From positions 3,400-67,399 of the IMG/VR virus record IMGVR_UViG_3300046007_009781: a DNA stretch of 64,000 nt; one strand, 5' to 3'. Numbering within the stretch: the first letter of the stretch is position 1; each line of letters opens with the position of its first letter. Shown here one piece after another: positions 1-64,000 of this stretch. Both the position numbers and the translations under genes were made by a program. The stretch is from a virus. The notes under the pieces were generated by a model. That model made no database searches. It had not been told where the DNA came from and was given only the letters and a program-made list of their open reading frames with translations.

Positions 1-1
1 T

Positions 2-295
2 AATTTAAGTTCGAAATCTGCATGGAGAAATATTCTAAAAGACGTTGATAAAAAAGAAGTGCCAGTACATGTTTTGGAAAGATTAGTTTTACATTTATTA
101 GACGGCACCGACGTTGAAATTAACATTAAAGAAATCCTGTCCAAAGGAATAGATCCAGAATTGGTGGAAACAGAAATTAATAAACGACTTGAAGATTTAG
201 ATCAATACATAGAAAACGTAGATTTTTTTGTCGACATTGAATCTGTTGAAAAAACAATACAACCAGAAACAGATAAAATTTTAGCTAAACTATGA
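2..295 (+). CDS. Hypothetical acidic phage protein, 5'-truncated by the window edge
   Basis: The frame of ORF 59..295 stays open back to base 2 (NLSSKSAWRNILKDVDKKEVPVH...). Its stop overlaps the DHFR start (ATGA). Confidence 0.7.
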   Translation, partial: NLSSKSAWRNILKDVDKKEVPVHVLERLVLHLLDGTDVEINIKEILSKGIDPELVETEINKRLEDLDQYIENVDFFVDIESVEKTIQPETDKILAKL

Positions 296-801
296 TCAAG
301 GCAATCTTTGCTGTAGATTATTGGGGAGGAATGGGGTTGGATGGTAGTTTACCATGGCCCCATCACCGTGAAGATCTACAATACTTTAAAGAACAAACAG
401 ATAACAATATAGTAGTTATGGGCCGGCGTACATGGGACGATCCCAAGATGCCTAAACCATTACCCAATAGAACTACTTATGTTGTAACTAATCGTCCAAT
501 AAGAGGATACAATGTAACTTCTATTTCGGGAGATATTTCAAATCATCTTATTAACATTCAAAAAATATATCCTAAAAAGACAGTTTGGGTCATTGGTGGG
601 CCCGAAATTCTTATGTCCGTAAAGGATAGAATAGACGAAGCGCACATTACTCATTTCAAAGGTCAATACAGAACTGATGTTCAAATTGATTTAAAGAAAT
701 TTCTTCAACTGTTTCGTGCTACAAGTGCCAAGCCCAGTACGGATAGATTGTGTAACTGGACCACATATAAAAACATTGACATTTTTAGAGCGTCAAATTA
801 A
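292..801 (+). CDS. folA: Dihydrofolate reductase
   Basis: Motifs GxxGSLPW, EDLQYFKEQT, VVMGRRTW, PLPNR, VIGG; adjacent to thymidylate synthase as in T4 frd-td. Confidence 0.95.
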   Translation: MIKAIFAVDYWGGMGLDGSLPWPHHREDLQYFKEQTDNNIVVMGRRTWDDPKMPKPLPNRTTYVVTNRPIRGYNVTSISGDISNHLINIQKIYPKKTVWVIGGPEILMSVKDRIDEAHITHFKGQYRTDVQIDLKKFLQLFRATSAKPSTDRLCNWTTYKNIDIFRASN

Positions 802-809
802 AATAGCAT

Positions 810-1661
810 ATGGAACAAGAATATCTCAACGCATTAAAATTTGTGCTGGAAAAAGGCACCATTAAACAAGATCGCACTGGTGTAGGCACTATCAGTTACT
901 TTGGTCTACAACAACGATATGATCTTTCTAAAGGTTTTCCTGCCATTACAACTAAGAAGTTAGCTTGGCGTAGTGTGGTATCCGAATTATTATGGTTCAT
1001 TGAGGGATCAAGAGACGAACGACGACTCAGAGAGATTCTACACGGCAATAAAGATTCGGAAAAGACTACTATCTGGACTGCAAATGCAGAAGCAGATTAC
1101 TGGAAAAGTAAGGCTAAATTTAAAGGAGACTTGGGAAGGATTTACGGAGTACAATGGCGTAAATGGGAGTCTCCCAGATGGGGCAGTAATGTCGATCAAT
1201 TGTCGACTCTAATTGAAAATATCAAACGTGATCCGCACGGACGAAGACATATATTAACAGCATGGAATCCAGGTGAATTAAAAGACATGGCCCTGCCACC
1301 GTGCCACGTACTAAGCCAATTTAATGTAACCGATGGCAAGTTGAGTTGCCAAATGTATCAGCGTTCATGTGATATGTTTTTAGGTGTACCTTTCAACATT
1401 GCATCCTACTCCCTTCTTACCCACATGATTGCGCAAGTGTGCGAATTAGATGTAGGTGAGTTTGTTCATGTGCTCGGGGACGCTCATATATACAGCAACC
1501 ATGTAGAGCAGGTAAAAGAACAATTGGAGCGTGAACCATTACCTGCTCCAACTTTGCGACTTAATCATAACATTAAAGATATCGACAAATTTACAATATC
1601 CGACATTGAATTAGTCGGGTATAAAAGCCATGCAGCTATTAAGGCTGAAATGGCTGTATGA
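810..1661 (+). CDS. thyA: Thymidylate synthase (ThyA type)
   Basis: DRTGVGT, ELLWF, YGVQWR, MALPPCH (catalytic Cys), YQRSCDMFLGVPFNIASY, GDAHIY. Confidence 0.98.
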   Translation: MEQEYLNALKFVLEKGTIKQDRTGVGTISYFGLQQRYDLSKGFPAITTKKLAWRSVVSELLWFIEGSRDERRLREILHGNKDSEKTTIWTANAEADYWKSKAKFKGDLGRIYGVQWRKWESPRWGSNVDQLSTLIENIKRDPHGRRHILTAWNPGELKDMALPPCHVLSQFNVTDGKLSCQMYQRSCDMFLGVPFNIASYSLLTHMIAQVCELDVGEFVHVLGDAHIYSNHVEQVKEQLEREPLPAPTLRLNHNIKDIDKFTISDIELVGYKSHAAIKAEMAV

Positions 1662-1894
1662 AAATCTGTGTTCACAGTTTTAGACTAAGTGATGTAGAGG
1701 ATCCTGAACTGTATGCGGCAGAACCTATCTGGGATTGGCAACAAACAGAAAAGGGGCAATGGGTTATGGAAAACTGTACCGATAAACCAGTATTTTACAC
1801 TAATCTAAATCCTAAATTTATGGGTTACGAAGTTAAAATCGTAGCTGATTTTACTGAAAAAAATTTAACTTATTTTAAATTGAGGTGGGGATGA
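1658..1894 (+). CDS. Small hypothetical phage protein
   Basis: 78 aa, overlaps both neighbours (ATGA coupling). Confidence 0.75.
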   Translation: MKICVHSFRLSDVEDPELYAAEPIWDWQQTEKGQWVMENCTDKPVFYTNLNPKFMGYEVKIVADFTEKNLTYFKLRWG

Positions 1895-2862
1895 AATTTA
1901 TCGTAACCGGTGGTGCTGGATTTATCGGCCATAATGTTGTTAGTATTTTAGAATCTTGGGGTCATCAATGTTTGGTAATTGATAACTTCACTGATTATGG
2001 TTTTATCCCGCATGACGAGCTTTATTACTTGTTGACTGAGCGACATAAAAGAATTCGTTCAGAAATTGTATCCCTAGACCTAATGAACTTTGAGCAGATT
2101 AATTTACTAATTGAAAAGCACAGGGATGCAGATGCAATAATTCATTTAGCAAGTTTTCCTAGACAAAAGATTGTAAGTCAAAATCCTGTAGTTGCTGCTA
2201 ATGTCATGGGGGCAGGATTAGTGAATTTAATTCAGGCAGCAAAAAAACAAAATATTGCTAAATTTGTTTATATCAGTAGTAGCATGGTGTACGGCGACTT
2301 TAATAATGATGTAACCGAAGACAGTATTTGTCGCCCTATAGGTCAATATGGTATCATGAAATATATGGGTGAATGGTTAGTTCAAGATGCTACCAGGCAA
2401 GGCTATTTCGATCATGTAATAATTAGACCCAGTGCAGTATACGGCGAATATGATGTAGAAGATCGTGTTGTAAGTAAATTCATGTTAGGGGCCATGCGGG
2501 GGCAAACACTTAAAGTAAAAGGTGCATCAGAAGTGTTAGACTTCACTTATGTTGAAGATACTGCGACTGGGATCGCATTAGCTGCCACTAAAGACATAGC
2601 TAACAATAAAATCTATAATATAACAAGAGCAGACACTAAACTATATACACTGTTAGAAGCAGCAGAAATAGCCGTTAAAATTGCTGGACGCGGGAACATA
2701 GAAGTAACAGACAAGGACACAGAATTTCCTAGTAGAGGACGTTTAAGCATAGATAGAGCAATTAAAGACTTAGGCTATTCCCCTAAAACCAATGTGGAAC
2801 AAGGATTTCAAAAATATCATGACTGGTTTGCAAAAAGCAATTACTGGTCATCTTTATTATGA
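1885..2862 (+). CDS. NAD-dependent NDP-sugar epimerase/dehydratase (extended SDR); ATG at 1891 is the likely start
   Basis: TGGAGFIG, HLAS, YISSSMVYG, YGIMK (YxxxK), RPSAVYG, DFTYVED. Confidence 0.92.
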   Translation: MGMKFIVTGGAGFIGHNVVSILESWGHQCLVIDNFTDYGFIPHDELYYLLTERHKRIRSEIVSLDLMNFEQINLLIEKHRDADAIIHLASFPRQKIVSQNPVVAANVMGAGLVNLIQAAKKQNIAKFVYISSSMVYGDFNNDVTEDSICRPIGQYGIMKYMGEWLVQDATRQGYFDHVIIRPSAVYGEYDVEDRVVSKFMLGAMRGQTLKVKGASEVLDFTYVEDTATGIALAATKDIANNKIYNITRADTKLYTLLEAAEIAVKIAGRGNIEVTDKDTEFPSRGRLSIDRAIKDLGYSPKTNVEQGFQKYHDWFAKSNYWSSLL

Positions 2863-3950
2863 TAAAGTTTTTTGGTCTGGACAGACAGTATCAATCGCTG
2901 AAAGAAGAAATATTAGACACCACAGACCAAGTGCTTAAAACTGGTCTGGTGTTAGATGGTCCATATACTAAAAAATTTGAAACTGCAATTGCATTAAGAA
3001 CACATAGAACTTATGCAATTGCTGTAAATAGTTGCACTCAAGCGTTAATATTTGCACAACAATGCAAAAATAATCAACGAAAAACACTGATTCCTAGCAT
3101 AAGTTTCATTGCCACATTAAACAGTGTATTAATGACTGGCAATACCCCTGTATTTTGTGACACTGATGACCAAGGTCTAATAGATTTAGAATCTTTAGAT
3201 ATGAATCTTAATGACGCAGGCATAGACACAGTAATGTATGTGAATCTATTTGGCAACGTAGTAGACTACGACAGATTTATTACCCAAACACAATTCTTTA
3301 ACAAAGACATATTTGTGATAGAAGATGCTGCTCAAAGTTTTGGGGCAAGCTATAAAGGCATTCCTAGTGGCAAATTAGGGACAGTTAGTTGTTTAAGCTT
3401 TGATCCTACAAAAAATTTACCCAACTATGGCTCAGGTGGTATGTTGTTGACTGATGATTATCAAATATACGATAAGTTACGCAATCTTAGAGATAACGGT
3501 AAGCATAGCCAACACGAATTACTGGGCACTAACAGTAAAATGAGTGAAACTGATTGCGCTAGTATGTTGGTAAAATTAAAATATTTCGATGGTTGGCAAA
3601 GACGAAGGAAAGATATTACAGAATACTATACACGCGAACTTAACAATCTAGTAGAAACACCCACAGTAGAAGATAATGTTGACCATGCTTGGCACAAATA
3701 TGTAATTAAATTTTTTGCAAGAAATGCACTTAAAGAACATTTAGAAAAAAATAATATTGAAACTAAAATTCACTACACTCAACCGTTATTTGATTCTAAT
3801 TTGGGATTCTCTTATGTTAATTCAGTAAAGCAGTTGTATAGGGAAAGTAGTAAATTTTGTATGAAATGTCTGAGTTTGCCGATTTATCCAGAACTCACAG
3901 ACATTGAAGTTGAAAAAATAGTAGAAACAATTAAAAGGTTTAATACTTAA
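2859..3950 (+). CDS. DegT/DnrJ/EryC1/StrS PLP-dependent sugar aminotransferase
   Basis: AVNSCTQAL, IEDAAQSFG, SFDPTKNL (PLP lysine), GSGGM, LSLPIYP. Confidence 0.93.
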   Translation: MIKFFGLDRQYQSLKEEILDTTDQVLKTGLVLDGPYTKKFETAIALRTHRTYAIAVNSCTQALIFAQQCKNNQRKTLIPSISFIATLNSVLMTGNTPVFCDTDDQGLIDLESLDMNLNDAGIDTVMYVNLFGNVVDYDRFITQTQFFNKDIFVIEDAAQSFGASYKGIPSGKLGTVSCLSFDPTKNLPNYGSGGMLLTDDYQIYDKLRNLRDNGKHSQHELLGTNSKMSETDCASMLVKLKYFDGWQRRRKDITEYYTRELNNLVETPTVEDNVDHAWHKYVIKFFARNALKEHLEKNNIETKIHYTQPLFDSNLGFSYVNSVKQLYRESSKFCMKCLSLPIYPELTDIEVEKIVETIKRFNT

Positions 3951-4357
3951 AATTTCTTTTTTGTAAGCAAAGTATTTCTTTTTTCATTTACGTTAAACGT
4001 CGGGTCTACTTTTTGTTTTTTCATTCCTGGAGGTTGATCTGGATCTAATGGGTCAATATCTGTTGTAGTCAGACCTGTTTTTTCTAAATCTTTTATGTAT
4101 TTGTGTTCTTGTTCTTCACTACCAAAAGAAAAAATAGTGCTAGGAGGACCTTTTCCAAAATCGTGTTTGCCTAAACCTTTGAGATTACTTATATGTTGTC
4201 CTAACTTATACCAATCGTATACATCACTGACATCAACTCTTACTGTTCCTTTAGGCATAGTTGGTTTAAACTCTGGACCAGGCGGAGTTTCGTTTGGATG
4301 ATAATCTTCATCCTGAATTGTTTTTCTGTTTTCTTTTATAATTTCATTAATACGCAT
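3947..4357 (-). CDS. Hypothetical late protein, possibly virion-internal
   Basis: 136 aa, N-terminus MRINEIIKE, TAAATA box 4 nt upstream of the ATG. Confidence 0.75.
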   Translation of the reverse strand: MRINEIIKENRKTIQDEDYHPNETPPGPEFKPTMPKGTVRVDVSDVYDWYKLGQHISNLKGLGKHDFGKGPPSTIFSFGSEEQEHKYIKDLEKTGLTTTDIDPLDPDQPPGMKKQKVDPTFNVNEKRNTLLTKKKF

Positions 4358-5995
4358 TCAGTATTTAGTTTTAAAGTAAATTTTAAGCCAGTCCCACTCG
4401 AAACTAAGTTTCAATTGATCATAATTGCCATGAACAGAATCATAGTACTCTATTGCATCTCTAGCACCTGCTAAACACCATTCTGCATAATTACCTTGTG
4501 CAATCGAACACCATTTTTTTAATCTTGACTCTGTTTCTATTGTTGGGGACCCTTGTTGAAAATGTTTTAATTTAAGTACCTCTCGAAAAGCGGTACGCCA
4601 TGTTGTCCAAGGATCTTGATTAAAATGTGCAGTGCCAGATATAATGGGTACTATTTCGTGTGCTTTACTCAGCGTGAAGTCTAACCCCGATTCTATAGTT
4701 TCTAATACTAGCCGTTTATTATAGGCTATCATAGCTTGATGGCCATATACTAAACCGTTAACTGGATTACGGGCATGAAAGATATAATGTTTAGGTTCTT
4801 GCCAGTAGTCAGGTTGCCAATCCCAATCAAAATTGGGGTCTACTTCTAGTTTAGCAAATACAGCAAAAAACCAATCTGTATGACTAGACTCAGCGGCAGT
4901 TTTATATGCCTGCATTCTACCATTAATATTCATTATACGTTGTACGTTTGTTCCTCGACAGTGATCTAAAAGATGATTATACCAACGATCGGCATCAGGT
5001 TCGCCATTGCTTATATACTTTACATCCAGCCCCGGAGATCTGGCAACTACCACATCGTAATTGTTAATGTAAGGATAATCATAAAGTTGGCTATCAAGAT
5101 AACGCTTGACATCTTTAGGCACTAAACAACTAGAATGGTCTGAAGTAAAAGGCACAATTTGTCTATCTTTTTCTCTCCACAAACATATTTCATCATTGAA
5201 TAAAGTTGTTGAGGTATTTTTATGATTAATAAACTTTACATAGGGCCATTTAAAATCATGTTTTTTTATGATTTCTACTAAATTATCTCCTGTGTAGTAG
5301 ATTGTGGGGCAATCGAAAGAAGGAACCCGTTGTTCATCATTATAGTGTATAACATTAAACCAATCTAATAGCTCAAGTTCATACATTTGTTTTCGAAACG
5401 ACTCAACATGAATATAGAATGTATTACCTCGACGGTTTCTTTCATGGGGGCTCCAGCTAAAGCAATGAATCATTTCAGACTGCCATTGACTAGGATGCCA
5501 TGTAAAATCAAAAAGTTCATAGTCACAGATACTGGCCGTAACCCAAATGTATTCGGTTGTGGCCATACTGATGATTCTTTTTAACACATCTAAGTGATTA
5601 TCTACATAACGTATTTTCTTAACATTGCCCCATTTTTCTTGAAGCATAGATAGTTGTGCAGCACTTTCTGGATTCATAAAATCCATATAGTATATAGGTA
5701 CAGAACTAGTTCTGGTTATCTGTTGATTGTGCCAGTGCCAAGCATGTTCCTTAGTTCCTGTTGGCACTAACAAAGTGCCCCCGTTCTGTTGCCATTGGCT
5801 GGGCCATACATGAGTATGATCTGCTTCCCAAGGTACAGGCTTATAACTAAAATCAAATTGACTGTAATCATTATGCCCGTTAATGAACCAAAAGTATTTT
5901 GTCCTACTTAGTTGATCCGCCTGTGATAGATTTTCAGCCGGGCTTTCAAAGGCAAACAGTTCGGGCTTAGGACCCGAATAAAAAACATCAAACAT
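4358..5995 (-). CDS. Multi-module glycosyltransferase(GT-A)-like protein
   Basis: The C-terminal part parallels 19672..20592 (ARNPVNGLVYG / ARNIINGLMYG; WRTAFREVLKL / WRAGFREGVKM). The N-terminal part has degenerate repeats (FDFSYKPVPW / FDFTWHPSQW). Confidence 0.6.
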   Translation of the reverse strand: MFDVFYSGPKPELFAFESPAENLSQADQLSRTKYFWFINGHNDYSQFDFSYKPVPWEADHTHVWPSQWQQNGGTLLVPTGTKEHAWHWHNQQITRTSSVPIYYMDFMNPESAAQLSMLQEKWGNVKKIRYVDNHLDVLKRIISMATTEYIWVTASICDYELFDFTWHPSQWQSEMIHCFSWSPHERNRRGNTFYIHVESFRKQMYELELLDWFNVIHYNDEQRVPSFDCPTIYYTGDNLVEIIKKHDFKWPYVKFINHKNTSTTLFNDEICLWREKDRQIVPFTSDHSSCLVPKDVKRYLDSQLYDYPYINNYDVVVARSPGLDVKYISNGEPDADRWYNHLLDHCRGTNVQRIMNINGRMQAYKTAAESSHTDWFFAVFAKLEVDPNFDWDWQPDYWQEPKHYIFHARNPVNGLVYGHQAMIAYNKRLVLETIESGLDFTLSKAHEIVPIISGTAHFNQDPWTTWRTAFREVLKLKHFQQGSPTIETESRLKKWCSIAQGNYAEWCLAGARDAIEYYDSVHGNYDQLKLSFEWDWLKIYFKTKY

Positions 5996-6425
5996 CGACT
6001 TGTTCTACATCAACATTACATTTTTTTAAAAATTCAATACCATCAACACTGCGGTATTGCTCTCCATAAAATACTCTAGAAATACCTGCTCCGTAAATGC
6101 TTTTAGCACACTCCAAACAAGGAGAATGAGTGATAAACATAGTTGCACCAAGACCACCTTCATTACCTCTTGCTAACTTGTCTAGGGCATTTCGCTCAGC
6201 ATGTAGAACTTCAGGTTTAGTTTCTAAAAATCTTATTTCACCGTTAGGCCATCGTATTTCATCTTCACAATTATTGTCCCATCCAGACGGCATCCCATTG
6301 TATCCGATGCTAATAATTCTGTCGTCTTTAACAACGATAGCACCAACATGTAAGCGTCGAGCAGTGCTACATTCAGCAAATGTCTTTGCTGTTTTCATGT
6401 ATGCATTAATTAATTTTGTTTTCAT
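5988..6425 (-). CDS. cd: dCMP deaminase
   Basis: VGAIVVKD, GYNGMPSG, HAERNAL, SPCLECAK zinc motifs. Confidence 0.95.
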   Translation of the reverse strand: MKTKLINAYMKTAKTFAECSTARRLHVGAIVVKDDRIISIGYNGMPSGWDNNCEDEIRWPNGEIRFLETKPEVLHAERNALDKLARGNEGGLGATMFITHSPCLECAKSIYGAGISRVFYGEQYRSVDGIEFLKKCNVDVEQVDV

Positions 6426-7113
6426 ATTTTTTTAACCAACTTGTTTCAGGCCAATTTGTTCCATTAGGGTTAAAGTTTTCGATTATGTCTTTATATAAAA
6501 TTAAATCTTTTTGAAAATACCTGTCAAATGCAAAATTTCTATATATATTATTTTTTAAATTTTGTTTCCATGTAAAGTCAAAATGTGTTTTAATTTTTTC
6601 ATAAATCAACTTTTCTTCATCATTACTGCTATTCTGATATGTTTGATCTAAACCGGATAAAAGTATTTGCCCTGAATGATTTAACAACATTGTAGTTAAC
6701 TTGACCACCAGATCATTACTATAATAATCTATGGGTATCCAATCAATTTTGTAACAGTATTCCCCCAATGCACTATAATAACTTTCACTGTGAGAATCTA
6801 CAAATGGAATATCTAACATAACTTCAAAGATTTCCGGATTGTCTAAAATTTTTGGATGATTATGGTAAATGTAATGCGCTAGGCCTCTGTGTCTACGGTC
6901 AATGGGATTTCGAATATGAGAAAATACTTTCCCATTCCAATTAATTTGATTTATGGGGATAGATTTCCAACCGTAGTTTTCTATTAAATTTAAATAAAAA
7001 AGACTGCTGGCGCACTTATAGGTTCGAATATATGTTATACTACCACAAGTAGCTGCTTGAAGGCCTTTATATTCAGATGTTATTGTTTGCAGAAAGTATG
7101 CAACATCGAACAT
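6406..7113 (-). CDS. Sulfotransferase-like protein
   Basis: YIRTYKCASS resembles the 5'-PSB loop (PKxAST) and HIRNPIDR the 3'-PB motif (RxPxxR); adjacent to the APS-kinase-like gene. Confidence 0.5.
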   Translation of the reverse strand: MFDVAYFLQTITSEYKGLQAATCGSITYIRTYKCASSLFYLNLIENYGWKSIPINQINWNGKVFSHIRNPIDRRHRGLAHYIYHNHPKILDNPEIFEVMLDIPFVDSHSESYYSALGEYCYKIDWIPIDYYSNDLVVKLTTMLLNHSGQILLSGLDQTYQNSSNDEEKLIYEKIKTHFDFTWKQNLKNNIYRNFAFDRYFQKDLILYKDIIENFNPNGTNWPETSWLKKYENKIN

Positions 7114-7114
7114 T

Positions 7115-7987
7115 TTACAGTAAACCTTGTTTTGTCATTTCTTCTCTAATTTTAGTACCACTTATACTTGTAATGCTTTCGTCAAATGTTTCTTGTTCTA
7201 TTTTGTATCCAACATCTCTGCCGTAGGTAATATTTACTATATTAGGAACAACTTGAATAGTATACTGTCCTTGATAGAAAGGATCAAGATCTCTTTTAAT
7301 CAAGTTAGTAACTTGTTCAATAGCAAACGGATTACTACCTTGCCAACCTTGACAATCACGTATCATAATACAAACTTGTCCAGTTTTTGCAATAGCACGT
7401 TCAAATAGAGCGCGATGTCCTGCATGCCAAGGTTGCCAACGTCCTAGCATTTGAACTGTTTCTTTTTTCCAATCAAAAATAGGTCTACGTTTATTTTGTA
7501 AAATATGTTGCCCTACAAACGGTACCCATTTTTCTGCGTTTTGTTCGTTAATTCTGAAATCATATATTTCAGGGGCCACAAAAGCTTTGTTTGTATCTTC
7601 GTATCTCCCTTGATCAATTGTATCTATCCAAATCGTCCAATCGGCTTTGAAATTATGTCTCATTTCTGGTAAGGGGGCCACAAAGTCACAAATTACAAAA
7701 TCGCCTGAACATTCCAATGCAAACTGAAACATTCGTAAACTTTGTCTAATTCTACCTTCCTTAGTGAAATCCCAATCATTAAATTTCTTACGTATTTCAT
7801 CTGCGTTAAACCAATTAACCTTTGCCTTCCATGCTTTAGGTAAATTTTCTAAATGTAGCATGTGTACTAAAGGCATATGAGAAATATCAGAATAGTTTTC
7901 TAAATAGTATTTTAATCTTTCAGCAAAATAAGTTTTTCCTGCACCAGGCAAACCCATTATCAAAATTCTTTTTGCATGTTGGTTCAT
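7115..7987 (-). CDS. Adenylylsulfate-kinase-like P-loop domain fused to an HxGH nucleotidyltransferase domain
   Basis: GLPGAGKT, NADEIR, DFTKEGRIRQ, FVAP (CysC-like); C-terminal GRWQPWHAGH and ISGTKIRE; AAGGAG RBS upstream. Confidence 0.8.
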   Translation of the reverse strand: MNQHAKRILIMGLPGAGKTYFAERLKYYLENYSDISHMPLVHMLHLENLPKAWKAKVNWFNADEIRKKFNDWDFTKEGRIRQSLRMFQFALECSGDFVICDFVAPLPEMRHNFKADWTIWIDTIDQGRYEDTNKAFVAPEIYDFRINEQNAEKWVPFVGQHILQNKRRPIFDWKKETVQMLGRWQPWHAGHRALFERAIAKTGQVCIMIRDCQGWQGSNPFAIEQVTNLIKRDLDPFYQGQYTIQVVPNIVNITYGRDVGYKIEQETFDESITSISGTKIREEMTKQGLL

Positions 7988-8017
7988 TTGTACTCCTTAA
8001 ATGGTTGAGTATATAGT

Positions 8018-9499
8018 TTAGGATAAAACTTTTAAACTATATAATTTTTCGAATCTATCTGCATCTAACCTATCATTGACCATAGGTTCACCCCGAATAT
8101 TAAGACTTGTATTTAATAACATAGGACACCCTGTCAAAACAAACCACTTTTCCAATAGTTCTCGTAAGCCGGACCCGTCTTTGGGTACTGTTTGCACTCT
8201 GCTAGTATCGTCGATATGTACTATCGCAGGATATAAATCCGGCATTTTACATTTTGCTACAAATTGCATATAAGGACTGTTGGATGTTGGCATATCAAAA
8301 TAATCTGAGGCTAACTCCTCTAATATAACAGGCGCAAAAGGTCTAAACTGCTGTCTTTGTTTAATATTGTTCACTTGCATTTTGATATCTGTACCTCTGG
8401 GATCTGCTAACAAACTGCGATTACCTAATGCTCTTGGGCCAAATTCAGCTCGACCATTTGCTACTCCTGCAATTTTATTTGTTAATAACTCATCCAATAA
8501 ATTGGAAACAGGATAAACTCCAGGTATGTTATGTCCCAAAAAAGCATTCTTCCAATTTAATTTTTTACCATATGCCAATGCAGCAGCACCTAAACTACTG
8601 CCTGCATCCCCGGGATTAGGCATTATCCAAACATCATTAAAATAATTAAACAGATTTGAATTAACAACACAGTTTAATGCAACTCCTCCCATGTATACTA
8701 AATTTTCAGACCAATTAAAATTTCTGGCCCTACGCATTACATTGCAAACCAAATTTTCTATTAGTTGTTGAGCAGCTCCTGCAATATCCCAAACATGCCA
8801 ATCGTTCAATTGCTCAGTCTGATGCCCTATGTGAAAATTTTGTTTGAAATCTAAATCCCATTCATTTTCTATGAATAAATTTTTAAAACTATTCAAACGA
8901 TCTGTATTGCGGTTACCATAAGCACTCATGCCCATTAAGATGTATTCTTCATCTAAAGGTTTTAGACCCACTTGTTGTGTCATTGCGCTGTAAAATAATC
9001 CTATACTCTGAGGATATCGTTTAGACCATAATTTTTTATATACAGCACGATCATTAACATATTCTGCTGCCCATATACTAACTGTGTCCCATTCACCAAT
9101 AGCATCGATTACTACTACAGTGGCATGATCAAAATTACTGGTTTGAAAACCTGCTGCGGCATGACTAAGATGATGCGAATAAGATTTTATACTTTTAGGA
9201 AGGACAATTTGATCTTTTAATTGTGCTTTTAGAATTTGTCGAACTGTTAATTTATCCCATTCGATTTTTTGTCCAGAATAAAAGTGTCTAGTTTGTTTTA
9301 ACACTGGATTTTCGTAATAGGCTATTGTATTAAATGGATAATAGGCTAAACAATCATTTATTATTCCATCACTTAGATTAGAGTCATGTTTAATTTTACT
9401 GTATCGTTCACTATGACCTGCAAAAAGAATTTCGCCGTGACAGTCAATGACCGACATGGCTGCGTCATGAAATCCGGCTGAAATTCCTAAAATATTCAT
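8018..9499 (-). CDS. Carbamoyltransferase, NodU/CmcH/TobZ family
   Basis: ILGISAGFHDAA, SERYS, HHLSHAA, VIDAIGE, GGVALNC, PGDAGSSLGAA, EFGPRALGNRS, RPFAP, SRVQTV, LLNTSLN. Confidence 0.95.
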   Translation of the reverse strand: MNILGISAGFHDAAMSVIDCHGEILFAGHSERYSKIKHDSNLSDGIINDCLAYYPFNTIAYYENPVLKQTRHFYSGQKIEWDKLTVRQILKAQLKDQIVLPKSIKSYSHHLSHAAAGFQTSNFDHATVVVIDAIGEWDTVSIWAAEYVNDRAVYKKLWSKRYPQSIGLFYSAMTQQVGLKPLDEEYILMGMSAYGNRNTDRLNSFKNLFIENEWDLDFKQNFHIGHQTEQLNDWHVWDIAGAAQQLIENLVCNVMRRARNFNWSENLVYMGGVALNCVVNSNLFNYFNDVWIMPNPGDAGSSLGAAALAYGKKLNWKNAFLGHNIPGVYPVSNLLDELLTNKIAGVANGRAEFGPRALGNRSLLADPRGTDIKMQVNNIKQRQQFRPFAPVILEELASDYFDMPTSNSPYMQFVAKCKMPDLYPAIVHIDDTSRVQTVPKDGSGLRELLEKWFVLTGCPMLLNTSLNIRGEPMVNDRLDADRFEKLYSLKVLS

Positions 9500-9597
9500 T
9501 TGTAAATAAAAGGATCACGCTTTCTCAGTTCCTTTAATTTTTTTCTGTAACTGATTTCTAGTTTAATTCTAAAATAAAGTTTTCTTAGCCAGCTCAT
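9496..9597 (-). CDS. 33-aa basic peptide MSWLRKLYFRIKLEISYRKKLKELRKRDPFIYK (not in the ORF track)
   Basis: ATG at 9597, TGA at 9496-9498 overlapping the carbamoyltransferase ATG. It fills the gap exactly and has a TAAATA box at 9620-9627. Confidence 0.75.
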   Translation of the reverse strand: MSWLRKLYFRIKLEISYRKKLKELRKRDPFIYK

Positions 9598-10689
9598 TTA
9601 AGATCCCGATTTATTGTTGTATTTACTACTGTAATCATATCCAGGTTTAAGTCTGTTGATCTGTTGTTGATAATAATCTTTGTCCGTCCAACTGTAATCA
9701 TAAACTGATTGTGCTTGTCCTGCTTGAATTTTATAAATGTCTAAATGATCCGACAATTTTTGCCAGATTGTTTCTACATTTACTGTTCCAAAACTTTTTT
9801 CTAAATCTACTTGCCCTACAGGATGATAACCAAAATTATACATCGTATTATCTAAGTCAAAACCATTACGTTGTAACCAAGGTCTGAACTTACGCATTTC
9901 GTCTGTATACCAAGGATGAAGTCCGTTATAACATACATCACGTGCCCATTCAATGTCAAATTCTCCACTGTAATATTTAAGATGTGTAATTGCTTCGCAA
10001 ACTACTTGATCGATATCTGCCCCGTTTTCATCTCGAAAAACTTCATATAATGTTTTACCAATTTGGCTCCAATGAAGATATACCTCACCTAATTTTCTGT
10101 CATAATTAGATTCGTCAAATGATTGTTTTAAATTTTCGGGGTATTCATATCTAGTGGCATTTAGAAAAGTTGTAATCTGACTGGGTCTTATCCATTCAGG
10201 TGCTGTAACTTTTTTTCTTTGACTTAATATCAAGCTTTCAGCTTCGTGGCATAGATTGTTTAGTTGTCTTATTGCAAATTTAGTTTCATAATTTGCTTGA
10301 GCATAATAACTGCTTAACTTCCAAACTGTGCCTTGAAGATTTTCAAAATGATTATGAAGTTTGTTTAATAAATCTTGGTTGGGCTTTAAAGTTTGTGGAT
10401 CTCTGAGATTGTTTATTTCAAATTCTTCAACAATTTGATATTCGTCTCGGAAATAAGAATTGATAACAGATTTGGCCCACGATAACTCTTTACAGATATA
10501 TTCTAAAGAACGGTGGCTGTCTGGAAATCCTAAAAAACAAAAATTTTTTTCTAAATACCGTGTTTGATTTAAAAGCTCTTGAAGAGCCGCATACCACAAT
10601 TTTGCTATTGGTGTATCATATACTTTTATATAGTAAACAAGAAAATCATCTTTTCTTAAAGGGTTTCTTAATGTAACTTCAACATTCAA
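9598..10689 (-). CDS. Hypothetical protein with His/Glu motifs
   Basis: 363 aa in operon context; LNKLHNHFE and LNNLCHEAE. Confidence 0.8.
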   Translation of the reverse strand: MNVEVTLRNPLRKDDFLVYYIKVYDTPIAKLWYAALQELLNQTRYLEKNFCFLGFPDSHRSLEYICKELSWAKSVINSYFRDEYQIVEEFEINNLRDPQTLKPNQDLLNKLHNHFENLQGTVWKLSSYYAQANYETKFAIRQLNNLCHEAESLILSQRKKVTAPEWIRPSQITTFLNATRYEYPENLKQSFDESNYDRKLGEVYLHWSQIGKTLYEVFRDENGADIDQVVCEAITHLKYYSGEFDIEWARDVCYNGLHPWYTDEMRKFRPWLQRNGFDLDNTMYNFGYHPVGQVDLEKSFGTVNVETIWQKLSDHLDIYKIQAGQAQSVYDYSWTDKDYYQQQINRLKPGYDYSSKYNNKSGS

Positions 10690-11980
10690 TTTGATTCCAC
10701 CAATTTAAAATTTCAGGTCGTCGACTAATAATTTCCTCAAAAGTTATAGATTGAGTTCTAATAGTTTCAAGTTGTAATATTCTTCGTTTGCCCTTTTTTA
10801 ATCCCGATTCATAATCATCTGGCCATTGTTCTTGAAAAGTAGGTCTAGTTTTTAGCTGGACAAGCATGTCCCTCAGAGTCGTATTTGTCAAGATAGTATT
10901 ATTTAATTGTTCATCTATCCAAGAATGTAAAAGTTCTTTGGGTAGTGTCAAGGGAGACATGACTATGTCCGGGCTAAAACTAAAAATTACTTTGGCTAGA
11001 ATGTCTACCTTTTCTTGTTGTCCAAGTTGCTGAATATTAGTAATTTCGAACATTCCGGGCAAAGTGAGCGTAAAGTCAATTCGCATTTGACGTCTGTGAC
11101 GTTGGATTCTAGTTCCTTGACGGAAGTTTTCAAGCCACGAATCGTAATTGAGACCTGTTCTAATATATTCTCCAATCGATCCTGTTCCGTCCAAACTTGC
11201 ACATATTTGCCAATCACGTAACCCAGTAAGAATATCATCATAAAGATCAACACCTTTATAACGAACTCTGCTGAGATTTGTATTATATCTTGCGTAAACA
11301 TTTGGACCATCCCCTAATTCAATTATTCGCTGCATATACCGCCAGTGCTGCTCATACATCAAAGGCTCACCGCCCACCCAATAAACTTCCTCCACTCGGT
11401 GTTCTTCTACTGCCTGAGCGAATTCTTGTTCAATTTGAGTTGTTTGAAATGATTCGATTTGCTGTTTTATCTCGGGAATCATCCATGAATTTTTTGGATC
11501 TGCCCAATTTATCATGTTGTGTTGTCTTTGCTCACTTTCCCATGAACTACTGAGCATATCGCCGCACATCCGGCATTTAAAATTACATAAATTGCTAAAT
11601 CTGTAATCCCAGCTCACAGGTTTCATATCTGTGTAGCCGTCAAGGCGTGTTTTTTCCATCGCCTCATTATACTTATGCCCGAATAAACTATTAAAATAAC
11701 TACGGTAAACAGATGTATTCAAAAGTTTATCGTTACATACCTCGCACTCTGGCAGAGTTTCTCCCCGCATCATCCGTTGTCGAACAGAACGCATATGTTC
11801 ACCATTCCAGTGTTGGTCCAAAGTAATTGGTATATATTTTCCTGTACCATTACTAGTATCGATATATTGTTTAAAGTTTTGTGCAGGTTCACGGCTGGCA
11901 CAGCACATTCTGCGTTCAGTTTGTGGACTTAAATACGTATGAGTCCACGGAGCCATACATAAAGTGTCGGGTTTATTCAT
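10679..11980 (-). CDS. Radical SAM protein with N-terminal twitch (half-SPASM) domain
   Basis: CMAPW..MCC..CEVC, then CNFKCRMC, GGEPLM, YNTN, SLDG. Confidence 0.92.
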   Translation of the reverse strand: MNKPDTLCMAPWTHTYLSPQTERRMCCASREPAQNFKQYIDTSNGTGKYIPITLDQHWNGEHMRSVRQRMMRGETLPECEVCNDKLLNTSVYRSYFNSLFGHKYNEAMEKTRLDGYTDMKPVSWDYRFSNLCNFKCRMCGDMLSSSWESEQRQHNMINWADPKNSWMIPEIKQQIESFQTTQIEQEFAQAVEEHRVEEVYWVGGEPLMYEQHWRYMQRIIELGDGPNVYARYNTNLSRVRYKGVDLYDDILTGLRDWQICASLDGTGSIGEYIRTGLNYDSWLENFRQGTRIQRHRRQMRIDFTLTLPGMFEITNIQQLGQQEKVDILAKVIFSFSPDIVMSPLTLPKELLHSWIDEQLNNTILTNTTLRDMLVQLKTRPTFQEQWPDDYESGLKKGKRRILQLETIRTQSITFEEIISRRPEILNWWNQIEC

Positions 11981-12623
11981 AAAAATTAGAAATTAAAAAT
12001 TTCGAAATTTGCTGATGCTCTTGTTTGTTAGGATGTCTCCCTTGCAATAACCATCGCCCAGTAATTTTAGTCAAATTATCAATTTCTTCTGTCACAGTAA
12101 ATTCTTTAAGATCGATATTTTTACTGACACATAATTTTTGTATCAGTAACCTATAATTTTTAAATTTATTTTCTAAATTGTCAGTTAATAATTTGACCCT
12201 CAGAGTATTATAGTAGTTATAAACATCATTTAATTTCTCTTTCACATTGGACGTAATTTTAGCAAGTCTATGATTTTTAATAAATGGCATTTCGTCGATA
12301 TTATTATCTGTAAAAGCACCATAATTAAAATTAAATGTCCACGTCATGTTATTATTTTCCCATGCTTCTCTATGCAAAGATGTCCATCCGATTATACAAT
12401 CAGTATAATCGTTTGTAGTTAGTGCATTGACGATTCGATGAAAAATCATTTCATTACTTGCCCCAGGATAGGCTATATTTACATAATCAGCTTGAAGATG
12501 ATCTGCAATAAATTTTCCATAACTGTTTTGAATGTTCTCTTGACTAAACCAATGATGAACTGTTTCTAATCCATGAGTTATACTACAGCCAGCTACTAAT
12601 AATTTTCTTTTCATATTATTCAT
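11973..12623 (-). CDS. SGNH/GDSL-hydrolase-like protein
   Basis: VAGCSITHG (GDS-like block I), NIAYPGASN (block II), C-terminal GRHP. Confidence 0.55.
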   Translation of the reverse strand: MNNMKRKLLVAGCSITHGLETVHHWFSQENIQNSYGKFIADHLQADYVNIAYPGASNEMIFHRIVNALTTNDYTDCIIGWTSLHREAWENNNMTWTFNFNYGAFTDNNIDEMPFIKNHRLAKITSNVKEKLNDVYNYYNTLRVKLLTDNLENKFKNYRLLIQKLCVSKNIDLKEFTVTEEIDNLTKITGRWLLQGRHPNKQEHQQISKFLISNFYE

Positions 12624-13833
12624 ATCCCATTGTTTTTGCTATCTCTGGATGAGTATCCATAAAATTTTGATTGCGATACTCATCAGTCTGTTTCATTCGT
12701 CTTAGAAATTCCTTACCATCGCTACCCGACCCGATTTCAATAAATGTAATTAAATTATCAATTTCTTTTTGATATCTGGTAGATTTCCAAAAAGTATTTT
12801 TTAACTTATTCAACACTAATTCCTTTGCGTCAAGCGTCATATACTGAACGCTCATATGATTAGGACTATGCAACATATTGAAATGAACACTGCCGAACGG
12901 TTTAGTACTAGCCCACTCTAATAGTTCATCCAGATAATATACGTTTTGAATATTGATAGTAAAACATAGTTGAGTAGTAATGTTAGGACAATCTATGTCT
13001 TTTGTAAAGTGCACCATGTCTATAATTTCATTGGCTCGATCCCATTTAGCTCCATAACGTTCATATTCAAATCTATCTGCTACATTATCAATGCTGAACG
13101 CTATATCTACACGACCAAATTGTTGCCAAACCATGGACCTCTCACCAAGTGGTTGAGTTGCATTAGTATTATAATGAATATCAATATTACGACTGTGCCC
13201 AGCTTCGGCAGCGTATTTTAGTAATTCCCAATGTTCTTCTATTAGCCATGGCTCACCGCCAGTAAATTCAAGATACTTAATGTTAGGTAACAAGGTTTTC
13301 AAATTGTCCCAAAATGCAGGACTTTCTTCAGGCCATTTTCCGTTCTTTAACCAAGTGTATGCTATGTGTTTTTTCTTATCTGCGTCCTTAGGCAAATAAT
13401 CCATTTCTTCTGCAGCCCACTTACTGCTAGACCAGCTACCACATATACGGCATTTAAGATTACATATATTTCCTAACTTTAAATCTAAGAACCACAATTG
13501 ATCGGGCCGATCATTGCTCCAATCAACATTAGCATATAATTCTTTTAATCGTATACGACTGTTAATACGTTTACTAGTTCTGCCGGCAGCTTCTTCATTC
13601 CAACACAATTTACATGTAGAAGGTTTTTCTCCTGCCCGAAACTGCTGTCTGAGTTGCTGCATATATTTGCTTTTATATGCATCCTCCAGAGTTGAAGTTC
13701 TAAGATCTAATTTTATACCTTGTTCATCAGTAATTTCTTCCCTAGCCAAACAACAAGGTCGCATTGTGCCCATTGGACTAGTTTCTATACTAATCCAGGG
13801 CAATAAACAAATAGTAGCCGGTAATTGTTTCAT
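12616..13833 (-). CDS. Radical SAM protein with N-terminal twitch domain
   Basis: CLLPW..PCC..CKLC; CNLKCRIC; GGEPW; YNTN; SID. Confidence 0.92.
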   Translation of the reverse strand: MKQLPATICLLPWISIETSPMGTMRPCCLAREEITDEQGIKLDLRTSTLEDAYKSKYMQQLRQQFRAGEKPSTCKLCWNEEAAGRTSKRINSRIRLKELYANVDWSNDRPDQLWFLDLKLGNICNLKCRICGSWSSSKWAAEEMDYLPKDADKKKHIAYTWLKNGKWPEESPAFWDNLKTLLPNIKYLEFTGGEPWLIEEHWELLKYAAEAGHSRNIDIHYNTNATQPLGERSMVWQQFGRVDIAFSIDNVADRFEYERYGAKWDRANEIIDMVHFTKDIDCPNITTQLCFTINIQNVYYLDELLEWASTKPFGSVHFNMLHSPNHMSVQYMTLDAKELVLNKLKNTFWKSTRYQKEIDNLITFIEIGSGSDGKEFLRRMKQTDEYRNQNFMDTHPEIAKTMGYE

Positions 13834-15170
13834 AATGATTTAAACGGTTTCAGCTCAGAAAAAACTTCCCAAAAATTTTCCCCTCTGGCTTTATCTAAAG
13901 CATAAAGTTCAACTTTGAACTTGGACCAATCTCTGGATTTATCATTATTAGATTTTATTAAATTAATAATACTTTCAAATCCTGTTGTTGCTCTTTTTAA
14001 ATTGTCTTGTGGTCTAAGCCATTCTAAATGATTTTCATAAGCAGGTATTAATATTTCGTCTTTAATAGATTGTGGAAATATGTCTACTCTATACCAGTCT
14101 GGTCCTAACAGAGGATTTACATTAAAATCTTTTGGTTTGACATATCCTAAGTCAACCCACTCTTTATGGAAATCTAATACATGTAAAACATTCATTGCAC
14201 TAATGGTTGCAGCAATATAAAAATCAACATGTGGCACTTCTTTCATCATACGTTTTCTATTCTGTACAGTCTGTGCCCAGTCTGTGCCTTTACGTAGTAA
14301 TTCTGCTCTTGCACCACTGGCATCCAAACTTGCCCCAACACTGACATTTTTAAAATGTTTCCAATACTCGAATACATGTTTATCTTTGAAAGACAATTCG
14401 CTAAAATTAGTATTGTAATGAATACGAACATCTGTTTTGCCTAAATCTATTAATCTTTCTAGTAAGTAGTAGTGCTCCTTCATAATCAAAGGTTCACCAC
14501 CAGCAAAATAAATTTGCTCTAAATAAGGTATATGGGGTTCCATTTGATCCATCATGTTTTCTTCATTGCCTGTTGTATATTCTATCCTGGCCATTGGGCG
14601 ACCTAACACGTCAGGAGCTTTTTTATACAATTTTACATGATCGTTATACCAATTGCTGCTAAAGATTGGTCCGCAAGTTCTGCATCTAAAATTGCAAAGA
14701 TTACTGAATCTTACATCCCAATACTTAAGTTGGAAAGTTTCATACTCACCATCTGCAGATGTCTTATCTACTTCATTGATGTAATGTCCATAATTTCTAT
14801 TAGAGTCATTGCGCATACTAAAAAATCCGTTAGACTCTTGTTCATAACATTTAGTGCATTGTTTACTAGGTTTTTCTTCTAACATATTTTTTCGGACTTG
14901 ACGATACCCTTCTTGGTTCCATACTTCTTTCATTGTATTTTTTCTAAGATCGCCAACTGGGTGCCAGTAATCACCTAAACAACATGGATAGACCCGTCCA
15001 TCGGGGTAGGCATGCATATGTACCCACGGTAACATACAAAAATAATCGCTGCCCACAAGTTTAAATTTTTGTTCTTCTGTTAAACTTTCAAAATCAATGA
15101 AATATGGAATTTTTGATTTATAGTCATATCCTTTTTTATAAAAACTTACAATTTTATTTTCTTCGCTCAT
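13830..15170 (-). CDS. Radical SAM protein with N-terminal twitch domain
   Basis: CMLPW..YPCC..CTKC; CNFRCRTC; GGEPL; YNTN; SLD. Confidence 0.92.
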   Translation of the reverse strand: MSEENKIVSFYKKGYDYKSKIPYFIDFESLTEEQKFKLVGSDYFCMLPWVHMHAYPDGRVYPCCLGDYWHPVGDLRKNTMKEVWNQEGYRQVRKNMLEEKPSKQCTKCYEQESNGFFSMRNDSNRNYGHYINEVDKTSADGEYETFQLKYWDVRFSNLCNFRCRTCGPIFSSNWYNDHVKLYKKAPDVLGRPMARIEYTTGNEENMMDQMEPHIPYLEQIYFAGGEPLIMKEHYYLLERLIDLGKTDVRIHYNTNFSELSFKDKHVFEYWKHFKNVSVGASLDASGARAELLRKGTDWAQTVQNRKRMMKEVPHVDFYIAATISAMNVLHVLDFHKEWVDLGYVKPKDFNVNPLLGPDWYRVDIFPQSIKDEILIPAYENHLEWLRPQDNLKRATTGFESIINLIKSNNDKSRDWSKFKVELYALDKARGENFWEVFSELKPFKSL

Positions 15171-16513
15171 AACGTGTTATACCATTTCATTAAATTAGGG
15201 AAAGCCACTTCAAAGTTTTTTCCGCGGCGTATATCATACTGTTGATAAAATTTCTTAAAATCATGTCTCAATGATTTCAAATCAAACGCTTCACTGTGAG
15301 GAGTTTTTACTATGTCAAGATAATCTATTAATCGTGTTACATGAGCTAGTTCATGGCCATGCAAGTAATTATTGCCTTTATGTTTGTCTAACCATGTTGT
15401 CAAGTTGTTTTTATAATCTGTCCTTAAATTATCTGGCAATACTAATGGACTTTGGAAGCTAGGAAATCTTAAAATATTCAAAGTAAAATTGGGAAAATCT
15501 CTGCCATATTGTTTTTTAAAATCTACTAACAAATCTAAAAATTTAGGCAAGCTATCTAAACATAAAGCGTTCACAGTACACATAACATGCAAACCTCGTA
15601 GTTTTTTACTAGAAGACAATCTACGAACATTGTTTAACCATGCATCCCAATTTAAACCATCCCTAATATATTCAGCGTGAACACCAAAGCTTTCATTACT
15701 GGTGTATAGATCAAATTCTAACCCATCAACTGCAGTCAACAATCTGTCTATGTCAGTTTCAGGCCCTAAGTTACTGTTAATAGCCAATCTGGTTTGACTT
15801 TTTCCTCGATTTTGTTTAAACCAATCTAATAACTTCCAAGTCGAACCGCTCATTAATGGTTCTCCTCCTGTTATTCTTAATTCTTTAAGAGTACGGTGTA
15901 AGTCTGAATCCCACCAGTTAAAAAATGCTTCTACATAAGGATTTACTTCACCTAGTTTATAAAGTTGACTACTATCATGTGTATGAGTAAAATGATTTCT
16001 ACCGTCACTAATCAAATTTTGATAAGCACCATTCTTTTTAATATCATTAACCCACGTGGTGCTAAACGCAGGATTGCAATAACTACATGCAAATTGACAA
16101 GTTCTGTCAAATGCAATTTCCAAAGTTTGTAAATCCACATCTTGATCGCTTGGGGTTCGAAAGGCAATGTCTAAATCCGCTTCTGTGTAAATTTTTGTTT
16201 TATAAACTCTATCACTTATAGAGTCTCTACCAATATCCTCAATCTTCCAACAATATTCGCAGCCCGAAGGACGTTGTCCTTGTTGCATCTGTTGTCTTTC
16301 TGTCTTTTTCTTAATGGTGTTGTGTAAAGCTTTGGGATTTTTTAAAACATCATTGATATCAACCTTATGAGGTAATGGATGATGACAACTTGTAGTCATG
16401 CCGCTACCTAACCAAATGGTAGCGTTATACCATTTGGCCGCACAAAAAGATTCTGACTTTATATCTATCACTCTTTTTTTATATTCTAAATCTGTTTCAT
16501 ATTTCATATGCAT
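15167..16513 (-). CDS. Radical SAM protein with N-terminal twitch domain
   Basis: CAAKW..SCHHP..CEYC; CQFACSYC; GGEPL; NSN. Confidence 0.92.
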   Translation of the reverse strand: MHMKYETDLEYKKRVIDIKSESFCAAKWYNATIWLGSGMTTSCHHPLPHKVDINDVLKNPKALHNTIKKKTERQQMQQGQRPSGCEYCWKIEDIGRDSISDRVYKTKIYTEADLDIAFRTPSDQDVDLQTLEIAFDRTCQFACSYCNPAFSTTWVNDIKKNGAYQNLISDGRNHFTHTHDSSQLYKLGEVNPYVEAFFNWWDSDLHRTLKELRITGGEPLMSGSTWKLLDWFKQNRGKSQTRLAINSNLGPETDIDRLLTAVDGLEFDLYTSNESFGVHAEYIRDGLNWDAWLNNVRRLSSSKKLRGLHVMCTVNALCLDSLPKFLDLLVDFKKQYGRDFPNFTLNILRFPSFQSPLVLPDNLRTDYKNNLTTWLDKHKGNNYLHGHELAHVTRLIDYLDIVKTPHSEAFDLKSLRHDFKKFYQQYDIRRGKNFEVAFPNLMKWYNTL

Positions 16514-17655
16514 AAAAGTTCTTTAATGTTGTTTGGCAAAGCAGAGGACCTTCTATGGTCCCATTCATCAATAAAATATTTAAACTGTTTATGATACCCA
16601 ACATTATATTGTTCCGACTGTAATGCAGAACACAACGACTCTAATCCAAATGTATAATCTTTATTTTGAATTTGACCAATAAATTCAATTATAGGCTTTC
16701 TCACTTCAGGAGACAACACAGCAAACGTTTGTATTTTTGGATACAAACAATTACTGATAGTTAATGCTATAACGCAATCACGCATTTCATTTCTAAGATC
16801 AGTTATATAATTATAAAAATTTTCAAAATCTAATACTGTTACGGCCGTCATTAAACTTGATATAGAAATTTTTTTTAACTTAGAATTTTTTAAATAATAT
16901 TTCAAATTTTGAAAAAATTTTTCAAAATTTAATCCGTGTCTCACATATTCTGCAATAGTCTTGGTTGCATCAATACTTACATTAAGACTTATTAGAAATT
17001 TATCTTCGTATGACAGCAATCTATCAATAGTACGGAAGTCTACCATAAAATTGCTTGTAAGTCGAACTTCTTTGACTTTTGCATTATCTAATATTTGCCA
17101 TAAACTTTTGTATAAAAAAGGTTCTCCGCCGATTACAGTTAATATTTCAGGACTTTCTTTTGCCAATAAATTAAAATTAGTTTCTCTATTAGATTTATTT
17201 TTTTCAAGAATTTCGTAATTGTATCTATCTGTAAAAATTGGATACATTTTATTACGAATATCCTTTTCCCATTCACTACTAAATTTAGGATTACAATATT
17301 GACATTGTAAATTACAAGTATTACCTAAATTTATTTCTAAGTTCTTAATAGATTTATTTAAATTTTGATATTCCGAATACGACTCAAAATTAAAATCCTT
17401 CAGGTGCTCCATTCTCAGACTGAATTCATTGTTGTTTTCTACCTCCCAACAATACTTGCAAGAATCATCTTGTATATTGTTTAAAAGATTGAATTTTTGG
17501 TTATCTAAAACAGTCTTATAATCTTTTTCAAACAGTAAAGGTACTGCTTTACAACAACTATAGGCAAAATTGTAGGTACTATTTATAACTAATTCATCCC
17601 ATTTAGCTGGACAAAAAGTTTTAGATATATTACTTTGATCGGGCATGATGTGCAC
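16504..17655 (-). CDS. Radical SAM protein with N-terminal twitch domain (divergent, AT-rich)
   Basis: CPAKW..SCC..CKYC; CNLQCQYC; GGEPF; TSN; SID. Confidence 0.88.
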   Translation of the reverse strand: MHIMPDQSNISKTFCPAKWDELVINSTYNFAYSCCKAVPLLFEKDYKTVLDNQKFNLLNNIQDDSCKYCWEVENNNEFSLRMEHLKDFNFESYSEYQNLNKSIKNLEINLGNTCNLQCQYCNPKFSSEWEKDIRNKMYPIFTDRYNYEILEKNKSNRETNFNLLAKESPEILTVIGGEPFLYKSLWQILDNAKVKEVRLTSNFMVDFRTIDRLLSYEDKFLISLNVSIDATKTIAEYVRHGLNFEKFFQNLKYYLKNSKLKKISISSLMTAVTVLDFENFYNYITDLRNEMRDCVIALTISNCLYPKIQTFAVLSPEVRKPIIEFIGQIQNKDYTFGLESLCSALQSEQYNVGYHKQFKYFIDEWDHRRSSALPNNIKELLCI

Positions 17656-19021
17656 ATTCTAAATAATACTCTCTCATTTCCGGAAAAGTGACTACAAAAT
17701 TTGTTTTTCTTCTAGTGTCATGTTCTTTAAAAAATTTGTAAAAATTTGCTTTTTGTTGATTAACATAAGTGGGATCTAATTTCTGCCCTTCTTTCATGTA
17801 ATCAATGACCCGTTGAAGACGCTGCAGTTCGTAATCCTTAAATCCTTTAAAAGGACGATTGCTAGTTTCTAATTTAGTCAACATAAAACTCCAAACTAGT
17901 TCAAGTTGATCAATATAGCTTTCGGGTAGTAGTTGTATATTTTGCCATTCTGGCTTTCGTAAAATCGGAGTGTCAAACCAGACACGTTGATAAGTTTTGC
18001 TATATATTTCTCTAAGACCATGGATATTAGTTATTAAGTCGCCTACACTGGTAACGTTAAGATTGTTCATGGTTATAATAAAAGTCAAACTGCTTCGATT
18101 AGGAACTTCATTAAGAAATCGATTTACATTATTCCACAATCTTTCGAAATTTAAGCCAAAACGAATATATTCAGCACGATCAAACACACTGTCTAAACTA
18201 ACATACTGCATAAAATGTTCAATTTTTTTGTCGTCGTTGTCGCACAGTCTTTTGCAATAATCCAAATATTTTTCAAAAAGTTTAGGCTCTACACTGAAAT
18301 TACTGGTAACGTTTAAGTGTAATTTATGACTAGGATTAGCTAACACATAATCGAAAACTCGATACGTATTTGGATCCAATAAAGGTTCACCTCCGGTCAT
18401 TCTAAAATGTTCTAACTCAGGATATAATTCAGGCCACCAACGCCAAAACGCTTCTACATAAGGGTTATACTCACGGGCAGGAATAGGACGACGATTGCCA
18501 GTAAAATGCTCTGGAGCATTATGAGGTACTAAGGTCGGATATGCACCATATCTAGACACTTCATCTGCCCAAGAACTACTAAACTGAGGGCTGCAATAAC
18601 TACATTTAAGATTACAAGCATGATTAAAATTAACTTCCACATAACTGGGCAAGACATCTTCATCTCCAGTACTGTTTTTAATAGTATCGAAATCTTTAGC
18701 TGCCCATGGTTCCCCGCTGCGATAATGTCTGTCGCTTAAGTTGCCTAAATCTTCCTGAGTCCAACAATAACTACACTCGGCAGGTCGTTGTTGCTGCAGC
18801 ATGATTTTACGCTGCTCTTTTTTGTAAGGTGTGTTGTGTAATGCACTGGGATTATCCTGCAATAGATCTGCGGGCACAGAATGTAAAGGAGGGTGATAAC
18901 AACTGTTGTTTAACCCGGTAGGTAAGTGAAAACTAACTTGCTTCCATTTAGCAAGACACAATGAATTGCCTAATTTTTGTTTAGCATCTTCTGCAGAACT
19001 TAAAAATACACTTTTACTCAT
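17630..19021 (-). CDS. Radical SAM protein with N-terminal twitch domain
   Basis: CLAKW..SCYHP..CSYC; CNLKCSYC; GGEPL; TSN; SLD. Confidence 0.92.
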   Translation of the reverse strand: MSKSVFLSSAEDAKQKLGNSLCLAKWKQVSFHLPTGLNNSCYHPPLHSVPADLLQDNPSALHNTPYKKEQRKIMLQQQRPAECSYCWTQEDLGNLSDRHYRSGEPWAAKDFDTIKNSTGDEDVLPSYVEVNFNHACNLKCSYCSPQFSSSWADEVSRYGAYPTLVPHNAPEHFTGNRRPIPAREYNPYVEAFWRWWPELYPELEHFRMTGGEPLLDPNTYRVFDYVLANPSHKLHLNVTSNFSVEPKLFEKYLDYCKRLCDNDDKKIEHFMQYVSLDSVFDRAEYIRFGLNFERLWNNVNRFLNEVPNRSSLTFIITMNNLNVTSVGDLITNIHGLREIYSKTYQRVWFDTPILRKPEWQNIQLLPESYIDQLELVWSFMLTKLETSNRPFKGFKDYELQRLQRVIDYMKEGQKLDPTYVNQQKANFYKFFKEHDTRRKTNFVVTFPEMREYYLECAHHARSK

Positions 19022-19036
19022 AAGGTTAGATTGTAA

Positions 19037-19675
19037 TTAGATTTGAGGCAATTTGAAATTTGCTAATAACTTTTCTATTTCTTCTGCATTTGAAAAAATA
19101 TCATATAGTGTGATATTGGCATAATCATTTGGAGACCATTTTGTTACGCAATTTTCCGATGTTAAATACTTTAATTCATCGTAATCAATAACTTCATCGC
19201 ATTTAACAAAATAAGTGATCAATTGTTCAGATATCCAAGACTTAATTTTGTTGATATCATAATAAATTTTCTCAGTCTGACTGCTCATATAATTTAAATA
19301 GTCGCTGCTGGATGCTGAATTATGCTTGAACTTAAATGTTTCGTTTTGTTCAAAATTTTTCATCCAAAAGTACCAACTAATAAAATGATTTACTTTATTG
19401 GTTCTTGTAAGTTTTATCACATGCCAATCTGCAATCATCCAAGGATGTGCGACTAAATCAAATTTGGGATCTGTTGCATTAAGTATTGCTATTTGATATA
19501 CATTTGCTATTTTACTGTGAATAACACGAAAATCTATGTCAGCTACTAACTCACCAACGAATCCACTTTTAGCAAAATCTACTTTTTCATTTATAAGACT
19601 GCTTAAAAAATGTGTGCCAGATCTGTAATAACTTACAATCAAAGTTCCTTTTTTATTTTTATCAAATAGTTTCAT
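19037..19675 (-). CDS. Sulfotransferase-like (Stf0-like) protein
   Basis: IVSYYRSGTHFL (5'-PSB, RSGT) and LTRTNKVNHFISW (LxRxN...S). Confidence 0.55.
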   Translation of the reverse strand: MKLFDKNKKGTLIVSYYRSGTHFLSSLINEKVDFAKSGFVGELVADIDFRVIHSKIANVYQIAILNATDPKFDLVAHPWMIADWHVIKLTRTNKVNHFISWYFWMKNFEQNETFKFKHNSASSSDYLNYMSSQTEKIYYDINKIKSWISEQLITYFVKCDEVIDYDELKYLTSENCVTKWSPNDYANITLYDIFSNAEEIEKLLANFKLPQI

Positions 19676-20592
19676 AGTTTGTTTTCTAGGATTTTCCTAA
19701 TATCATTTTCAGTTACAGTTAATCCTACATTCACATGTGATGACTTATAATGATGTTTAAAAAATTTACTTTGTTCTGCATTTAATTCTACAATCGGCAA
19801 ACTTAATCTTAGTTTCAACTGCTCTGTTAATTCATTAGGCGGACAATGTTGAAAATTCTCCCAAAGTTTTTTCAACTTATCAAAATCTTGTACTTCGGTA
19901 TAATTCCAGTCAGTAAACATAGTCAGATATGTACCTAATCTGGCACCGTAAATGGCCCACTCACCGTTTTCTATATCCCTTCCCACTGATTGCCATATAC
20001 ACAAATGATCATAATTCCTTTGATAGACACGTTGTTCAAACTCTGTTAAAGAAGGACGTTTTCCTCTGTCTAAACACATCTTAACGCCTTCTCTAAACCC
20101 AGCACGCCAAGCTTGAAAAGGAGTTGCATTAGGATAAGTTGTGCTATAACAGTCATGCATGGCCCAATATTTAGGATCAAAACAAAACTCAACTTGTGTT
20201 TCATCTCTGCCATCTGTTGCTTCATGAGTTCTCATATTGCGTACAAACTCTTTGGTCCAGCAACTTATTCCCCCATTACCATACATCAGACCATTGATAA
20301 TATTTCTAGCTTTCCATCTAAACACACAATCCTTATTTTGTTCATTTAATTCTAATCTTAAATTAAAAAAATCTGGATCTGGCAGATTGTCCCCGTCAAT
20401 AAGAATAAAACGATCTGTGTCACTGGCTTGCCCAGCTGCTTTGTGTGCAGCATCACTGCCCTTGATTCCGTCGACACGTTTAGCCCAAGGAACTAAATTT
20501 TGAATTTTAATCCAAAATTCTTCCCGTTTAGGTTCGTCGTAAGTTAAAAAAATACAGTCTAAGTCAGCTACGTCGATTACTTCTGTAGTCAT
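19672..20592 (-). CDS. Glycosyltransferase(GT-A)-like protein
   Basis: DCIFLTYDEP, AAHKAA, FILIDGDN (DxD motif after a hydrophobic strand); paralog of the C-terminal part of 4358..5995. Confidence 0.6.
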   Translation of the reverse strand: MTTEVIDVADLDCIFLTYDEPKREEFWIKIQNLVPWAKRVDGIKGSDAAHKAAGQASDTDRFILIDGDNLPDPDFFNLRLELNEQNKDCVFRWKARNIINGLMYGNGGISCWTKEFVRNMRTHEATDGRDETQVEFCFDPKYWAMHDCYSTTYPNATPFQAWRAGFREGVKMCLDRGKRPSLTEFEQRVYQRNYDHLCIWQSVGRDIENGEWAIYGARLGTYLTMFTDWNYTEVQDFDKLKKLWENFQHCPPNELTEQLKLRLSLPIVELNAEQSKFFKHHYKSSHVNVGLTVTENDIRKILENKL

Positions 20593-20953
20593 AGTGTTCT
20601 ATGTTCTCGTATTCATCTTCTGTGGTTAATGGTAGGCTGGCATTATTTTTGACCACTGCAACACCTTTTTCACTTCTTATCAATCCAGGACGTACAAATC
20701 CCATATGTTGTGGAATAGGTTCAGGCTTACCATTTTCAATTCTATATCTGACATAATTTTTATGTATAGACTCATCTACGACTACAAAATTTCCGTCTTC
20801 AATAGGATCAGATTTTTGATTAGTTGTTCTATAAATTATGCCTTCTTCATTATAATACAGTCTATATTCATATTCAATCTTTTTGGGCGGATCTAATAAA
20901 TCAAATGCTTTAATAAGTTCTAGTAAGGCAGGATCTTCTATATTGTTGTTCAT
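20564..20953 (-). CDS. Hypothetical protein
   Basis: 129 aa, overlaps both neighbours. Confidence 0.7.
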   Translation of the reverse strand: MNNNIEDPALLELIKAFDLLDPPKKIEYEYRLYYNEEGIIYRTTNQKSDPIEDGNFVVVDESIHKNYVRYRIENGKPEPIPQHMGFVRPGLIRSEKGVAVVKNNASLPLTTEDEYENIEHYDYRSNRRS

Positions 20954-21782
20954 AATGTTCTAACCTTTCATCAGTTATAAAACTCTTTTCATAATAGTGA
21001 ATCGGATCATATTGATTCAAGTTATGTATACGTATCATGTTTTCATCTTGTTCTACTGTAGTCATTTGTTGCCAGTCACCCATGTCTGACCAATTTTGTA
21101 TAGCTGACTTCATATGAACAAAATTGATAAATTGCAGACTAGGCAGTGTGCAGTTTTCCACTCCCAGTGTTTTTGCTGTAATTGCATAAAGTACATCAGT
21201 GCTAGGCACATTTTCTCTACAATTTTTTAAAATATTATTTTTCAAATAATCCCAATTATCTAATATTTGTTTTGCTGTATGAAAAAATTGATTGGCAAAC
21301 TGACTAAATCTAAAATACATTAAACCATTGTACACATCCGGTAACTCATTATCATCAAAAAATTTTCTATATGTTCTTTTATCGGATAATTGTTGTCTAT
21401 AATTTTTACAACCCGTACTTAAAACAACATCTTTAAGTCTGAATGCAGTTAACCAATGGTCTATAGGTCTGGTCACTAACAAATCAGATTCTAATTTAAT
21501 GGTTTCTTTAAAAGGAGTTAATGTAAATGCTTGACATTCGTTAGCAAATTTCCATTCCGAATTTTCATGGTTATAATCGTGTTCTAACTCTATTATGTAG
21601 TCAAACACTTCATGACATGAAGGTGTTAAACAAGCCGCAGTGGGTTTATCTACGATTACTGCATATTTCATTTGTCTATGAATAGATTTGAAATTACAGG
21701 CTTGTGCATATGCTAATCTCAAATAATCTGTGCTGCTGTTGTTTTGTGCAAACGTTAAAAAACCAACACCACTTTTATTCAT
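20910..21782 (-). CDS. Glycosyltransferase-like protein (GT8/GT-A-like)
   Basis: GFLTFAQN..DYLRLA, TPFKETIKLESD, YNGLMYF; paralog of 21775..22605. Confidence 0.6.
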   Translation of the reverse strand: MNKSGVGFLTFAQNNSSTDYLRLAYAQACNFKSIHRQMKYAVIVDKPTAACLTPSCHEVFDYIIELEHDYNHENSEWKFANECQAFTLTPFKETIKLESDLLVTRPIDHWLTAFRLKDVVLSTGCKNYRQQLSDKRTYRKFFDDNELPDVYNGLMYFRFSQFANQFFHTAKQILDNWDYLKNNILKNCRENVPSTDVLYAITAKTLGVENCTLPSLQFINFVHMKSAIQNWSDMGDWQQMTTVEQDENMIRIHNLNQYDPIHYYEKSFITDERLEHYEQQYRRSCLTRTY

Positions 21783-22605
21783 TGCAAACCTTGTCTACAA
21801 AGTTTATAAATTGTTCGGACAACAAATAATCTTTATCCATAATGTGTAAATCTTGTTTTGCTGTCACAATTGCGTTAGCATAATTTTTAATTACTAGTAA
21901 AGAATTTTCTATATTCAAAGATTTCACATCTTCCTTGATAGTTAACATAGGCCACGGTATACTTGTATGTTGATCTAACGCATATCCGTTTAAAATAATG
22001 TTAGCTATACTAAAAGAATGATCATTTCGATAGTTACTATCCCTCATTGAATAAAGAACTTTAAAGTAATTATAATTTTGTTGAATTCGTTTTACTAGGT
22101 CGAAGAATAATCTTGTCCGAACAGTTTTTCTGAAAAGAACGACTGTGGCCCATATCAAAGGCAAACTGGAAGGGCCCATTTCTTCATTACTGATGCCTTG
22201 TGGGGTTTGCATTTGATACATTAATTTATAATCAAATTGTTGATGAAACAGTTTTAAAAGTGAGCTGTCTAAAACTAGATAATCTGTGTCTAATAATAGT
22301 GTTTCGTCATAGGGGCTCAAATCCAGCACACTACATCTATCAAAATTACGCCATTCTACTAAATTATTTTTCTTATCTAATCTATAATTTCCCGATTTAG
22401 AACTCACCCTAATGATATTGTCATATTCATACAAAGGCGTAGCATCGTTATCTGTTATTAATGTAATAGGAAGTTTGAGATGTTTACTTATTAGTCTACT
22501 ACTCAAATCTGCTATTTTAACATAATCAACTGTACTACTGTTAAACGCAAAAAGAACAACCCCTTTAGACTTTTCTAATTCGTTTGATTCTGTCATATTG
22601 ATCAT
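21775..22605 (-). CDS. Glycosyltransferase-like protein (GT8/GT-A-like)
   Basis: GVVLFAFN..DYVKIA, SPYDETLLLDTDY (DxD), WATVVLF, RNDHSF. Confidence 0.65.
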   Translation of the reverse strand: MINMTESNELEKSKGVVLFAFNSSTVDYVKIADLSSRLISKHLKLPITLITDNDATPLYEYDNIIRVSSKSGNYRLDKKNNLVEWRNFDRCSVLDLSPYDETLLLDTDYLVLDSSLLKLFHQQFDYKLMYQMQTPQGISNEEMGPSSLPLIWATVVLFRKTVRTRLFFDLVKRIQQNYNYFKVLYSMRDSNYRNDHSFSIANIILNGYALDQHTSIPWPMLTIKEDVKSLNIENSLLVIKNYANAIVTAKQDLHIMDKDYLLSEQFINFVDKVCNE

Positions 22606-22882
22606 GCCAAAGATTCATTTGTGCTTGGTAGTGGCGAATAGCTAAGGATAGAAATTCTTTTCTATTAATTTGAATAGGATTTTGATATGTGTCTTCTAAA
22701 AATAAATCATCGTTGGGCCAAACTGACACAAATGAAATCAACTCAGGCGTAATTTTGAACAATCCATTATTATAAGGCAAATGTAAATCTGCTTGGATTT
22801 TTTCTCTAAGTAATCGTTTGTTGATTTGAAAATCGGTGGATTTTTTGATTTGATCCACAATTTCGGACATACTAGAATTCAT
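22565..22882 (-). CDS. Hypothetical protein
   Basis: 105 aa between the structural genes and the GT genes. Confidence 0.75.
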   Translation of the reverse strand: MNSSMSEIVDQIKKSTDFQINKRLLREKIQADLHLPYNNGLFKITPELISFVSVWPNDDLFLEDTYQNPIQINRKEFLSLAIRHYQAQMNLWHDQYDRIKRIRKV

Positions 22883-22939
22883 ACTAAAGGTACCTATTGT
22901 ATATTACTATGTACCTTCTTTTAACTTGTGTTAAAAGTT

Positions 22940-23878
22940 TTATGCTATTGTGGCAGTGCCCCACGTATTAGACAAATACGAAGTTGACGGATATGTTACC
23001 GTAATAGTATAGTTTACAGTTACATTCATTGGATCACTGGTAGGACTAGGACCAGTTCCTGTGCTACCACTTACAGTCTGAAAATAAAGTGTAATCACGT
23101 TACCATTTCCAGCATTGGATCCTGCAGTACCATTTGTTAATATTTGATAAAGAACTGAATCCCCAGTATAAGGATAGGTCTGTCCAGCGATGGAAACAAA
23201 CGTAGTATATCCTGTAGTTAAATTATAAAATCCAGAAGCAGTTACGTCAGTTACTGCTGCACCCCCTGTACCCGTTCTGGCTGCTGCATTTGTTGCACGT
23301 ATCGTTTTAGCATTAAAATTAGTGTTTGCTAGTGTCACAATGCTACCAGATCTGACAGTACCGTCATTATTTGTAACAGATGTAACGTCAAATGTTATTG
23401 TCCCGCCAGCATTCCAAAAATATCTACATTGATCTACACTAGCAAATGTTACTGTACGTGTGGCGGATCCTGTTGATGATGCGCCGCCTGCTGCACTTTG
23501 ACTGTAGCTACTACTAAATGTTGTTGTAGTACCTGTACCAGTGGTATTTACTCGATTAGTGAAAATGTCATTGATGTATCCAGACAATGTTGAAATAAAT
23601 CGTATATTGTCTCCAGTTACCGGGGCAGTTAATCCAGTTCCAGCAGTACTAATACAATGTCTATATGCACTGTTCAAATTATTAATTAAGGTTGCCCATT
23701 GTGGTCCGGTGACCACACCTCCTGTGCTTACTTGACTAATTGCAGTTTGTCCCCATCCGCGATTATTGGTACCTGTGCTCCATACTCGATTTATAGTTCC
23801 AGATACGTCAGTTGGATTCCCGCCAACTAAACCATTGTAATCGGCTGCTTGAATTAGTCCACCTAGTGCATATGTCAT
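22940..23878 (-). CDS. Virion structural protein, tail-fibre-associated (Thr/Gly/Ser-rich)
   Basis: Beta-rich T/G/S composition, almost no charged residues, FWNAGG motif; follows the fibre gene. Confidence 0.7.
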   Translation of the reverse strand: MTYALGGLIQAADYNGLVGGNPTDVSGTINRVWSTGTNNRGWGQTAISQVSTGGVVTGPQWATLINNLNSAYRHCISTAGTGLTAPVTGDNIRFISTLSGYINDIFTNRVNTTGTGTTTTFSSSYSQSAAGGASSTGSATRTVTFASVDQCRYFWNAGGTITFDVTSVTNNDGTVRSGSIVTLANTNFNAKTIRATNAAARTGTGGAAVTDVTASGFYNLTTGYTTFVSIAGQTYPYTGDSVLYQILTNGTAGSNAGNGNVITLYFQTVSGSTGTGPSPTSDPMNVTVNYTITVTYPSTSYLSNTWGTATIA

Positions 23879-23894
23879 CGTGCTTTCCTATACA

Positions 23895-25520
23895 TTAACT
23901 ATTAAACTTAACAATAGCTAAAACTGTTCCAATATCGTCAGTTTGTTTAGATTCTAATGCTCGGCCGATTACATTAAACGCGGTTAGTTCATGTTTTTTA
24001 CCTGCTCTGGCCATTCCGTTACCTGCACTTACCAATCTGTCGCCTTTATTAATTTTCCCGATAACTTTAACCGGGACTCTACCACTGATAGCAACAGGTG
24101 GATGAGTTTCATTGGTTCCAGCCATACCATTCATTAAGTAACCAGCATTGGTACTTACTACTCCAAATACATTTTCACTTAGTTCTTCGTTTTCTAAAGT
24201 AACCTCTTCAACACCACCAATTGTTAAAACTGTACCCGGATCATAGTATGAATCTGCAACAAATCTTTCAGCTAAGTCACCGTAAAGTGCAGTGATAGCA
24301 CTACCAATTAGATAGTCACCTCTCACATTACCCACACATCTAATATTTCCTTGAACACTCATACCACCGCTGATTCTGACTGCACCTGATGTATTACTGG
24401 TTGCATTTTCTGTACCTGTAACAAATAAGTACCCAGCAGTGCTGATATTACCAGTACTTATTACTCGTCCCAATACTGTAATGTTGCCATTTGCCTGTAT
24501 ACTGTTTGAAGTAAATAAGTTTCCTGTTAGACCTATACCACCTTGAACTCTTAAAGCACCCGAACTATTACTGGTTGCATCACTGCCTTGAGTAGTCTGA
24601 ATAAAACCCGAAGTAATAAACGCTCCCGAAGTGCTTAAGTTAGCAATTGTAGTTGATCCATATTCGCCGTTAATTGTGATTGCTGCAAAAGGCGTCCCAC
24701 CAACGTTGGCAGAAATAGTAGTGTTGGCATTTAATACACTATTATAAAGCGTAGTTAAAGAACCGCTTTGACTTATAACAAAGTTATTTGCACTACCAAT
24801 TTTAATTCCGCTTGGAGTAGATATTCTAATAACATCATTGAATACTGTTTCTTCGTCTGTTCTTGCATAATTTGCTGCGGCAACTGAACCCAAAGCAGAT
24901 GCGTCTGTTGCTGTACCGACAAATTTAATATTTCCAACTGTGCTTAAATTATACCCAGGCTTTACAGTTGTAAATCCAGTAATTACACTTTGTGGGGTGT
25001 ATTCACTGTCTTTGCTTAAAATGCTTATCAATGTATCCTGCACATAAACGTTTACAGCCACATGATTATTAGTATCGCTGTCAACAATAGTACCAACAAT
25101 AAATCCGCTTTGGCCTACATTACTAGTAAACGCTGGCCCAATTAACACCCAACTTGCACCATTATATACTTTTAATTGCTGTTCTCCGGTATCCCACCAA
25201 GCATTTCCGACTACTGGCGAAGATGGTTGCACTGTATTAGCAGTAATACTACCTAAAGTTCTCCAATCAGTGCCAGTTCTTACTTTTAAATTTCCACCCA
25301 AACCTGAACTGTCCCACCATAATTGACCTTCTAAAGGAGTAGTAGGTGCAGTATCATTACTGAAATTTTCTAGCAGGTGTACTAAATCAGTGTTAAGAAA
25401 AGCACCGTAACCTGCATAATTTTTACCAACTAACGTTAATGGAGTAGAAGTACTGTTAACTGTACCATCTGCAATTGTAGTTAATAAATTACCGCTTGTT
25501 AAATTAATCGTATAGGCCAT
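23895..25520 (-). CDS. Tail fibre/appendage protein with C-terminal intramolecular-chaperone-like domain
   Basis: N-terminal LVGKNYAGYG..LLENF..PLEGQLWWD; repeats ATSNxSGAxRxxGG; C-terminal YGDLAE..GVVST..GRVPVKV..KGDRLV. Confidence 0.75.
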   Translation of the reverse strand: MAYTINLTSGNLLTTIADGTVNSTSTPLTLVGKNYAGYGAFLNTDLVHLLENFSNDTAPTTPLEGQLWWDSSGLGGNLKVRTGTDWRTLGSITANTVQPSSPVVGNAWWDTGEQQLKVYNGASWVLIGPAFTSNVGQSGFIVGTIVDSDTNNHVAVNVYVQDTLISILSKDSEYTPQSVITGFTTVKPGYNLSTVGNIKFVGTATDASALGSVAAANYARTDEETVFNDVIRISTPSGIKIGSANNFVISQSGSLTTLYNSVLNANTTISANVGGTPFAAITINGEYGSTTIANLSTSGAFITSGFIQTTQGSDATSNSSGALRVQGGIGLTGNLFTSNSIQANGNITVLGRVISTGNISTAGYLFVTGTENATSNTSGAVRISGGMSVQGNIRCVGNVRGDYLIGSAITALYGDLAERFVADSYYDPGTVLTIGGVEEVTLENEELSENVFGVVSTNAGYLMNGMAGTNETHPPVAISGRVPVKVIGKINKGDRLVSAGNGMARAGKKHELTAFNVIGRALESKQTDDIGTVLAIVKFNS

Positions 25521-25560
25521 TTGCTCGTTTATCCAAGTTTTTAATATTTATCCTATAAAA

Positions 25561-26154
25561 TTACAAGTTTGTACTTAGGTTAGTCAAACTTTGAATTCTA
25601 ATTGTATAATCGATTTGAATTAATCTATTCAATGATTTTTGTACTGGGTGAAAAATTACATGTGTAAGCAATCTACCACTTTCATTAATTAACCCTAGTT
25701 CGTCAAAAACATATGTTCCACTCATCGTTGCACTATTATCAAATGCTTGCTGTCCCGAAGGTTCGGTGTAATCTAATAAACAACTGACAAAAATATCTGA
25801 ATAAATTGTGCCAGGAGTATGTCTAATTTCAATATAGTTACGTGCAGGGTCAGTATTTAATGCACTTGTGTTATCAACTACTTTGGAATACGTTTGATTA
25901 TATAAGCTGGCACTTTGTCCAAAGGTGTTAGTTGGCAAATATGTGATTACTCCCGTAGTATCAACTGCAGTTGCTCCATTTCCAAATGCCATCAAATTTA
26001 TGAAACCTTCACCTTTATTTGCAATACTTAAAGCCAACGCTTCACTCATATTTTCATAATGAATGGCATTGTTTTTATCTACTAGAATTTGTCCAGTACT
26101 AGGATCCCAAATTTTAACATGTCCTTGAATCATTGTATTCTTTTTTTCAAACAT
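25561..26154 (-). CDS. Baseplate/tail-fibre attachment structural protein
   Basis: GHVKIWD..NAIH, MAFGNG, FDELGL, LLTHVIFHPVQKS; lies between the wedge and fibre genes. Confidence 0.65.
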   Translation of the reverse strand: MFEKKNTMIQGHVKIWDPSTGQILVDKNNAIHYENMSEALALSIANKGEGFINLMAFGNGATAVDTTGVITYLPTNTFGQSASLYNQTYSKVVDNTSALNTDPARNYIEIRHTPGTIYSDIFVSCLLDYTEPSGQQAFDNSATMSGTYVFDELGLINESGRLLTHVIFHPVQKSLNRLIQIDYTIRIQSLTNLSTNL

Positions 26155-26164
26155 ATTCGGTCCA

Positions 26165-26314
26165 TTAATTTGTTGTTTCTAAGATTGTTTGACCAGATTC
26201 GGGATCTGTAATTTTAAGAAAATTTCTTATATACATACTAGAATAATCATCAGGTTTTTTTGGATTATCCGTTGGTTCAGACTGATCTTTAGTCTCATCT
26301 GTGGTATTTATCAT
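26165..26314 (-). CDS. 49-aa ORF MINTTDETKDQSEPTDNPKKPDDYSSMYIRNFLKITDPESGQTILETTN (not in the ORF track)
   Basis: ATG 26314 to TAA 26165. It fills the gap, and its C-terminus resembles the N-terminus of the next gene. Confidence 0.6.
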   Translation of the reverse strand: MINTTDETKDQSEPTDNPKKPDDYSSMYIRNFLKITDPESGQTILETTN

Positions 26315-26352
26315 GTATTCGGTCCGATAAATCTTGTCATCTTATTTAATAT

Positions 26353-29300
26353 TTAGTAGGAGTTTAATAATCCCTGTTTTAAAAATTCTGCCTGTATAGT
26401 ATTGCTATTAAATAAACCACCGCCATTGGTTGCAGTAGATAAGTTAGGCGTGTACCATAAATTACTTCTAATATAGGCAGTATCAGCATTAAGATTTGCT
26501 GTATTCCCTGACGTTGAGATCACAGTTACATTTGATGAAATTTGATAGGACGCTGCATTGGCATAAAACCCAACGTTATTAATTACTGCAACATTTGTAT
26601 TACTTCTGATTCGGCTTACTCTGCCAACGTATCTACCATCATTTAGGAAAACATTTGATCCAATCGATAATTCAGAAGCAAAATAAGTTCCAGTGCCTAC
26701 AATAGTATTAGAAAATGCAGACACATTTATAGTTCCGTTTCCATTAATTCCAGGATACCAAATATAATTTTCGCTCTGAATCACTACTTGGTTTTGACTG
26801 CCATCATATACTATGTTGCCTGTGTAATGTGGTACCGCGCCTGTACCGTTAGTGCCTCTTCTAAGTTGACTTAAAGTGTTGGTAGTATTATCTTTAAAGT
26901 AATAAACAATACGTTCACCATTAATAAACACAACACCCGGTTCGCCACCGGCACTTGCAGGTTCTTGTAATTTGCTTGCATCAGATACATATATGCTAGA
27001 ATCTGTTAACCCCAAATTAGCAGATAATGTAGTAGAAGCAGATTGATCTACTCTCAAATACGTGTAATTATCATTCATATCTTTGAATATTTTATAGGTC
27101 ATCAAAGGATATGGATTTTCACTAGATGGAGCATTAGTCAATTTCATTACTGCGGTGGCAATAATAGGTTCCAGGTTAGTTCCAACTACAATGACGTTTG
27201 GTGTAGTTATATAACCCAATCCAGGCTCTGACACTTCAAATGAAACTGCAGATCCATTAGAATCCAATAAAATTTGTGCTTGTGCATCTAGTGCTGCCCC
27301 GCCACCAGTAATTGTTACAAATACCTCAGCTGGATTATATCCTAAACCCACATTGGCAATTTGAATATAATCAACTGCTATACCGCTATTTGCTTGCCAG
27401 CTTATGAAAACATTAGAAGTGGGATCAGCCGCAATGGTATATACTGTCATTTCTAATGTATCATAAACTCTTCCAGGTATCAATTCTTCTGGAGCATGGC
27501 TAGCATATGGGCCAACATCATATAATGCTAAATCGGTAGTTGAAAATGACGAATTGCTTGTGTAGTCTTGTATTGTGTAATAAACTTGATTATTATAAGA
27601 AACAAGATCGCCCTTTTGATAAGCTGTATTTGCTGTCCAATTTCTGAATGAGTCATATACATACGGGCCACCATCAACTATTATATCTTCAGGACGTATT
27701 CCTAAACTTGTGTCAGTGAAAGAACTTGTAATTTTGGCATCTAAAATCGCATCGCTTATCACATAAGTACCGTCACTGTCCAATTGAAACGGATCAAAAA
27801 TTACAGTGTCAAATCCAGATGTGTCAAACCCGCCACTGTCTGTATACAACGGTCCTTGTACTTGTACCCCGGGATAGTCTATTCCAGATTGTAGTAACGA
27901 AAATACTTTTGCAGGCTGTCCCAATTCTGGTTCATAATATGCTTGAATTCTATCATTGGCATTTAAAAATTTATCAACTGTGTAAATCGTTAGATTTCTG
28001 AGATTAAATGTAGCATCTGATATATAATTTGTAGAATTGACAATATAAGCAACACCGTTATAATTTACAATCTGCCCTTGATTATATGCAGTGTTAGGTT
28101 CCCAAGGTTTAACTGAAGTTCCATAAGTATATCTATCATACAACAGTACCATTTTCGCACTGCGCACTAGATCGTTTTTTAAATTTGCTCTGGCAGTTGC
28201 TCCTTGACCATTTCCGCCATCTATGATAACTGTAGGTGTAGAAAGATAATCCGATCCTTGATATAGTAAATCAATTCTACTTACTACACCATCAGTTATA
28301 TAAGCTTTCGCCACTGCATTATTGCCATTCGCACTGCCTGTAATTGTTACTACTGGCGGAATAGTATAGCCAGATCCACCGTCTACTATTTCTACGCTTG
28401 CTATATAATAACTTCTGTTAAATAACCAATCTCTATACTGTGGTAATTGCAAAGCGTTAGCATCTTCGATAAATTCACCGCTAGGACTACGACTTAACTT
28501 AAGAACTGGATCATAGTATGGAGGTACGTCAAAATCTCCCACATAACCATTCCAATTGTCATAGCCTAGATAATCTACAACGTATTCCCTTAGCGTAGTT
28601 CTATAAGGTTTAACTTCATTAATATACTGCTCATAAAAATTTTGATTTTCTTTGTTATAAATTTCAGGTTGTACTAGTCCTTTTATTTTTTGTATTGCAG
28701 TTATAAAACTAGTCTTAAATGCATAGTCTATGGTTTTTTGTTCTGTTAAGATATAGTTTATAGTTACAAAAAACAGTTCTACAAAGTTTGGATCTAATCG
28801 ATTAATAAAAATATTATTTTTTATAATATCTATTATTTCTCTAGTTTCCAAGCTTGGATTTTGATCAAAACGCCCAGTATCAAAATCATCTGCTCCAAAT
28901 CCCATATTATTATTGGCTAGGTCCCATAAATTATCGGTGAATTCAATAGTACCGTTTTGTATAGCTACTGTTTCAACTTGATTTGGGAACACTTTGATAA
29001 TGAACCAATTACCTTGGCCATTATCTAATATTTTCACATAATCACCACTTTTCAGTCTCAAGTTAGATAATTCAGCAGCGTTGTTTATAATGTAATTTGG
29101 AGGTATGCTGATATCATAATTGCTTGCATACCAATCACGATACTGCCAATATTCGTTAATATTGTAACTTTGAACTCTAATTAGATTCCAAACGTTCTTG
29201 GGTCTATACGTGACAAAATTTTCTGTATTAAATTCACTGCCTGTCACAAAATCTTCTATCGCAATCCAGGCACGCTGTGAATAATAAACGTATGTACCTT

Positions 29301-32300
29301 TTGATATACTTAAATTAGGTTCCCAATCTATTACAGCACGATCCTTAATATAAATTGTCCATAGATTATCCACCGAACTGTCTGATTGCACCAATACTTT
29401 ATAACCGATCGGTTGCAATAATATATCCACGAATCCCAAGCTTTCAAGATTGTCAACAATTAAATCATACTCGCCAGAGTTAACAGGAGGTATAGGCTCC
29501 CCGCCACTTAACCCCGAAATATCAAAATTTTGACTTATGATATTATCTGACAAAATAGTATTCACATATTGGAAAATATTTTTTGCCGATTCATTTCTAT
29601 TGATCACTAAACTCTGTCTTGGACGTATAGCAGTGCCATATCTTGTTTGTACAGGTAAAGTAGGATCTGGCACAGGGTTGCCAAATCTATCTACTCCGCT
29701 AACGCTGTCAACTAACTTATTATAAATCGAGGTAGGTATATCTGCAGATTTAGAACCTTTTTCCGATATTAATGCGTATTCATTATGTATGACATTACTG
29801 TTCAAAATTGTTGCATAATCTAAATGAAAAATAGTGTCATCACTTATAGTTTCATTTACCAGATTGAATATTGCTAAACTGTCATCTCTCAATGCTGCAT
29901 AATATTTTATGCCACTGGATTTGGGATCTGCAATGTAACTTGCAATAGAAGAAACCGGTAATCCTCTGTTGTTAGATGAACTTTTTGTCACTGTGGTTTT
30001 ATTTTTTACCCAAAAGTAATATTTTACTGTTGTAAAATTACTAGTAGGATCAACATAAGTCACAGTCACATATGCTTCATTGTTTGGATATTTAGGTATA
30101 CCGTTTCCGCCATTGGCTACATATTGATTAGGAGGATATAAACTTTCTACCCATTCATATACATCTATTACGCTGCCAGGAAATAATCTTCCCCAGTTAT
30201 TAGCTCTATACTCAATTGACCCCTGTTCATAGTCAATATATCTGACCGTACTTAAATCCCACCAAACTTGTCCAACTTGTTCATTTGACCAGAACAAAGT
30301 ATTGTTTTGACTTAAAGATGTCAATGATACATTATTATAAACTGCAGGATCATAATCTATTTTGTAATTGATTTCTTGCTCTGCCAAACCAAGAATTTTT
30401 CCTTTAGCAGGATCTATGTAATCTAAATTATAAGTAATTGTTTGATTTTTACTGCTGTAAATATAGCCTTTTAATAAACTGTCAATATCAACCTTAGGTT
30501 CTTGATTTCTGATTACATCCCAACCCAATAAACCTGCATTATTATCAAATTTGAAAACTCTACCAGTATTAAAGCCCTGACGTTTATTATGTTTACTACC
30601 AACAATTAATTTTGTGTTGGTTATGTCTATTGCACTACCGAACTTATCATTTGTTTGTAAACTAGATCCAATTACGGTAGGTGTTAACTGTTGTATAAAG
30701 GTATAAATGCCAGGATATTGAATAGATTGTCTATTATCATCTAAGTAAGAAAATATCCACACAGCACCACTATCTGATTTATTTTCTTTAAATAAGGTAC
30801 TTTCAGAATCAAATATAGTAATTAAATTTAACGATTTATCAAATGTTGTAGCTTCCAATGTTGCTGCACTGTCGCTGCCCACGGATAAAATATTACTGTT
30901 GGGGTTAATTTTTACTTGTTTACCAAAGTAATCGTACGATTTATTAGATGGATTATTAATTACCTCTACCTCAGTAAACACAGTTAGTCCCAAACTAGAC
31001 AATGCATTACCCTGACCTGGTAATACTTTCAATTTATCTGCAGCAATTACCGAGGAACTAGTTAATGACAAGTAACCATTAGTATTGGCTGCTACCACAC
31101 CTGGTATATTGTAATTGTTTATTGTGTTTACAATATCAGTTAGTGTAGTGCCAGAAAAGTTAATTAAAAAATTGTTTATTCTAATACTATCGCCGCTTGT
31201 TACACTTGGATTTTGTATAGTGCCTGATATATTTCCGTAAGCTTTTCCTTGGTTAATCAGTCTGTATACACTACCGTTAAACAAATTAACATTTGAATTA
31301 AATGGTGCACCAACAAATACACTGCAACTATTAGTGCAAATTTCTACGGAATATCCAAATTCTTGCTTACTTTCTGGTATTGTCGAACTTCTTCGCTCAA
31401 CTAGATTAAAAATATTGGTTTCAATTGAAACAATTTTTCCTATTCCAGGAGGTGATAAAAACTGCACCACAGAAGGTCCAAATGATACCCAATCCTGATT
31501 AATAATCTGCTCTGTATTATCAATGAATACTCTTGTGAACTCATTAATAGTAGATCTAATAGAAAAATTAATTTGATCTTCTGTTTGCACTAAAAAACTA
31601 TCAATAGATCTATCAAATACACTGATTTCACCGTTATTTGTATATGTAGTAGATTCTATTGTAAGATTAGATTTAGGGGATCCAATTACAATTTGATCTC
31701 CTGCCAAAGTGGTTGCCAGACTAAATCCAAATTTGCTTCCCGCATTTCCGGATAAAGTGGTGAAATATTTAAAACCTTTTTTCTGAGAAACGGTAATAGT
31801 GCCTACACTTGGTGGAGTATCAAATACAATTTCTGAGCCAGTTAAATCATAGTCTTTGTAAGGCACAAAAGTTTGAGCAGCAGATACTACTAAGATACTT
31901 TCTGGATCATCTGGTGTAAAATCTAACAGGTAATTAGAAGTTGTACCATCTGCTACAAAACTAGTATTTGCCGTTAATCGATTTCTATTATAAGCATAAA
32001 CATAAACATCATCAGTATCAGGTGCACTGATATAAAGCCAATAATCGTCTTCACTAAGTGCAACACTATGTCCAAACTTTCCTTGACTTGCAGTATTAGG
32101 TCTTAATATCTGCGACTCTGAAATACTGCCAAATTCATCCTTAGAGTATACAAAACAGTATCCAATATTTCCATTGCTATCTGGTGCTCCAGCAATTACA
32201 AACTGTTGTCCAGAGTCTACGCTTGCACCTAAACTGACTGTATCATTGGCAAAGCTAGTTAAAGTAAGATTTTCTACTAGATCATCTGCGTAATTAATTG

Positions 32301-35300
32301 CGTAATTGGTTATTGCTCCCACATTGCTATTATACCCGGGCATACCAGCAATAACAAATTTATTATCGTTTGTAATTTTTACAGCACTTCCAAATGCACT
32401 ATTATTGGCTAAAATAGATTTAGGTAACGCAACATCATATACCCAAGGATCAGACTTTTCAAATACTGCCCAATCGCGTGCAGTATTATATTGAGACACC
32501 CAAATTTTATCTTGATTCAACCATCCATTATTTGGTTTGACAGAATCTAAATCTATTTGCCTTTCAATTTTTAAGCTAACTAATTTGTGCAGAACCCCAT
32601 TTTCGGAAATTGAACTAAATCCGGTTAGCGACGAAGACACACCTACAGTAAACTGTGTTAATCCATTTACGGCAATAACTTTATAAAATCCATTAAATCT
32701 ATCTAAATTTGTCATCATCACTGTGTCGTTTAACGATAATCCGTGTGATGTATCTGTAGTAACTAAAATACGTTGATTTAGAGCGTTTGAAAGACTGATT
32801 ATTTTTGCAGTAGATTCGTTAACTCTAAAAACATTCCATGTTTGACTGTAATCTTTAGCTACCCATATAATAGATCCTGTTCCTATATTGTTAAGATTGA
32901 TATTCAAATTTTGAATATTATTAATATCGAAAATAGTATAGTCTACATCTTCAACATTAACATACCCTGCAGTTTGTATATCCCCTATATAATTACTGTC
33001 TATATTTCTATTCAACAAAAATGGACTAGACCAAGGAATAGTTGTGCTCTTATATAACCCATTTTGATCTGTAAACAATGAACTATATATTACTGAACCA
33101 TTTGAATTTACTTGTAAACTAGTTGGATTACTTAAAGTATAATTTTCATATAAAACAATGTCTACTGACTGATTAGTATCTAAACTACCGTAACTACCTA
33201 CTCTAAACGCCCAATCTTCGTTAATTGTTACTGTAGTAGGTTGATTTCCAAAGGTAACATTACCTAAAGCATTGATGGATTTGAGTGTTCCTTTTTCTTT
33301 GATAAATCCTTGATAAAACTTTACTTGACTAGAATCATTTAATCCCAAATCATTTAAATAATTTCTGTTCCTAAATCCAATTAGTCCCAATGAGTATTTG
33401 TCAAATTCACTTTCTAAATTAATCAAATCTGTATTATAGAAAGTTTCACCCACTTGAGCATTTTTAGCGAAGTTTTGTAATAATCCAGATTTTACTTTAT
33501 TTTTATCTACAGGAATCCAAGATTTAAAATTAAATGTAGTAGATCCTGCTAAATTAGATCCTGCTGTATAGTAGAAATTTTTATATTCTACTAGATCACC
33601 TCGAAGATAATCTTTGTTCATTTGCCAAGGATCAACTTTTGGTGGGCCGTATATAAATCCGTTAGGATTTAATGTACCATTCCATTCGCCTGTTTTATAA
33701 CCTACAATTTTTAACCTATACTGTCTTTGCCCTGATACTGGATCATATATAATATCATTGAATTCAGTGCGATTGTTAAACAATAAAATATGTTCGTATT
33801 GAATTACATTTAATGAAATAAACCCAATTAAATCCTTAGTGCTTTTCAAATTAAGCCACAAGTAACCATTTTCTCTGTTAATGGTGTAAGCGTCAGAGCC
33901 TATCATTTTGTAATTCTGATCAATTATTTTACTACCATTAACTTGATTAGTAATTTTATCTACTGTGGCTGTGTTGTTGAAAAAACTTAAGTAATTACTT
34001 GCAGGACTTAGTGTAATAACGCTGCCCGAAGACCAGCCTTGTTGAATCCAAAATAAAAATTCTTTTACACTCAGCGCCCAATTTTTAATCTCTCCGAGAG
34101 TTTCATCAAAAAATCCAAATCTAAATCCCTGCAACAACAAATATCTTTCATAGCCACTTATAATATTTGCTACTTGTTGAACTGTATTAATTTCAATACC
34201 ATAAGGAATGTCTAATTTAAAATTAGTAAATTCTGTGTAATAATCTGCTGCCCTGTCTAATACTTTGATAACATTTTTTTTACCAGTTGTAGCAGGGGGC
34301 ACGATAGTAAAAAATGGATTTTCTGCGTCGTACCCAGATAGCTTAAAACCATTTTCAGTTTTTTCAATTATCATTGCACTGTATCTAGCATTTAAAAACG
34401 GCACAGATTTGTGCAATGATAAATCAAAATCTTTGTCTGGAATAATAATATTTGTATTTGTACTAGAGGGACTATTTTGTTCTGCTAATATTTTTAAATA
34501 TTGTTTTCCGCTGAACCCTGCCATTCTGTAGGACAATTGTAAATTAAAATCTCTTACAAAATGTAAAAGCTGTGATTTATTTGCTGCACCTTGACTTATT
34601 AAATAATCCCCAATCCAATTAATATAACCTGTTGCTCGCAATAAAGTGCCAGACACTGTTTCCCCATTTAAGTCTACCGATGAAGGGGTAATTCTTTCAT
34701 TGGTACCCTGTATTAGATACTGATCTAGTTCGACATTATATCTATACTTGTTTGTGTTAATTCCATATGAAAAATATTTGGCAGGCTTAATCAGTGCCAT
34801 TGCTAATTGTAAAGCAAATGGATACTCACTGCTTTTTTTCCATGCAGTTTCAACAGGGCCCCATTGTCCTACTGTCCAACTTCTATCAAATGTATTTGCA
34901 TCAAAGTTATTAGTTAATATACCTAACGGTGGTAATAGAACACCGTTTTCATTTACTGGAATAAAATTTAAAAGATTGGGACGGGTAAATTTAATGTCTG
35001 TGCCTTGACGATCCCCTTGGGCAATATAACCATTTTGTAAATCTGTCCACAAAATTTTATTACCTGACGTGTAAGGAGCAGGGCCATAATAATCTTGCCA
35101 CCAGTCTGGTTCTTCACTGAACCCTAACATTTCCCATGGGGTTAAATGGGGTGTTTGACAATCATAATAGTATTGATAACAGGCTCTCCAAGATCCAGGG
35201 AGATTATCTCTATCAATTACGTCTAAACTACCAGAATAGTTATATGTAAACGGAGAATCATTTTGGTAGGTAGTGTTTTCTGTATAGTTAAAATTATTGA

Positions 35301-38300
35301 CCGCAGCCCATCTTAAATAAAATTTTCCCACCAACTGATTAAATTGTGTGTATGTAATCCCGGTATCTCTAAATTTTCCAGGGACACTTTCGTAAACATT
35401 TACTAAGTATTCGCTGTAAGAAGTTTTAATGTTATTGTATATTCTCTTTTCTAATTCTAATAAGATTTGATCTCTTATGTCTCCGAACGTGGGAGTTAAA
35501 CTACCGTCATGGCCTCTTATAAAACTAGTAGGAGTAGAATAAGTGTAATCTATTATAATATCAGGAGTAAATTTAGGATATAGGCCTAATTTAGTAGGAG
35601 TTTCGGGAATCCAATTTCCGTCAGTGTTTTGATATTCTACAATTGTTAAAACATCATCTATAGCAAGGTCTACAGATTCGTTTATAATTACACCAGGACC
35701 AGTTGTTGCAAATACATAATCACGACCAAATAACAACTGACTGCCATTCAGATAAACTAATATAGCTAAATTATTAAGTTCAGTTGGATTGTAAATAGAA
35801 CTAATTTCGTAGGTTCGTTGTAATGTATTAAACACAGAGTAAGTAATAGTATTTTTACTGTCCCCGTAAGGCACCATACCACTGTAATACCACGGAAAAG
35901 TTTTATCTTTTATAGTATTAATCTTTTTAATAATTACATCTACTGCACTAACTGGATCAGATAAATTGTAATCTCTAATAGATTCAGCTAAATTTAAAAA
36001 TTTGTTTTTGAATCTTGTGTATTCTTGAGATGCATAAAATAAACTGCTATAAAAATCGAATGTTTCATTACACAGAAACATCATTGCATAACTCAAAGGA
36101 GCACTTTGTTCTAAAATTGTTCCAGGTTGGTTTTCTACATACAAATCTCTTAGATTACTATTGCCGGGGTAATTGCCCACAAAGCTTAAACTATTTTGTG
36201 CCAACTCCCCTATATGATTACGCATCTCACCTAGGGTAATTGAATTAACTTTAGCGTTTTGTGCATTTAAATTGAGGTTAACAGGAGCTTGATAAAATGC
36301 TAAATCACTAATTTGATCAGAATATACTAAGACATCAACTCTACTACCTTTAGTCATCTTTCCTGGTTTAATCAATAACTGTAATTTATTACCAGGTATA
36401 TTAAACAGTTGATAAGAATTAACATCTAATTTTTTGAAATTTATATAAACTAAAAAATTTGGTCTTGTAGTTGGAAGTAAGGGCTTAATATCTAAAAAGA
36501 AATCATTATTAATGCCATCAAATGTAAATGCAAAATTTTGCATCTGACGCGATTCGCTGTTCGAATTGGTCCATGCATTAACATTAATAACACTAAGATC
36601 CTCTAAATTTTTATGTAAAAAACCTACATTAATATTTTTTCTATAATTTTTGTTATCTACTTTATATTCAAATATTTGATTATCGAAGTCATTGTAAAAT
36701 TCAATGTCCCCAATATTATTAAAATTTCTATAGGATAAACTAAATCCTAATACTGGGTCAACTGCCCCTGTGCCGGTTTTATAACTAAAAATCTTTGTGC
36801 CAACAAAATTAGATTCATTGTTAATAATAGGGTATTTTGTAGTATCACTTAAACTTATATCATCATCGTCGAACACGTCAAACAGTGGCGGTTGATTGAT
36901 TTCTGTTTTTTGTTGTGCAAATATCCAGTTGTTACCGTTATACCAATAAGTTTTTCCCTTATTATTCAATCCATTTAGTACACTGACAGAATAATTCTCA
37001 TCTACTATAGCATCATCTGCTTCTACTAGTTTTATTTTTTGACCAGTATCATCTATGTTTTCAAAATCAATGACATAAATTTTTCCTTTCGAAAGAGGAT
37101 CTTGGTCTAAACTAAAAATAACTCTCATACCTTCAATCAGTTTAACACCATCAATATACATTCCTTCATATTGACCTTGCACATTTAAAAATGGATTTGT
37201 AAATTGAGTGTCAAATAAATCAACTGGCTGTTTACTTCTTCTGCCAAAATTAATCAGTTGTAAATCTGCATCAAATTCAATGATTGGTCTTTTAGCTCTA
37301 GAACCTTCATTATAATCTTGTTGAATGTTAGTGTAATATGCAGTAGCATCTAATACCCCTTTATGAAACCAACGATTTCTTCTAGTCCAAGGATTTAAAT
37401 CTAAACTTGCTCTATTAATGACGATATAATCCGGAGTCGAAATAGATTCGTCAACGTCTAAAAAAGTGCTACCAAAATATCTCGGTCCAACTATGTATGG
37501 GTATGATTCAGTAATAAAATATGCATAAGTTCCATCTGGAAATTCTGGAGTAACACAATATCTGCCATTGTAGATATCTAAGTCTGTTACTGCAGAGGGG
37601 TCTATTAGAGTTTTGTGAACATAATCTTCAATGAATGAACCTGCTTCAAATCCAAACTGAATTTGTGTACCTTCTAAGTAGGTTACATTTCCATTTAATA
37701 AAACAGTAAAATCACCGCTGTAATCGTTTAGTCCAACTGCAGTTTTTAAAGCATTATTAATAATATACCTGTCAGGCACTGGCAAAGGCACACCATCAAC
37801 TGTAACACTGGTAATTTTCATTCCAGGATTTAATCCATTAGTAGATGACACACTGATTAGCGGACTTGAAAGAATATCTGTTGTGACTGTAACTGTTACA
37901 TTGGCAGGCCTATAAATAGAATCAACATTATCACTGATAATATAACCACTTGTTAGTCGTTTAACGCCGCTAGTAGAATCTAATGCAGTTCTATACCCAA
38001 AAGGACCATATATAGGGTATCCATCTAATGCTATACCTATTAATTTACTGTGCCCGTCAGTGTTATTGTATCCATCACTGAACCCACTGATATTTGCCCA
38101 TGCATTTGCAGTTATAAAGTCGCCATTAGTGTAAGCATATTCACCGAAATCAAAAACATTGCCTCCATAAGCGTCCCTGCCATTAATATTAACTTTATTA
38201 GTATCGTAATGCCATTTAGCACTGTCCGCTGACGGAATATACGCACCATTACTTACACCTTTAATAGGTATACCTGGTAATGTCATGCCGATCGTAGCAT

Positions 38301-39957
38301 TACTTAAACTAATATCTTCATGGTCGCCTGGTTGATTTTTTCCTACTCTGAACGGTAATGTGTAAGTAAGATTTTGTTCTACAATATATCTACTATTAAT
38401 ACTATTAGGAAAACTACCAACAGAAACATTAGGATATTGTGGGAAATCTGTTGAGGTTATTTTTAATTGATCTCTTGCAGAATTTAACGAAATTTTACTG
38501 TATTGCGTAAAATAATTTGCTGGTTCAAAGGTAGTCAAAACACCTGCGTATCCAACAATTAGATCATTTACTGCAATTAGTCTTATTCCTGTACCAACAC
38601 CTTCTACATAATATTCCTTATTACGATAAGATTCAGGTAAAACTTGTGCATTAAATTGTATTTTTAAACCGTTAGTAAATGTAACACCGTTTGGACTAAC
38701 ATAGTTAGTTTTTCCTAATATCTCGGACGTAATATCAATAAAACTATTTGTAGAATCTATAATCCTTATTACACCATATTGATTTTCATCTTCACTGTCT
38801 TGATAATATAAAGTTTCCAACGGGGCAGTAATGACTGGGATTCTTATTAAGAAATTATCAATTGATGTATACCATTCAGTGTTGCCATATTCTATACCTG
38901 ACAAAACGATGACCTTGTTGTTAACAGGTATAGCACCATAATAAGCTAAGTTAATAATAAAATCATTACCCGACGGAGTTAACACAATGTTCCAAATACC
39001 ATATCTTTGAGCTGCTGGTACAGTTACATTATTAGCAGTCCAATCTGCGGTGTTATTAGTATATTCGCCGAAAATTAAAAATTTTCCGTTAAGGTTTGAT
39101 AACTGGCCATCAATTCCATTATACAGATTTTTAATTTGAGATAATAATTGACCTTGTAGATTTGCGTAAGTTAATGTGCTAACTAAATCCACAGTTTGCA
39201 CCACTGGCATGTTTATATAAAAATCTTGTGCAGTGCTGATAGGCACATTAAAGTAAATTGTGCCAAACTCTGTTCCGTTATTATCTACTCCAAGTATTTG
39301 TCTTGTACTTAAATTGGTTAACTCACTAATGCCCGATAACCCCGGTTCTGTTTGAATATAAAACTTTTTGCCAGGTTGATTAATTACAAATTGATAGTTA
39401 CCGCCGCGAGCTAAAGTGATATCAGGATTAGGAGTAGTGCCATACCCGCTTAGATTATAAACTCTTAACGCAGAATCCGGATAAATGTAAAATGTTCGTT
39501 CAAGCTGAGCTTCACCTGCAAACACAGGAACCGGACTGGGCCCGTTAGGTAACCAATAATATTGGCCGAAATTAATTAGGGTGTCTGCATTGATTCTCGG
39601 ATTATAACTATAAAAGTCACTTCGGAATAAATTATCTTGGTTTGATACGTTAGCTCCAAAATAATTAATTTTTTCTAGTAATTCTTGATAGGTAACCGCA
39701 TATTCCAAATCACCGCTTATGGCATTTTTAACCACTACTGCTGGTTCAAGTTGATAGTCTGCTCTTAAATCCGTGGGTTCAGTAATGTATGTGGTTATGT
39801 TATTAAATCCGGGAGCAAATTTTCTGCCTACATAACCATTGATTGCTAATAGATTTGGTTCTGTTACTAATTGATCCAGAGTAGCATTTAGAAATTTCTT
39901 ATTGGTTTCAGTTTGGAATACTGACGGTAAAAAATTAACAGTTTTAGTATTGGCCAT
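26353..39957 (-). CDS. Giant (4534 aa) baseplate wedge/structural protein, positional equivalent of T4 gp7
   Basis: Follows gp6. N-terminal FLPSVFQT..FL, YINEVKPYRT, FG-GAP-like repeats, GxGY..P.V.I.G repeats, CBM-like and YHYH-like modules. Confidence 0.8.
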   Translation of the reverse strand: MANTKTVNFLPSVFQTETNKKFLNATLDQLVTEPNLLAINGYVGRKFAPGFNNITTYITEPTDLRADYQLEPAVVVKNAISGDLEYAVTYQELLEKINYFGANVSNQDNLFRSDFYSYNPRINADTLINFGQYYWLPNGPSPVPVFAGEAQLERTFYIYPDSALRVYNLSGYGTTPNPDITLARGGNYQFVINQPGKKFYIQTEPGLSGISELTNLSTRQILGVDNNGTEFGTIYFNVPISTAQDFYINMPVVQTVDLVSTLTYANLQGQLLSQIKNLYNGIDGQLSNLNGKFLIFGEYTNNTADWTANNVTVPAAQRYGIWNIVLTPSGNDFIINLAYYGAIPVNNKVIVLSGIEYGNTEWYTSIDNFLIRIPVITAPLETLYYQDSEDENQYGVIRIIDSTNSFIDITSEILGKTNYVSPNGVTFTNGLKIQFNAQVLPESYRNKEYYVEGVGTGIRLIAVNDLIVGYAGVLTTFEPANYFTQYSKISLNSARDQLKITSTDFPQYPNVSVGSFPNSINSRYIVEQNLTYTLPFRVGKNQPGDHEDISLSNATIGMTLPGIPIKGVSNGAYIPSADSAKWHYDTNKVNINGRDAYGGNVFDFGEYAYTNGDFITANAWANISGFSDGYNNTDGHSKLIGIALDGYPIYGPFGYRTALDSTSGVKRLTSGYIISDNVDSIYRPANVTVTVTTDILSSPLISVSSTNGLNPGMKITSVTVDGVPLPVPDRYIINNALKTAVGLNDYSGDFTVLLNGNVTYLEGTQIQFGFEAGSFIEDYVHKTLIDPSAVTDLDIYNGRYCVTPEFPDGTYAYFITESYPYIVGPRYFGSTFLDVDESISTPDYIVINRASLDLNPWTRRNRWFHKGVLDATAYYTNIQQDYNEGSRAKRPIIEFDADLQLINFGRRSKQPVDLFDTQFTNPFLNVQGQYEGMYIDGVKLIEGMRVIFSLDQDPLSKGKIYVIDFENIDDTGQKIKLVEADDAIVDENYSVSVLNGLNNKGKTYWYNGNNWIFAQQKTEINQPPLFDVFDDDDISLSDTTKYPIINNESNFVGTKIFSYKTGTGAVDPVLGFSLSYRNFNNIGDIEFYNDFDNQIFEYKVDNKNYRKNINVGFLHKNLEDLSVINVNAWTNSNSESRQMQNFAFTFDGINNDFFLDIKPLLPTTRPNFLVYINFKKLDVNSYQLFNIPGNKLQLLIKPGKMTKGSRVDVLVYSDQISDLAFYQAPVNLNLNAQNAKVNSITLGEMRNHIGELAQNSLSFVGNYPGNSNLRDLYVENQPGTILEQSAPLSYAMMFLCNETFDFYSSLFYASQEYTRFKNKFLNLAESIRDYNLSDPVSAVDVIIKKINTIKDKTFPWYYSGMVPYGDSKNTITYSVFNTLQRTYEISSIYNPTELNNLAILVYLNGSQLLFGRDYVFATTGPGVIINESVDLAIDDVLTIVEYQNTDGNWIPETPTKLGLYPKFTPDIIIDYTYSTPTSFIRGHDGSLTPTFGDIRDQILLELEKRIYNNIKTSYSEYLVNVYESVPGKFRDTGITYTQFNQLVGKFYLRWAAVNNFNYTENTTYQNDSPFTYNYSGSLDVIDRDNLPGSWRACYQYYYDCQTPHLTPWEMLGFSEEPDWWQDYYGPAPYTSGNKILWTDLQNGYIAQGDRQGTDIKFTRPNLLNFIPVNENGVLLPPLGILTNNFDANTFDRSWTVGQWGPVETAWKKSSEYPFALQLAMALIKPAKYFSYGINTNKYRYNVELDQYLIQGTNERITPSSVDLNGETVSGTLLRATGYINWIGDYLISQGAANKSQLLHFVRDFNLQLSYRMAGFSGKQYLKILAEQNSPSSTNTNIIIPDKDFDLSLHKSVPFLNARYSAMIIEKTENGFKLSGYDAENPFFTIVPPATTGKKNVIKVLDRAADYYTEFTNFKLDIPYGIEINTVQQVANIISGYERYLLLQGFRFGFFDETLGEIKNWALSVKEFLFWIQQGWSSGSVITLSPASNYLSFFNNTATVDKITNQVNGSKIIDQNYKMIGSDAYTINRENGYLWLNLKSTKDLIGFISLNVIQYEHILLFNNRTEFNDIIYDPVSGQRQYRLKIVGYKTGEWNGTLNPNGFIYGPPKVDPWQMNKDYLRGDLVEYKNFYYTAGSNLAGSTTFNFKSWIPVDKNKVKSGLLQNFAKNAQVGETFYNTDLINLESEFDKYSLGLIGFRNRNYLNDLGLNDSSQVKFYQGFIKEKGTLKSINALGNVTFGNQPTTVTINEDWAFRVGSYGSLDTNQSVDIVLYENYTLSNPTSLQVNSNGSVIYSSLFTDQNGLYKSTTIPWSSPFLLNRNIDSNYIGDIQTAGYVNVEDVDYTIFDINNIQNLNINLNNIGTGSIIWVAKDYSQTWNVFRVNESTAKIISLSNALNQRILVTTDTSHGLSLNDTVMMTNLDRFNGFYKVIAVNGLTQFTVGVSSSLTGFSSISENGVLHKLVSLKIERQIDLDSVKPNNGWLNQDKIWVSQYNTARDWAVFEKSDPWVYDVALPKSILANNSAFGSAVKITNDNKFVIAGMPGYNSNVGAITNYAINYADDLVENLTLTSFANDTVSLGASVDSGQQFVIAGAPDSNGNIGYCFVYSKDEFGSISESQILRPNTASQGKFGHSVALSEDDYWLYISAPDTDDVYVYAYNRNRLTANTSFVADGTTSNYLLDFTPDDPESILVVSAAQTFVPYKDYDLTGSEIVFDTPPSVGTITVSQKKGFKYFTTLSGNAGSKFGFSLATTLAGDQIVIGSPKSNLTIESTTYTNNGEISVFDRSIDSFLVQTEDQINFSIRSTINEFTRVFIDNTEQIINQDWVSFGPSVVQFLSPPGIGKIVSIETNIFNLVERRSSTIPESKQEFGYSVEICTNSCSVFVGAPFNSNVNLFNGSVYRLINQGKAYGNISGTIQNPSVTSGDSIRINNFLINFSGTTLTDIVNTINNYNIPGVVAANTNGYLSLTSSSVIAADKLKVLPGQGNALSSLGLTVFTEVEVINNPSNKSYDYFGKQVKINPNSNILSVGSDSAATLEATTFDKSLNLITIFDSESTLFKENKSDSGAVWIFSYLDDNRQSIQYPGIYTFIQQLTPTVIGSSLQTNDKFGSAIDITNTKLIVGSKHNKRQGFNTGRVFKFDNNAGLLGWDVIRNQEPKVDIDSLLKGYIYSSKNQTITYNLDYIDPAKGKILGLAEQEINYKIDYDPAVYNNVSLTSLSQNNTLFWSNEQVGQVWWDLSTVRYIDYEQGSIEYRANNWGRLFPGSVIDVYEWVESLYPPNQYVANGGNGIPKYPNNEAYVTVTYVDPTSNFTTVKYYFWVKNKTTVTKSSSNNRGLPVSSIASYIADPKSSGIKYYAALRDDSLAIFNLVNETISDDTIFHLDYATILNSNVIHNEYALISEKGSKSADIPTSIYNKLVDSVSGVDRFGNPVPDPTLPVQTRYGTAIRPRQSLVINRNESAKNIFQYVNTILSDNIISQNFDISGLSGGEPIPPVNSGEYDLIVDNLESLGFVDILLQPIGYKVLVQSDSSVDNLWTIYIKDRAVIDWEPNLSISKGTYVYYSQRAWIAIEDFVTGSEFNTENFVTYRPKNVWNLIRVQSYNINEYWQYRDWYASNYDISIPPNYIINNAAELSNLRLKSGDYVKILDNGQGNWFIIKVFPNQVETVAIQNGTIEFTDNLWDLANNNMGFGADDFDTGRFDQNPSLETREIIDIIKNNIFINRLDPNFVELFFVTINYILTEQKTIDYAFKTSFITAIQKIKGLVQPEIYNKENQNFYEQYINEVKPYRTTLREYVVDYLGYDNWNGYVGDFDVPPYYDPVLKLSRSPSGEFIEDANALQLPQYRDWLFNRSYYIASVEIVDGGSGYTIPPVVTITGSANGNNAVAKAYITDGVVSRIDLLYQGSDYLSTPTVIIDGGNGQGATARANLKNDLVRSAKMVLLYDRYTYGTSVKPWEPNTAYNQGQIVNYNGVAYIVNSTNYISDATFNLRNLTIYTVDKFLNANDRIQAYYEPELGQPAKVFSLLQSGIDYPGVQVQGPLYTDSGGFDTSGFDTVIFDPFQLDSDGTYVISDAILDAKITSSFTDTSLGIRPEDIIVDGGPYVYDSFRNWTANTAYQKGDLVSYNNQVYYTIQDYTSNSSFSTTDLALYDVGPYASHAPEELIPGRVYDTLEMTVYTIAADPTSNVFISWQANSGIAVDYIQIANVGLGYNPAEVFVTITGGGAALDAQAQILLDSNGSAVSFEVSEPGLGYITTPNVIVVGTNLEPIIATAVMKLTNAPSSENPYPLMTYKIFKDMNDNYTYLRVDQSASTTLSANLGLTDSSIYVSDASKLQEPASAGGEPGVVFINGERIVYYFKDNTTNTLSQLRRGTNGTGAVPHYTGNIVYDGSQNQVVIQSENYIWYPGINGNGTINVSAFSNTIVGTGTYFASELSIGSNVFLNDGRYVGRVSRIRSNTNVAVINNVGFYANAASYQISSNVTVISTSGNTANLNADTAYIRSNLWYTPNLSTATNGGGLFNSNTIQAEFLKQGLLNSY

Positions 39958-39966
39958 GTTATCTTA

Positions 39967-42900
39967 TCAAGTAATTATAGTATTTACCGAATTATTTTGA
40001 AGGTTCAATAAGGAAGCTGTAATCGATGGGATTACTTCGATATTTTCCACTGTGGCAGCACTGATTAAAATTTCATTTGGTTCTGAACTAATTTGCTGTA
40101 ATGAACCATATACTTGATTGGTGCTGTTAGGTATAATCAAAATACTGCTTATATTAGGAGCTAGCCCTTGCTGAATATAAGTAGCTAATTCTGTAAAATA
40201 AAACGTTTCACCGAAATCCCAATTACCTAAAGCAAAAAATGCATTGATATATGCTAATACTTGGCTACGTATTTCGCTGTCAGTTAGATTGATATTGGAA
40301 TTTTTTACTACCTTGAATGTTGCTTGTAGTTCTGGCAAGGCTTTATTTCCAAACAAAGGCTTAAATTTAGCAGGATTATAAATTAATGCATCACTCAATG
40401 CTTTATAATTTTCTAAGTCGCCAAAAGCTAATTTTAAAGTTTCTGGCGTTTCTTTTTCAGGCTCTTGAAGAGTGCCTGTTGTGTCAATAGCCCAAGCCCT
40501 ATAAGAGTTTTCATACTCCTTTGTTAAGATGTATAAATCTATTAAGTTACTTGGGCTAGGATCAATTCTTCTACTACCTGGAGCGTTATGTTTGTATTGA
40601 AAGTATAAAGTTTCTCGTCCTATTCTCACAAAATAATTTGTAACTGTAATTAAGTTTTTACTAGATCCAGTTTGAGAAATTTGATAGAATTGCTGATCTT
40701 TCCATGCATAAAAGACCTGCCCTATTTCGTAATTGTTAATATTGGCTATTATAGTAGATCTGATATCAAAAGTTACATTAATTGTTCCAGGAACAACTGG
40801 TACATAGGTTACAAAATTGTTGTAACCTGCCACCGATTCAAAAAACACAAATTTTCTATTAAGTTGTGCCGAATCTACTGTTGTAATACTAATTGTAGGC
40901 ACTGTAGATAATTCATAATATAATTCTGCGGTAGAATCATAAAATATTTGGCCGTTTTGAAATAACTTAACATATTGTGTGTAAACTCTTGCCCCATTAA
41001 GTGTTGTCCATAACACTGAACTATCGATAACTGTTTTAATTGGCATTACAAGATTTTGGAAAATATCTGGATCATCAGGTACCCCATTATCATTTTGATC
41101 GCTATAAGTAATCAAAACTTTTCTAGCATCTACGTATCCGTCACTTTCTACTACCTGATCATAAACAAACCAAAGATAATTTTCTGGCAGCGGTTGCCCT
41201 GTGTTAGCATTACCGTTTATTCTCAAGACATTAATACTATCGTTTACTGTAAATCCTGTAACTGGATCATAAATTTTATTTTGATTTTCAAAATAGAACT
41301 TTGTTTCCCTCACACTCTCAAAAACAAAATTGATACCCCTTGCTTGAACTGTATAGGTTGCACTGCTTACAGTAAATGCTAATAGCCAACTAGAGTCTTT
41401 TGATTGTCCAGTAGTGTCCCCTTGAAACTCTAAACTAAAAGGTGCAGTAAGATTTAAATCAACAGGATCAATAATCTCCCATGATTTAGTAGCCTGATCA
41501 TATCTTAAACCAAAATTCAAATAATTTTGAATATTGTTTATTAATTTAATTTTAAAATCTCTGGTAAAACTATTGTTGTAAGCAGGAAATACATTTATAG
41601 CAGTAGCCGCTGTAGGAATATTTTCGCTTAGTGTAATTGGCCCTTGTCCGTTAGACAATACTCCTTGATTGCCGGACCCTACTAATTTTACCACTGTAGC
41701 ATATAATAATAGTTGGCCATTTTGAGGCACTAAACCATTGGAAGGTAATGAAACTATTTCATTAGCTGAATTAAAATATTTGCCATCTCCCGGACTAAAA
41801 ATTATTACACTTCCTTCAGTTATATAATTGTTTGGAGGTGCTACTCCTGTTCCCACTGCAACTTGATTTCCAAAATATCCAGTAGATGAATTCGATCCCA
41901 CCGTGATTCTGTTCCAAGATAAATTTAAATTAAATCTTGTAAAGTTTTCATAATAATAATGTAGTATTGGTTTATCTCTAACCAAAGGTAATACTTGATT
42001 TTCAATGACTCTATTGATGTCTGAGGTTGTGTTAAATGTAAAGGTAAAACTAGATAGTGTATCCTCTTTATATACTATCCCATCTTCTGCAAATATATTA
42101 GTACTGCTATATTTTCCAGTAGTATCTAATACATCTAAAAATCTACTGACACCACTGCTGGTACGATTGACTGCTTTTACTTTACTAATTGAACTGTAAT
42201 TACTGTAAGGAAAAGTATTGTAATCCTCACCATTAATCATCCTATTTTGACTATAGTAAAGTTGAGGTGCTTTTGTTTTAATTTCAGTTATACTTTCACG
42301 AGCAATAGCATTTGCCACAGTGTACTTTAAGCTTGCCACAACAGTTAATGTTTCTAATCTGCCAGACTTACTGATATAAGGAATGTTTAAAGTAATATTA
42401 CTCATTTCGTCTGGAGTGATTGTATAACTCAGCCCTATGCTTGATCGAAAGTAAGTTCTGAAACTACCTACTGGAATTTCTGCAAACGTTCCGTCACCGA
42501 AAACTAAATCAATTTGATCACCTGCTCTGGAATTTACTTGAAAACTTTTTTTAGCTGCGTTATTATTATAGATAATGTTAGTTCCTACTACTGCAGGTAT
42601 TTTCTCCCATTCGTCAATAATAACTCCGAAATTGTTAATTTGATAAAGCCAGACGTCAGTGTTGTTAATATTGTCAACATTAACTGCCGCTAAATTATTG
42701 GGTATACTTTCATTAAATGCAAATTCTTGATTTTGCAAATTACCTTGTTTAAAATAAAAGAAAAATCCTGTATTATTACTAGAATTTCCTAAATTATCAT
42801 TTTTATAAATGATATTTAAAGGAACTCCAGGGCCAGGACTAGCCTCATAAATGTAGTCTGTGTCAATGCTGGTTCCACTTACTGCTTCAAACTGCAGTGC

Positions 42901-43524
42901 AGATCCATCTACAAGAGTCGAAAACGGTATTACAGGCAAAGCATTAGACGGTAAATTTACATTATATTCGGCATTAAGTACACCGTTAATATTTTTACTG
43001 TTAGCAGGTTTTCCTACCTGTTGATTTCTAGGTAAACAAGAATTTAAGATCGTAATAAATTGTTCATACCAATTTAAATTGGTTGCGTCATTCCATTTAA
43101 CAATTAAATTAGTTAAGTCTATTCCGTTGCTATCTTTTAATCGTTCAGTGGTTTGCACACTGTCAAATTTTATAAAACCATTAGCAGTTTGATTTCTTTT
43201 TGGATTATAACTTATCAATCTTGCCAATTTTAAAACACTGTCACGGCGTTCTGCAGTATCTATAAAATTTTCTCTGGCATTTAGATCCGTTCTAAATGCC
43301 AAACTTTGCCCTAAAAATGCAATTAAATCAATTAGTGCAATGTATTCGCTGGATTCTATATAATCATTAAAATTTTCTGGATAATAGACTTTGATGTAGT
43401 CTATCATTGCTTTCCTTAAAGTTTGAAAATCATAACTTTGAAAGTCTGCATTTCTGAAACTTTCATAGATTTTTGTCCAGTCTTGGTTGACTAATAAACT
43501 GTTTTGTCTGGTTATTCCGGGCAT
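39967..43524 (-). CDS. gp6: Baseplate wedge subunit, T4 gp6-like
   Basis: DFQTLRKAMIDY, ENFIDTAERRDSVLKLARLISYNPKR, FGDGTFAEIP, ESITEIKTKAP..QNRMINGEDY. Confidence 0.9.
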   Translation of the reverse strand: MPGITRQNSLLVNQDWTKIYESFRNADFQSYDFQTLRKAMIDYIKVYYPENFNDYIESSEYIALIDLIAFLGQSLAFRTDLNARENFIDTAERRDSVLKLARLISYNPKRNQTANGFIKFDSVQTTERLKDSNGIDLTNLIVKWNDATNLNWYEQFITILNSCLPRNQQVGKPANSKNINGVLNAEYNVNLPSNALPVIPFSTLVDGSALQFEAVSGTSIDTDYIYEASPGPGVPLNIIYKNDNLGNSSNNTGFFFYFKQGNLQNQEFAFNESIPNNLAAVNVDNINNTDVWLYQINNFGVIIDEWEKIPAVVGTNIIYNNNAAKKSFQVNSRAGDQIDLVFGDGTFAEIPVGSFRTYFRSSIGLSYTITPDEMSNITLNIPYISKSGRLETLTVVASLKYTVANAIARESITEIKTKAPQLYYSQNRMINGEDYNTFPYSNYSSISKVKAVNRTSSGVSRFLDVLDTTGKYSSTNIFAEDGIVYKEDTLSSFTFTFNTTSDINRVIENQVLPLVRDKPILHYYYENFTRFNLNLSWNRITVGSNSSTGYFGNQVAVGTGVAPPNNYITEGSVIIFSPGDGKYFNSANEIVSLPSNGLVPQNGQLLLYATVVKLVGSGNQGVLSNGQGPITLSENIPTAATAINVFPAYNNSFTRDFKIKLINNIQNYLNFGLRYDQATKSWEIIDPVDLNLTAPFSLEFQGDTTGQSKDSSWLLAFTVSSATYTVQARGINFVFESVRETKFYFENQNKIYDPVTGFTVNDSINVLRINGNANTGQPLPENYLWFVYDQVVESDGYVDARKVLITYSDQNDNGVPDDPDIFQNLVMPIKTVIDSSVLWTTLNGARVYTQYVKLFQNGQIFYDSTAELYYELSTVPTISITTVDSAQLNRKFVFFESVAGYNNFVTYVPVVPGTINVTFDIRSTIIANINNYEIGQVFYAWKDQQFYQISQTGSSKNLITVTNYFVRIGRETLYFQYKHNAPGSRRIDPSPSNLIDLYILTKEYENSYRAWAIDTTGTLQEPEKETPETLKLAFGDLENYKALSDALIYNPAKFKPLFGNKALPELQATFKVVKNSNINLTDSEIRSQVLAYINAFFALGNWDFGETFYFTELATYIQQGLAPNISSILIIPNSTNQVYGSLQQISSEPNEILISAATVENIEVIPSITASLLNLQNNSVNTIIT

Positions 43525-43569
43525 CGCTATCTCTTTTTTTATATTTATGGGTTACATAAACTGATAGTA

Positions 43570-43947
43570 TTATAGTAACAATGGTTGTTTAGTATTAGAT
43601 TGATCAAATTTGGCAATGATTGTGCCTATTTGATTTGATGAAATATAGATTAATTCTATTTCAAGTTGAATCCCTCGATCAAATTGCGTCACTAATACAT
43701 TTTTTGCCGCTATTCTGGGATCGTTAGAAATAATTTTTTTTACGTCTTGAATTATAGTGTTTTTTGTTTCGTCAGACAATGGTTCAAATAACATATCCCA
43801 AATAATTGTTCCAAATTCAGGATTCATTAGTTTTTCACCTTTACGTATAGCAAAATGATTTTGAAGATCACGTTTGACCAAATCAAAATCTGTAAGTCTA
43901 TATTTTTTTGGACTGTCTACTGTGCTAAAACCGTTATACATGGCCAT
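43570..43947 (-). CDS. gp25: Baseplate wedge subunit, gp25-like
   Basis: DLVKRDLQN..RKGEKLMNPEFGT..LFEP..DPR. Confidence 0.92.
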   Translation of the reverse strand: MAMYNGFSTVDSPKKYRLTDFDLVKRDLQNHFAIRKGEKLMNPEFGTIIWDMLFEPLSDETKNTIIQDVKKIISNDPRIAAKNVLVTQFDRGIQLEIELIYISSNQIGTIIAKFDQSNTKQPLLL

Positions 43948-43949
43948 GG

Positions 43950-46082
43950 TTATAATCCTAATTTACTTTTGTTACTTTGTTCGATAATAGGAGCTTGTGT
44001 TACACTATATTTTGACGAATTGTAAGCATCTATGATTTTCGGATCTACTGCGTTACCTTTTGTGACCCATTGATATACTGTTTCGGGACTAGAATATTTT
44101 GCTGCACCCACTAACCCGGCTGCGTCTTCAGCTGTAGTTGTTGTGGTAATTAGTCCCAGTCCTTCTAATTTGGCATAAGTGTCCCTAGTGGTATCATACA
44201 TTGTTCTTTCTTGCACAGCAGGACTACTTAAAAAATTATCAAGACCATTAATTCCGTTTTTGCCTATCCAATTATTGGGATTTTCTAAAGCTTCTTTTGT
44301 TTGTGGAGTTCCTTCTATTAGGTATCCTTGGTTTATAAGATCCTGACTAGATAATCCATATTTTCCTACCAGTCCTTGGTCATTTACAGTATCATAATTA
44401 TTATTAGAAGAATTGTACCCGTACTGAGCAAACAATCCTTGTACTTCTGCATTAGACAAACTACCTATTCCAGCAACAGGTGTGGGCTGAGCAATAAATT
44501 CACCCACTGGAGCAGGATCGTTTATTGTGAAAGATTCCGCCTGTTTTGTGCCAACATCTTTAATATTTACAGGAGGACTAATAGGTTGTCCATTAATATC
44601 TGTAGTCAATGCTGATTGAATATCAACTTGATTTTGTGCTGCAGCAGCAATATTGCCTCTAATATAAGGTTCATGTGTAGGTACTACTCTACAAATAGAC
44701 TGAATTTTATCTGGGTAAGCTTCCCATCTATTATCATTGATTACTGCATCAGGCAAATTAAATTCTTTAATTTTTTGTGGAGCATTTACAGACCCGCCAC
44801 CTCCCTCACCATTTAAAGCAATTTTAGAGCCATTCAACAACATGGCTCCACTGGATTTAAGTTGCATAGATCCACCAGACTGAATGCTTGTTGCACTTTG
44901 TCCTTTTATTTGAGTTTGCTTTCCATATAAGTTTAGCAGTGTGTCTGCTCTGGCTTGAATTACTTGCGCCTGAATTTTTACACTAGCTTCTGCATTAATA
45001 CTAAAATTGCCGCCTGCATTAAAATTTATGCTGCGATCACTATGCATCTCTATATTACCTTGTGTTCTTACAGCAAAATCTCTTGCTCCATATACTAACA
45101 CATCTCCCTCTGCACTTAATTCAATCCAGGCAGTACCATTACTGTTACTGACATAAATTAAATTTTCACTGTCACTCATTAATATTTGATTGCCGCCGGC
45201 AGTGCGCAATCTAACTAAGTTATTTTTACCGTAAATATCGCCGTCATCTAAAACTAAAGTGTGCCCACCTACTCTAGTTGTAACCTTAAAATCTGCTGGG
45301 TTAAAATCTCCTGACAGTAATTTTGATCGTAACGATGGATCATTTGCCGGATCTTGATTTAACCACGGTCGCCCAGGAGTGCTGAAACCAAATACTGTAC
45401 TGATAGGATCACGTTGACTGCTGCTACTAATTGCTCCTCTTACTTGATCGCTGATTAGTCCAGTTTTAATTAGATTAATTGTTTGAGGTACATGTAAAGG
45501 TTTTAAAACACTTGGAATATATTTTTCTTTATAAGTTCCTGCAAAATTATCGTTGGCCTCTGCAACTGGATAACTCAATGATCTGTCTAACAATCCTTGT
45601 AGATTAGATTCTTCTATACTTAAAGGATCAATTTGATCTATGGATACACAACCTATTGCAGGTATCATGTGTTTAGTTACACTGTTATTAACACACGCGA
45701 ACCAATATCCTTCTAAATTTCCTGAAATAAAACAACACAAAACTTGACTGCCTACATCAGGAGGTGTCATGTAAAATCCATAGCTTTGAATACTTTTAGA
45801 AAAAGTATTAGATCCTTCATAAGTCTGGGCGTATTCTGATCCACTGCCCTGGGTGCTGCCCATATAAGGACTAGCATAATTTACTAGTCTCCAGTTAGTT
45901 TGATCATCTGGATCCGCACCACCTTCTTGAGGAATATAAACCCAAAATCTACCCGATCTAGTATTTGTATCGTATTGTTTTATTATTCCAATATAAATTC
46001 CCGACATTTCTGGAAATTCAGATTTAGATCTTTCAGTGAAATCTTGATTTTTACTGCCTTGATATGGTTTAATAATTGACAT
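43950..46082 (-). CDS. gp5: Baseplate hub/spike protein, gp5/VgrG-like, with C-terminal lysozyme-like domain
   Basis: OB-fold motif PPDVGSQVLCCF, GHTLVLDD, beta-helix-like repeats, PTHEPY, C-terminal NY..VN..G.VGKY. Confidence 0.8.
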   Translation of the reverse strand: MSIIKPYQGSKNQDFTERSKSEFPEMSGIYIGIIKQYDTNTRSGRFWVYIPQEGGADPDDQTNWRLVNYASPYMGSTQGSGSEYAQTYEGSNTFSKSIQSYGFYMTPPDVGSQVLCCFISGNLEGYWFACVNNSVTKHMIPAIGCVSIDQIDPLSIEESNLQGLLDRSLSYPVAEANDNFAGTYKEKYIPSVLKPLHVPQTINLIKTGLISDQVRGAISSSSQRDPISTVFGFSTPGRPWLNQDPANDPSLRSKLLSGDFNPADFKVTTRVGGHTLVLDDGDIYGKNNLVRLRTAGGNQILMSDSENLIYVSNSNGTAWIELSAEGDVLVYGARDFAVRTQGNIEMHSDRSINFNAGGNFSINAEASVKIQAQVIQARADTLLNLYGKQTQIKGQSATSIQSGGSMQLKSSGAMLLNGSKIALNGEGGGGSVNAPQKIKEFNLPDAVINDNRWEAYPDKIQSICRVVPTHEPYIRGNIAAAAQNQVDIQSALTTDINGQPISPPVNIKDVGTKQAESFTINDPAPVGEFIAQPTPVAGIGSLSNAEVQGLFAQYGYNSSNNNYDTVNDQGLVGKYGLSSQDLINQGYLIEGTPQTKEALENPNNWIGKNGINGLDNFLSSPAVQERTMYDTTRDTYAKLEGLGLITTTTTAEDAAGLVGAAKYSSPETVYQWVTKGNAVDPKIIDAYNSSKYSVTQAPIIEQSNKSKLGL

Positions 46083-46095
46083 ACATTATCCTAGT

Positions 46096-48954
46096 TTAAA
46101 AATCAAATCCAATATCTAGATTATTAATATCACCTAAATCTAGTTGTTCTAAATCACTGAGCACAGAAACATTAATATCCCCCAAATTTAATTCTGCTTC
46201 AGTCCATGTTGCCGGTAAATCAGAAGGTAATGATGCAGCTAGATTTTCAGAGAACGCTTGACCTAATGCGGCATCTTCTGCGTCAAAAACATTTGGATCA
46301 ACTTTTACTGCGGTTAAATTATTGAACAAGTCCTTGCCTGCTCTACCAATTGCGTCTATCCCTTTCCCGACTGCGGCAGATACTGCTTTGCCTATTGCTT
46401 GGTTTAAAACCTGCTGACCTATTTGACCTATTAGGCTGGCAGATTGAACTAACCCCGCTGCTTGATTTACTGTACTTTGTAATGCAGATTGAACATTTTG
46501 TATTTGCCCCGAACGTAGTGCCGCAAGATTAACACTGGGTCCGGCATATCTTATACTTTGTATTCTTGCTGTAGGTGTAAGTTGACTTTGTGCTATGGAA
46601 TCTATTCTCTGGTATATAGAAGGAATTTCTTTTCCGTCTTGATCATAAAATAGTTTTACAAGATTCAATACTTGAGTGAACATGCCTTTTTGAAAAACAT
46701 TTTCCACTGTAATAACTTTGTAGACTCCGCTAAATTCGCTATATCTATATTTGTCTGTTTTCAAAGCGAGTCCTATAGATTCGTCATAGTCAACCGGCGA
46801 TTCAAAATTTAGAAATATATAAAGTTCACTACCGTCCATATATAAACTGGATCCCGCATCAGCTGATATAAATTGTTGATTATATGTTTTAGCAGTTTGA
46901 TAATAAAACAAATCATCCTGTTTGATAAAATGTGGATCACCTAATATTTTAAGATCCACTGTAATCATATCACCTTTGGCAGGTATCATTAAGTTGCGCT
47001 GAATATCGCCTGCAACTGCAGAGTCCTGTAATACTCCACCTCTACCTCGGCCTGCAGTTTTGGGACTATCATTAACAAATGCCAATTGTACAGGATTAGG
47101 GTTTTTATTGACTGATTCCTCTTTGTTAATACTGACACCAAATTGACGTTCCGGTATATCTACATCTGGATTAGAAGAAGGATTATTCAAACCCACGCCG
47201 GTTTGTACATATCTATCTTTATTACGTGCCATACTTAATTCAGTAATAGCTAACAAATTGAAATCCAGACTCAAATCTAATATATCATTATTTTTTCCTG
47301 TAAAAATATAATCATATTTTTTTACATATCCAGGTACTTTGCCTCGTGGGGCATAAGGATGTTTATTAGATACTTTAAATTTTTTCACATAAAATACAAT
47401 GTCGTATGCATATCTGTTTTGTTTTTGATCAAAACTTTTTATTTTCATACTGGGAGTAATTTTGAACCATTGCAACCAACTGTCAGTGGGATTAGCACCA
47501 TTTTGTATACCTGCTAATTTTTCTGGATCCTTGATTTGATTTCCAATATAATCGCTATTACGCACTGCCCAATCTAATAATTTATCTATGGTCATGCCTG
47601 CAGGAATGTTTATTGTTGCCCCGTCGTATGTTAACTGTCCTTTTCTTTGATTGTCTTGATTATTCTGCCCTTGAATACTGGCACGTTGAGCACTAGTACT
47701 CGACCCGCTTACGGGAACGCTGGCAATATTTACAGGATTTTTCATTAGTTTGGCATTGCCTATTTCGGGATCAAATTCAACTCTTACTGTGCTAAGTTCA
47801 CCTATCAATCCGTCGCCTTTTAATTTTCTATAATATTCATTAATTGCGTCGCAATAACCAGTTATACCTAAAATATTAAATTGACTAGTTAATTGTCTTT
47901 TGTATATTTCAATTTGCTTTGCATAGTAGTCGTATTCTTCTCTAGATAGTTCGGGCACTGTATCTAAAATATTTTGATTCTGCGATATTTGTTTACTGAT
48001 CAAATCTCTTTGACTTAACAGTTCTTCAACACTTAAAGAGTCAGGTGCGACAGATGAACCGCTAAACATGTCTTTGACTAAACTACCGGTAATAGTTGTT
48101 GCAATAGGCAAAGCTGCATAAAGTTGATTAAATGCCTGATGATTATATGGTACTGCAGTAATTTGATATTCAGTTCCTCTATTAGACACCTTGGTTTTAA
48201 TTTCAACTAAACGAATAGGAATATACTTAGACATTCCCGAAATGGGGCCCACTAAATTAGATTCCGCAGCATTAAAATTATTAAATTCACCATTTTTAGA
48301 TCCAAAGAAATCTATTTGTAATAGATATGGCATTTGAATATAAGAATTAGCACCCGGTTCAATTCTATTCACTGCTTCAATCAATCTGTTTATAAAAGTA
48401 AAGCCATTGGGTTCTACAATTGTAAAACTACATTCTATTAGATTACTGTTTCTATTGCGAGAAGTTGTTGTAATATAAGTTTTCATTCTGAAATTATCAA
48501 AATAAAAATCTTCTTTGAATGATGGATCTCTATTAAAAAACTGATTAAACCTGCCTGCGCTGACCACTAAAACATTTTGTGGTATATAGGTTTTATCTGG
48601 TGCTAAACTGCCCACTAACTGATTAAAATTTTCTGTTCCTAGTAAATGTAAACTTAGATTGTAAGTGTAACTTTCATAATCATGTAATGGATTAGTGATA
48701 GGACGTTGTTCATATGAATTTACAACATTAGTGGATGTAGTTGTTGTATTGGTTCGAAATTCAGGAAATTCTTCTTTAAATGCTTGTGAAATTAAATTTG
48801 TTTCGTTGCCTGAAAAATCTGTCCAAGCTTGTGGGCCACTGCCAATTTCAGATAAAGCTTGATCACTTGAAGGAATAGATTTTATTGCTGCCAGATCTTG
48901 TGGTGTTAATGGTTGAACTGTTGTCGCAGTTTGATTATATAATTCTGGATCCAT
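46096..48954 (-). CDS. Baseplate hub protein (gp27-like position)
   Basis: NPLHDYESYTYNLSL, FTIVEPNG, YLLQIDFFG, YDYIFTGKN, LKILGDP, FSGVYKVITVENVF..GMFTQ.L; between gp53 and gp5. Confidence 0.65.
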   Translation of the reverse strand: MDPELYNQTATTVQPLTPQDLAAIKSIPSSDQALSEIGSGPQAWTDFSGNETNLISQAFKEEFPEFRTNTTTTSTNVVNSYEQRPITNPLHDYESYTYNLSLHLLGTENFNQLVGSLAPDKTYIPQNVLVVSAGRFNQFFNRDPSFKEDFYFDNFRMKTYITTTSRNRNSNLIECSFTIVEPNGFTFINRLIEAVNRIEPGANSYIQMPYLLQIDFFGSKNGEFNNFNAAESNLVGPISGMSKYIPIRLVEIKTKVSNRGTEYQITAVPYNHQAFNQLYAALPIATTITGSLVKDMFSGSSVAPDSLSVEELLSQRDLISKQISQNQNILDTVPELSREEYDYYAKQIEIYKRQLTSQFNILGITGYCDAINEYYRKLKGDGLIGELSTVRVEFDPEIGNAKLMKNPVNIASVPVSGSSTSAQRASIQGQNNQDNQRKGQLTYDGATINIPAGMTIDKLLDWAVRNSDYIGNQIKDPEKLAGIQNGANPTDSWLQWFKITPSMKIKSFDQKQNRYAYDIVFYVKKFKVSNKHPYAPRGKVPGYVKKYDYIFTGKNNDILDLSLDFNLLAITELSMARNKDRYVQTGVGLNNPSSNPDVDIPERQFGVSINKEESVNKNPNPVQLAFVNDSPKTAGRGRGGVLQDSAVAGDIQRNLMIPAKGDMITVDLKILGDPHFIKQDDLFYYQTAKTYNQQFISADAGSSLYMDGSELYIFLNFESPVDYDESIGLALKTDKYRYSEFSGVYKVITVENVFQKGMFTQVLNLVKLFYDQDGKEIPSIYQRIDSIAQSQLTPTARIQSIRYAGPSVNLAALRSGQIQNVQSALQSTVNQAAGLVQSASLIGQIGQQVLNQAIGKAVSAAVGKGIDAIGRAGKDLFNNLTAVKVDPNVFDAEDAALGQAFSENLAASLPSDLPATWTEAELNLGDINVSVLSDLEQLDLGDINNLDIGFDF

Positions 48955-48955
48955 A

Positions 48956-49255
48956 TTAAATTAAATTGTTTATTGTAGTTTTTTTGGGTATATAGATCCG
49001 TATCCCAGGTCGCATGTCAAATATTGGGTCTTTAATTGTGTTAGGATTTCTTAAAGCAAACACCCACCAAAAATTAGAATTACCATATAAATCATATGCT
49101 AACAAATCAGGTCTAAATTGATAAGTTTTATTAATAGTCATTACCACGTCATCGGCCAATTTTGGAATTTGAGGAAACTTAGCTACATCCAAAAAACCTG
49201 CAGTAAATCCTGTTTTAGAATAAAGACTAGATCTGTCATAACTTACTGTGGCCAT
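48956..49255 (-). CDS. gp53: Baseplate wedge LysM-like protein, gp53-like
   Basis: YQFRPDLLAYDLYG..FWWVFALRN..PG.RIYIP. Confidence 0.85.
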   Translation of the reverse strand: MATVSYDRSSLYSKTGFTAGFLDVAKFPQIPKLADDVVMTINKTYQFRPDLLAYDLYGNSNFWWVFALRNPNTIKDPIFDMRPGIRIYIPKKTTINNLI

Positions 49256-50175
49256 TATAGGAACCCTCCAATTGGGCTATTACCATTTTCTATTAGATCA
49301 CCATTTGCAAATTTTTGTAGAGTAAAGTTGTCTGCAATGTTTTTCCTACTGTATACAGGTTGTAGACTGATAGTCATTTCACAATGAGCAGGCAATGCTA
49401 CGAAACTGCTAGGTGAACTTACTGGCACAGGCTCTGACGGAAGTGCCAAACTAGCAAACAGTCTATCAAAAGAACCCCCTGCTACTCCTAAAGGAACTTG
49501 AATGTAATCTACGTCCTTGGGCATAGTCTGTTCAAAGGCTGTGACTACGCAAGGTACATTAGGCAAATATGCTGCGCCAAATCCATTTAAAAAAACTAAA
49601 GGCGGCGGAGTTCCTGCGAATACATCGTTTCCAAAAAACATTTTTGTACAGGTTCTAAAAAACTGTATTACAGCCATCATGTATTTGCCTTCTACTACGT
49701 TTTGAGCTGTAAAATCTGCACTTATTCTAATAGCTCCCACTTCACTGTTTTCGTAAAAATAACTATTGTAGTTGCTATGTGTTAAGCTTTGTGAATTATA
49801 CTTTGCAGAATGACTTAGTGTGATTTGGGGAGTATAGGGAAATATAACTCCGTTAGTTTGACTTAAAGGAAATAAAAGTGAATTATTAGGATTATTATAA
49901 AAATATTGTGCTGTAAATCTAGCCATGCTAATCCTTACCCGCCAGTCTGTCTCCGAGGGGATCACTGTGCCATCTGCCACATTAAAATTAAATCCTAAAA
50001 CCTTTCCAGCTACATCTGTGATTAAACTGTTTCCGCCCGGCGATAAGCCTGCATTTCTGAGTCTATCTATCGACCCAGGCACCGCAGCTTGATAAGCAGT
50101 GGGCGTGGCAGAAACATAACTTTGAGCAGAGCTATCAGACTGATAATTACTTGTATTGTAGCTGGTATTAGACAT
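49255..50175 (-). CDS. Baseplate/tail-tube initiator-like protein (gp48/gp54-like)
   Basis: GVIFPYTP, FFRTCTK, GTPPPLVFLNGFG..PCVV; first gene of the baseplate block. Confidence 0.6.
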   Translation of the reverse strand: MSNTSYNTSNYQSDSSAQSYVSATPTAYQAAVPGSIDRLRNAGLSPGGNSLITDVAGKVLGFNFNVADGTVIPSETDWRVRISMARFTAQYFYNNPNNSLLFPLSQTNGVIFPYTPQITLSHSAKYNSQSLTHSNYNSYFYENSEVGAIRISADFTAQNVVEGKYMMAVIQFFRTCTKMFFGNDVFAGTPPPLVFLNGFGAAYLPNVPCVVTAFEQTMPKDVDYIQVPLGVAGGSFDRLFASLALPSEPVPVSSPSSFVALPAHCEMTISLQPVYSRKNIADNFTLQKFANGDLIENGNSPIGGFL

Positions 50176-50193
50176 TAGTAGATCCGTTTTTAA

Positions 50194-50201
50194 TATTTAT
50201 T
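50194..50201 (-). promoter_or_regulatory. Late promoter box AATAAATA upstream of the baseplate block
   Basis: Variant of the T4 late promoter TATAAATA, 18 nt upstream of ATG 50175. Confidence 0.6.
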
Positions 50202-50232
50202 GCGGAAAAAATAGTACTATATTACTCGTCCA

Positions 50233-50261
50233 TTGACTTTGTCTGCGTTTTTTGTTATTAT
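50233..50261 (+). promoter_or_regulatory. Sigma70-type promoter for gp55
   Basis: TTGACT-N17-TATTAT with TG preceding the -10 box. Confidence 0.6.
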
Positions 50262-50290
50262 TCAGTTACTTGTGCCCGAGGAGAATAAAA

Positions 50291-51166
50291 ATTAAACACA
50301 ATTACTTAAACAATAAGGATATATTAAAAGAAATACATAAAAGTAAAAATTCATATTGTTCTTATGTGGACGAAGATGCAAAAGATTACGATTTAATTCT
50401 GCCAGACGTTAGCAAAATCAATAAGAAAAACATTCTGGAAGGAAGAAAAGCAAGGGCAGAAAGACTGTCTAAATTGGCTTTTGATCAAGCAGTGCTTGAA
50501 ACAGGTGAAAAACAAAAACTAGAAAATTTCGAAATTAAGTATACCAAAATTCCCGCAACTGATGTAGTTTTTCGAGTAATGACTTGGGATCATGTACCAA
50601 TTGATGATGTAAAAACACAAAAAGCCAAAGACGCTGCCAGAGAACTAATCGAAGAAGATGAAACTGCACTTACCGAATATGATTTTGAAGATCCTAAACA
50701 TAACAAATATGTTAAAGTAAATTTTCCGCCGTTTTTTCATTATAGAATTGATGATAAAGGTAATCCATATATAGTTGGCAAAAGCCATTGGAAAGGACCT
50801 ATTGATTCTGGACATTTTAGTAAAGATCATGGCACAATGACTTCAAAGTTGGCCTTGATGTTTATGAAATTATGTGAACGCTATGCTACCAGAAGTAACT
50901 GGCGCGGATATACTTACAACGACGAAATGCGTAGCCAAGCACTGCTACAGCTCAGTCAAATTGGTTTACAATTCGACGAAAGCAAAAGTCAAAATCCATT
51001 TGCTTATTATACTGCTGCTATCACTAACAGCTTTACTAGAGTATTAAACATAGAGAAACGTAACCAAAATTTACGTGACGATATTCTAGAAATGAATAAT
51101 TTAAATCCAAGTTATACCCGACAAGGTATGACCGGAACCTATAAAAGTTATGACTCCGACGACTAA
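50291..51166 (+). CDS. gp55: Late-transcription sigma factor, gp55-like; start probably ATT at 50291 (ORF track starts at TTG 50252)
   Basis: HNYLNNKDIL, RSNWRGYTYNDEM, FDESKSQNPFAYYT; directly upstream of gp47/gp46 as in T4-like phages; GAGGAG at 50278-50283. Confidence 0.85.
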   Translation: MKHNYLNNKDILKEIHKSKNSYCSYVDEDAKDYDLILPDVSKINKKNILEGRKARAERLSKLAFDQAVLETGEKQKLENFEIKYTKIPATDVVFRVMTWDHVPIDDVKTQKAKDAARELIEEDETALTEYDFEDPKHNKYVKVNFPPFFHYRIDDKGNPYIVGKSHWKGPIDSGHFSKDHGTMTSKLALMFMKLCERYATRSNWRGYTYNDEMRSQALLQLSQIGLQFDESKSQNPFAYYTAAITNSFTRVLNIEKRNQNLRDDILEMNNLNPSYTRQGMTGTYKSYDSDD

Positions 51167-52064
51167 ATTTGTATTCACTCAAGATGTTGAAGGGGAAAGA
51201 ACATGGTTAGCTAGTCAGTACCCTGACCATGAAATATTAGAAACTATACACAGTGGCAAATGGTTTATCGACTATCCGATATCTAAAAAAAATTATCTAT
51301 TAGAAGTTGCTTACAGTGACGAATTTCACAATCTTGATTGGTCAACTGTTCCTGGACAAAAAATAAAAAGTGTATATTCCTCTAACGTGACTGATATTTT
51401 TTACGGAAATCACTGGCTTGATTCTGACAGTTTTATAAATCGATCAAATTTTTCTTGCGTGAAAAAAAGTAACAAATTTTTAGTTTTAAATATACCCAGA
51501 TCAGGAACTGCATTTTGCGAAAGTATTTTGTCAAAAAAATTAGAAAAATTTGCTGTTCATCAATCGGTGGCTGATACCGAAACATCTATTAAATTAGCAG
51601 AAACCATTAAGCACCACAAACTTTCCATTTTTTTACCTTATAGAAAAGATTTGTGGGGATGGTTCACAAGTTTTTGTTTTATGAAAAATTACATCTTTCA
51701 TTGGAATACATTTAATCCCAGTGAACATAATAAAAAAATCTTTGTTACTGAACAAGATTTCGCAAATGCGGAAAATTTGTTAATTTCAACATGGAATTTT
51801 TGGTGTAATTTAAAATGTTTTATCCCCGACCTGGACTGCTATCTATTAGAATTTAGCAATATGATAAACAAATATAGTCATTTAACAGGTCATAAAGAAA
51901 TACCTTATAACAAAAAAGAGTTAATTATAAACTATGGTGAATTAAAAACTTGCTACGAACAGGAATATCAAAAACGATGGGAAGCATTGACAAATAAAGG
52001 TATAGCTCATTTGACTAACATGCACTGCAAAACTGACTTGGATGATCTTGACTTATCCAAATAA
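51150..52064 (+). CDS. Sulfotransferase-like protein
   Basis: VLNIPRSGTAF (5'-PSB) and PYRKDLWGWFTSF. Confidence 0.5.
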   Translation: MTPTTKFVFTQDVEGERTWLASQYPDHEILETIHSGKWFIDYPISKKNYLLEVAYSDEFHNLDWSTVPGQKIKSVYSSNVTDIFYGNHWLDSDSFINRSNFSCVKKSNKFLVLNIPRSGTAFCESILSKKLEKFAVHQSVADTETSIKLAETIKHHKLSIFLPYRKDLWGWFTSFCFMKNYIFHWNTFNPSEHNKKIFVTEQDFANAENLLISTWNFWCNLKCFIPDLDCYLLEFSNMINKYSHLTGHKEIPYNKKELIINYGELKTCYEQEYQKRWEALTNKGIAHLTNMHCKTDLDDLDLSK

Positions 52065-52075
52065 TAGTATAAAAT
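52048..52075 (+). promoter_or_regulatory. Possible sigma70-type promoter for gp47
   Basis: TTGACT-N16-TAAAAT just upstream of ATG 52082. Confidence 0.4.
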
Positions 52076-52081
52076 ATAAAG

Positions 52082-53098
52082 ATGCAAAATCTATTTAAAA
52101 AAGCAGCATTGTTCACTGATATTCATTTTGGTCTAAAGTCAAACAGTCAACTTCATAATGAAGACTGTTTGAATTTTATTAAATGGGCCACTACCAAAGC
52201 TAGAGAGCAAGGATGCGAAACAGCCTTTTTCTTGGGCGATTGGCATAACAACCGTGCCAGTATCAACATTGTTACTCTGAATTATAGTCTAAGAGCATTG
52301 GAGCATTTAAATGCAAATTTTGATCGACTTTTCTTTATTCCTGGGAACCATGATTTGTATTATCGGGATAAACGTGATATCCAAAGTGTGGAATGGGCAC
52401 GGCACCTCCCTAATGTCAAAATCGTCAACGATTGGTTTAGCAGCGGCGATGTTGTTATTGCTCCTTGGCTGGTGGGGGATGATCACAAACGTATTCCAAA
52501 ATTAAAAGGCCGGTATATGTTTGGGCATTTTGAACTACCGCATTTTTATATGAATGCCATGGTACAGATGCCCGATCATGGTGAACTAAAAAGAGAAACG
52601 TTCGATCATTTCGATCATGTATTTACTGGGCACTTTCATAAAAGACAGACATACAAAAATATTACATATATAGGTAATTGCTTCCCGCATAATTATGCAG
52701 ATGCCGCCGATGATGATCGCGGGCTATGTATTTTAGAATGGGGTAAAGATCCTGTTTATCATGCATGGCCAGATCAACCTACTTATAGAGTATTGGGGCT
52801 TGGTGCTATTTTAAATCATGCAGACAGTATTCTTAAACCGGGCATGCATGTCCGAGTTAATATCGACATTAATATCAGTTACGAAGAAGCCACTTTTATT
52901 AAAGAAACATTTATTCAATCACATAAACTTCGTGAAATAACTCTTATACCACAAAAAAATATTGATGTATCCAATTATGAAATACAAGGCAATATAGAAT
53001 TTGAAAGTGTCGATAAAATAGTAACTAATCAATTGACTAGTATAAGCAGTGACCACTATAATAATAACCTCCTACTGGAAATTTACCGCAACTTATAA
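52082..53098 (+). CDS. gp47: Recombination nuclease subunit, gp47 (Mre11/SbcD-like)
   Basis: DIHFG, LGDW, PGNHD, GHFE, GHFH metallophosphoesterase motifs. Confidence 0.95.
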   Translation: MQNLFKKAALFTDIHFGLKSNSQLHNEDCLNFIKWATTKAREQGCETAFFLGDWHNNRASINIVTLNYSLRALEHLNANFDRLFFIPGNHDLYYRDKRDIQSVEWARHLPNVKIVNDWFSSGDVVIAPWLVGDDHKRIPKLKGRYMFGHFELPHFYMNAMVQMPDHGELKRETFDHFDHVFTGHFHKRQTYKNITYIGNCFPHNYADAADDDRGLCILEWGKDPVYHAWPDQPTYRVLGLGAILNHADSILKPGMHVRVNIDINISYEEATFIKETFIQSHKLREITLIPQKNIDVSNYEIQGNIEFESVDKIVTNQLTSISSDHYNNNLLLEIYRNL

Positions 53099-54870
53099 TG
53101 ATTACAATAAAGAATTTATCAGTAAAAAATTTTATGAGTGTAGGTAATGCTACACAGGCCATCAATTTTAATCGAAATGATTTAACTCTTGTGCTGGGCG
53201 AAAACTTAGACTTGGGAGGAGATGATAGTGGTGCACGTAATGGCACAGGTAAAACCACTATTATAAATGCTTTAAGTTATGCATTTTATGGACAAGCATT
53301 AACAAACATTAAAAAAGATAATTTAATCAATAAAACTAACGGAAAACACATGTTAGTTACTATTGATTTTGAAGTAGAAAATCAAAAATATAGAATAGAG
53401 CGTGGAAGAAAACCCAACGTTCTTAAATTTTTTATAAATGATAGTGAACTTGAAACCAAAGATGATAACAGTCAGGGCGACAGCCGAGAAACTCAACACG
53501 AAATAGAAAGACTGTTACAAATGAGTCACGATATGTTCAAACATGTCGTTGCACTTAATACGTACACTGAACCATTTTTAAATCTCAAAGCAAATGATCA
53601 AAGATTAATCATTGAGCAATTGTTAGGTATTACTTTACTAAGTGAAAAATCTGAAGCATTAAAAGAACAAATTAAAATCACTAAAGATTCTATTCAACAA
53701 GAAGAATTCAGAATCAAAGCAGTTCAAGATGCCAATAAACGAATACAAGATCAAATCGACAGTTTGACTAGAAGACAAACTTTATGGCAACAAAAAAAGA
53801 ACAAAGATGTTGCAGATTTACAGGCAGCATACAATCAACTGGCCGAATTGGATATCGAAGCCGAATTATCTGCTCATCAAAAATTATCCGAACACAAAAC
53901 GAAATCACAAAAAATTAATGAACTTAAAAAGTTAATTAAACAATGTGAAACTGATGAGATCAAAGAATTAAAACTAATAGAACAACTTAAAAAAGAAATT
54001 GATAGTTTAAAAAATCATACTTGCCATACTTGTGGTCAAGGATTTCACGATGCTCGTCAGGAAAACTTGTTAAAAGAAAAACAACAATTACTTCAAGAAA
54101 CTGCACTACAGGCATTAGCAACTAATACTCAATATATAGAAAACACAGGTGCATTGGCTGCTCTTGGAGAATTAGAATCGCAGCCTGTGACATTTTACAC
54201 CAGCGAAGCTGATGCCTTCGAGCATCGTGTAAGCATGGCTACAGTATTAACTCAACTTACAGCTAAACAAGTAGAAGAAGATCCTTACAGTGATCAAATC
54301 AAGGACATGCAGTCACATGCGTTAGTTGATGTTACGTATGATACGATAAATGAACTAACTAATCTAAAGGACCACCAAGAATTTTTGCTAAAATTACTAA
54401 CTAACAAAGACAGTTTTATTAGAAAAAAAATAATTGATCAAAACTTGAATCACCTAAATGCTAGACTAAGTTATTATCTAGATAAAATTGGATTGCCACA
54501 TACTGTTAAGTTTATGAATGATTTGACTGTCAGCATAGAAGAACTAGGTCGAGAGTTAGATTTCGATAATCTAAGCCGGGGAGAAAGAAACAGACTTATA
54601 TTAAGTTTGAGCTGGGCGTTTAGAGATGTATGGGAAAGTCTGTATAATAAAATTAATTTACTGTTTATAGATGAGTTAGTAGATAGTGGAATGGATAGCT
54701 CGGGTGTCGAAAACAGTCTTGCAATTTTGAAAAAAATGAGTAGGGAAGGTAACAGAAGTGTTTGGTTAGTAAGTCATAAAGACGAATTAGCCGGCAGAGT
54801 CAATAATATTTTAACAGTAATTAAAGAGAATGGATTCACAAGTTATAACACTGATGTAGATGTGGTGTAA
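53098..54870 (+). CDS. gp46: Recombination ATPase subunit, gp46 (Rad50/SbcC-like)
   Basis: NFMSVGN, NGTGKT, coiled coil with CHTC zinc hook, LSRGE, FIDE, SH. Confidence 0.95.
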   Translation: MITIKNLSVKNFMSVGNATQAINFNRNDLTLVLGENLDLGGDDSGARNGTGKTTIINALSYAFYGQALTNIKKDNLINKTNGKHMLVTIDFEVENQKYRIERGRKPNVLKFFINDSELETKDDNSQGDSRETQHEIERLLQMSHDMFKHVVALNTYTEPFLNLKANDQRLIIEQLLGITLLSEKSEALKEQIKITKDSIQQEEFRIKAVQDANKRIQDQIDSLTRRQTLWQQKKNKDVADLQAAYNQLAELDIEAELSAHQKLSEHKTKSQKINELKKLIKQCETDEIKELKLIEQLKKEIDSLKNHTCHTCGQGFHDARQENLLKEKQQLLQETALQALATNTQYIENTGALAALGELESQPVTFYTSEADAFEHRVSMATVLTQLTAKQVEEDPYSDQIKDMQSHALVDVTYDTINELTNLKDHQEFLLKLLTNKDSFIRKKIIDQNLNHLNARLSYYLDKIGLPHTVKFMNDLTVSIEELGRELDFDNLSRGERNRLILSLSWAFRDVWESLYNKINLLFIDELVDSGMDSSGVENSLAILKKMSREGNRSVWLVSHKDELAGRVNNILTVIKENGFTSYNTDVDVV

Positions 54871-56578
54871 AATGAAATTTGGTTTAGACTACATATCAGA
54901 ATATCAAATTGAACTTACGACATACTGTAATGCTGCTTGTCCTCAATGTCCTAGAAATATTAATGGAGGGAAGATAAATCCTCACTTGAAATTAGAACAT
55001 CTTTCAAGAAACATTATAGATAAAACATTTCCTGCTTTATTATGTAATAAATTGTCACAGATTTTCTTTTGCGGAAGTTACGGAGATCCCGTAATGCATC
55101 CAGATTTTTTGGATATATTATGGGACTTTAGACAGAAAGCACCAAAGCTTTGGTTATATACACATACAAATGGCAGTGTACAAAATAAAGATTATTGGAA
55201 AGAAGTTGCGTATATTTTAAATGGATTCGGTCAAGTCGATTTCAATATTGACGGGCTAGCAGATACTAATTCTGTGTATAGAAGAAATACAGATTTTAAT
55301 AAAATCATCGACAATGCCACGGCTTTTATAAGTGCAGGTGGCCGTGCAGTTTGGAATTTTATTGTTTTTGAACATAATCAGCATCAACTTGAAGAAGCAA
55401 GAGCTTTAAGCAAACAACTAGGTTTTACCAATTTTACTTTTCGAAACACGGGAAGATTTTTAAATCATAAAACTATGGACACATTCACAGAATGGCCCGT
55501 ACTAGATCGTCAAGGTACAAAAATTTATAGTATAAAACCAACAACATCCATGTACAGAAACAAAAGTATTGAAAGATTGCCTGAGTTAAAAAAAGAATTT
55601 TCGGACATGAAAGAATATTTTAGGACCGTAGAAATAAATTGCGATAGCTTGCATAATAAAAGAGTGGCTATAAATGCTCACGGTTTAGTCTTGCCGTGTA
55701 ATATGTTAAATCATAATCTATACGACGCTAGATTTTATGATGATACAATTATGCCCTGTAGTAACGAATTAAGTACGGTTAATGGTTCAAATCAAGTAAA
55801 AGATTTTATCAATAAACATGACCCTAGTAGCTTAAACATATATAATAACTCACTTGAAAATGTATTCAAAAGTGCATTTTGGACTCAGTTAACAGAAAGC
55901 TGGCAGAAAAATACATTTCCAGAAAGACTTTTTGAATGTGCAATGACTTGTGGGAAACAGTTCACTAAAGTTTGGGATCAAACAAAAATGACTACAAAAT
56001 ATTTGGTAACAGGTGGCAACCGAGGTTTAGGTTTAGCTTTGGTAAAACATACCAACGGTAAAAGCATTAGTAGGTCAGATAATTTTGATATTACAAAAGA
56101 TGTTGAAAAAATTGTATCTTTAAGCTTAGAATATGATGTCTTTATAAACAATGCATTTGATGGTCCTCCTCACGAAGATTGGGCAAACTTCGCACAAGTA
56201 AATTTATATATGGCTCTATATGATGCATGGTCTAAACATAATAAAAAAGGGTGGATAGTTAATATAGGCAGTGTAGGAGAAAAACATATTGTTTCACCCG
56301 AACCAAGATTTGAGACTTATCGAATAAGTAAAGCTGCATTAGCCCATGCTAGCAAACAAGGCACCCAAGCATTTAAAATGAATAAGGTTCCATTTAAAAC
56401 CACTTTGATTACATTGGACAGATTAGACACAGAATTAACTAGAAGTAGACCGAACTATACGAATAATGCAATTAGTCTGCTGGACATTGCAAAATTCCTA
56501 GATTATGGTGCAAGTATTCATTCTAATACTGTAATAGAAGAAATAGTATTTTATTGCAATTTCGACTTTAAGGCATAA
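54860..56578 (+). CDS. Radical SAM/SPASM-twitch protein fused to a C-terminal short-chain dehydrogenase domain; ATG 54872 is the likely start
   Basis: CNAACPQC, GSYGDP, HTNG, IDG, C-terminal Cys (LPC, CAMTC), then TGGNRGLG, INNA, NIGS, YRISK. Confidence 0.85.
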   Translation: MWCKMKFGLDYISEYQIELTTYCNAACPQCPRNINGGKINPHLKLEHLSRNIIDKTFPALLCNKLSQIFFCGSYGDPVMHPDFLDILWDFRQKAPKLWLYTHTNGSVQNKDYWKEVAYILNGFGQVDFNIDGLADTNSVYRRNTDFNKIIDNATAFISAGGRAVWNFIVFEHNQHQLEEARALSKQLGFTNFTFRNTGRFLNHKTMDTFTEWPVLDRQGTKIYSIKPTTSMYRNKSIERLPELKKEFSDMKEYFRTVEINCDSLHNKRVAINAHGLVLPCNMLNHNLYDARFYDDTIMPCSNELSTVNGSNQVKDFINKHDPSSLNIYNNSLENVFKSAFWTQLTESWQKNTFPERLFECAMTCGKQFTKVWDQTKMTTKYLVTGGNRGLGLALVKHTNGKSISRSDNFDITKDVEKIVSLSLEYDVFINNAFDGPPHEDWANFAQVNLYMALYDAWSKHNKKGWIVNIGSVGEKHIVSPEPRFETYRISKAALAHASKQGTQAFKMNKVPFKTTLITLDRLDTELTRSRPNYTNNAISLLDIAKFLDYGASIHSNTVIEEIVFYCNFDFKA

Positions 56579-56608
56579 CTATTAAGGCACATATAAAATT
56601 AACAACTC

Positions 56609-57037
56609 ATGACTTGGCTGTTCGAAAACTCTGCAATTGAAACCTTACCGGAAGATTGTGTAGGATTCGTATACCAAATTACTAATCTCATAACAAATCG
56701 AAAATACATAGGCAAAAAACTCTCAAAATTTAGCAAAACTCAAATTAAAACAGTAAAATTAAAAAACGGAAATAAACGCAAAAAGAAAATTCGCTCAAAA
56801 ATCGATAGTGATTGGAGAGATTATTATGGTAGTAGTCCCGAACTTCTTAAAGATATAGAAACTTTAGGCAAAGAAAATTTTAAACGAGAAATACTTTTTT
56901 ACTGTAAATCTAAGGCAGAATGCAGTTATATCGAAGCAAGAGAACAATTCTCTAGACGAGTGTTAGAATCTTCAGATTATTATAACGGCATTATTAACTG
57001 TCGCATTCATGGCTCCCACATTTTAAACAAACTTTAA
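56609..57037 (+). CDS. Small stand-alone GIY-YIG nuclease-family protein
   Basis: GFVYQITN..RKYIGKK, YYGSS, FKREIL, E..Q, YYN; no C-terminal DNA-binding extension. Confidence 0.8.
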   Translation: MTWLFENSAIETLPEDCVGFVYQITNLITNRKYIGKKLSKFSKTQIKTVKLKNGNKRKKKIRSKIDSDWRDYYGSSPELLKDIETLGKENFKREILFYCKSKAECSYIEAREQFSRRVLESSDYYNGIINCRIHGSHILNKL

Positions 57038-57459
57038 GGCAAAATCAGGCAGTAAAGGCTAGCACAGGCCAATTTCGTGTGCTCTATACCTGGACTTTTG
57101 ATCACAGGGATGGAAGTCTTGCCGCGCCAGCAAGCACTCAATCACTATCCTTTACAGGACGAAGATCGCAAAATGCCGCGGTTTGATTGTTTGAACAGGT
57201 TAATTTAAGGCAAAAAGACGTTGCAGTGATGTGACACGTATTGTGAGTAGGCTAGCATCTACACTCAATACCGCCGTTGTTATAAAGACTGGGATGGAGG
57301 TACCGGACAACCGCCTCTGTGAAATACCCTAATGCTAGTGGCTGTGCTACTCGGATGAAGCTAACTTTGCCCTGTACGGGCAAAGAGTGACTGATTAATC
57401 TGGATGAAATTACGTCGCTTGAGCGTATGCGATAAGCGACAGATGTGCGCAGCACATCT
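57038..57459 (+). ncRNA. Candidate large structured non-coding RNA (family not recognised; strand inferred from the upstream gene)
   Basis: The only long gap in a gene-dense window, visibly more GC-rich. Long-range stem 57060-67/57342-49, stem 57139-44/57184-89, hairpins 57118-34, 57148-59, 57365-85, 57414-40, 57441-59. Confidence 0.6.
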
Positions 57460-57677
57460 TAAAAGAATGGCATACGTGTTTCGTTTGTTACTTCGATGTT
57501 TTCTTCTATTATTTTTTCGATTAGTTGTCGATCATGAAACCCCAATTCAAACATTTCATTCAATGAAATACCTCCCCGCATGTACCAACAAAGTTTGAAT
57601 ATGTGTTTTTTTAAGGCTTTTGAATCCCGTTCCATTGAATCTAAATAATCAACTACTTCGTCATAATTTAGATTCAA
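57459..57677 (-). CDS. gp51-like baseplate/tail assembly protein; possibly the -1 frameshift extension of the upstream gene
   Basis: LCWYMRGGISLNEMFEL..DRQLI; lies in the -1 frame after T TTT TTC at 57689-57695. Confidence 0.65.
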   Translation of the reverse strand: MNLNYDEVVDYLDSMERDSKALKKHIFKLCWYMRGGISLNEMFELGFHDRQLIEKIIEENIEVTNETRMPFF

Positions 57678-57682
57678 AAGCC

Positions 57683-58531
57683 TTAGACGAAAAAATTTGA
57701 CATTTCAAAAACTAATGGACTTGTAAATTCTTTCCCGCAATCTTTATGCTCACACGTTAAAGGGATATTTTTTAAGGGACTTTGCTCCGCAATACTTTCT
57801 AATTTGTTTCTAATAGATTCCCAAATTTTCTTGTTGCAATTTCTTAGAAATTCATCTATAAATTCTTTGTTTTGTACTAAGGTGCCGTCATTGGTTTTTA
57901 TAGCAGTTATACTTGAGCTTACAGTTTGGATAGTTAATTCAAGCATCTGCTTTAAGATAGCATCAACTTGATGAAGTTTTTCCATCTCGGGTATCTTTTG
58001 ATCATCGATTACTTTTAAGAGCTTTTGACTTTCAAATTTTTGAATATTAACATAATTCAACTGTTTGAAATTCTGTGGTTGTAGGAATAATTCGAGATCT
58101 TCAATGATTAATGATTCATCGAATTTTGGATCATATAGTTGATCTTGCAAAATTTGTAAATTTAAAGTGTTTTCGTTTTTTCTCTTACAGTGCGGGCATA
58201 CAGTGACAAAATCCATGGCATTACCGTATGTGGCTCTACGTATACCAATCAATAAATAATCCAAATCTACTACTGGAACAGCCCACGCATTTTTAATATT
58301 TGGCACACAACTATGAATTAAATCAACTGTGGTTTGTCCGCTTAATAATGCATCCGGACTCTGCATGGATAATTCATCCTTTGCAGTCATTGAATAGACA
58401 GGTAACTCTTTAGTAATAGGCATATCAATCGAACCTTGAACATACCATTGTCCTTTACTGGGAAGTTTAATATAAAGTTGAGGTTGTCTAAAATATTTTA
58501 CAAGAGGATTAGAATTATTGCTTTGACTCAT
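57683..58531 (-). CDS. gp26: Baseplate hub assembly protein/chaperone, gp26-like
   Basis: YIKLPSKG, MTAKDEL, DLDYLLIGIRRATYG, CPHC, second Cys pair, C-terminal NFF. Confidence 0.75.
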   Translation of the reverse strand: MSQSNNSNPLVKYFRQPQLYIKLPSKGQWYVQGSIDMPITKELPVYSMTAKDELSMQSPDALLSGQTTVDLIHSCVPNIKNAWAVPVVDLDYLLIGIRRATYGNAMDFVTVCPHCKRKNENTLNLQILQDQLYDPKFDESLIIEDLELFLQPQNFKQLNYVNIQKFESQKLLKVIDDQKIPEMEKLHQVDAILKQMLELTIQTVSSSITAIKTNDGTLVQNKEFIDEFLRNCNKKIWESIRNKLESIAEQSPLKNIPLTCEHKDCGKEFTSPLVFEMSNFFV

Positions 58532-58541
58532 ATATTTTTCC

Positions 58542-58562
58542 GATAAATATTTTATATTTAAT
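58542..58562. promoter_or_regulatory. Divergent pair of late promoter boxes (GATAAATA on +, ATTAAATA on -)
   Basis: Both lie in the 55-nt gap between the divergent genes 58531(-) and 58587(+). Confidence 0.55.
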
Positions 58563-58586
58563 GGATAGTAAAAAAGGTACTAAAAA

Positions 58587-60608
58587 ATGGCAGATCCAAT
58601 TGATCCAGGTCGTCTCAGTGATGTGCAGAGAGAAATAGCTGCTTTACTGTCCGGTGGAGCTGCTCTTTTAAGGGAATCTGTTGATGAAGCCGTCAACAGT
58701 GTAAGACGTTTAGCTGGTAATTTTGCTGCTGGTCAGACAGCTACTGAAGCATTCAATAACACAATCAAAGATAGTTTAGGTCAATATGCTCTTTTGGCTT
58801 TCAGATTAAGTTCTGTTAACAGCAGTGTATATGGAACTTTTGAAGCATTTACTTCCGTTATACCTGCGATTGAAGCGACCAAATCTGCATTTGATAAAAT
58901 TTCAAAATTGAGCAGTGGTATATTAAACATATTACCACTGGGCCCACTTAAAGCTGCTACTACCAAATCACTAACATTATTTTCAGCTGGATTGGATTTT
59001 GCCATTGAAGCAACTAAATTTCAACTAGAAGCGGCTCAAAAAGTAGTTAATTCTTATTTAGAAATTACTAAAGCAGGTGCTAATTTTGGCGGCAGTATTA
59101 CAGATTTCGCAGCACTAGCACGGGAAACTAATACTCCTATGTTAATGCTGTCTAAAACTGTCAAAGCAAATATAGAAAATCTTACTGCATTGGGTGGAAG
59201 TATTCAAGGTGCTACTTTCTTGTTATACCCTAGTATGACTAAACTTTTTTATTCTACAGAAAAATTAGATACCCAAGTACTTGCTATGTACGGGAGTTTC
59301 GAAGATTTAGTAGAAGGGGTTACAGATTATTACAGCTTATTAGCTAAAACTGGAGTAGTAATTGATCAAAATTTGATAGACGAAAAACAAAAAACTGGAG
59401 CAGTTCAAGAATATCTTATTCGTCAAAAAGAATTAAGTTCTCTTACTGGCAAATCTTCCAAAGCTTTGGCTGAAGCAGAAGCTAAAAGACGTACAGAATT
59501 GGATTATTCTTTAAGATTAAGTAGATTAACTAACAAAGAAGCTGCAGATAATGCCAGAGCAGGTATAGAAATTATAACAAAAATATTTGGTCAAGAAGCA
59601 GGTGATGTTGCAAAAGAATTTTTTGCAACTGGCGGCGACGTTTATAGCGAAGCAGGAAGAAAATTCGCCGCAATGGCACCAGATGCATTCAGAAGTATTC
59701 AAGAAGTAATGGGTAAAATTGACACTGATAGAACAACATTTGAGTCGGGGGTGGGTGCATTTTTTAAAGCAAATGCTCCTGCATTTATTGCTAATGCGAA
59801 AGCAGGGGAGGAATTATATAGCCTTAATAGAGCAGCAAACAATGAATTGTTAAAAACTATGGGTTCAGTAAATGCCAGTATAGTTGCAAACAGTGGGACA
59901 TTAACTAGATTAGATGAGGCTTTTGCAAAAATTTCTCAAGCAAGGCAACAAGGCCAAGCTGATAAACCGGATGCAACAATTGGGGCAGAAAGCCAAGCTT
60001 TTGTCAATAGTTTGCGTGAAGGTATGCGACGCCAAAGCCAATTAGATACACAAGTCATGAAACATATGAGTGATTTAGATAAAATTACGTTGACTTTTTA
60101 TGAGTTACAAAATCAATTAATTAATTTTCAAGGTGAAATGTTTGGCAATATAAGAGAAATAATAGGTGGGATAAATATTGCAGCTGGTGATTTTGAAAAT
60201 TTTGCGCAAAGATTGGGTGAACATATTTCTCAAGTATTAAGTAGATATTCTAGATCCCCCGCAGCAGGCCCAGAAGGTTCTCCGCCCCCTGGATCCCAAC
60301 CTCCACCAACCTCACCACCTAACCCTGCACAACCACCTGAGCCCCCTAAACCCTCAGTAGGAACACCTGCTGCAGTTGCGGGTCAACCTGGATTTGCTGA
60401 GGGTGGTATTACAACAGGTCCTAGTTTAGCGGGAGAAGCAGGTCCTGAGGCAGTAATACCATTAGCCAAAGGTGATGTGCCTCTCAAAATAGATTGGACA
60501 CCTTTAGTTAATATAATGCATGATCAAGTAAGTATTTCGAATGAAATTAGAACTTTATTAGCTGATACAAAAAATATACAAGAAGATATATTAGAAGCTA
60601 CTTACTAA
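58587..60608 (+). CDS. Tape-measure-like tail protein
   Basis: Ala-rich helical body, Pro-rich linker, C-terminal FAEGGITTGPSLAGEAGPEAVIPL typical of tape-measure C-termini; next to the chaperone-like pair. Confidence 0.7.
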   Translation: MADPIDPGRLSDVQREIAALLSGGAALLRESVDEAVNSVRRLAGNFAAGQTATEAFNNTIKDSLGQYALLAFRLSSVNSSVYGTFEAFTSVIPAIEATKSAFDKISKLSSGILNILPLGPLKAATTKSLTLFSAGLDFAIEATKFQLEAAQKVVNSYLEITKAGANFGGSITDFAALARETNTPMLMLSKTVKANIENLTALGGSIQGATFLLYPSMTKLFYSTEKLDTQVLAMYGSFEDLVEGVTDYYSLLAKTGVVIDQNLIDEKQKTGAVQEYLIRQKELSSLTGKSSKALAEAEAKRRTELDYSLRLSRLTNKEAADNARAGIEIITKIFGQEAGDVAKEFFATGGDVYSEAGRKFAAMAPDAFRSIQEVMGKIDTDRTTFESGVGAFFKANAPAFIANAKAGEELYSLNRAANNELLKTMGSVNASIVANSGTLTRLDEAFAKISQARQQGQADKPDATIGAESQAFVNSLREGMRRQSQLDTQVMKHMSDLDKITLTFYELQNQLINFQGEMFGNIREIIGGINIAAGDFENFAQRLGEHISQVLSRYSRSPAAGPEGSPPPGSQPPPTSPPNPAQPPEPPKPSVGTPAAVAGQPGFAEGGITTGPSLAGEAGPEAVIPLAKGDVPLKIDWTPLVNIMHDQVSISNEIRTLLADTKNIQEDILEATY

Positions 60609-60643
60609 ATTCAAGGTAAATATATTACTGGAGAAATAGCCTT

Positions 60644-62362
60644 ATGGCGTGGAAAAAATATTTCAAGATTGCTAATGTCGCAGGATCTGTTAGCCCCATT
60701 AACGGTGGAACATCTGCTCAAAATTTTACCTATCGTAATTATCAAAGTAATTTACCTGAGGTTTATATTGGTCATCCAAATCGTATTGAACGTTACAATC
60801 AATACGAACAAATGGACATGGACAGTGAAGTGAATGCGGCATTAGATATTTTAGCAGAATTCAGTACTCAGTTAAATGAAGAAAACGGTACACCGTTTAG
60901 ATTTCATTGGCGAGAAAAACCCACTGATAATGAAGTAAACATTATTAGAGAACAGTTAAATCAATGGACTAAACTTAACGAATTAAACTCCAGAACATTC
61001 AAAATATTCAGAAATACGATAAAGTACGGTGATCAAGTATTCTTACGTGATCCTGAAACTTTTAAACTGTTTTGGATAGAAATGAGTAAAGTTACAAAAA
61101 TTATTGTTAACGAAGCGGAAGGAAAAAAACCTGAACAATATGTTGTGAAAGACATTGCTCCGAATTTTGAAAATTTAACAGCTACACAGGTCAATACTAG
61201 CGATATCAGTGTAAACCATCCGCAAGTTGGTGGCCCTAATGGTGCCTATATTCAACCAAAAACTCCTTATAGTGGAGGAAGTAGATTTAGTCATGCACAA
61301 AATGAAAGCACTATTAATGCAGAACATGTGGTGCATTTAAGTTTAACTGAAGGATTAGATTTTAGCTGGCCGTTTGGTAATAGTGTTCTAGAAAACGTAT
61401 TTAAAGTATTCAAACAAAAAGAATTACTAGAAGATGCTATTATCATTTACCGTGTACAACGTGCTCCTGAAAGGCGAATTTTCTATATTGATGTTGGTAA
61501 TATGCCCAGTCACATGGCCATGGCTTTTGTTGAACGGGTCAAAAACGAAGTTCATCAACGTCGTATTCCTACACAAACTGGTGGTGGACAAAACATGATG
61601 GATGCTACTTATAATCCATTAAGCACCAATGAGGATTATTTCTTTCCCCAAACAGCAGATGGTCGCGGCAGCAAAGTAGATACTCTAGCAGGCGGACAAA
61701 ACTTAGGTGAGATAACAGATTTACATTATTTTACAAACAAACTTTTTAGAGGATTAAGAATTCCGGCCAGTTACTTGCCAACAGGTATGGACGATGGAAC
61801 CAGTAATCCAAACACATTTGCAGATGGTCGTGTTGGAACAGCTTTAATCCAAGAATGGCGATTCAATCAATATTGTATGCGGTTACAACGCAATATTAGT
61901 GAAAAATTAGATGCAGAGTTCAAATTATTCATGCGCTGGAGAGGTATCAATATTGATAATAATTTGTTTGAATTACAATTTAATGAGCCCCAAAACTTTG
62001 CCAGCTATAGGCAAGCGGAAGTTGATCAAGCTAGAATCACAAGTTTTACACAGTTAGAACAGTATCCTTATCTAAGCAAACGTTTCTTATTGACACGGTA
62101 TTTAGGACTTACTGAAGAGGAAATGACCGACAATGAACGCATGTGGGCCGAGGAACAAGGCGATGTTGATAAAGCACCACCCGACGAAGCAGGATTGCGC
62201 AGTGTAGGTATTAGTCCAGGCAGTTTAGAAAATGAATTGCAAGGAGCAGAAATTCCACCACAAGCAGAACCAGGTGCAGAAGCCCAGGGTGCAGTACCAG
62301 GCGGGGAGATAGGTGGACCTGCAGCAGGTACACCGTTGCCTGCTAGTGCTCCGATACAGTAA
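60644..62362 (+). CDS. gp20: Portal vertex protein, gp20-like
   Basis: DSEVNAALD, LLEDAIIIYRVQRAPERRIFYIDVGNMP, EDYFFP, TLAGGQNLGEITD; GGAG RBS and GGTAAATA box upstream. Confidence 0.95.
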   Translation: MAWKKYFKIANVAGSVSPINGGTSAQNFTYRNYQSNLPEVYIGHPNRIERYNQYEQMDMDSEVNAALDILAEFSTQLNEENGTPFRFHWREKPTDNEVNIIREQLNQWTKLNELNSRTFKIFRNTIKYGDQVFLRDPETFKLFWIEMSKVTKIIVNEAEGKKPEQYVVKDIAPNFENLTATQVNTSDISVNHPQVGGPNGAYIQPKTPYSGGSRFSHAQNESTINAEHVVHLSLTEGLDFSWPFGNSVLENVFKVFKQKELLEDAIIIYRVQRAPERRIFYIDVGNMPSHMAMAFVERVKNEVHQRRIPTQTGGGQNMMDATYNPLSTNEDYFFPQTADGRGSKVDTLAGGQNLGEITDLHYFTNKLFRGLRIPASYLPTGMDDGTSNPNTFADGRVGTALIQEWRFNQYCMRLQRNISEKLDAEFKLFMRWRGINIDNNLFELQFNEPQNFASYRQAEVDQARITSFTQLEQYPYLSKRFLLTRYLGLTEEEMTDNERMWAEEQGDVDKAPPDEAGLRSVGISPGSLENELQGAEIPPQAEPGAEAQGAVPGGEIGGPAAGTPLPASAPIQ

Positions 62363-62366
62363 AAGA

Positions 62367-62374
62367 TATAAATA
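62367..62374 (+). promoter_or_regulatory. T4-type late promoter TATAAATA
   Basis: Exact consensus, 5 nt upstream of ATG 62380. Confidence 0.7.
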
Positions 62375-62379
62375 ACTTT

Positions 62380-62607
62380 ATGATTGTTAATGAATTATTC
62401 AGTCCTACACCTGCTGCTTTCAGATCCGAGAAGCAGGACAACACATCAATGACATTGAAAAAAACAAGAACAACTAGTTTAACTTTGTCACAATTGAATA
62501 GATTACGTATTATGAATGATGCTAGAAAGTTAGAGCATGAAAAGAAATTAGAAACGGTATCAACACAATATAAACCTCCAGCAGCACCTGCAGGTCCTGG
62601 TTTATAA
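62380..62607 (+). CDS. Small head-assembly-region protein
   Basis: 75 aa between the portal and core genes, with its own late promoter. Confidence 0.75.
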   Translation: MIVNELFSPTPAAFRSEKQDNTSMTLKKTRTTSLTLSQLNRLRIMNDARKLEHEKKLETVSTQYKPPAAPAGPGL

Positions 62608-62629
62608 TAAAATTTATTAAAAATCGTTC

Positions 62630-62660
62630 AAAAAATGCCCTTAAACAGGGCATTTTTTTT
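62630..62660 (+). terminator. Intrinsic terminator, possibly bidirectional
   Basis: A-tract, stem ATGCCCT, loop TAAAC, stem AGGGCAT, T-tract; followed by a TTTAAATA late box at 62667-62674. Confidence 0.8.
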
Positions 62661-62716
62661 ATACTGTTTAAATAACTATACAGAATTCATAAACATATTT
62701 TTTAAAGGAAACAAAT

Positions 62717-63745
62717 ATGTCAAAATACGAACAATTAATTGAGTTCATTATTAATGAACAAGAAGACAAAGCACGTGAACTTTTTCACCAGATCGTGGTT
62801 GAAAAAAGTCGTGAAATTTATGAGTCCATTATCGACGAAGAAGACCTAGAGGAAATCGGTGGCAATCCAGTCGAAGATATGATGGACGAAGTCACTGCCG
62901 ACGAAACAGGCATGGCAGAAGCTGAAGATGATGACATGGAAATGGACATGGACATGGAAGTCGACGCCGATGAGGAAGGCGATATGGACATGGAAGTCGA
63001 CGCCGATGAGGAAGGCGATATGGACATGGACATGGACATGGGTGATGAAGAATCTCCAGAAATGGCATTGTCAGATGCACGTCAAGAAGTTGACGCAATT
63101 TTCGATCGTTTAATGGCACAATTAAGTGGTGAAGAAGGCGATGACATGGACATGGACATGGACATGGACATGGATTCAGAAGAAGAAGTTGATGAAAATC
63201 TATATGTTGTACCTGTTGCTCCTGGAATGCGCGGCACAGGTGACAGACCAGGTGAAGGCGTCGAAGAATCAATGTACGAAGCTAAAAAAGCTAAAAAAGA
63301 AGAAATGCTTAAAGCCAAAGGTGAAAGTGGCAAGCGTAAGATGACAGAATCTGAATGGCTACGTGAATACGTTGATCAGATCGGCGAAATTTATAGCCAA
63401 GAGCCTGCTCAGGAAGAGGGACACGAAGTTGGTCACGGCAAAAAAGTAAAAGTGGATAAAGACAGTACCGCAGTTGGTCCAGGCGTCGACATGGGCGGCA
63501 AAGTAGTTAAAACCAAAGGCGGAGAACAGAATCCCGACGGTAAGCAAACTCCAGAACCAAACAATGAATACACCAAAGGCAAAGGAAACCTTCCACATGC
63601 TGGCAAATTTCAAAATGTGCCAGGCGCCAAAACAAAGCCACAAAATTCTGGAAAACCAGAATATAGTAAAGCTCACGGTGCAGAAGGACAAACAACCGGC
63701 GGTAAAGTTCCTGTAACTGCAAAAAGTCCTTTAGCTAAGGCTTAA
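62717..63745 (+). CDS. Acidic prohead core/scaffold-like protein
   Basis: Very D/E/M-rich, AAGGA RBS, sits between gp20 and gp21 where T4 has gp67/gp68. Confidence 0.7.
   Translation: MSKYEQLIEFIINEQEDKARELFHQIVVEKSREIYESIIDEEDLEEIGGNPVEDMMDEVTADETGMAEAEDDDMEMDMDMEVDADEEGDMDMEVDADEEGDMDMDMDMGDEESPEMALSDARQEVDAIFDRLMAQLSGEEGDDMDMDMDMDMDSEEEVDENLYVVPVAPGMRGTGDRPGEGVEESMYEAKKAKKEEMLKAKGESGKRKMTESEWLREYVDQIGEIYSQEPAQEEGHEVGHGKKVKVDKDSTAVGPGVDMGGKVVKTKGGEQNPDGKQTPEPNNEYTKGKGNLPHAGKFQNVPGAKTKPQNSGKPEYSKAHGAEGQTTGGKVPVTAKSPLAKA
62948..63172 (+). repeat. Perfect 36-nt tandem duplication (62948-62983 / 62984-63019) and GACATG hexamer runs encoding DM repeats
   Basis: ATGGACATGGAAGTCGACGCCGATGAGGAAGGCGAT x2; (GACATG)5 at 63143-63172. 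Confidence 0.9.
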
Positions 63746-63749
63746 TTCA

Positions 63750-64000
63750 ATGAATCTATTAAGAGAACATTTGACCTTTGACAATGCTAGGATGGAACTT
63801 CTAGCAGAGGATTCAGCTGACGGCAAAGGCAAAAATCTCTATATGAAGGGTATATTCGTTCAAGGTGGAGTAAAAAATGCCAATCAACGAGTATATCCTG
63901 TAGATGAAATTGCCACCGCAGTTGAAAGTATAAACAAACAACTTAAAGAGGGATATAGTGTTTTGGGTGAATTAGATCATCCGGATGACCTGAAGATCAA
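63750..64000 (+). CDS. gp21: Prohead protease gp21-like, 3'-truncated by the window edge
   Basis: MNLLREHL..LYMKGIFVQGGVKNANQRVYP..LGELDHP. Confidence 0.92.
   Translation, partial: MNLLREHLTFDNARMELLAEDSADGKGKNLYMKGIFVQGGVKNANQRVYPVDEIATAVESINKQLKEGYSVLGELDHPDDLKI

Follow-up and report, generated by a model that had tools for sequence, protein, structure and literature searches.

Gene organization of the block

The window, a 64,000-nucleotide stretch of DNA from a jumbo phage from lake water, carries at positions 4358–22882 a minus-strand block of 20 abutting or overlapping ORFs, immediately upstream of which lie two fibre-like ORFs, FibA and FibB (Table 1). From 22882 down to 4358, the intergenic gaps range from −44 to +30 nt, the exception being 98 nt ahead of the carbamoyltransferase gene, in keeping with the same-strand, mostly overlapping ORFs right after the fibre genes described in an earlier note on this DNA, made from the sequence alone. 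The block encodes six N-twitch radical SAM enzymes (rSAMs), a NodU-type carbamoyltransferase, the fusion protein KinNT, an SGNH-like hydrolase and the glycosyltransferase-like proteins GTA, GTA2, GT8a and GT8b. It further holds a dCMP deaminase, a cyclophilin-like protein (Cyp, the 363-aa product of 9598–10689) and a conserved 33-aa ORF, none of which the earlier note had listed; the promoter/hairpin spacer at 22883–22939 was likewise missing from its list. Genes for ThyA and DHFR adjoin the block, and a DegT gene is also found convergent just past GTA2 in four related loci (L011, L033, L034 and L040).

Table 1. Features of the block and its flanks, with positions in the window; locus counts and identities are from tblastn.
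Feature	Position	Strand	Description
SDR 4,6-dehydratase/epimerase	1885–2862	+	sugar-nucleotide gene, convergent with block (NCBIfam)
DegT/PseC-type aminotransferase	2859–3950	+	sugar-nucleotide gene, convergent with block (NCBIfam)
u136	3947–4357	−	final ORF of this strand; 0/36 related loci
GTA2	4358–5995	−	545 aa; residues 321–514 homologous to GTA (hhalign 97%)
dCMP deaminase	5988–6425	−	PF00383 76 bits; phrog_174 E 3.2e-51; between KinNT and GTA2
Putative sulfotransferase-like ORF	6406–7113	−	235 aa; motif reading of the earlier note
KinNT	7115–7987	−	APS-kinase-like P-loop kinase fused to HxGH nucleotidyltransferase
NodU/CmcH-type O-carbamoyltransferase	8018–9499	−	493 aa; PF02543 138.6 bits, PF16861 161.5 bits
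33-aa basic ORF	9496–9597	−	conserved; fills 98-nt gap ahead of carbamoyltransferase
Cyp	9598–10689	−	conserved, 363 aa; modelled cyclophilin-like beta-barrel with inserted helical bundle
R6	10679–11980	−	NF033640 296.2 bits
SGNH/GDSL-like hydrolase	11973–12623	−	216 aa; accessory gene
R5	12616–13833	−	NF033640 333.1 bits
R4	13830–15170	−	NF033640 401.3 bits; type nearest to bacterial family members
R3	15167–16513	−	NF033640 290.7 bits; median identity 70.6% over 36 loci
R2	16504–17655	−	NF033640 175.5 bits; variable slot
R1	17630–19021	−	NF033640 320 bits; R1/R3 subgroup
Sulfotransferase-like ORF	19037–19675	−	212 aa; accessory, seen only in this window
GTA	19672–20592	−	306 aa; GT-A / nucleotide-diphospho-sugar-transferase fold (model)
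u129	20564–20953	−	conserved small protein; 23/36 loci, ~35% identity
GT8b	20910–21782	−	290 aa; GT8-like putative glycosyltransferase
GT8a	21775–22605	−	276 aa; GT8-like putative glycosyltransferase; invariant D106-x-D108
u105	22565–22882	−	conserved, 105 aa; first gene past spacer
Spacer FibB/enzyme block	22883–22939	−	weak sigma-70-like promoter and short hairpins
FibB	22940–23878	−	312 aa, 29% Ser+Thr; candidate glycan acceptor
FibA	23895–25520	−	fibre-like virion protein, 541 aa, 21% Ser+Thr

The Cyp model (pLDDT 87.9) aligns to cyclophilins with VIA-align Z scores of 7–8.4; Foldseek returned no match at E ≤0.001, neither Pfam nor NCBIfam gave a family for the protein, fused forms included, and its family comprises 665 representative clusters. 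The 33-aa ORF begins right next to the stop codon of Cyp and terminates in overlap with the ATG of the carbamoyltransferase gene; it was read in the window and in 8 loci that have this gene directly after Cyp. The dCMP deaminase occurs in 15/36 related loci (tblastn), and holds the same position in every listed gene order that includes it. Searches of Pfam, PHROG and NCBIfam assigned no family to u105 or u129; u105 is present in 27/36 loci with a median identity of 57% (tblastn), and its homolog in Ralstonia phage RsoM2USA is 34% identical.

Radical SAM enzymes

The six radical SAM genes of the earlier note are confirmed: all exceed the curated NF033640 N_Twi_rSAM cut-off (175.5–401.3 bits against 170; NCBIfam), a score reached by no copy in 14 control genomes. 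The BtrN-like twitch domain that it had invoked is also present, lying at the N-terminus and aligning to BtrN residues 183–258 (E 3.8e-5). For the rSAM core, the best sequence matches among solved structures are 8vpo (E 2.8e-11) and SkfB (E 6.7e-9), followed by BlsE, viperin, MoaA and BtrN, which act on sugars or nucleotides. The 8vpo structure is reportedly cited by a paper on rSAM cyclopropyl synthases with peptide substrates; Pfam and NCBIfam detected no peptide-recognition domain in the six proteins.

Ortholog-level identity to R2 (42–43%) is limited to 5 loci (tblastn). For R4, a bacterial genome collection yielded 74 loci, the bacterial copies being 32–39% identical to it. One relative, 98% complete, has 13 N-twitch rSAM matches, of which 8 lie outside the cluster, singly and near genes for DNA polymerase, helicase, ribonucleotide reductase and GroEL, so that the family is not everywhere tied to glycan genes.

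Glycosyltransferase-like proteins

The four glycosyltransferase-like genes proposed earlier hold up to differing degrees. GTA, with the invariant motif I65-D-G-D-N69 (DxD), was modelled with a pLDDT of 69.4, and Foldseek places mostly GT-A-fold glycosyltransferases at the head of its matches (E 4.4e-3 to 3.4e-2; VIA-align Z 6.7–8.4 over residues 5–155), with same-fold nucleotidyltransferases scoring as high as glycosyltransferases. The fold matches include the viral capsid-glycosylating GT-A enzymes PBCV-1 A64R, Mimivirus R655 and STIV A197. GTA belongs to a very abundant family of relatives, with at least 8000 clusters, none of which has a Pfam family. GTA2 is drawn in by its GTA-homologous domain, its N-terminal 320 residues yielding no significant link. 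GT8a and GT8b are paralogs of each other (hhalign 97.9%), and their assignment to GT8 is weak. The GT8b family profile matches glycogenin-1 (E 0.02, residues 4–111), and its nearest annotated Atlas clusters, as language-model neighbours, carry PF03407 or PF01501 (score 0.95); a Pfam search with GT8b and a PDB sequence search with GT8a gave no match, and hhalign found no link to a true GT8 gene of Vibrio phage K566.

Carbamoyl, kinase, esterase and sulfotransferase-like genes

The carbamoyltransferase proposed in the earlier note is confirmed by its two Pfam domains and by phrog_1601 (E 4.9e-95), which PHROGs files under 'moron, auxiliary metabolic gene and host takeover'; its 139.5 bits fall under the NodU equivalog cut-off of 1000 (NCBIfam). 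The proposed APS-kinase/nucleotidyltransferase fusion is supported by the KinNT family profile, which matches APS kinases over residues 7–89 (E 1.1e-8) and NMN adenylyltransferase over residues 157–212 (E 4.9e-4). By tblastn, the carbamoyltransferase is found in 32/36 loci and KinNT in 25/36, counts that may include paralog cross-hits. The SGNH-like assignment is likewise backed by its family profile (GDSL protein, E 6.4e-6; thioesterase I, ~1e-4) and by the invariant residues Gly12, Ser14, Gly18 and His197, the first motif reading GCS in the window copy against GDS in relatives. GDSL-like proteins are the commonest accessory family of the related loci, with 40 ORFs.

The two sulfotransferase-like genes fared differently. 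Atlas model neighbours of the ORF at 19037–19675 include a viral Sulfotransfer_3 cluster (TM 0.66), a lead in favour of the assignment; it has no Pfam match and no tblastn hit in the 36 related loci. For the ORF at 6406–7113, nothing was found beyond the original motif reading: none of its 23 relatives has a Pfam family, there is no PDB match or hhalign link, and it occurs in 7/36 loci (tblastn, paralog cross-hits possible). Five relatives, one of them 98% complete, yielded no ATP sulfurylase or CysD-type gene. Given this result and the sparse distribution of the sulfotransferase-like ORFs, sulfation would be at most an optional decoration. The Nod-factor-like logic of carbamoyl transfer, PAPS supply and sulfate transfer proposed in the earlier note is therefore weak, its carbamoyltransferase and kinase-fusion components being widespread and its sulfotransferase component rare.

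Conservation in phages and bacteria

Synteny of the block extends over 36 uncultured phage loci, with the conserved order FibA, FibB, u105, GT8a, GT8b, u129, GTA, R1, R3, R4, R5, R6, Cyp, carbamoyltransferase, KinNT, dCMP deaminase, GTA2 and with variable slots interspersed among these genes. Sequence conservation is higher in the enzymes, with median identities of 66–74% for the rSAMs and 69.5% for GTA, against 39–45% for the fibre-like proteins (tblastn, 36 loci). Of the 27 loci holding u105, the first cluster gene, 25 have FibB immediately ahead of it and the other two are cut at the locus edge; the same adjacency occurs in three marine phage-like contigs; the co-conservation with fibre-like genes that the earlier note had anticipated is thus found, in RsoM2USA too. 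Relatives also carry, as accessory genes, UDP-glucose dehydrogenase with an epimerase, and numerous GDSL esterases.

In Bacteroidota, the same rSAM family is paired with glycosyltransferases, sugar-nucleotide enzymes, carbamoyltransferase, sulfotransferase and GDSL genes. In seven of the eight bacterial loci examined, its partners are UbiA prenyltransferases or glycosyltransferases of the GT2, GT4 or PMT_2 type, and sugar-nucleotide enzymes are often present too; the eighth (L063) has none of these. One chromosome (L073) holds UDP-glucose dehydrogenase, epimerase, carbamoyltransferase, Sulfotransfer_3 and GDSL genes together with three such rSAMs, and a UbiA-GT4-GDSL fusion is also found among the bacterial loci.

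Fibre-like proteins and transcription signals

FibA matches phrog_14394 'virion structural protein' (E 1e-9) and phrog_19602 'tail fiber protein' (E 5e-5), with no match in a PDB sequence search. FibB and 14 relatives have no Pfam, NCBIfam or PHROG family, and its candidate label as a fibre is based on position and composition.

The late-type motif ATAAATA, which precedes the FibA start at 31 nt, is found ahead of structural genes and not ahead of the block; within the block, its only occurrence (17580–17586) lies inside R2. In the window, the spacer promoter reads TTAACA-17-CATAGT or TTAAAA-17-TACAAT. In relatives, a strong promoter has its −10 box within a terminator-like hairpin of 10–18 bp. 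Of 23 unique spacers from relatives, 18 have a sigma-70-type promoter (at least 10/12 positions) ahead of the first cluster gene, against 16 of 311 control regions; hairpins of at least 8 bp occur in 19/23 against 63/311, and T-rich tails in 7/23 against 0/311. The late-operon linkage claimed in the earlier note is thus not supported as stated. Judging from these signals, the relatives' enzymes appear to have a sigma-70-type promoter of their own for transcription, in which case they would precede the late virion proteins. In T4-like phages, a sigma-70-type promoter marks early genes, a class that includes DNA-modification and host-takeover functions.

Discussion

The block probably builds an unusual decorated glycan. 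Its glycan-tailoring role, in agreement with the sugar/glycan building-and-tailoring cluster proposed in the earlier note, is well supported by the synteny in 36 loci, the form found in RsoM2USA and the pairing with glycan genes in Bacteroidota. As to its target, we tentatively favour a self-contained cytoplasmic pathway of glycan assembly and tailoring, with the Ser/Thr-rich fibre-like proteins as the most likely acceptors. Beyond the fold and family assignments, every step of this pathway is one that we infer. Activated sugars would be supplied by the SDR and DegT enzymes, possibly also by KinNT, and transferred by the two GT8-like enzymes and the two GT-A-domain proteins. The five conserved N-twitch rSAMs and the variable sixth could each initiate, by hydrogen abstraction, a distinct change at an unactivated sugar carbon, with oxidation, epimerisation, deoxygenation and C-C rearrangement as candidate outcomes. 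The carbamoyltransferase would add an O-carbamoyl group, and the variable-slot accessories (SGNH esterase, sulfotransferase-like ORFs and extra rSAMs) may diversify the product among phages.

Glycosylation of the virion is favoured by the strict adjacency of FibB and its 29% Ser+Thr, by the fold matches to viral capsid-glycosylating GT-A enzymes, and by the co-occurrence of rSAMs and glycosyltransferases in independent settings (K566 and bacterial loci). Counting against it are the middling GTA fold matches (Foldseek E 4e-3 at best; VIA-align Z up to 8.4), the weak GT8 assignment, the basis of the FibB label, the embedded dCMP deaminase, the solitary rSAMs outside the cluster, the peptide maturases as closest solved rSAM-core sequences, and the predicted promoter and terminator-like hairpin that separate the block from the fibre genes. 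These last signals in relatives, with no late motif ahead of the block, would also fit an early auxiliary pathway that remodels a host glycoconjugate (LPS or capsule) or makes a soluble glycoside, fibre adjacency then reflecting genome-architecture synteny rather than any tie in function. The bacterial counterparts lie near envelope-glycoconjugate-type membrane enzymes (UbiA, PMT_2 and the UbiA-GT4-GDSL fusion), the rSAM/GT8 cluster of K566 adjoins an LpxC gene (Pfam) and a gene annotated PagP in its record, and the PHROGs category of the carbamoyltransferase points the same way. We nevertheless regard this reading as rather unlikely: all 23 ORFs lack a membrane-spanning segment (maximum Kyte-Doolittle 19-residue mean 1.32), so that the acceptor should be reachable in the cytoplasm, and a Pfam search found no flippase, polymerase or lipid-carrier transferase in the block. 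The fibre-like gene adjacency is strict and extends to distant phages, the enzymes are conserved beyond what is usual in accessory metabolic genes, and GTA belongs to a very abundant family.

Early-type promoters would also suit hypermodification of phage DNA with glycosyl, carbamoyl or other base groups, as with T4-like DNA-modification genes. The dCMP deaminase between KinNT and GTA2, the neighbouring ThyA and DHFR, kinase, nucleotidyltransferase and GT-A domains compatible with base modification, and the solitary rSAMs near replication genes in one relative are consistent with this, but ThyA scores as an ordinary thymidylate synthase (E 1.7e-116), and its pairing with DHFR accords with normal dTMP synthesis. 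A glycan is also a better match than DNA for the sugar-nucleotide enzymes, the SGNH esterases and the sulfotransferase-like genes, bacterial clusters that share the rSAM family are of glycan or envelope type, and Pfam, PHROG and NCBIfam detected no DNA-binding or base-flipping domain in any ORF, making DNA modification improbable. We give least credence to the rSAMs maturing a peptide or protein (RiPP-like crosslinks or epimerisations) to which the glycosyltransferases then add sugars, the substrate being a fibre protein, u105, u129 or the 33-aa ORF. The 8vpo and SkfB matches, the three small conserved ORFs within the block and a bacterial locus (L105) with a C39-peptidase ABC exporter and HlyD beside an rSAM and a GT2 gene speak for it. 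It is opposed by the N-terminal twitch domain without a peptide-recognition domain, by the next-best matches to enzymes of sugars and nucleotides, and by K566 and 6/7 other bacterial contexts, dominated by glycosyltransferases, prenyltransferases or sugar enzymes; the low cysteine content of FibA (1) and FibB (2) argues against thioether chemistry.

As a pathway for virion glycans, this uncharacterised yet abundant cluster would represent an unusual form of virus-encoded glycosylation. In RsoM2USA, a reduced block adjoins virion genes, with a fibre-like gene upstream as in the window; its single rSAM copy is of the R1/R3 subgroup type (ORF349, 35% identical to R1), and the neighbouring ORFs 356, 359 and 361 are reported as found in virions by mass spectrometry (PMC8504454). 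Vibrio phage K566 resembles the window in another way, with four such rSAMs interleaved with two Pfam-confirmed GT8 genes.

A conserved enzyme block beside fibre-like genes

The minus-strand enzyme genes that follow the fibre-like genes FibA and FibB, here called the block, probably encode a pathway that builds and tailors a sugar or glycan. Their ORFs, running from 22882 down to 4358, overlap or stand end to end. The source record is 67.4 kb long, with a completeness of 19% (CheckV), and the window encodes T4-like baseplate, portal and late-sigma genes, the portal protein being about 52% identical to those of the jumbo phages PA5oct, Phosso and Atu_ph07. By these markers, the window is a fragment of a jumbo myovirus. 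Its GC content is even, ranging from 0.31 to 0.41 in 2-kb steps, and the block is not distinct in this respect. Near-identical DNA was present in 24 public runs, all labelled lake-water or freshwater metagenome and none of them RNA, and neither the cluster nor the baseplate region had a megablast match among 50,697 phage records.

An IMG/VR scan with one radical SAM gene as query yielded 36 loci, which share the common order FibA, FibB, u105, GT8a, GT8b, u129, GTA, R1, R3, R4, R5, R6, Cyp, CarbT, KinNT, dCD, GTA2, with additional genes confined to a few fixed insertion slots. Identity across loci amounts to 66-74% for five radical SAM proteins, 69.5% for GTA and 39-45% for the fibre-like proteins. 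Of the 27 loci with u105, 25 have FibB as its immediate upstream neighbour, the remaining two ending there at a locus edge; the block is co-conserved with fibre-like genes. Other genes are more sporadic: no more than 5 loci have an ortholog of R2 (42-43% identity), and the SGNH-like ORF occurs in 6 loci, ORF 6406-7113 in 7 and ORF 19037-19675 in none of the 36, all of these counts being lower bounds, since contig ends cut many loci.

The loci contain 132 accessory ORFs in 33 groups. In the largest, with 40 ORFs, a canonical GDS motif could be read by eye in three members, and other accessory genes encode further radical SAM proteins, UDP-glucose dehydrogenase and epimerase, and an AMP-binding enzyme. 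One accessory family of about 330 aa (A10, 29 ORFs) occupies variable slots in L013, L020, L022-L024, L026, L028, L035, L036, L039, L041 and L043. Its invariant segment E-K...P...P...G is, in our own estimation, reminiscent of fucosyltransferase motifs; neither a Pfam search with one representative nor a profile search of the PDB supported a fucosyltransferase.

Coordinates of the block genes, their neighbours and other features of the window
Feature	Position	Strand	Description
4534-aa gene	26353-39957	-	virion structural protein (phrog_10938), between the gp6-like wedge gene and the fibre-like genes
FibA	23895-25520	-	fibre-like
FibB	22940-23878	-	fibre-like
FibB-u105 spacer	22883-22939	-	
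u105	22565-22882	-	first gene of the block
GT8a	21775-22605	-	glycosyltransferase-like
GT8b	20910-21782	-	glycosyltransferase-like
u129	20564-20953	-	
GTA	19672-20592	-	glycosyltransferase-like
ORF 19037-19675	19037-19675	-	sulfotransferase-like candidate
R2	16504-17655	-	radical SAM
ATAAATA copy	17580-17586		inside R2
SGNH-like ORF	11973-12623	-	
Cyp	9598-10689	-	363 aa
33-aa ORF	9496-9597	-	in the apparent 98-nt gap between Cyp and CarbT
CarbT	8018-9499	-	carbamoyltransferase
KinNT	7115-7987	-	kinase/nucleotidyltransferase
ORF 6406-7113	6406-7113	-	sulfotransferase-like candidate
dCD	5988-6425	-	dCMP deaminase
GTA2	4358-5995	-	545 aa
Seventh radical SAM gene	54860-56578	+	other type, adjoining SbcCD genes
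u673	58587-60608		preceded by ATAAATA

The PHROG matches of FibA bear the labels "virion structural protein" and "tail fiber", and a sequence-profile search of the PDB gave nothing usable for it. FibB, of which Ser and Thr make up 29%, had no annotated PHROG match, nor had 14 of its relatives. The same arrangement of fibre, GT8-like, GTA and radical SAM genes occurs on three short marine contigs that were binned as bacterial MAGs and resemble phage DNA.

Four short contigs in MAG bins, L046, L075, L077 and L082, bear the labels Polynucleobacter, Betaproteobacteria, Verrucomicrobia and Rickettsiales; L075, L077 and L082 show the fibre-plus-enzyme arrangement of the phages, and L046 has only an R4 homolog (67% identical). 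These four contigs probably represent phage DNA that was placed in MAG bins by mistake, and their labels give no reliable host assignment.

Among the 50,697 phage records, tblastn found homologs of GTA and GT8b only in the cultured Ralstonia phage RsoM2USA. Its reduced module comprises the fibre-like ORF355, homologs of u105, GT8a and GT8b, a small ORF, a GTA homolog, one radical SAM gene of the R1/R3 type and a second GTA-like ORF, with a tail-sheath gene and an epimerase/dehydratase gene upstream. According to the available excerpt of the RsoM2USA report, mass spectrometry of the most abundant gel bands placed ORFs 356, 359 and 361 in virions, the module itself going unmentioned in that excerpt (PMC8504454). 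The same excerpt has a counterpart of the window's 4534-aa protein, of more than 288 kDa, detected in virions (PMC8504454).

Radical SAM proteins and their genomic company

The six radical SAM genes (R1-R6) proposed for the block are confirmed as such, each exceeding the curated cut-off of 170 bits of NCBIfam NF033640 (N_Twi_rSAM, "twitch domain-containing radical SAM protein") with whole-protein scores, from R6 to R1, of 296.2, 333.1, 401.3, 290.7, 175.5 and 320 bits, at a mutual identity of only 19-25%. The CxxxCxxC motif (C159, C163, C166) and the SAM-binding GGEP (G224-G-E-P227) are invariant in 11 paralogs, and in the N-terminus C45, C64 and C105 are invariant, with C108 present in at least 90% of sequences. 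Pfam SPASM falls on the N-terminus of three of the six ORFs, and profile positions 4-80 align with residues 183-258 of BtrN, a twitch radical SAM enzyme, within its C-terminal twitch domain (E 3.8e-5). We know of no characterised member of NF033640.

The 354-kb, 98%-complete relative G001 has 13 NF033640 matches, 12 of them above the cut-off and only five inside the cluster. The N-twitch genes outside it are solitary and adjoin genes for DNA polymerase, helicase, ribonucleotide reductase, GroEL and deaminase; most copies in this genome stand singly beside replication genes, which argues against a strict tie of the family to glycans. In G001, the region L120 (one of L120-L125) combines GTP cyclohydrolase I, a PTPS/QueD-like gene and a small radical SAM gene, and resembles the 7-deazaguanine precursor pathway. 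The window's seventh radical SAM gene is tungsten-cofactor/SPASM-maturase-like, with a C-terminal SDR-like fusion.

Beyond this lineage, Vibrio phage K566 carries four N-twitch radical SAM genes that alternate with a GT4-like gene and two GT8 genes confirmed by Pfam. A prokaryote scan with one genome per species gave 74 loci; among eight long contigs examined, the family is paired with glycosyltransferases, UbiA prenyltransferases or sugar enzymes in seven, the exception being L063, which has none of these. One of the seven, L073, is a Crocinitomicaceae chromosome encoding UDP-glucose dehydrogenase, an epimerase, a carbamoyltransferase, a UbiA-GT4-GDSL fusion and three N-twitch radical SAM proteins, together with Sulfotransfer_3, GDSL, PhyH and a WelO5-like halogenase. 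In a Saprospiraceae locus, three radical SAM genes are accompanied by GT2, DegT, epimerase and UbiA; a Chitinophagales locus has UbiA, seven radical SAM genes and GDSL, and other loci have GT2 or PMT_2. These seven contigs and K566 make sugar-handling enzymes the recurrent partners of the family. Besides, the phage's combination of carbamoyl, sulfo and GDSL functions is repeated in one bacterial cluster.

Transferases and tailoring enzymes

The count of four glycosyltransferase-like genes made in the earlier note is reasonable, but the fold is firm just for GTA and for residues 321-514 of GTA2. The link of the other pair to GT8 is weak. GT8a, GT8b, GTA and GTA2 are all unnamed by the Pfam, NCBIfam and PHROG libraries. 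For the AlphaFold model of GTA (pLDDT 69.4), Foldseek ranks mostly glycosyltransferases of the GT-A fold at the top (E 4.4e-3 to 3.4e-2), and exhaustive VIA-align comparison assigns residues 5-155 to the nucleotide-diphospho-sugar-transferase fold (Z 6.7-8.4, rmsd 3-4 Å, 123-140 residues aligned), with scores that are middling and at which nucleotidyltransferases of the same fold tie with glycosyltransferases. Its fold matches include PBCV-1 A64R, Mimivirus R655 and STIV A197, and its DxD motif (D66-G67-D68) is invariant in 25 sequences. The homology of GTA2 to GTA (hhalign 97%) is confined to the stretch named, hhalign of its N-terminal 320 residues against GTA being negative, as was that of GTA against GT8b. 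With the GTA profile, the best hit among PDB sequences was an unrelated binding protein (E 0.026). Public metagenomes contain at least 8000 sequence clusters of GTA relatives, every one unnamed or "hypothetical", which places the pathway in a very abundant group of lake phages; among the matches listed, none of 120 relatives had a precomputed Pfam domain.

GT8a and GT8b are mutual paralogs (hhalign 97.9%). The GT8b profile weakly matches glycogenin-1 (E 0.02), its Atlas feature neighbours carry PF01501 or PF03407 (score 0.95), and D106-x-D108 of GT8a is invariant. PF01501 itself was detected on neither protein, hhalign of GT8b against the GT8 gene of K566 was negative, and the GT8a profile found nothing usable among PDB sequences.

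CarbT is a carbamoyltransferase of the NodU/CmcH type, as proposed, scoring 138.6 bits on PF02543 (cut-off 24) and 161.5 on PF16861 (cut-off 27). With 139.5 bits on the NodU equivalog NF041651, far under its cut-off of 1000, it is by these profiles a member of the same superfamily as NodU and not NodU proper. KinNT is a P-loop kinase fused to an HxGH nucleotidyltransferase, and its kinase part is a tentative APS kinase: the family profile best matches APS kinases (E 1.1e-8 to 1e-3, limited to residues 5-92), and the HxGH domain matches NMN adenylyltransferases, not sulfurylases. On PF01583, KinNT reaches 21.2 bits against a cut-off of 21.1, no single stretch passing alone. Its role in PAPS supply is uncertain, because sulfotransferase-like ORFs are rare in the lineage and no ATP sulfurylase or CysD-type gene (PF01747, PF01507) was present in five related records, one of them 98% complete. 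The heptose enzyme HldE, which is of the kinase plus HxGH nucleotidyltransferase type, activates a sugar, and by analogy KinNT could equally serve sugar activation.

The SGNH-like gene lived up to its name, its family profile matching a GDSL protein (E 6.4e-6) and thioesterase I (7.7e-5); G12, S14, G18 and H197, catalytic Ser and His included, are invariant in the family and N57 occurs in at least 90% of sequences, with Cys replacing the usual Asp before Ser in the window's copy. Of the two sulfotransferase-like ORFs claimed, ORF 19037-19675 retains a lead, the structural neighbours of its Atlas model including Sulfotransfer_3 (TM 0.66) and Sulfotransfer_1 (TM 0.50), with no Pfam match and no BLASTP match to the bacterial Sulfotransfer_3 protein. 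ORF 6406-7113 is tied to no family. Its presumed resemblance to a sulfotransferase motif found no echo in Pfam, NCBIfam or the PDB, and hhalign of its family was negative against both the bacterial Sulfotransfer_3 protein and ORF 19037-19675.

The Cyp model (pLDDT 87.9) shows a cyclophilin-like barrel with a helical insert (VIA-align Z 7-8.4); Foldseek returned nothing at E ≤0.001 and a PDB sequence-profile search nothing usable. The 665 representative clusters of this family are all without annotation. Fused forms of 712-775 aa contain no Pfam or NCBIfam domain, and GT8a and GTA were negative by hhalign against a fused protein.

Transcription of the block

The earlier note regarded the block as a continuation of the late tail operon, a view that the predicted promoter signals do not support. 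ATAAATA occurs 10 times in the window against 44.7 ± 6.8 expected, a depletion of about 4.5-fold, and four of the ten precede a gene start by 24-44 nt, the genes being FibA, the gp6-like wedge gene, the virion protein gene vsp306 and u673, three of which are annotated structural genes. A core of this type also precedes FibA in relatives. The sites fit T4-type late promoters, and the window encodes a gp55-like late sigma factor; in this phage group, ATAAATA probably forms the core of late promoters. It is missing upstream of u105, a single copy lies inside the variable R2, and the extended motif ATAAATAT[AT]AAA is absent from the cluster strand in the 36 loci.

The spacer between FibB and u105 carries signals of another kind. 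In relatives (L008-L043), 18 of the 23 unique spacers match the sigma-70-type promoter TTGACA-N17/18-TATAAT at 10 or more of its 12 positions, versus 16 of 311 controls taken from upstream of nine other genes of the cluster. Gapless stems of 8 bp or longer are present in 19/23 spacers (63/311 controls), followed by at least five T within the next 8 nt in 7/23 (0/311), and in many printed spacers the -10 box can be seen by eye within the hairpin or at its edge. The window's own spacer is weaker (9/12 promoter positions, stems of 7-8 bp). Generic scans of the block were not above chance for promoters (106 sites, 92.8 ± 8.9 expected), and terminators numbered 5 against 8.7 ± 3.0 expected. We read the spacer as a predicted terminator of the late fibre genes overlapping a host-sigma-type promoter of the enzyme block, which would probably be its own transcription unit, expressed before the late genes.

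Acceptor and product

The adjacent fibre-like protein may be the acceptor of the pathway, a proposal that we hold with somewhat less than even confidence. It is favoured by the strict synteny with fibre genes in distant phages, the all-soluble enzymes, the Ser/Thr-rich neighbour and the fold matches to viral capsid glycosyltransferases, and it is weakened by the separate early-type promoter and the embedded dCMP deaminase. None of the 23 ORFs between 3947 and 26154 has a membrane-spanning hydrophobic stretch, and Pfam and NCBIfam searches detected no flippase, polymerase or lipid-carrier transferase, which argues for an acceptor available in the cytoplasm, be it DNA, a soluble molecule or a virion protein that is yet to be assembled. 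A product destined for the host surface, or a soluble one, is unlikely, though the K566 cluster adjoins an LpxC gene and a gene annotated PagP in its record.

Hypermodification of DNA, another cytoplasmic target, appears improbable. The deaminase, missing from the gene list of the earlier note, scores 76 bits on PF00383 (cut-off 25) with HAE and PCxxC zinc-binding motifs in its translation. Slightly more improbable still is peptide maturation. Between Cyp and CarbT lies a conserved, strongly basic 33-aa ORF, whose ATG directly follows the Cyp stop and whose TGA overlaps the CarbT ATG, and which can be read in eight related loci where Cyp and CarbT are adjacent; it might act as a small subunit or a peptide substrate, or represent a readthrough extension. 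In one bacterial locus a C39-peptidase exporter stands next to a radical SAM and a GT2 gene.

Returning to fibre decoration, a more specific and tentative scenario, in our view a rather doubtful one, is that in an abundant lineage of jumbo phages from fresh and marine waters, to which RsoM2USA is a cultured relative, at least five N-twitch radical SAM enzymes rewrite sugars already on fibre proteins, with the variable slots acting as a generator of fibre-surface diversity. If true, this would be the first radical-SAM-dependent virion glycosylation system and the first functional assignment of NF033640, as glycan-modifying radical enzymes. Decorated fibres would extend virus-encoded glycosylation to T4-like jumbo phages, with radical chemistry added, and would bear on host recognition, protease protection and antigenic variation; with DNA or the host surface as target, the pathway would nonetheless represent a new way of modification by multiple radical SAM enzymes. 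About a dozen copies of NF033640 occur here per phage genome, the family is also fixed in a conserved cassette with glycosyltransferases, and the conserved scaffold with its variable slots is a natural source of new sugar-tailoring enzymes. In the literature searched, we found no published description of the cluster. Giant viruses and mycobacteriophages are already known to encode glycosylation, but no conserved tailoring cassette with multiple radical SAM genes is known, and its function here is one that we infer.

Comparison with known systems

Virions are glycosylated by virus-encoded enzymes in the chlorovirus PBCV-1, whose capsid glycans involve A64R, and in Mimivirus, on its fibrils. O-glycosylation of mycobacteriophage capsids and tails has reportedly been described as well, by Freeman et al. 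2023. Like these systems, the block and the window have GT-A enzymes, a 4,6-dehydratase and an aminotransferase at or near structural genes, and a Ser/Thr-rich structural protein as a plausible acceptor. In addition, the phage has radical SAM proteins, a carbamoyltransferase and the KinNT fusion, and its block seems to be under its own early-type promoter. To our knowledge, neither radical SAM proteins nor a carbamoyltransferase nor a kinase/nucleotidyltransferase fusion belongs to any glycosylation system of PBCV-1, Mimivirus or mycobacteriophages.

With the bacterial N_Twi_rSAM clusters, none of which is characterised as far as we know, the block shares tandem radical SAM copies, and with L073 in particular a carbamoyltransferase (31% identity), Sulfotransfer_3, GDSL esterases, UDP-glucose dehydrogenase, epimerase and glycosyltransferases. 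The bacterial clusters add UbiA, PMT_2 and GT4 fusions, which are membrane proteins, as well as PhyH dioxygenases and a WelO5-like halogenase, whereas the phage block has no membrane protein. The transferases also differ, as BLAST finds none of the phage type (GT8-like, GTA) in the long bacterial contigs.

Nod factors are decorated through carbamoylation by NodU, PAPS supply by NodPQ and sulfation by NodH, and the logic of the block had been likened to theirs. The analogy is weak. It has on its side the NodU-family domain pair, the APS-kinase-like domain and one sulfotransferase-like fold lead; it fails at the NodU cut-off, at the sulfurylase missing from five relatives and at the sulfotransferase-like ORFs, present in 7 and 0 of 36 loci. 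The block also differs in having no chitin-oligomer synthase, and its dominant five to six radical SAM proteins have no Nod counterpart. Another comparison is with BtrN, one of the twitch radical SAM enzymes of sugar and aminoglycoside pathways, with which the block's radical SAM proteins share an auxiliary-cluster twitch domain, CxxxCxxC and four further conserved Cys, and the glycosyltransferase, aminotransferase and carbamoyltransferase neighbours in the phage resemble an aminoglycoside toolkit. Here, however, the twitch is N-terminal instead of C-terminal, sequence similarity to BtrN does not extend beyond the twitch, and there is no inosose synthase. Finally, the available excerpt on a 183-kb T4-like marine genome treats its 12 radical SAM genes only as clients of Fe-S clusters and describes no cluster and no glycosyltransferase or fibre link (PMC5332604); G001, with 12 N-twitch copies above the cut-off, is like that genome in the number of its radical SAM genes.

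Follow-up and report, generated by a model that had tools for sequence, protein, structure and literature searches.

A conserved RNA of giant freshwater phages extends the orphan Polynucleobacter-1 motif and carries twin seven-nucleotide boxes downstream of a GIY-YIG nuclease gene

The ornate large RNAs GOLLD, ROOL and OLE of bacteria and phages, in the parts of Kretsch et al. 2025 (PMC12286853) drawn on here, are large, highly conserved, pseudoknotted, phage-carried and orphan in biochemical function. Polynucleobacter-1 is a motif that the portions of Weinberg et al. 2010 (Genome Biol 11:R31, PMC2864571) used here list under 'Burkholderiales, fresh water/estuary' and mark as probably cis-regulatory; a full-text search for the motif name returned nothing on it beyond that paper. 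Structured RNAs are also encoded beside compact nuclease genes, as is the omega RNA of IscB and TnpB, and GIY-YIG nucleases of phages include the Seg-type homing endonucleases of T4. The locus described here, from an uncultured giant freshwater T4-like phage, touches on each of these systems: an RNA with the traits listed for GOLLD, ROOL and OLE, although smaller and without a sequence or structure match to them in Rfam, begins with the Polynucleobacter-1 motif and stands beside a compact nuclease gene.

We analysed a 64,000-nt stretch of the phage (the window; all positions refer to it), in which a recombination operon of gp47-like, gp46-like and GIY-YIG genes ends in a 142-amino acid SegE-type nuclease gene (56609..57037, + strand; open reading frame (ORF) list and Pfam PF19835). 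Convergent baseplate genes adjoin the 3′ end of the operon, and the stop of a convergent 72-amino acid ORF (57459–57677, − strand; ORF list) abuts the last hairpin of the RNA. Between them, 57038–57458 holds no ORF of at least 80 amino acids and none that spans it under genetic code 4 or with TAG read as Q. An earlier note on this DNA, made from the sequence alone, had called this the only long non-coding stretch; by the ORF list it is indeed the longest gene-free gap, and it is accompanied by a second of approximately 355 nt at 62363–62716. The stretch stands out by its G+C fraction (0.455–0.465 versus 0.27–0.38 in the flanks), relatives align by nhmmer over query positions 5–433, and 33 aligned sequences share 78 invariant columns, 44 of them beyond the part known to Rfam. 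Conservation and covariation delimit a putative full-length structured non-coding RNA of approximately 422 nt (57038..57459, + strand), its ends being placed by conservation. Promoter and terminator scans called sites no more numerous than in shuffles, and 56 relatives share no conserved promoter-like hexamer ahead of the RNA.

The 5′ domain of this RNA (57057..57192, + strand) is Rfam family RF01718, Polynucleobacter-1, matched over the whole model (1–141 of 141) and on the + strand only, at 115.8 bits against a gathering score of 37 bits. It is the sole gathering-score match in the window, and the remaining ~270 nt have no match in Rfam 15. The family's helices (helices 1–7) are 87.5–99.4% paired among the homologues, with 21 of 36 pairs changed on both sides. 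The RNA is the full-length form of this orphan motif, of which only the first third had been catalogued: it is three times the size of the 141-nt 5′ part, an unexplained motif of 2010, and adds ~270 nt in which lie two pseudoknots, 44 more of the invariant columns and the twin boxes described below. The earlier note had held that a match to an Rfam family unrelated to the nuclease would speak against the nuclease–RNA system it proposed; this is half the case, in that the 5′ third belongs to a family that is itself an orphan. Habitat agrees with the catalogued motif, because the 24 sequencing-run holders of the stretch are all DNA runs from lake or freshwater metagenomes and the one bacterial copy comes from a Limnohabitans metagenome-assembled genome (MAG). 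The RNA is not a 5′ leader here, since it is followed here by a convergent gene and in relatives by a gene with a late-promoter-like box of its own. As the earlier note had also found, familiar RNAs do not account for the stretch: ARAGORN called no tRNA or tmRNA gene in the window, the Rfam models gave no tRNA, tmRNA or RNase P match, and Intron_gpI had no match at E ≤ 10 in 56900–57700. A group I intron with a homing endonuclease was set aside on this lack of a core and on the position of the element between complete genes.

Among 33 homologues, a predicted structure of 98 pairs with two pseudoknots is 88.8% paired, compared with 36–42% in slid controls, and 64 of its pairs have changed on both sides, compared with 23–29 in the controls and a value that none of 500 shuffles reached. 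Support for the predicted structure comes from this comparison with relatives and not from folding of the single sequence, which was no better than chance (z = −0.98; 17 of 100 shuffles folded equally well). Invariant G–U pairs at columns 264/412 (GU, 33/33), 328/340 (UG, 33/33) and 150/173 (GU, 31/33) mark the + strand, because they would be C–A on the other. Together with the RF01718 match, the covarying structure indicates, as the earlier note had suspected, a structured RNA and not junk; judged by sequence comparison, it is a conserved, pseudoknotted, + strand structure at the level of RNA.

Every pairing that the earlier note had named is present in the letters at its position, and the homologues uphold most of them by covariation: CTTGC/GCAAG, CAATCA/TGATTG, TCCT/AGGA, ATCGC/GCGGT, GAGG/CCTC, an imperfect stem, CTTTGCCC/GGGCAAAG and the last hairpin. 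The proposed outermost pairing of TAGCACAG (57060–57067) with CTGTGCTA (57342–57349) fell away, at 60% paired and no better than shuffles; GCACA at 57062–57066 pairs locally with 57078–57082 (99.4% paired, 5/5 pairs co-varying). All 12 stem pairs of the imperfect hairpin (57239..57270, + strand; 77.9% of cells paired) have changed on both sides, and its loop (57251–57258) is predicted to form the first pseudoknot with 57332–57339 (+ strand; 93.6% paired, 5 pairs changed on both sides). The second, GTTGT (57276–57280) with ACAAC (57307–57311) (+ strand; 96.4% paired, 3 pairs changed on both sides), would cross both the GGAGGT/GCCTCT helix of 57296–57318 and an outer helix, 57291–57293/57327–57329 (helices 12 and 14, 98–100% paired). 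Farther downstream, CTTTGCCC/GGGCAAAG forms a hairpin at 57365..57385 (+ strand; 96.5% paired, 3 pairs changed on both sides), and two hairpins close the 3′ end (57414..57459, + strand). The last of these (57441–57459) is 80.9% paired with 6 pairs changed on both sides; its neighbour (57414–57440, helices 17–18; 14–30% paired) gains no support from the alignment used (A1), which is gappy and poorly aligned there.

The CTTTGCCC/GGGCAAAG hairpin is flanked by two copies of the word GGATGAA on the + strand, one preceded by ACTC and unpaired in the RNAalifold consensus (box 1, 57353..57359), the other preceded by ATCT and recognized by its identity with the first (box 2, 57402..57408). Across 95 distinct full-length homologues collected from viral contigs, the two boxes, 49–59 nt apart around a stable hairpin, are identical to each other in 94, despite ~31 inferred changes of the word; among 32 sequences fetched with a pattern that left the boxes unconstrained, they are identical in 31. 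On a tree inferred with the boxes left out, parsimony counts 17/18, 10/10 and 7/7 changes for positions 1, 5 and 7, and normalized mutual information (MI) between corresponding box positions is 0.93–1.0, the next best RNA column reaching 0.29–0.56. An identity rule for two unpaired, drifting 7-nt words, kept through some 31 joint changes with a single exception, is unusual for RNA; to our knowledge it has no counterpart in GOLLD, ROOL or OLE, and it points to a mechanism of pairing or strand transfer. The boxes are not freely programmable, since the phages use only 6 words of the form RGATRAW; the Limnohabitans copy (n = 1) carries ATCGAAA in both boxes, with the ACTC and ATCT prefixes unchanged. 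A CsrA site, a C/D box, an anticodon or T-loop mimic, a stop codon and a hammerhead core, taken as the motifs are generally known, were considered and dropped, each being at odds with the A-variants or with the bacterial word. Pairing of box 1 positions 1–4 with the ATCT that precedes box 2 would be possible in 99.2% of cells, which says little either way because these pairs are nearly invariant.

We favour, at a probability of roughly one-half, a stand-alone gene for a doubly pseudoknotted RNA of ~422 nt that works in trans, as RNA, by means of the twin boxes, with the nuclease as a neighbour. Transcription would read through from the nuclease gene, given that the RNA starts at the nuclease stop codon with no promoter or terminator seen between them. 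A rigid, knotted scaffold would then display two copies of one short word, and the RNA probably acts through these boxes, each of which would base-pair with its own copy of one complementary sequence carried by another nucleic acid, while the GIY-YIG nuclease would neither read the boxes nor be guided by the RNA. A more specific version, which we regard as speculative and unlikely, takes the boxes as two copies of a guide whose scaffold holds two copies of the complement side by side, on two DNA or RNA molecules or on two arms of one, for cutting, joining or strand transfer, the catalysts being small enzymes of phage or host; a change of target would then be followed by the same change of word in both boxes. 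If true, giant phages and bacterial islands would harbour a new type of nucleic-acid transaction directed by RNA.

Searches for the box partner returned the following. The Watson–Crick complement (7-mer) of a homologue's own word occurs inside the RNA in 0 of 95, and no third RNA column co-varies with the boxes. Within loci of 5–15 kb the own-word complement has 75 sites in 859 kb, and the only cluster among the sites listed comprises 12 (450–800 nt), most of which fall within coding genes that belong to single clades, one homologous gene accounting for 7. Inverted arrangements of complement and word numbered 0 for a locus's own word, and the complement followed by RRRT was limited to the antisense of the boxes themselves and 6 scattered sites. 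Box positions 1, 5 and 7 show no covariation with any residue or codon of the nuclease (best normalized MI 0.21/0.30/0.49 for amino acids and 0.17/0.30/0.36 for nucleotides), and codon alignments of the gp46-like, gp47-like, 72-amino acid, baseplate and 572-amino acid genes gave no partner by MI, position 1 never exceeding 0.6 and positions 5 and 7 being higher only in sets of 29–33 sequences. In the region 5′ of the nuclease gene the own 7-mer was found in 0 of 87, the 6-mer in 2/87 (4/435 for control words) and the 5-mer in 23/87 (57/435). Two complete genomes show no excess of ATTATCC (29 and 45 sites, versus 61 and 31 for a control word); one close pair of ATTATCC sites, in the genome G153, reflects a tandem duplication of 18 nt within an ORF and is missing from the other genome (G152).

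The neighbouring protein is well defined in itself. Its sole Pfam match is PF19835 SegE_GIY-YIG (E = 6.5 × 10−33, residues 3–129 on profile positions 1–123 of 123), so that it has no NUMOD or HTH tail and consists, as the earlier note had read it, of the catalytic domain only. That note had also pointed to a very basic insertion; the basic stretch, KTVKLKNGNKRKKKIRSK, is there, but it is no insertion, because it lies within the continuous Pfam match and is conserved in 88 orthologues, at 80% or more in most positions. Among these orthologues, 43 of the 142 residues are at least 98% conserved, including GFVY, Y.GKK, R93, E109/E112 and N126, which we take, by analogy with I-TevI, as putative catalytic residues; GIY and YIG motifs with conserved Arg, Glu and Asn place the protein, by its sequence, in the SegE-type of the GIY-YIG superfamily. 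It thus resembles the T4 Seg-type homing endonucleases in a catalytic domain matched from end to end with catalytic-type residues conserved, and differs from them in having no DNA-binding tail and in being a fixed gene instead of a sporadic mobile one. With a mean identity of 72% over 74 orthologues it is conserved at the level of a core gene, and with 592 relatives in viral contigs and 384 deposited phage records that encode it, the nuclease is a fixed, well conserved gene that sits in one place in hundreds of aquatic T4-like phages.

The earlier note had proposed, among other readings, that the two form a ribonucleoprotein, an RNA-guided or RNA-regulated nuclease. In such a partnership the protein and the RNA would be one functional unit in these phages, and the RNA, once bound, might serve the enzyme as cofactor, regulator, inhibitor or guide. 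The proposal draws on adjacency (the nuclease lies directly upstream in 90 of the 95 distinct RNA loci, the RNA beginning at its stop codon), on the conserved basic stretch, on the core-gene conservation of the protein and on a subfamily of the RNA with another 5′ domain that likewise follows the nuclease gene. Yet 24 of the 75 assessable loci of the closest orthologues (64–82% identical) have no RNA within 3 kb downstream, an Rfam check of 20 of these 24 giving 0 matches; the nuclease is widespread in cultured cyanophages without the RNA, which blastn found in 0 of 50,697 deposited records; and the Melnitz phage genome encodes the nuclease at 48.9% identity with no RF01718 match. Conversely, the Limnohabitans copy has no GIY-YIG gene within the 8 kb examined, and in three full-length loci another ORF stands between nuclease and RNA (with L025, truncated by the end of its contig, as a fourth). 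The adjacency is not independent evidence, because the RNA-bearing phage loci all belong to one syntenic clade. Adding the lack of co-variation between boxes and protein, we judge a nuclease–RNA partnership unlikely and an obligate system unsupported: the nuclease is a conserved syntenic neighbour of the RNA. The RNA may depend on the nuclease without the reverse being true, since every RNA-bearing phage locus with enough sequence has the nuclease gene within ~2 kb upstream.

The guide form of that partnership, modelled on IscB and TnpB, fares no better. The nuclease is GIY-YIG and not RuvC or HNH, either component can be present in the absence of the other, and transposon ends are lacking. 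The earlier note had suggested looking for a variable guide-like segment; in place of one of at least ~16 nt at the end of a constant scaffold, variation outside paired regions is limited to the two internal 7-nt boxes with their 6 words; the other variable parts, in alignment A1 and in the 95-sequence set, are co-varying stems and insertions. The attractive reading of an RNA-guided GIY-YIG nuclease is therefore corrected here as unsupported.

Three further explanations compete with a stand-alone RNA gene acting in trans. Its place at the 3′ end of the operon, with terminal hairpins that abut the convergent ORF and no promoter of its own seen, would suit a 3′ untranslated region that stabilizes, terminates or insulates the gp47/gp46/GIY-YIG transcript before the convergent baseplate genes. 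We consider such a cis-acting end quite improbable, because 78 invariant columns and two pseudoknots exceed what a stabilizer or terminator needs, no T-run accompanies the terminal hairpin and the terminator scan called no site at the 3′ end of the RNA, the RNA persists behind another ORF and in a different bacterial context, and the twin-box rule is left unexplained. That rule would be accounted for if the RNA cuts and rejoins itself at the boxes, releasing the ~49 nt between them, or if a polymerase that copies the RNA or its gene jumps from one box to the other, since re-annealing of a moved strand requires identity of a 7-mer that is otherwise free to change. Possible parallels are the template jumping of DRT2 on its non-coding RNA and, in T4 gene 60, take-off and landing codons that match. 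The spacing of the boxes around a stable hairpin fits, and the many invariant unpaired nucleotides would suit a catalytic core. The RNA nevertheless matches no Rfam ribozyme family at E ≤ 10, no reverse transcriptase was noticed in the loci in an unsystematic look, no relative with a single box and without the inter-box segment occurs among 155 nhmmer matches, and in the contigs the boxes are never joined to each other; a spacing that is not divisible by 3 makes a repeat-encoded ORF unlikely. On balance we give strand transfer or self-processing a low probability.

The explanation would shift to DNA if the boxes were directly repeated crossover cores of a recombination site, or if the stretch served as an origin or packaging site with the nuclease acting upon it. 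Site-specific recombinases need an identical overlap of 6–8 bp whose sequence is otherwise free, a rule that resembles the twin boxes, and a nuclease gene lies next door. The structure, however, is strand-specific, its invariant G–U pairs becoming C–A on the other strand, there is by inspection no dyad symmetry around the boxes and no recombinase gene nearby, and no deleted form appears in four lake metagenome runs, a weak test that covers contigs only. We therefore hold a DNA-level element to be very unlikely, and the least probable of the readings considered.

The contigs of these four runs tile the stretch without differences and contain no box-to-box joint, and contigs cannot show rare forms; the joints that were seen belong to relatives with replaced variable hairpins. 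In bacteria the RNA is known from a single context, being 1 of 26 pattern matches in genome contigs, with RF01718 present in 1 of 151 genomes of the Limnohabitans MAG's family (that MAG itself). The RNA is modular: in 6 of 8 tested loci the twin-box 3′ domain has no RF01718 match (E ≤ 0.01) and stands behind a different 5′ domain. Each of the two complete genomes has a single copy, and in a large clade of uncultured lake phages of 350 kb the RNA ranks with the best-conserved sequences.

The 5′ third of the non-coding RNA at 57038-57459 (+ strand, ~422 nt) is a member of a known family. Rfam returned a single family over the whole window, RF01718 Polynucleobacter-1, at 57057-57192 (+) with 115.8 bits (gathering score 37) and full coverage of the model, while a permissive scan of 56900-57700 added nothing credible for 57193-57460 and ARAGORN found nothing. 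The Rfam scan that the earlier note had proposed thus assigns one third of the element and leaves its 3′ part without a credible match. The motif's table row in Weinberg et al. 2010 (PMC2864571), the only paper that a full-text search for the motif name found, lists it as probably RNA, probably cis-regulatory and from ‘Burkholderiales, fresh water/estuary’. Membership tests rejected an omega-RNA-type guide, an intron, tmRNA and RNase P RNA, and matched the RNA to no named ornate RNA.

Homologues extend well past the catalogued motif. A 14-mer from the motif retrieved 119 viral stretches; 42 of 120 loci matched the query with nhmmer, most of them across nearly all 433 nt and beyond the Rfam part, and a second retrieval with a 3′-domain pattern raised the total to 155 hits; 104 of them are full length, with 95 distinct sequences. 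When 33 distinct sequences were aligned, 78 columns proved invariant, 44 of them outside the Rfam part. As a whole, the molecule is a larger, previously undescribed form of RF01718, distinguished by two pseudoknots and by a pair of identical 7-nt words in the 3′ part, hereafter the twin boxes.

The fold is best seen in the relatives, as single-sequence folding was no better than shuffles on either strand. RNAalifold predicted 70 pairs, with compensatory changes in 34. A 98-pair structure written by hand from the window's helices, including both pseudoknots and counted on the same alignment, has 88.8% of cells paired (36.0-42.3% with slid partners) and a covariation score of 0.357 (0.056-0.079 slid), values reached by none of 500 shuffles; a covariation check of the kind suggested in the earlier note bore out most of the structure, with 64 pairs changed on both sides against 23-29 with slid partners. 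One pseudoknot joins the hairpin loop 57251-58 to 57332-39 (93.6% paired) and the other GTTGT at 57276-80 to ACAAC at 57307-11 (96.4%). Some parts count against the proposed structure: in the GGAGGT/GCCTCT helix the outer two pairs form in only 48.5% of cells, the hairpin before the last reaches 14-30% (on a gappy part of the alignment) and the variable hairpins reach 75-78%. Among the pairings named in the earlier note, the outermost alone fails: 57060-67 with 57342-49 pairs in 60% of cells, a level that shuffles equal. Invariant G-U pairs identify the + strand as that of the RNA.

The twin boxes read GGATGAA in the window, box 1 after ACTC at 57353-59 and box 2 after ATCT at 57402-08. Of 95 distinct homologues, 94 have the same word in both boxes (the sole exception being locus L048), in the forms AGATAAT, GGATAAT, GGATGAT, GGATGAA, AGATGAT and AGATGAA. 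The second retrieval pattern imposed R at two box positions; in the unconstrained first retrieval the boxes are identical in 31 of 32 distinct sequences (29 of 32 by a loose regular expression, two mis-anchored cases being identical in the 95-homologue comparison). On a maximum-likelihood tree made without the box columns, parsimony counts 17/18, 10/10 and 7/7 changes (box 1/box 2) at positions 1, 5 and 7, numbers that tree error may inflate. The one bacterial copy, in a Limnohabitans MAG (RF01718, 93.4 bits; 3′ core diverged but recognisable), has a different word, ATCGAAA, in both boxes, with ACTC and ATCT once more in front (n = 1).

We infer that the molecule is most likely a stand-alone RNA that would act in trans as a separate gene product, each box base-pairing with a copy of one common sequence elsewhere. 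Both boxes are unpaired in the RNAalifold consensus fold. No box complement was found in cis, nor an inverted box target nearby; no third RNA column co-varied with the boxes, and neither did the nuclease protein, its codons, its 5′ region or five neighbouring genes. The complement is not in excess in two complete 350-kb genomes. In 99.2% of cells the ATCT before box 2 could pair with positions 1-4 of box 1; three of the four resulting pairs are invariant, and the Limnohabitans word does not fit.

The earlier note had listed, among its candidate readings, the RNA as functional partner of the GIY-YIG nuclease encoded directly 5′ of it (56609-57037, 142 aa), which we consider unlikely. Of the 95 distinct RNA loci, 90 do have an orthologue immediately 5′ of the RNA (of the other five, three have an extra ORF between, one shows no orthologue within its available 532 nt and one is unjudgeable), but all RNA loci share one gene order, so this adjacency is not independent. 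Among 75 judged nuclease loci, from the best 80 of 592 relatives in viral contigs, the RNA is present in 51 and absent in 24; Rfam found nothing in the 20 of these 24 that were scanned, and in 19 (L267, L283, L292, L329 and 15 more) an ORF of 248-403 aa has its start overlapped by the nuclease stop. Six of these ORFs gave one Pfam match above cut-off, to a Metallophos phosphoesterase, and otherwise sub-threshold matches to membrane-protein families. The protein is moreover encoded in 384 deposited phage records, mostly cyanophages, at <60% identity, whereas the RNA has no blastn match among deposited phage records; Methylophilales phage Melnitz, the closest cultured phage (nuclease 48.9% identical), has no RF01718 match. 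The nuclease can therefore do without the RNA and is a gene conserved among aquatic T4-like phages. Its sole Pfam match, SegE_GIY-YIG, runs end to end; the basic stretch remarked on previously is real, but it falls within this match and is conserved in orthologues and is thus not an insertion. Many cyanophage and rhizobiophage records (for example, GU071099.1, MH512890.1 and KR052482.1) label the homologue, or the feature under the match, ‘NAD synthetase’, which looks like a propagated mis-annotation.

The RNA is also modular. Only the 3′ twin-box domain is matched by nhmmer in 28 untruncated loci (26 distinct), where it lies ~200 nt from the nuclease gene; at Rfam E ≤ 0.01, RF01718 was present in two and absent in six of eight such loci. 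Because the 3′ domain occurs without RF01718, it is the common core. Twin boxes recur in 25 of the 26 distinct 3′-only sequences, a set fetched with the box-constraining pattern. The last hairpin sets the 3′ end, and just after it (start −40 to +80 nt from the padded 3′ end) 53 of the 87 relatives whose sequence reaches far enough carry a + strand ORF of 100-719 aa, for example at L065 (3005-3619, +), L018 (8710-9636, −) and L163 (3335-4480, +); the window has no such gene. A T4-late-promoter-like NATAAATA box precedes these ORFs (TATAAATA in 19 of 53, [TC]ATAAATA in 26), so the RNA is not their leader. Their N terminus, M-[KR]-[IV]-x-[ED]-[IL]-[IL]-x-E, is common to 40 of 53 proteins, the rest of each protein being hypervariable; ten examples were without a PHROG match, and none of the ten scored above cut-off in Pfam. 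Their residues 7-9 (I/L-x-E) are similar to the T4 prohead-protease site and to the propeptide that targets T4 internal proteins to the capsid, as described in passages of PMC9026906 and PMC3012670. The proteins may be internal proteins that are injected.

The IMG/VR viral contig from which the window comes is 67.4 kb long, with a completeness rating of 19%. ORF calls and Pfam place T4-type genes around the RNA: gp47-like (338 aa) and SbcC/Rad50-like gp46-like (590 aa) ORFs, both labelled by position, a radical-SAM/short-chain-dehydrogenase ORF (54860-56578, +, 572 aa; Pfam), the nuclease and, beyond the RNA and convergent with the nuclease gene, a 72-aa ORF followed by a T4_baseplate-family ORF. 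After the nuclease stop codon, 57038-57458 holds no ORF of at least 80 aa, nor does one span it when code 4 or TAG=Q is applied; its G+C is 46% against ~31% in its surroundings. The spot between the gp46-like and nuclease genes is variable: only residues ~12-186 of the 572-aa ORF have a counterpart in most relatives, sometimes as two copies, and L164 matches well past them. The second longest stretch that lacks ORFs of at least 80 aa, 62363-62716 (about 355 nt), has no Rfam match and contains TATAAATA at 62367-62374. Elsewhere, a single 4534-aa ORF occupies 26353-39957 (−), followed by one of 1185 aa. Summed contig depth in four lake metagenome runs rises several-fold over 57127-57163 and 57275-57311, the most conserved RNA blocks, where many contigs match partly, which suggests that many related phage strains carrying the RNA share the same lakes.
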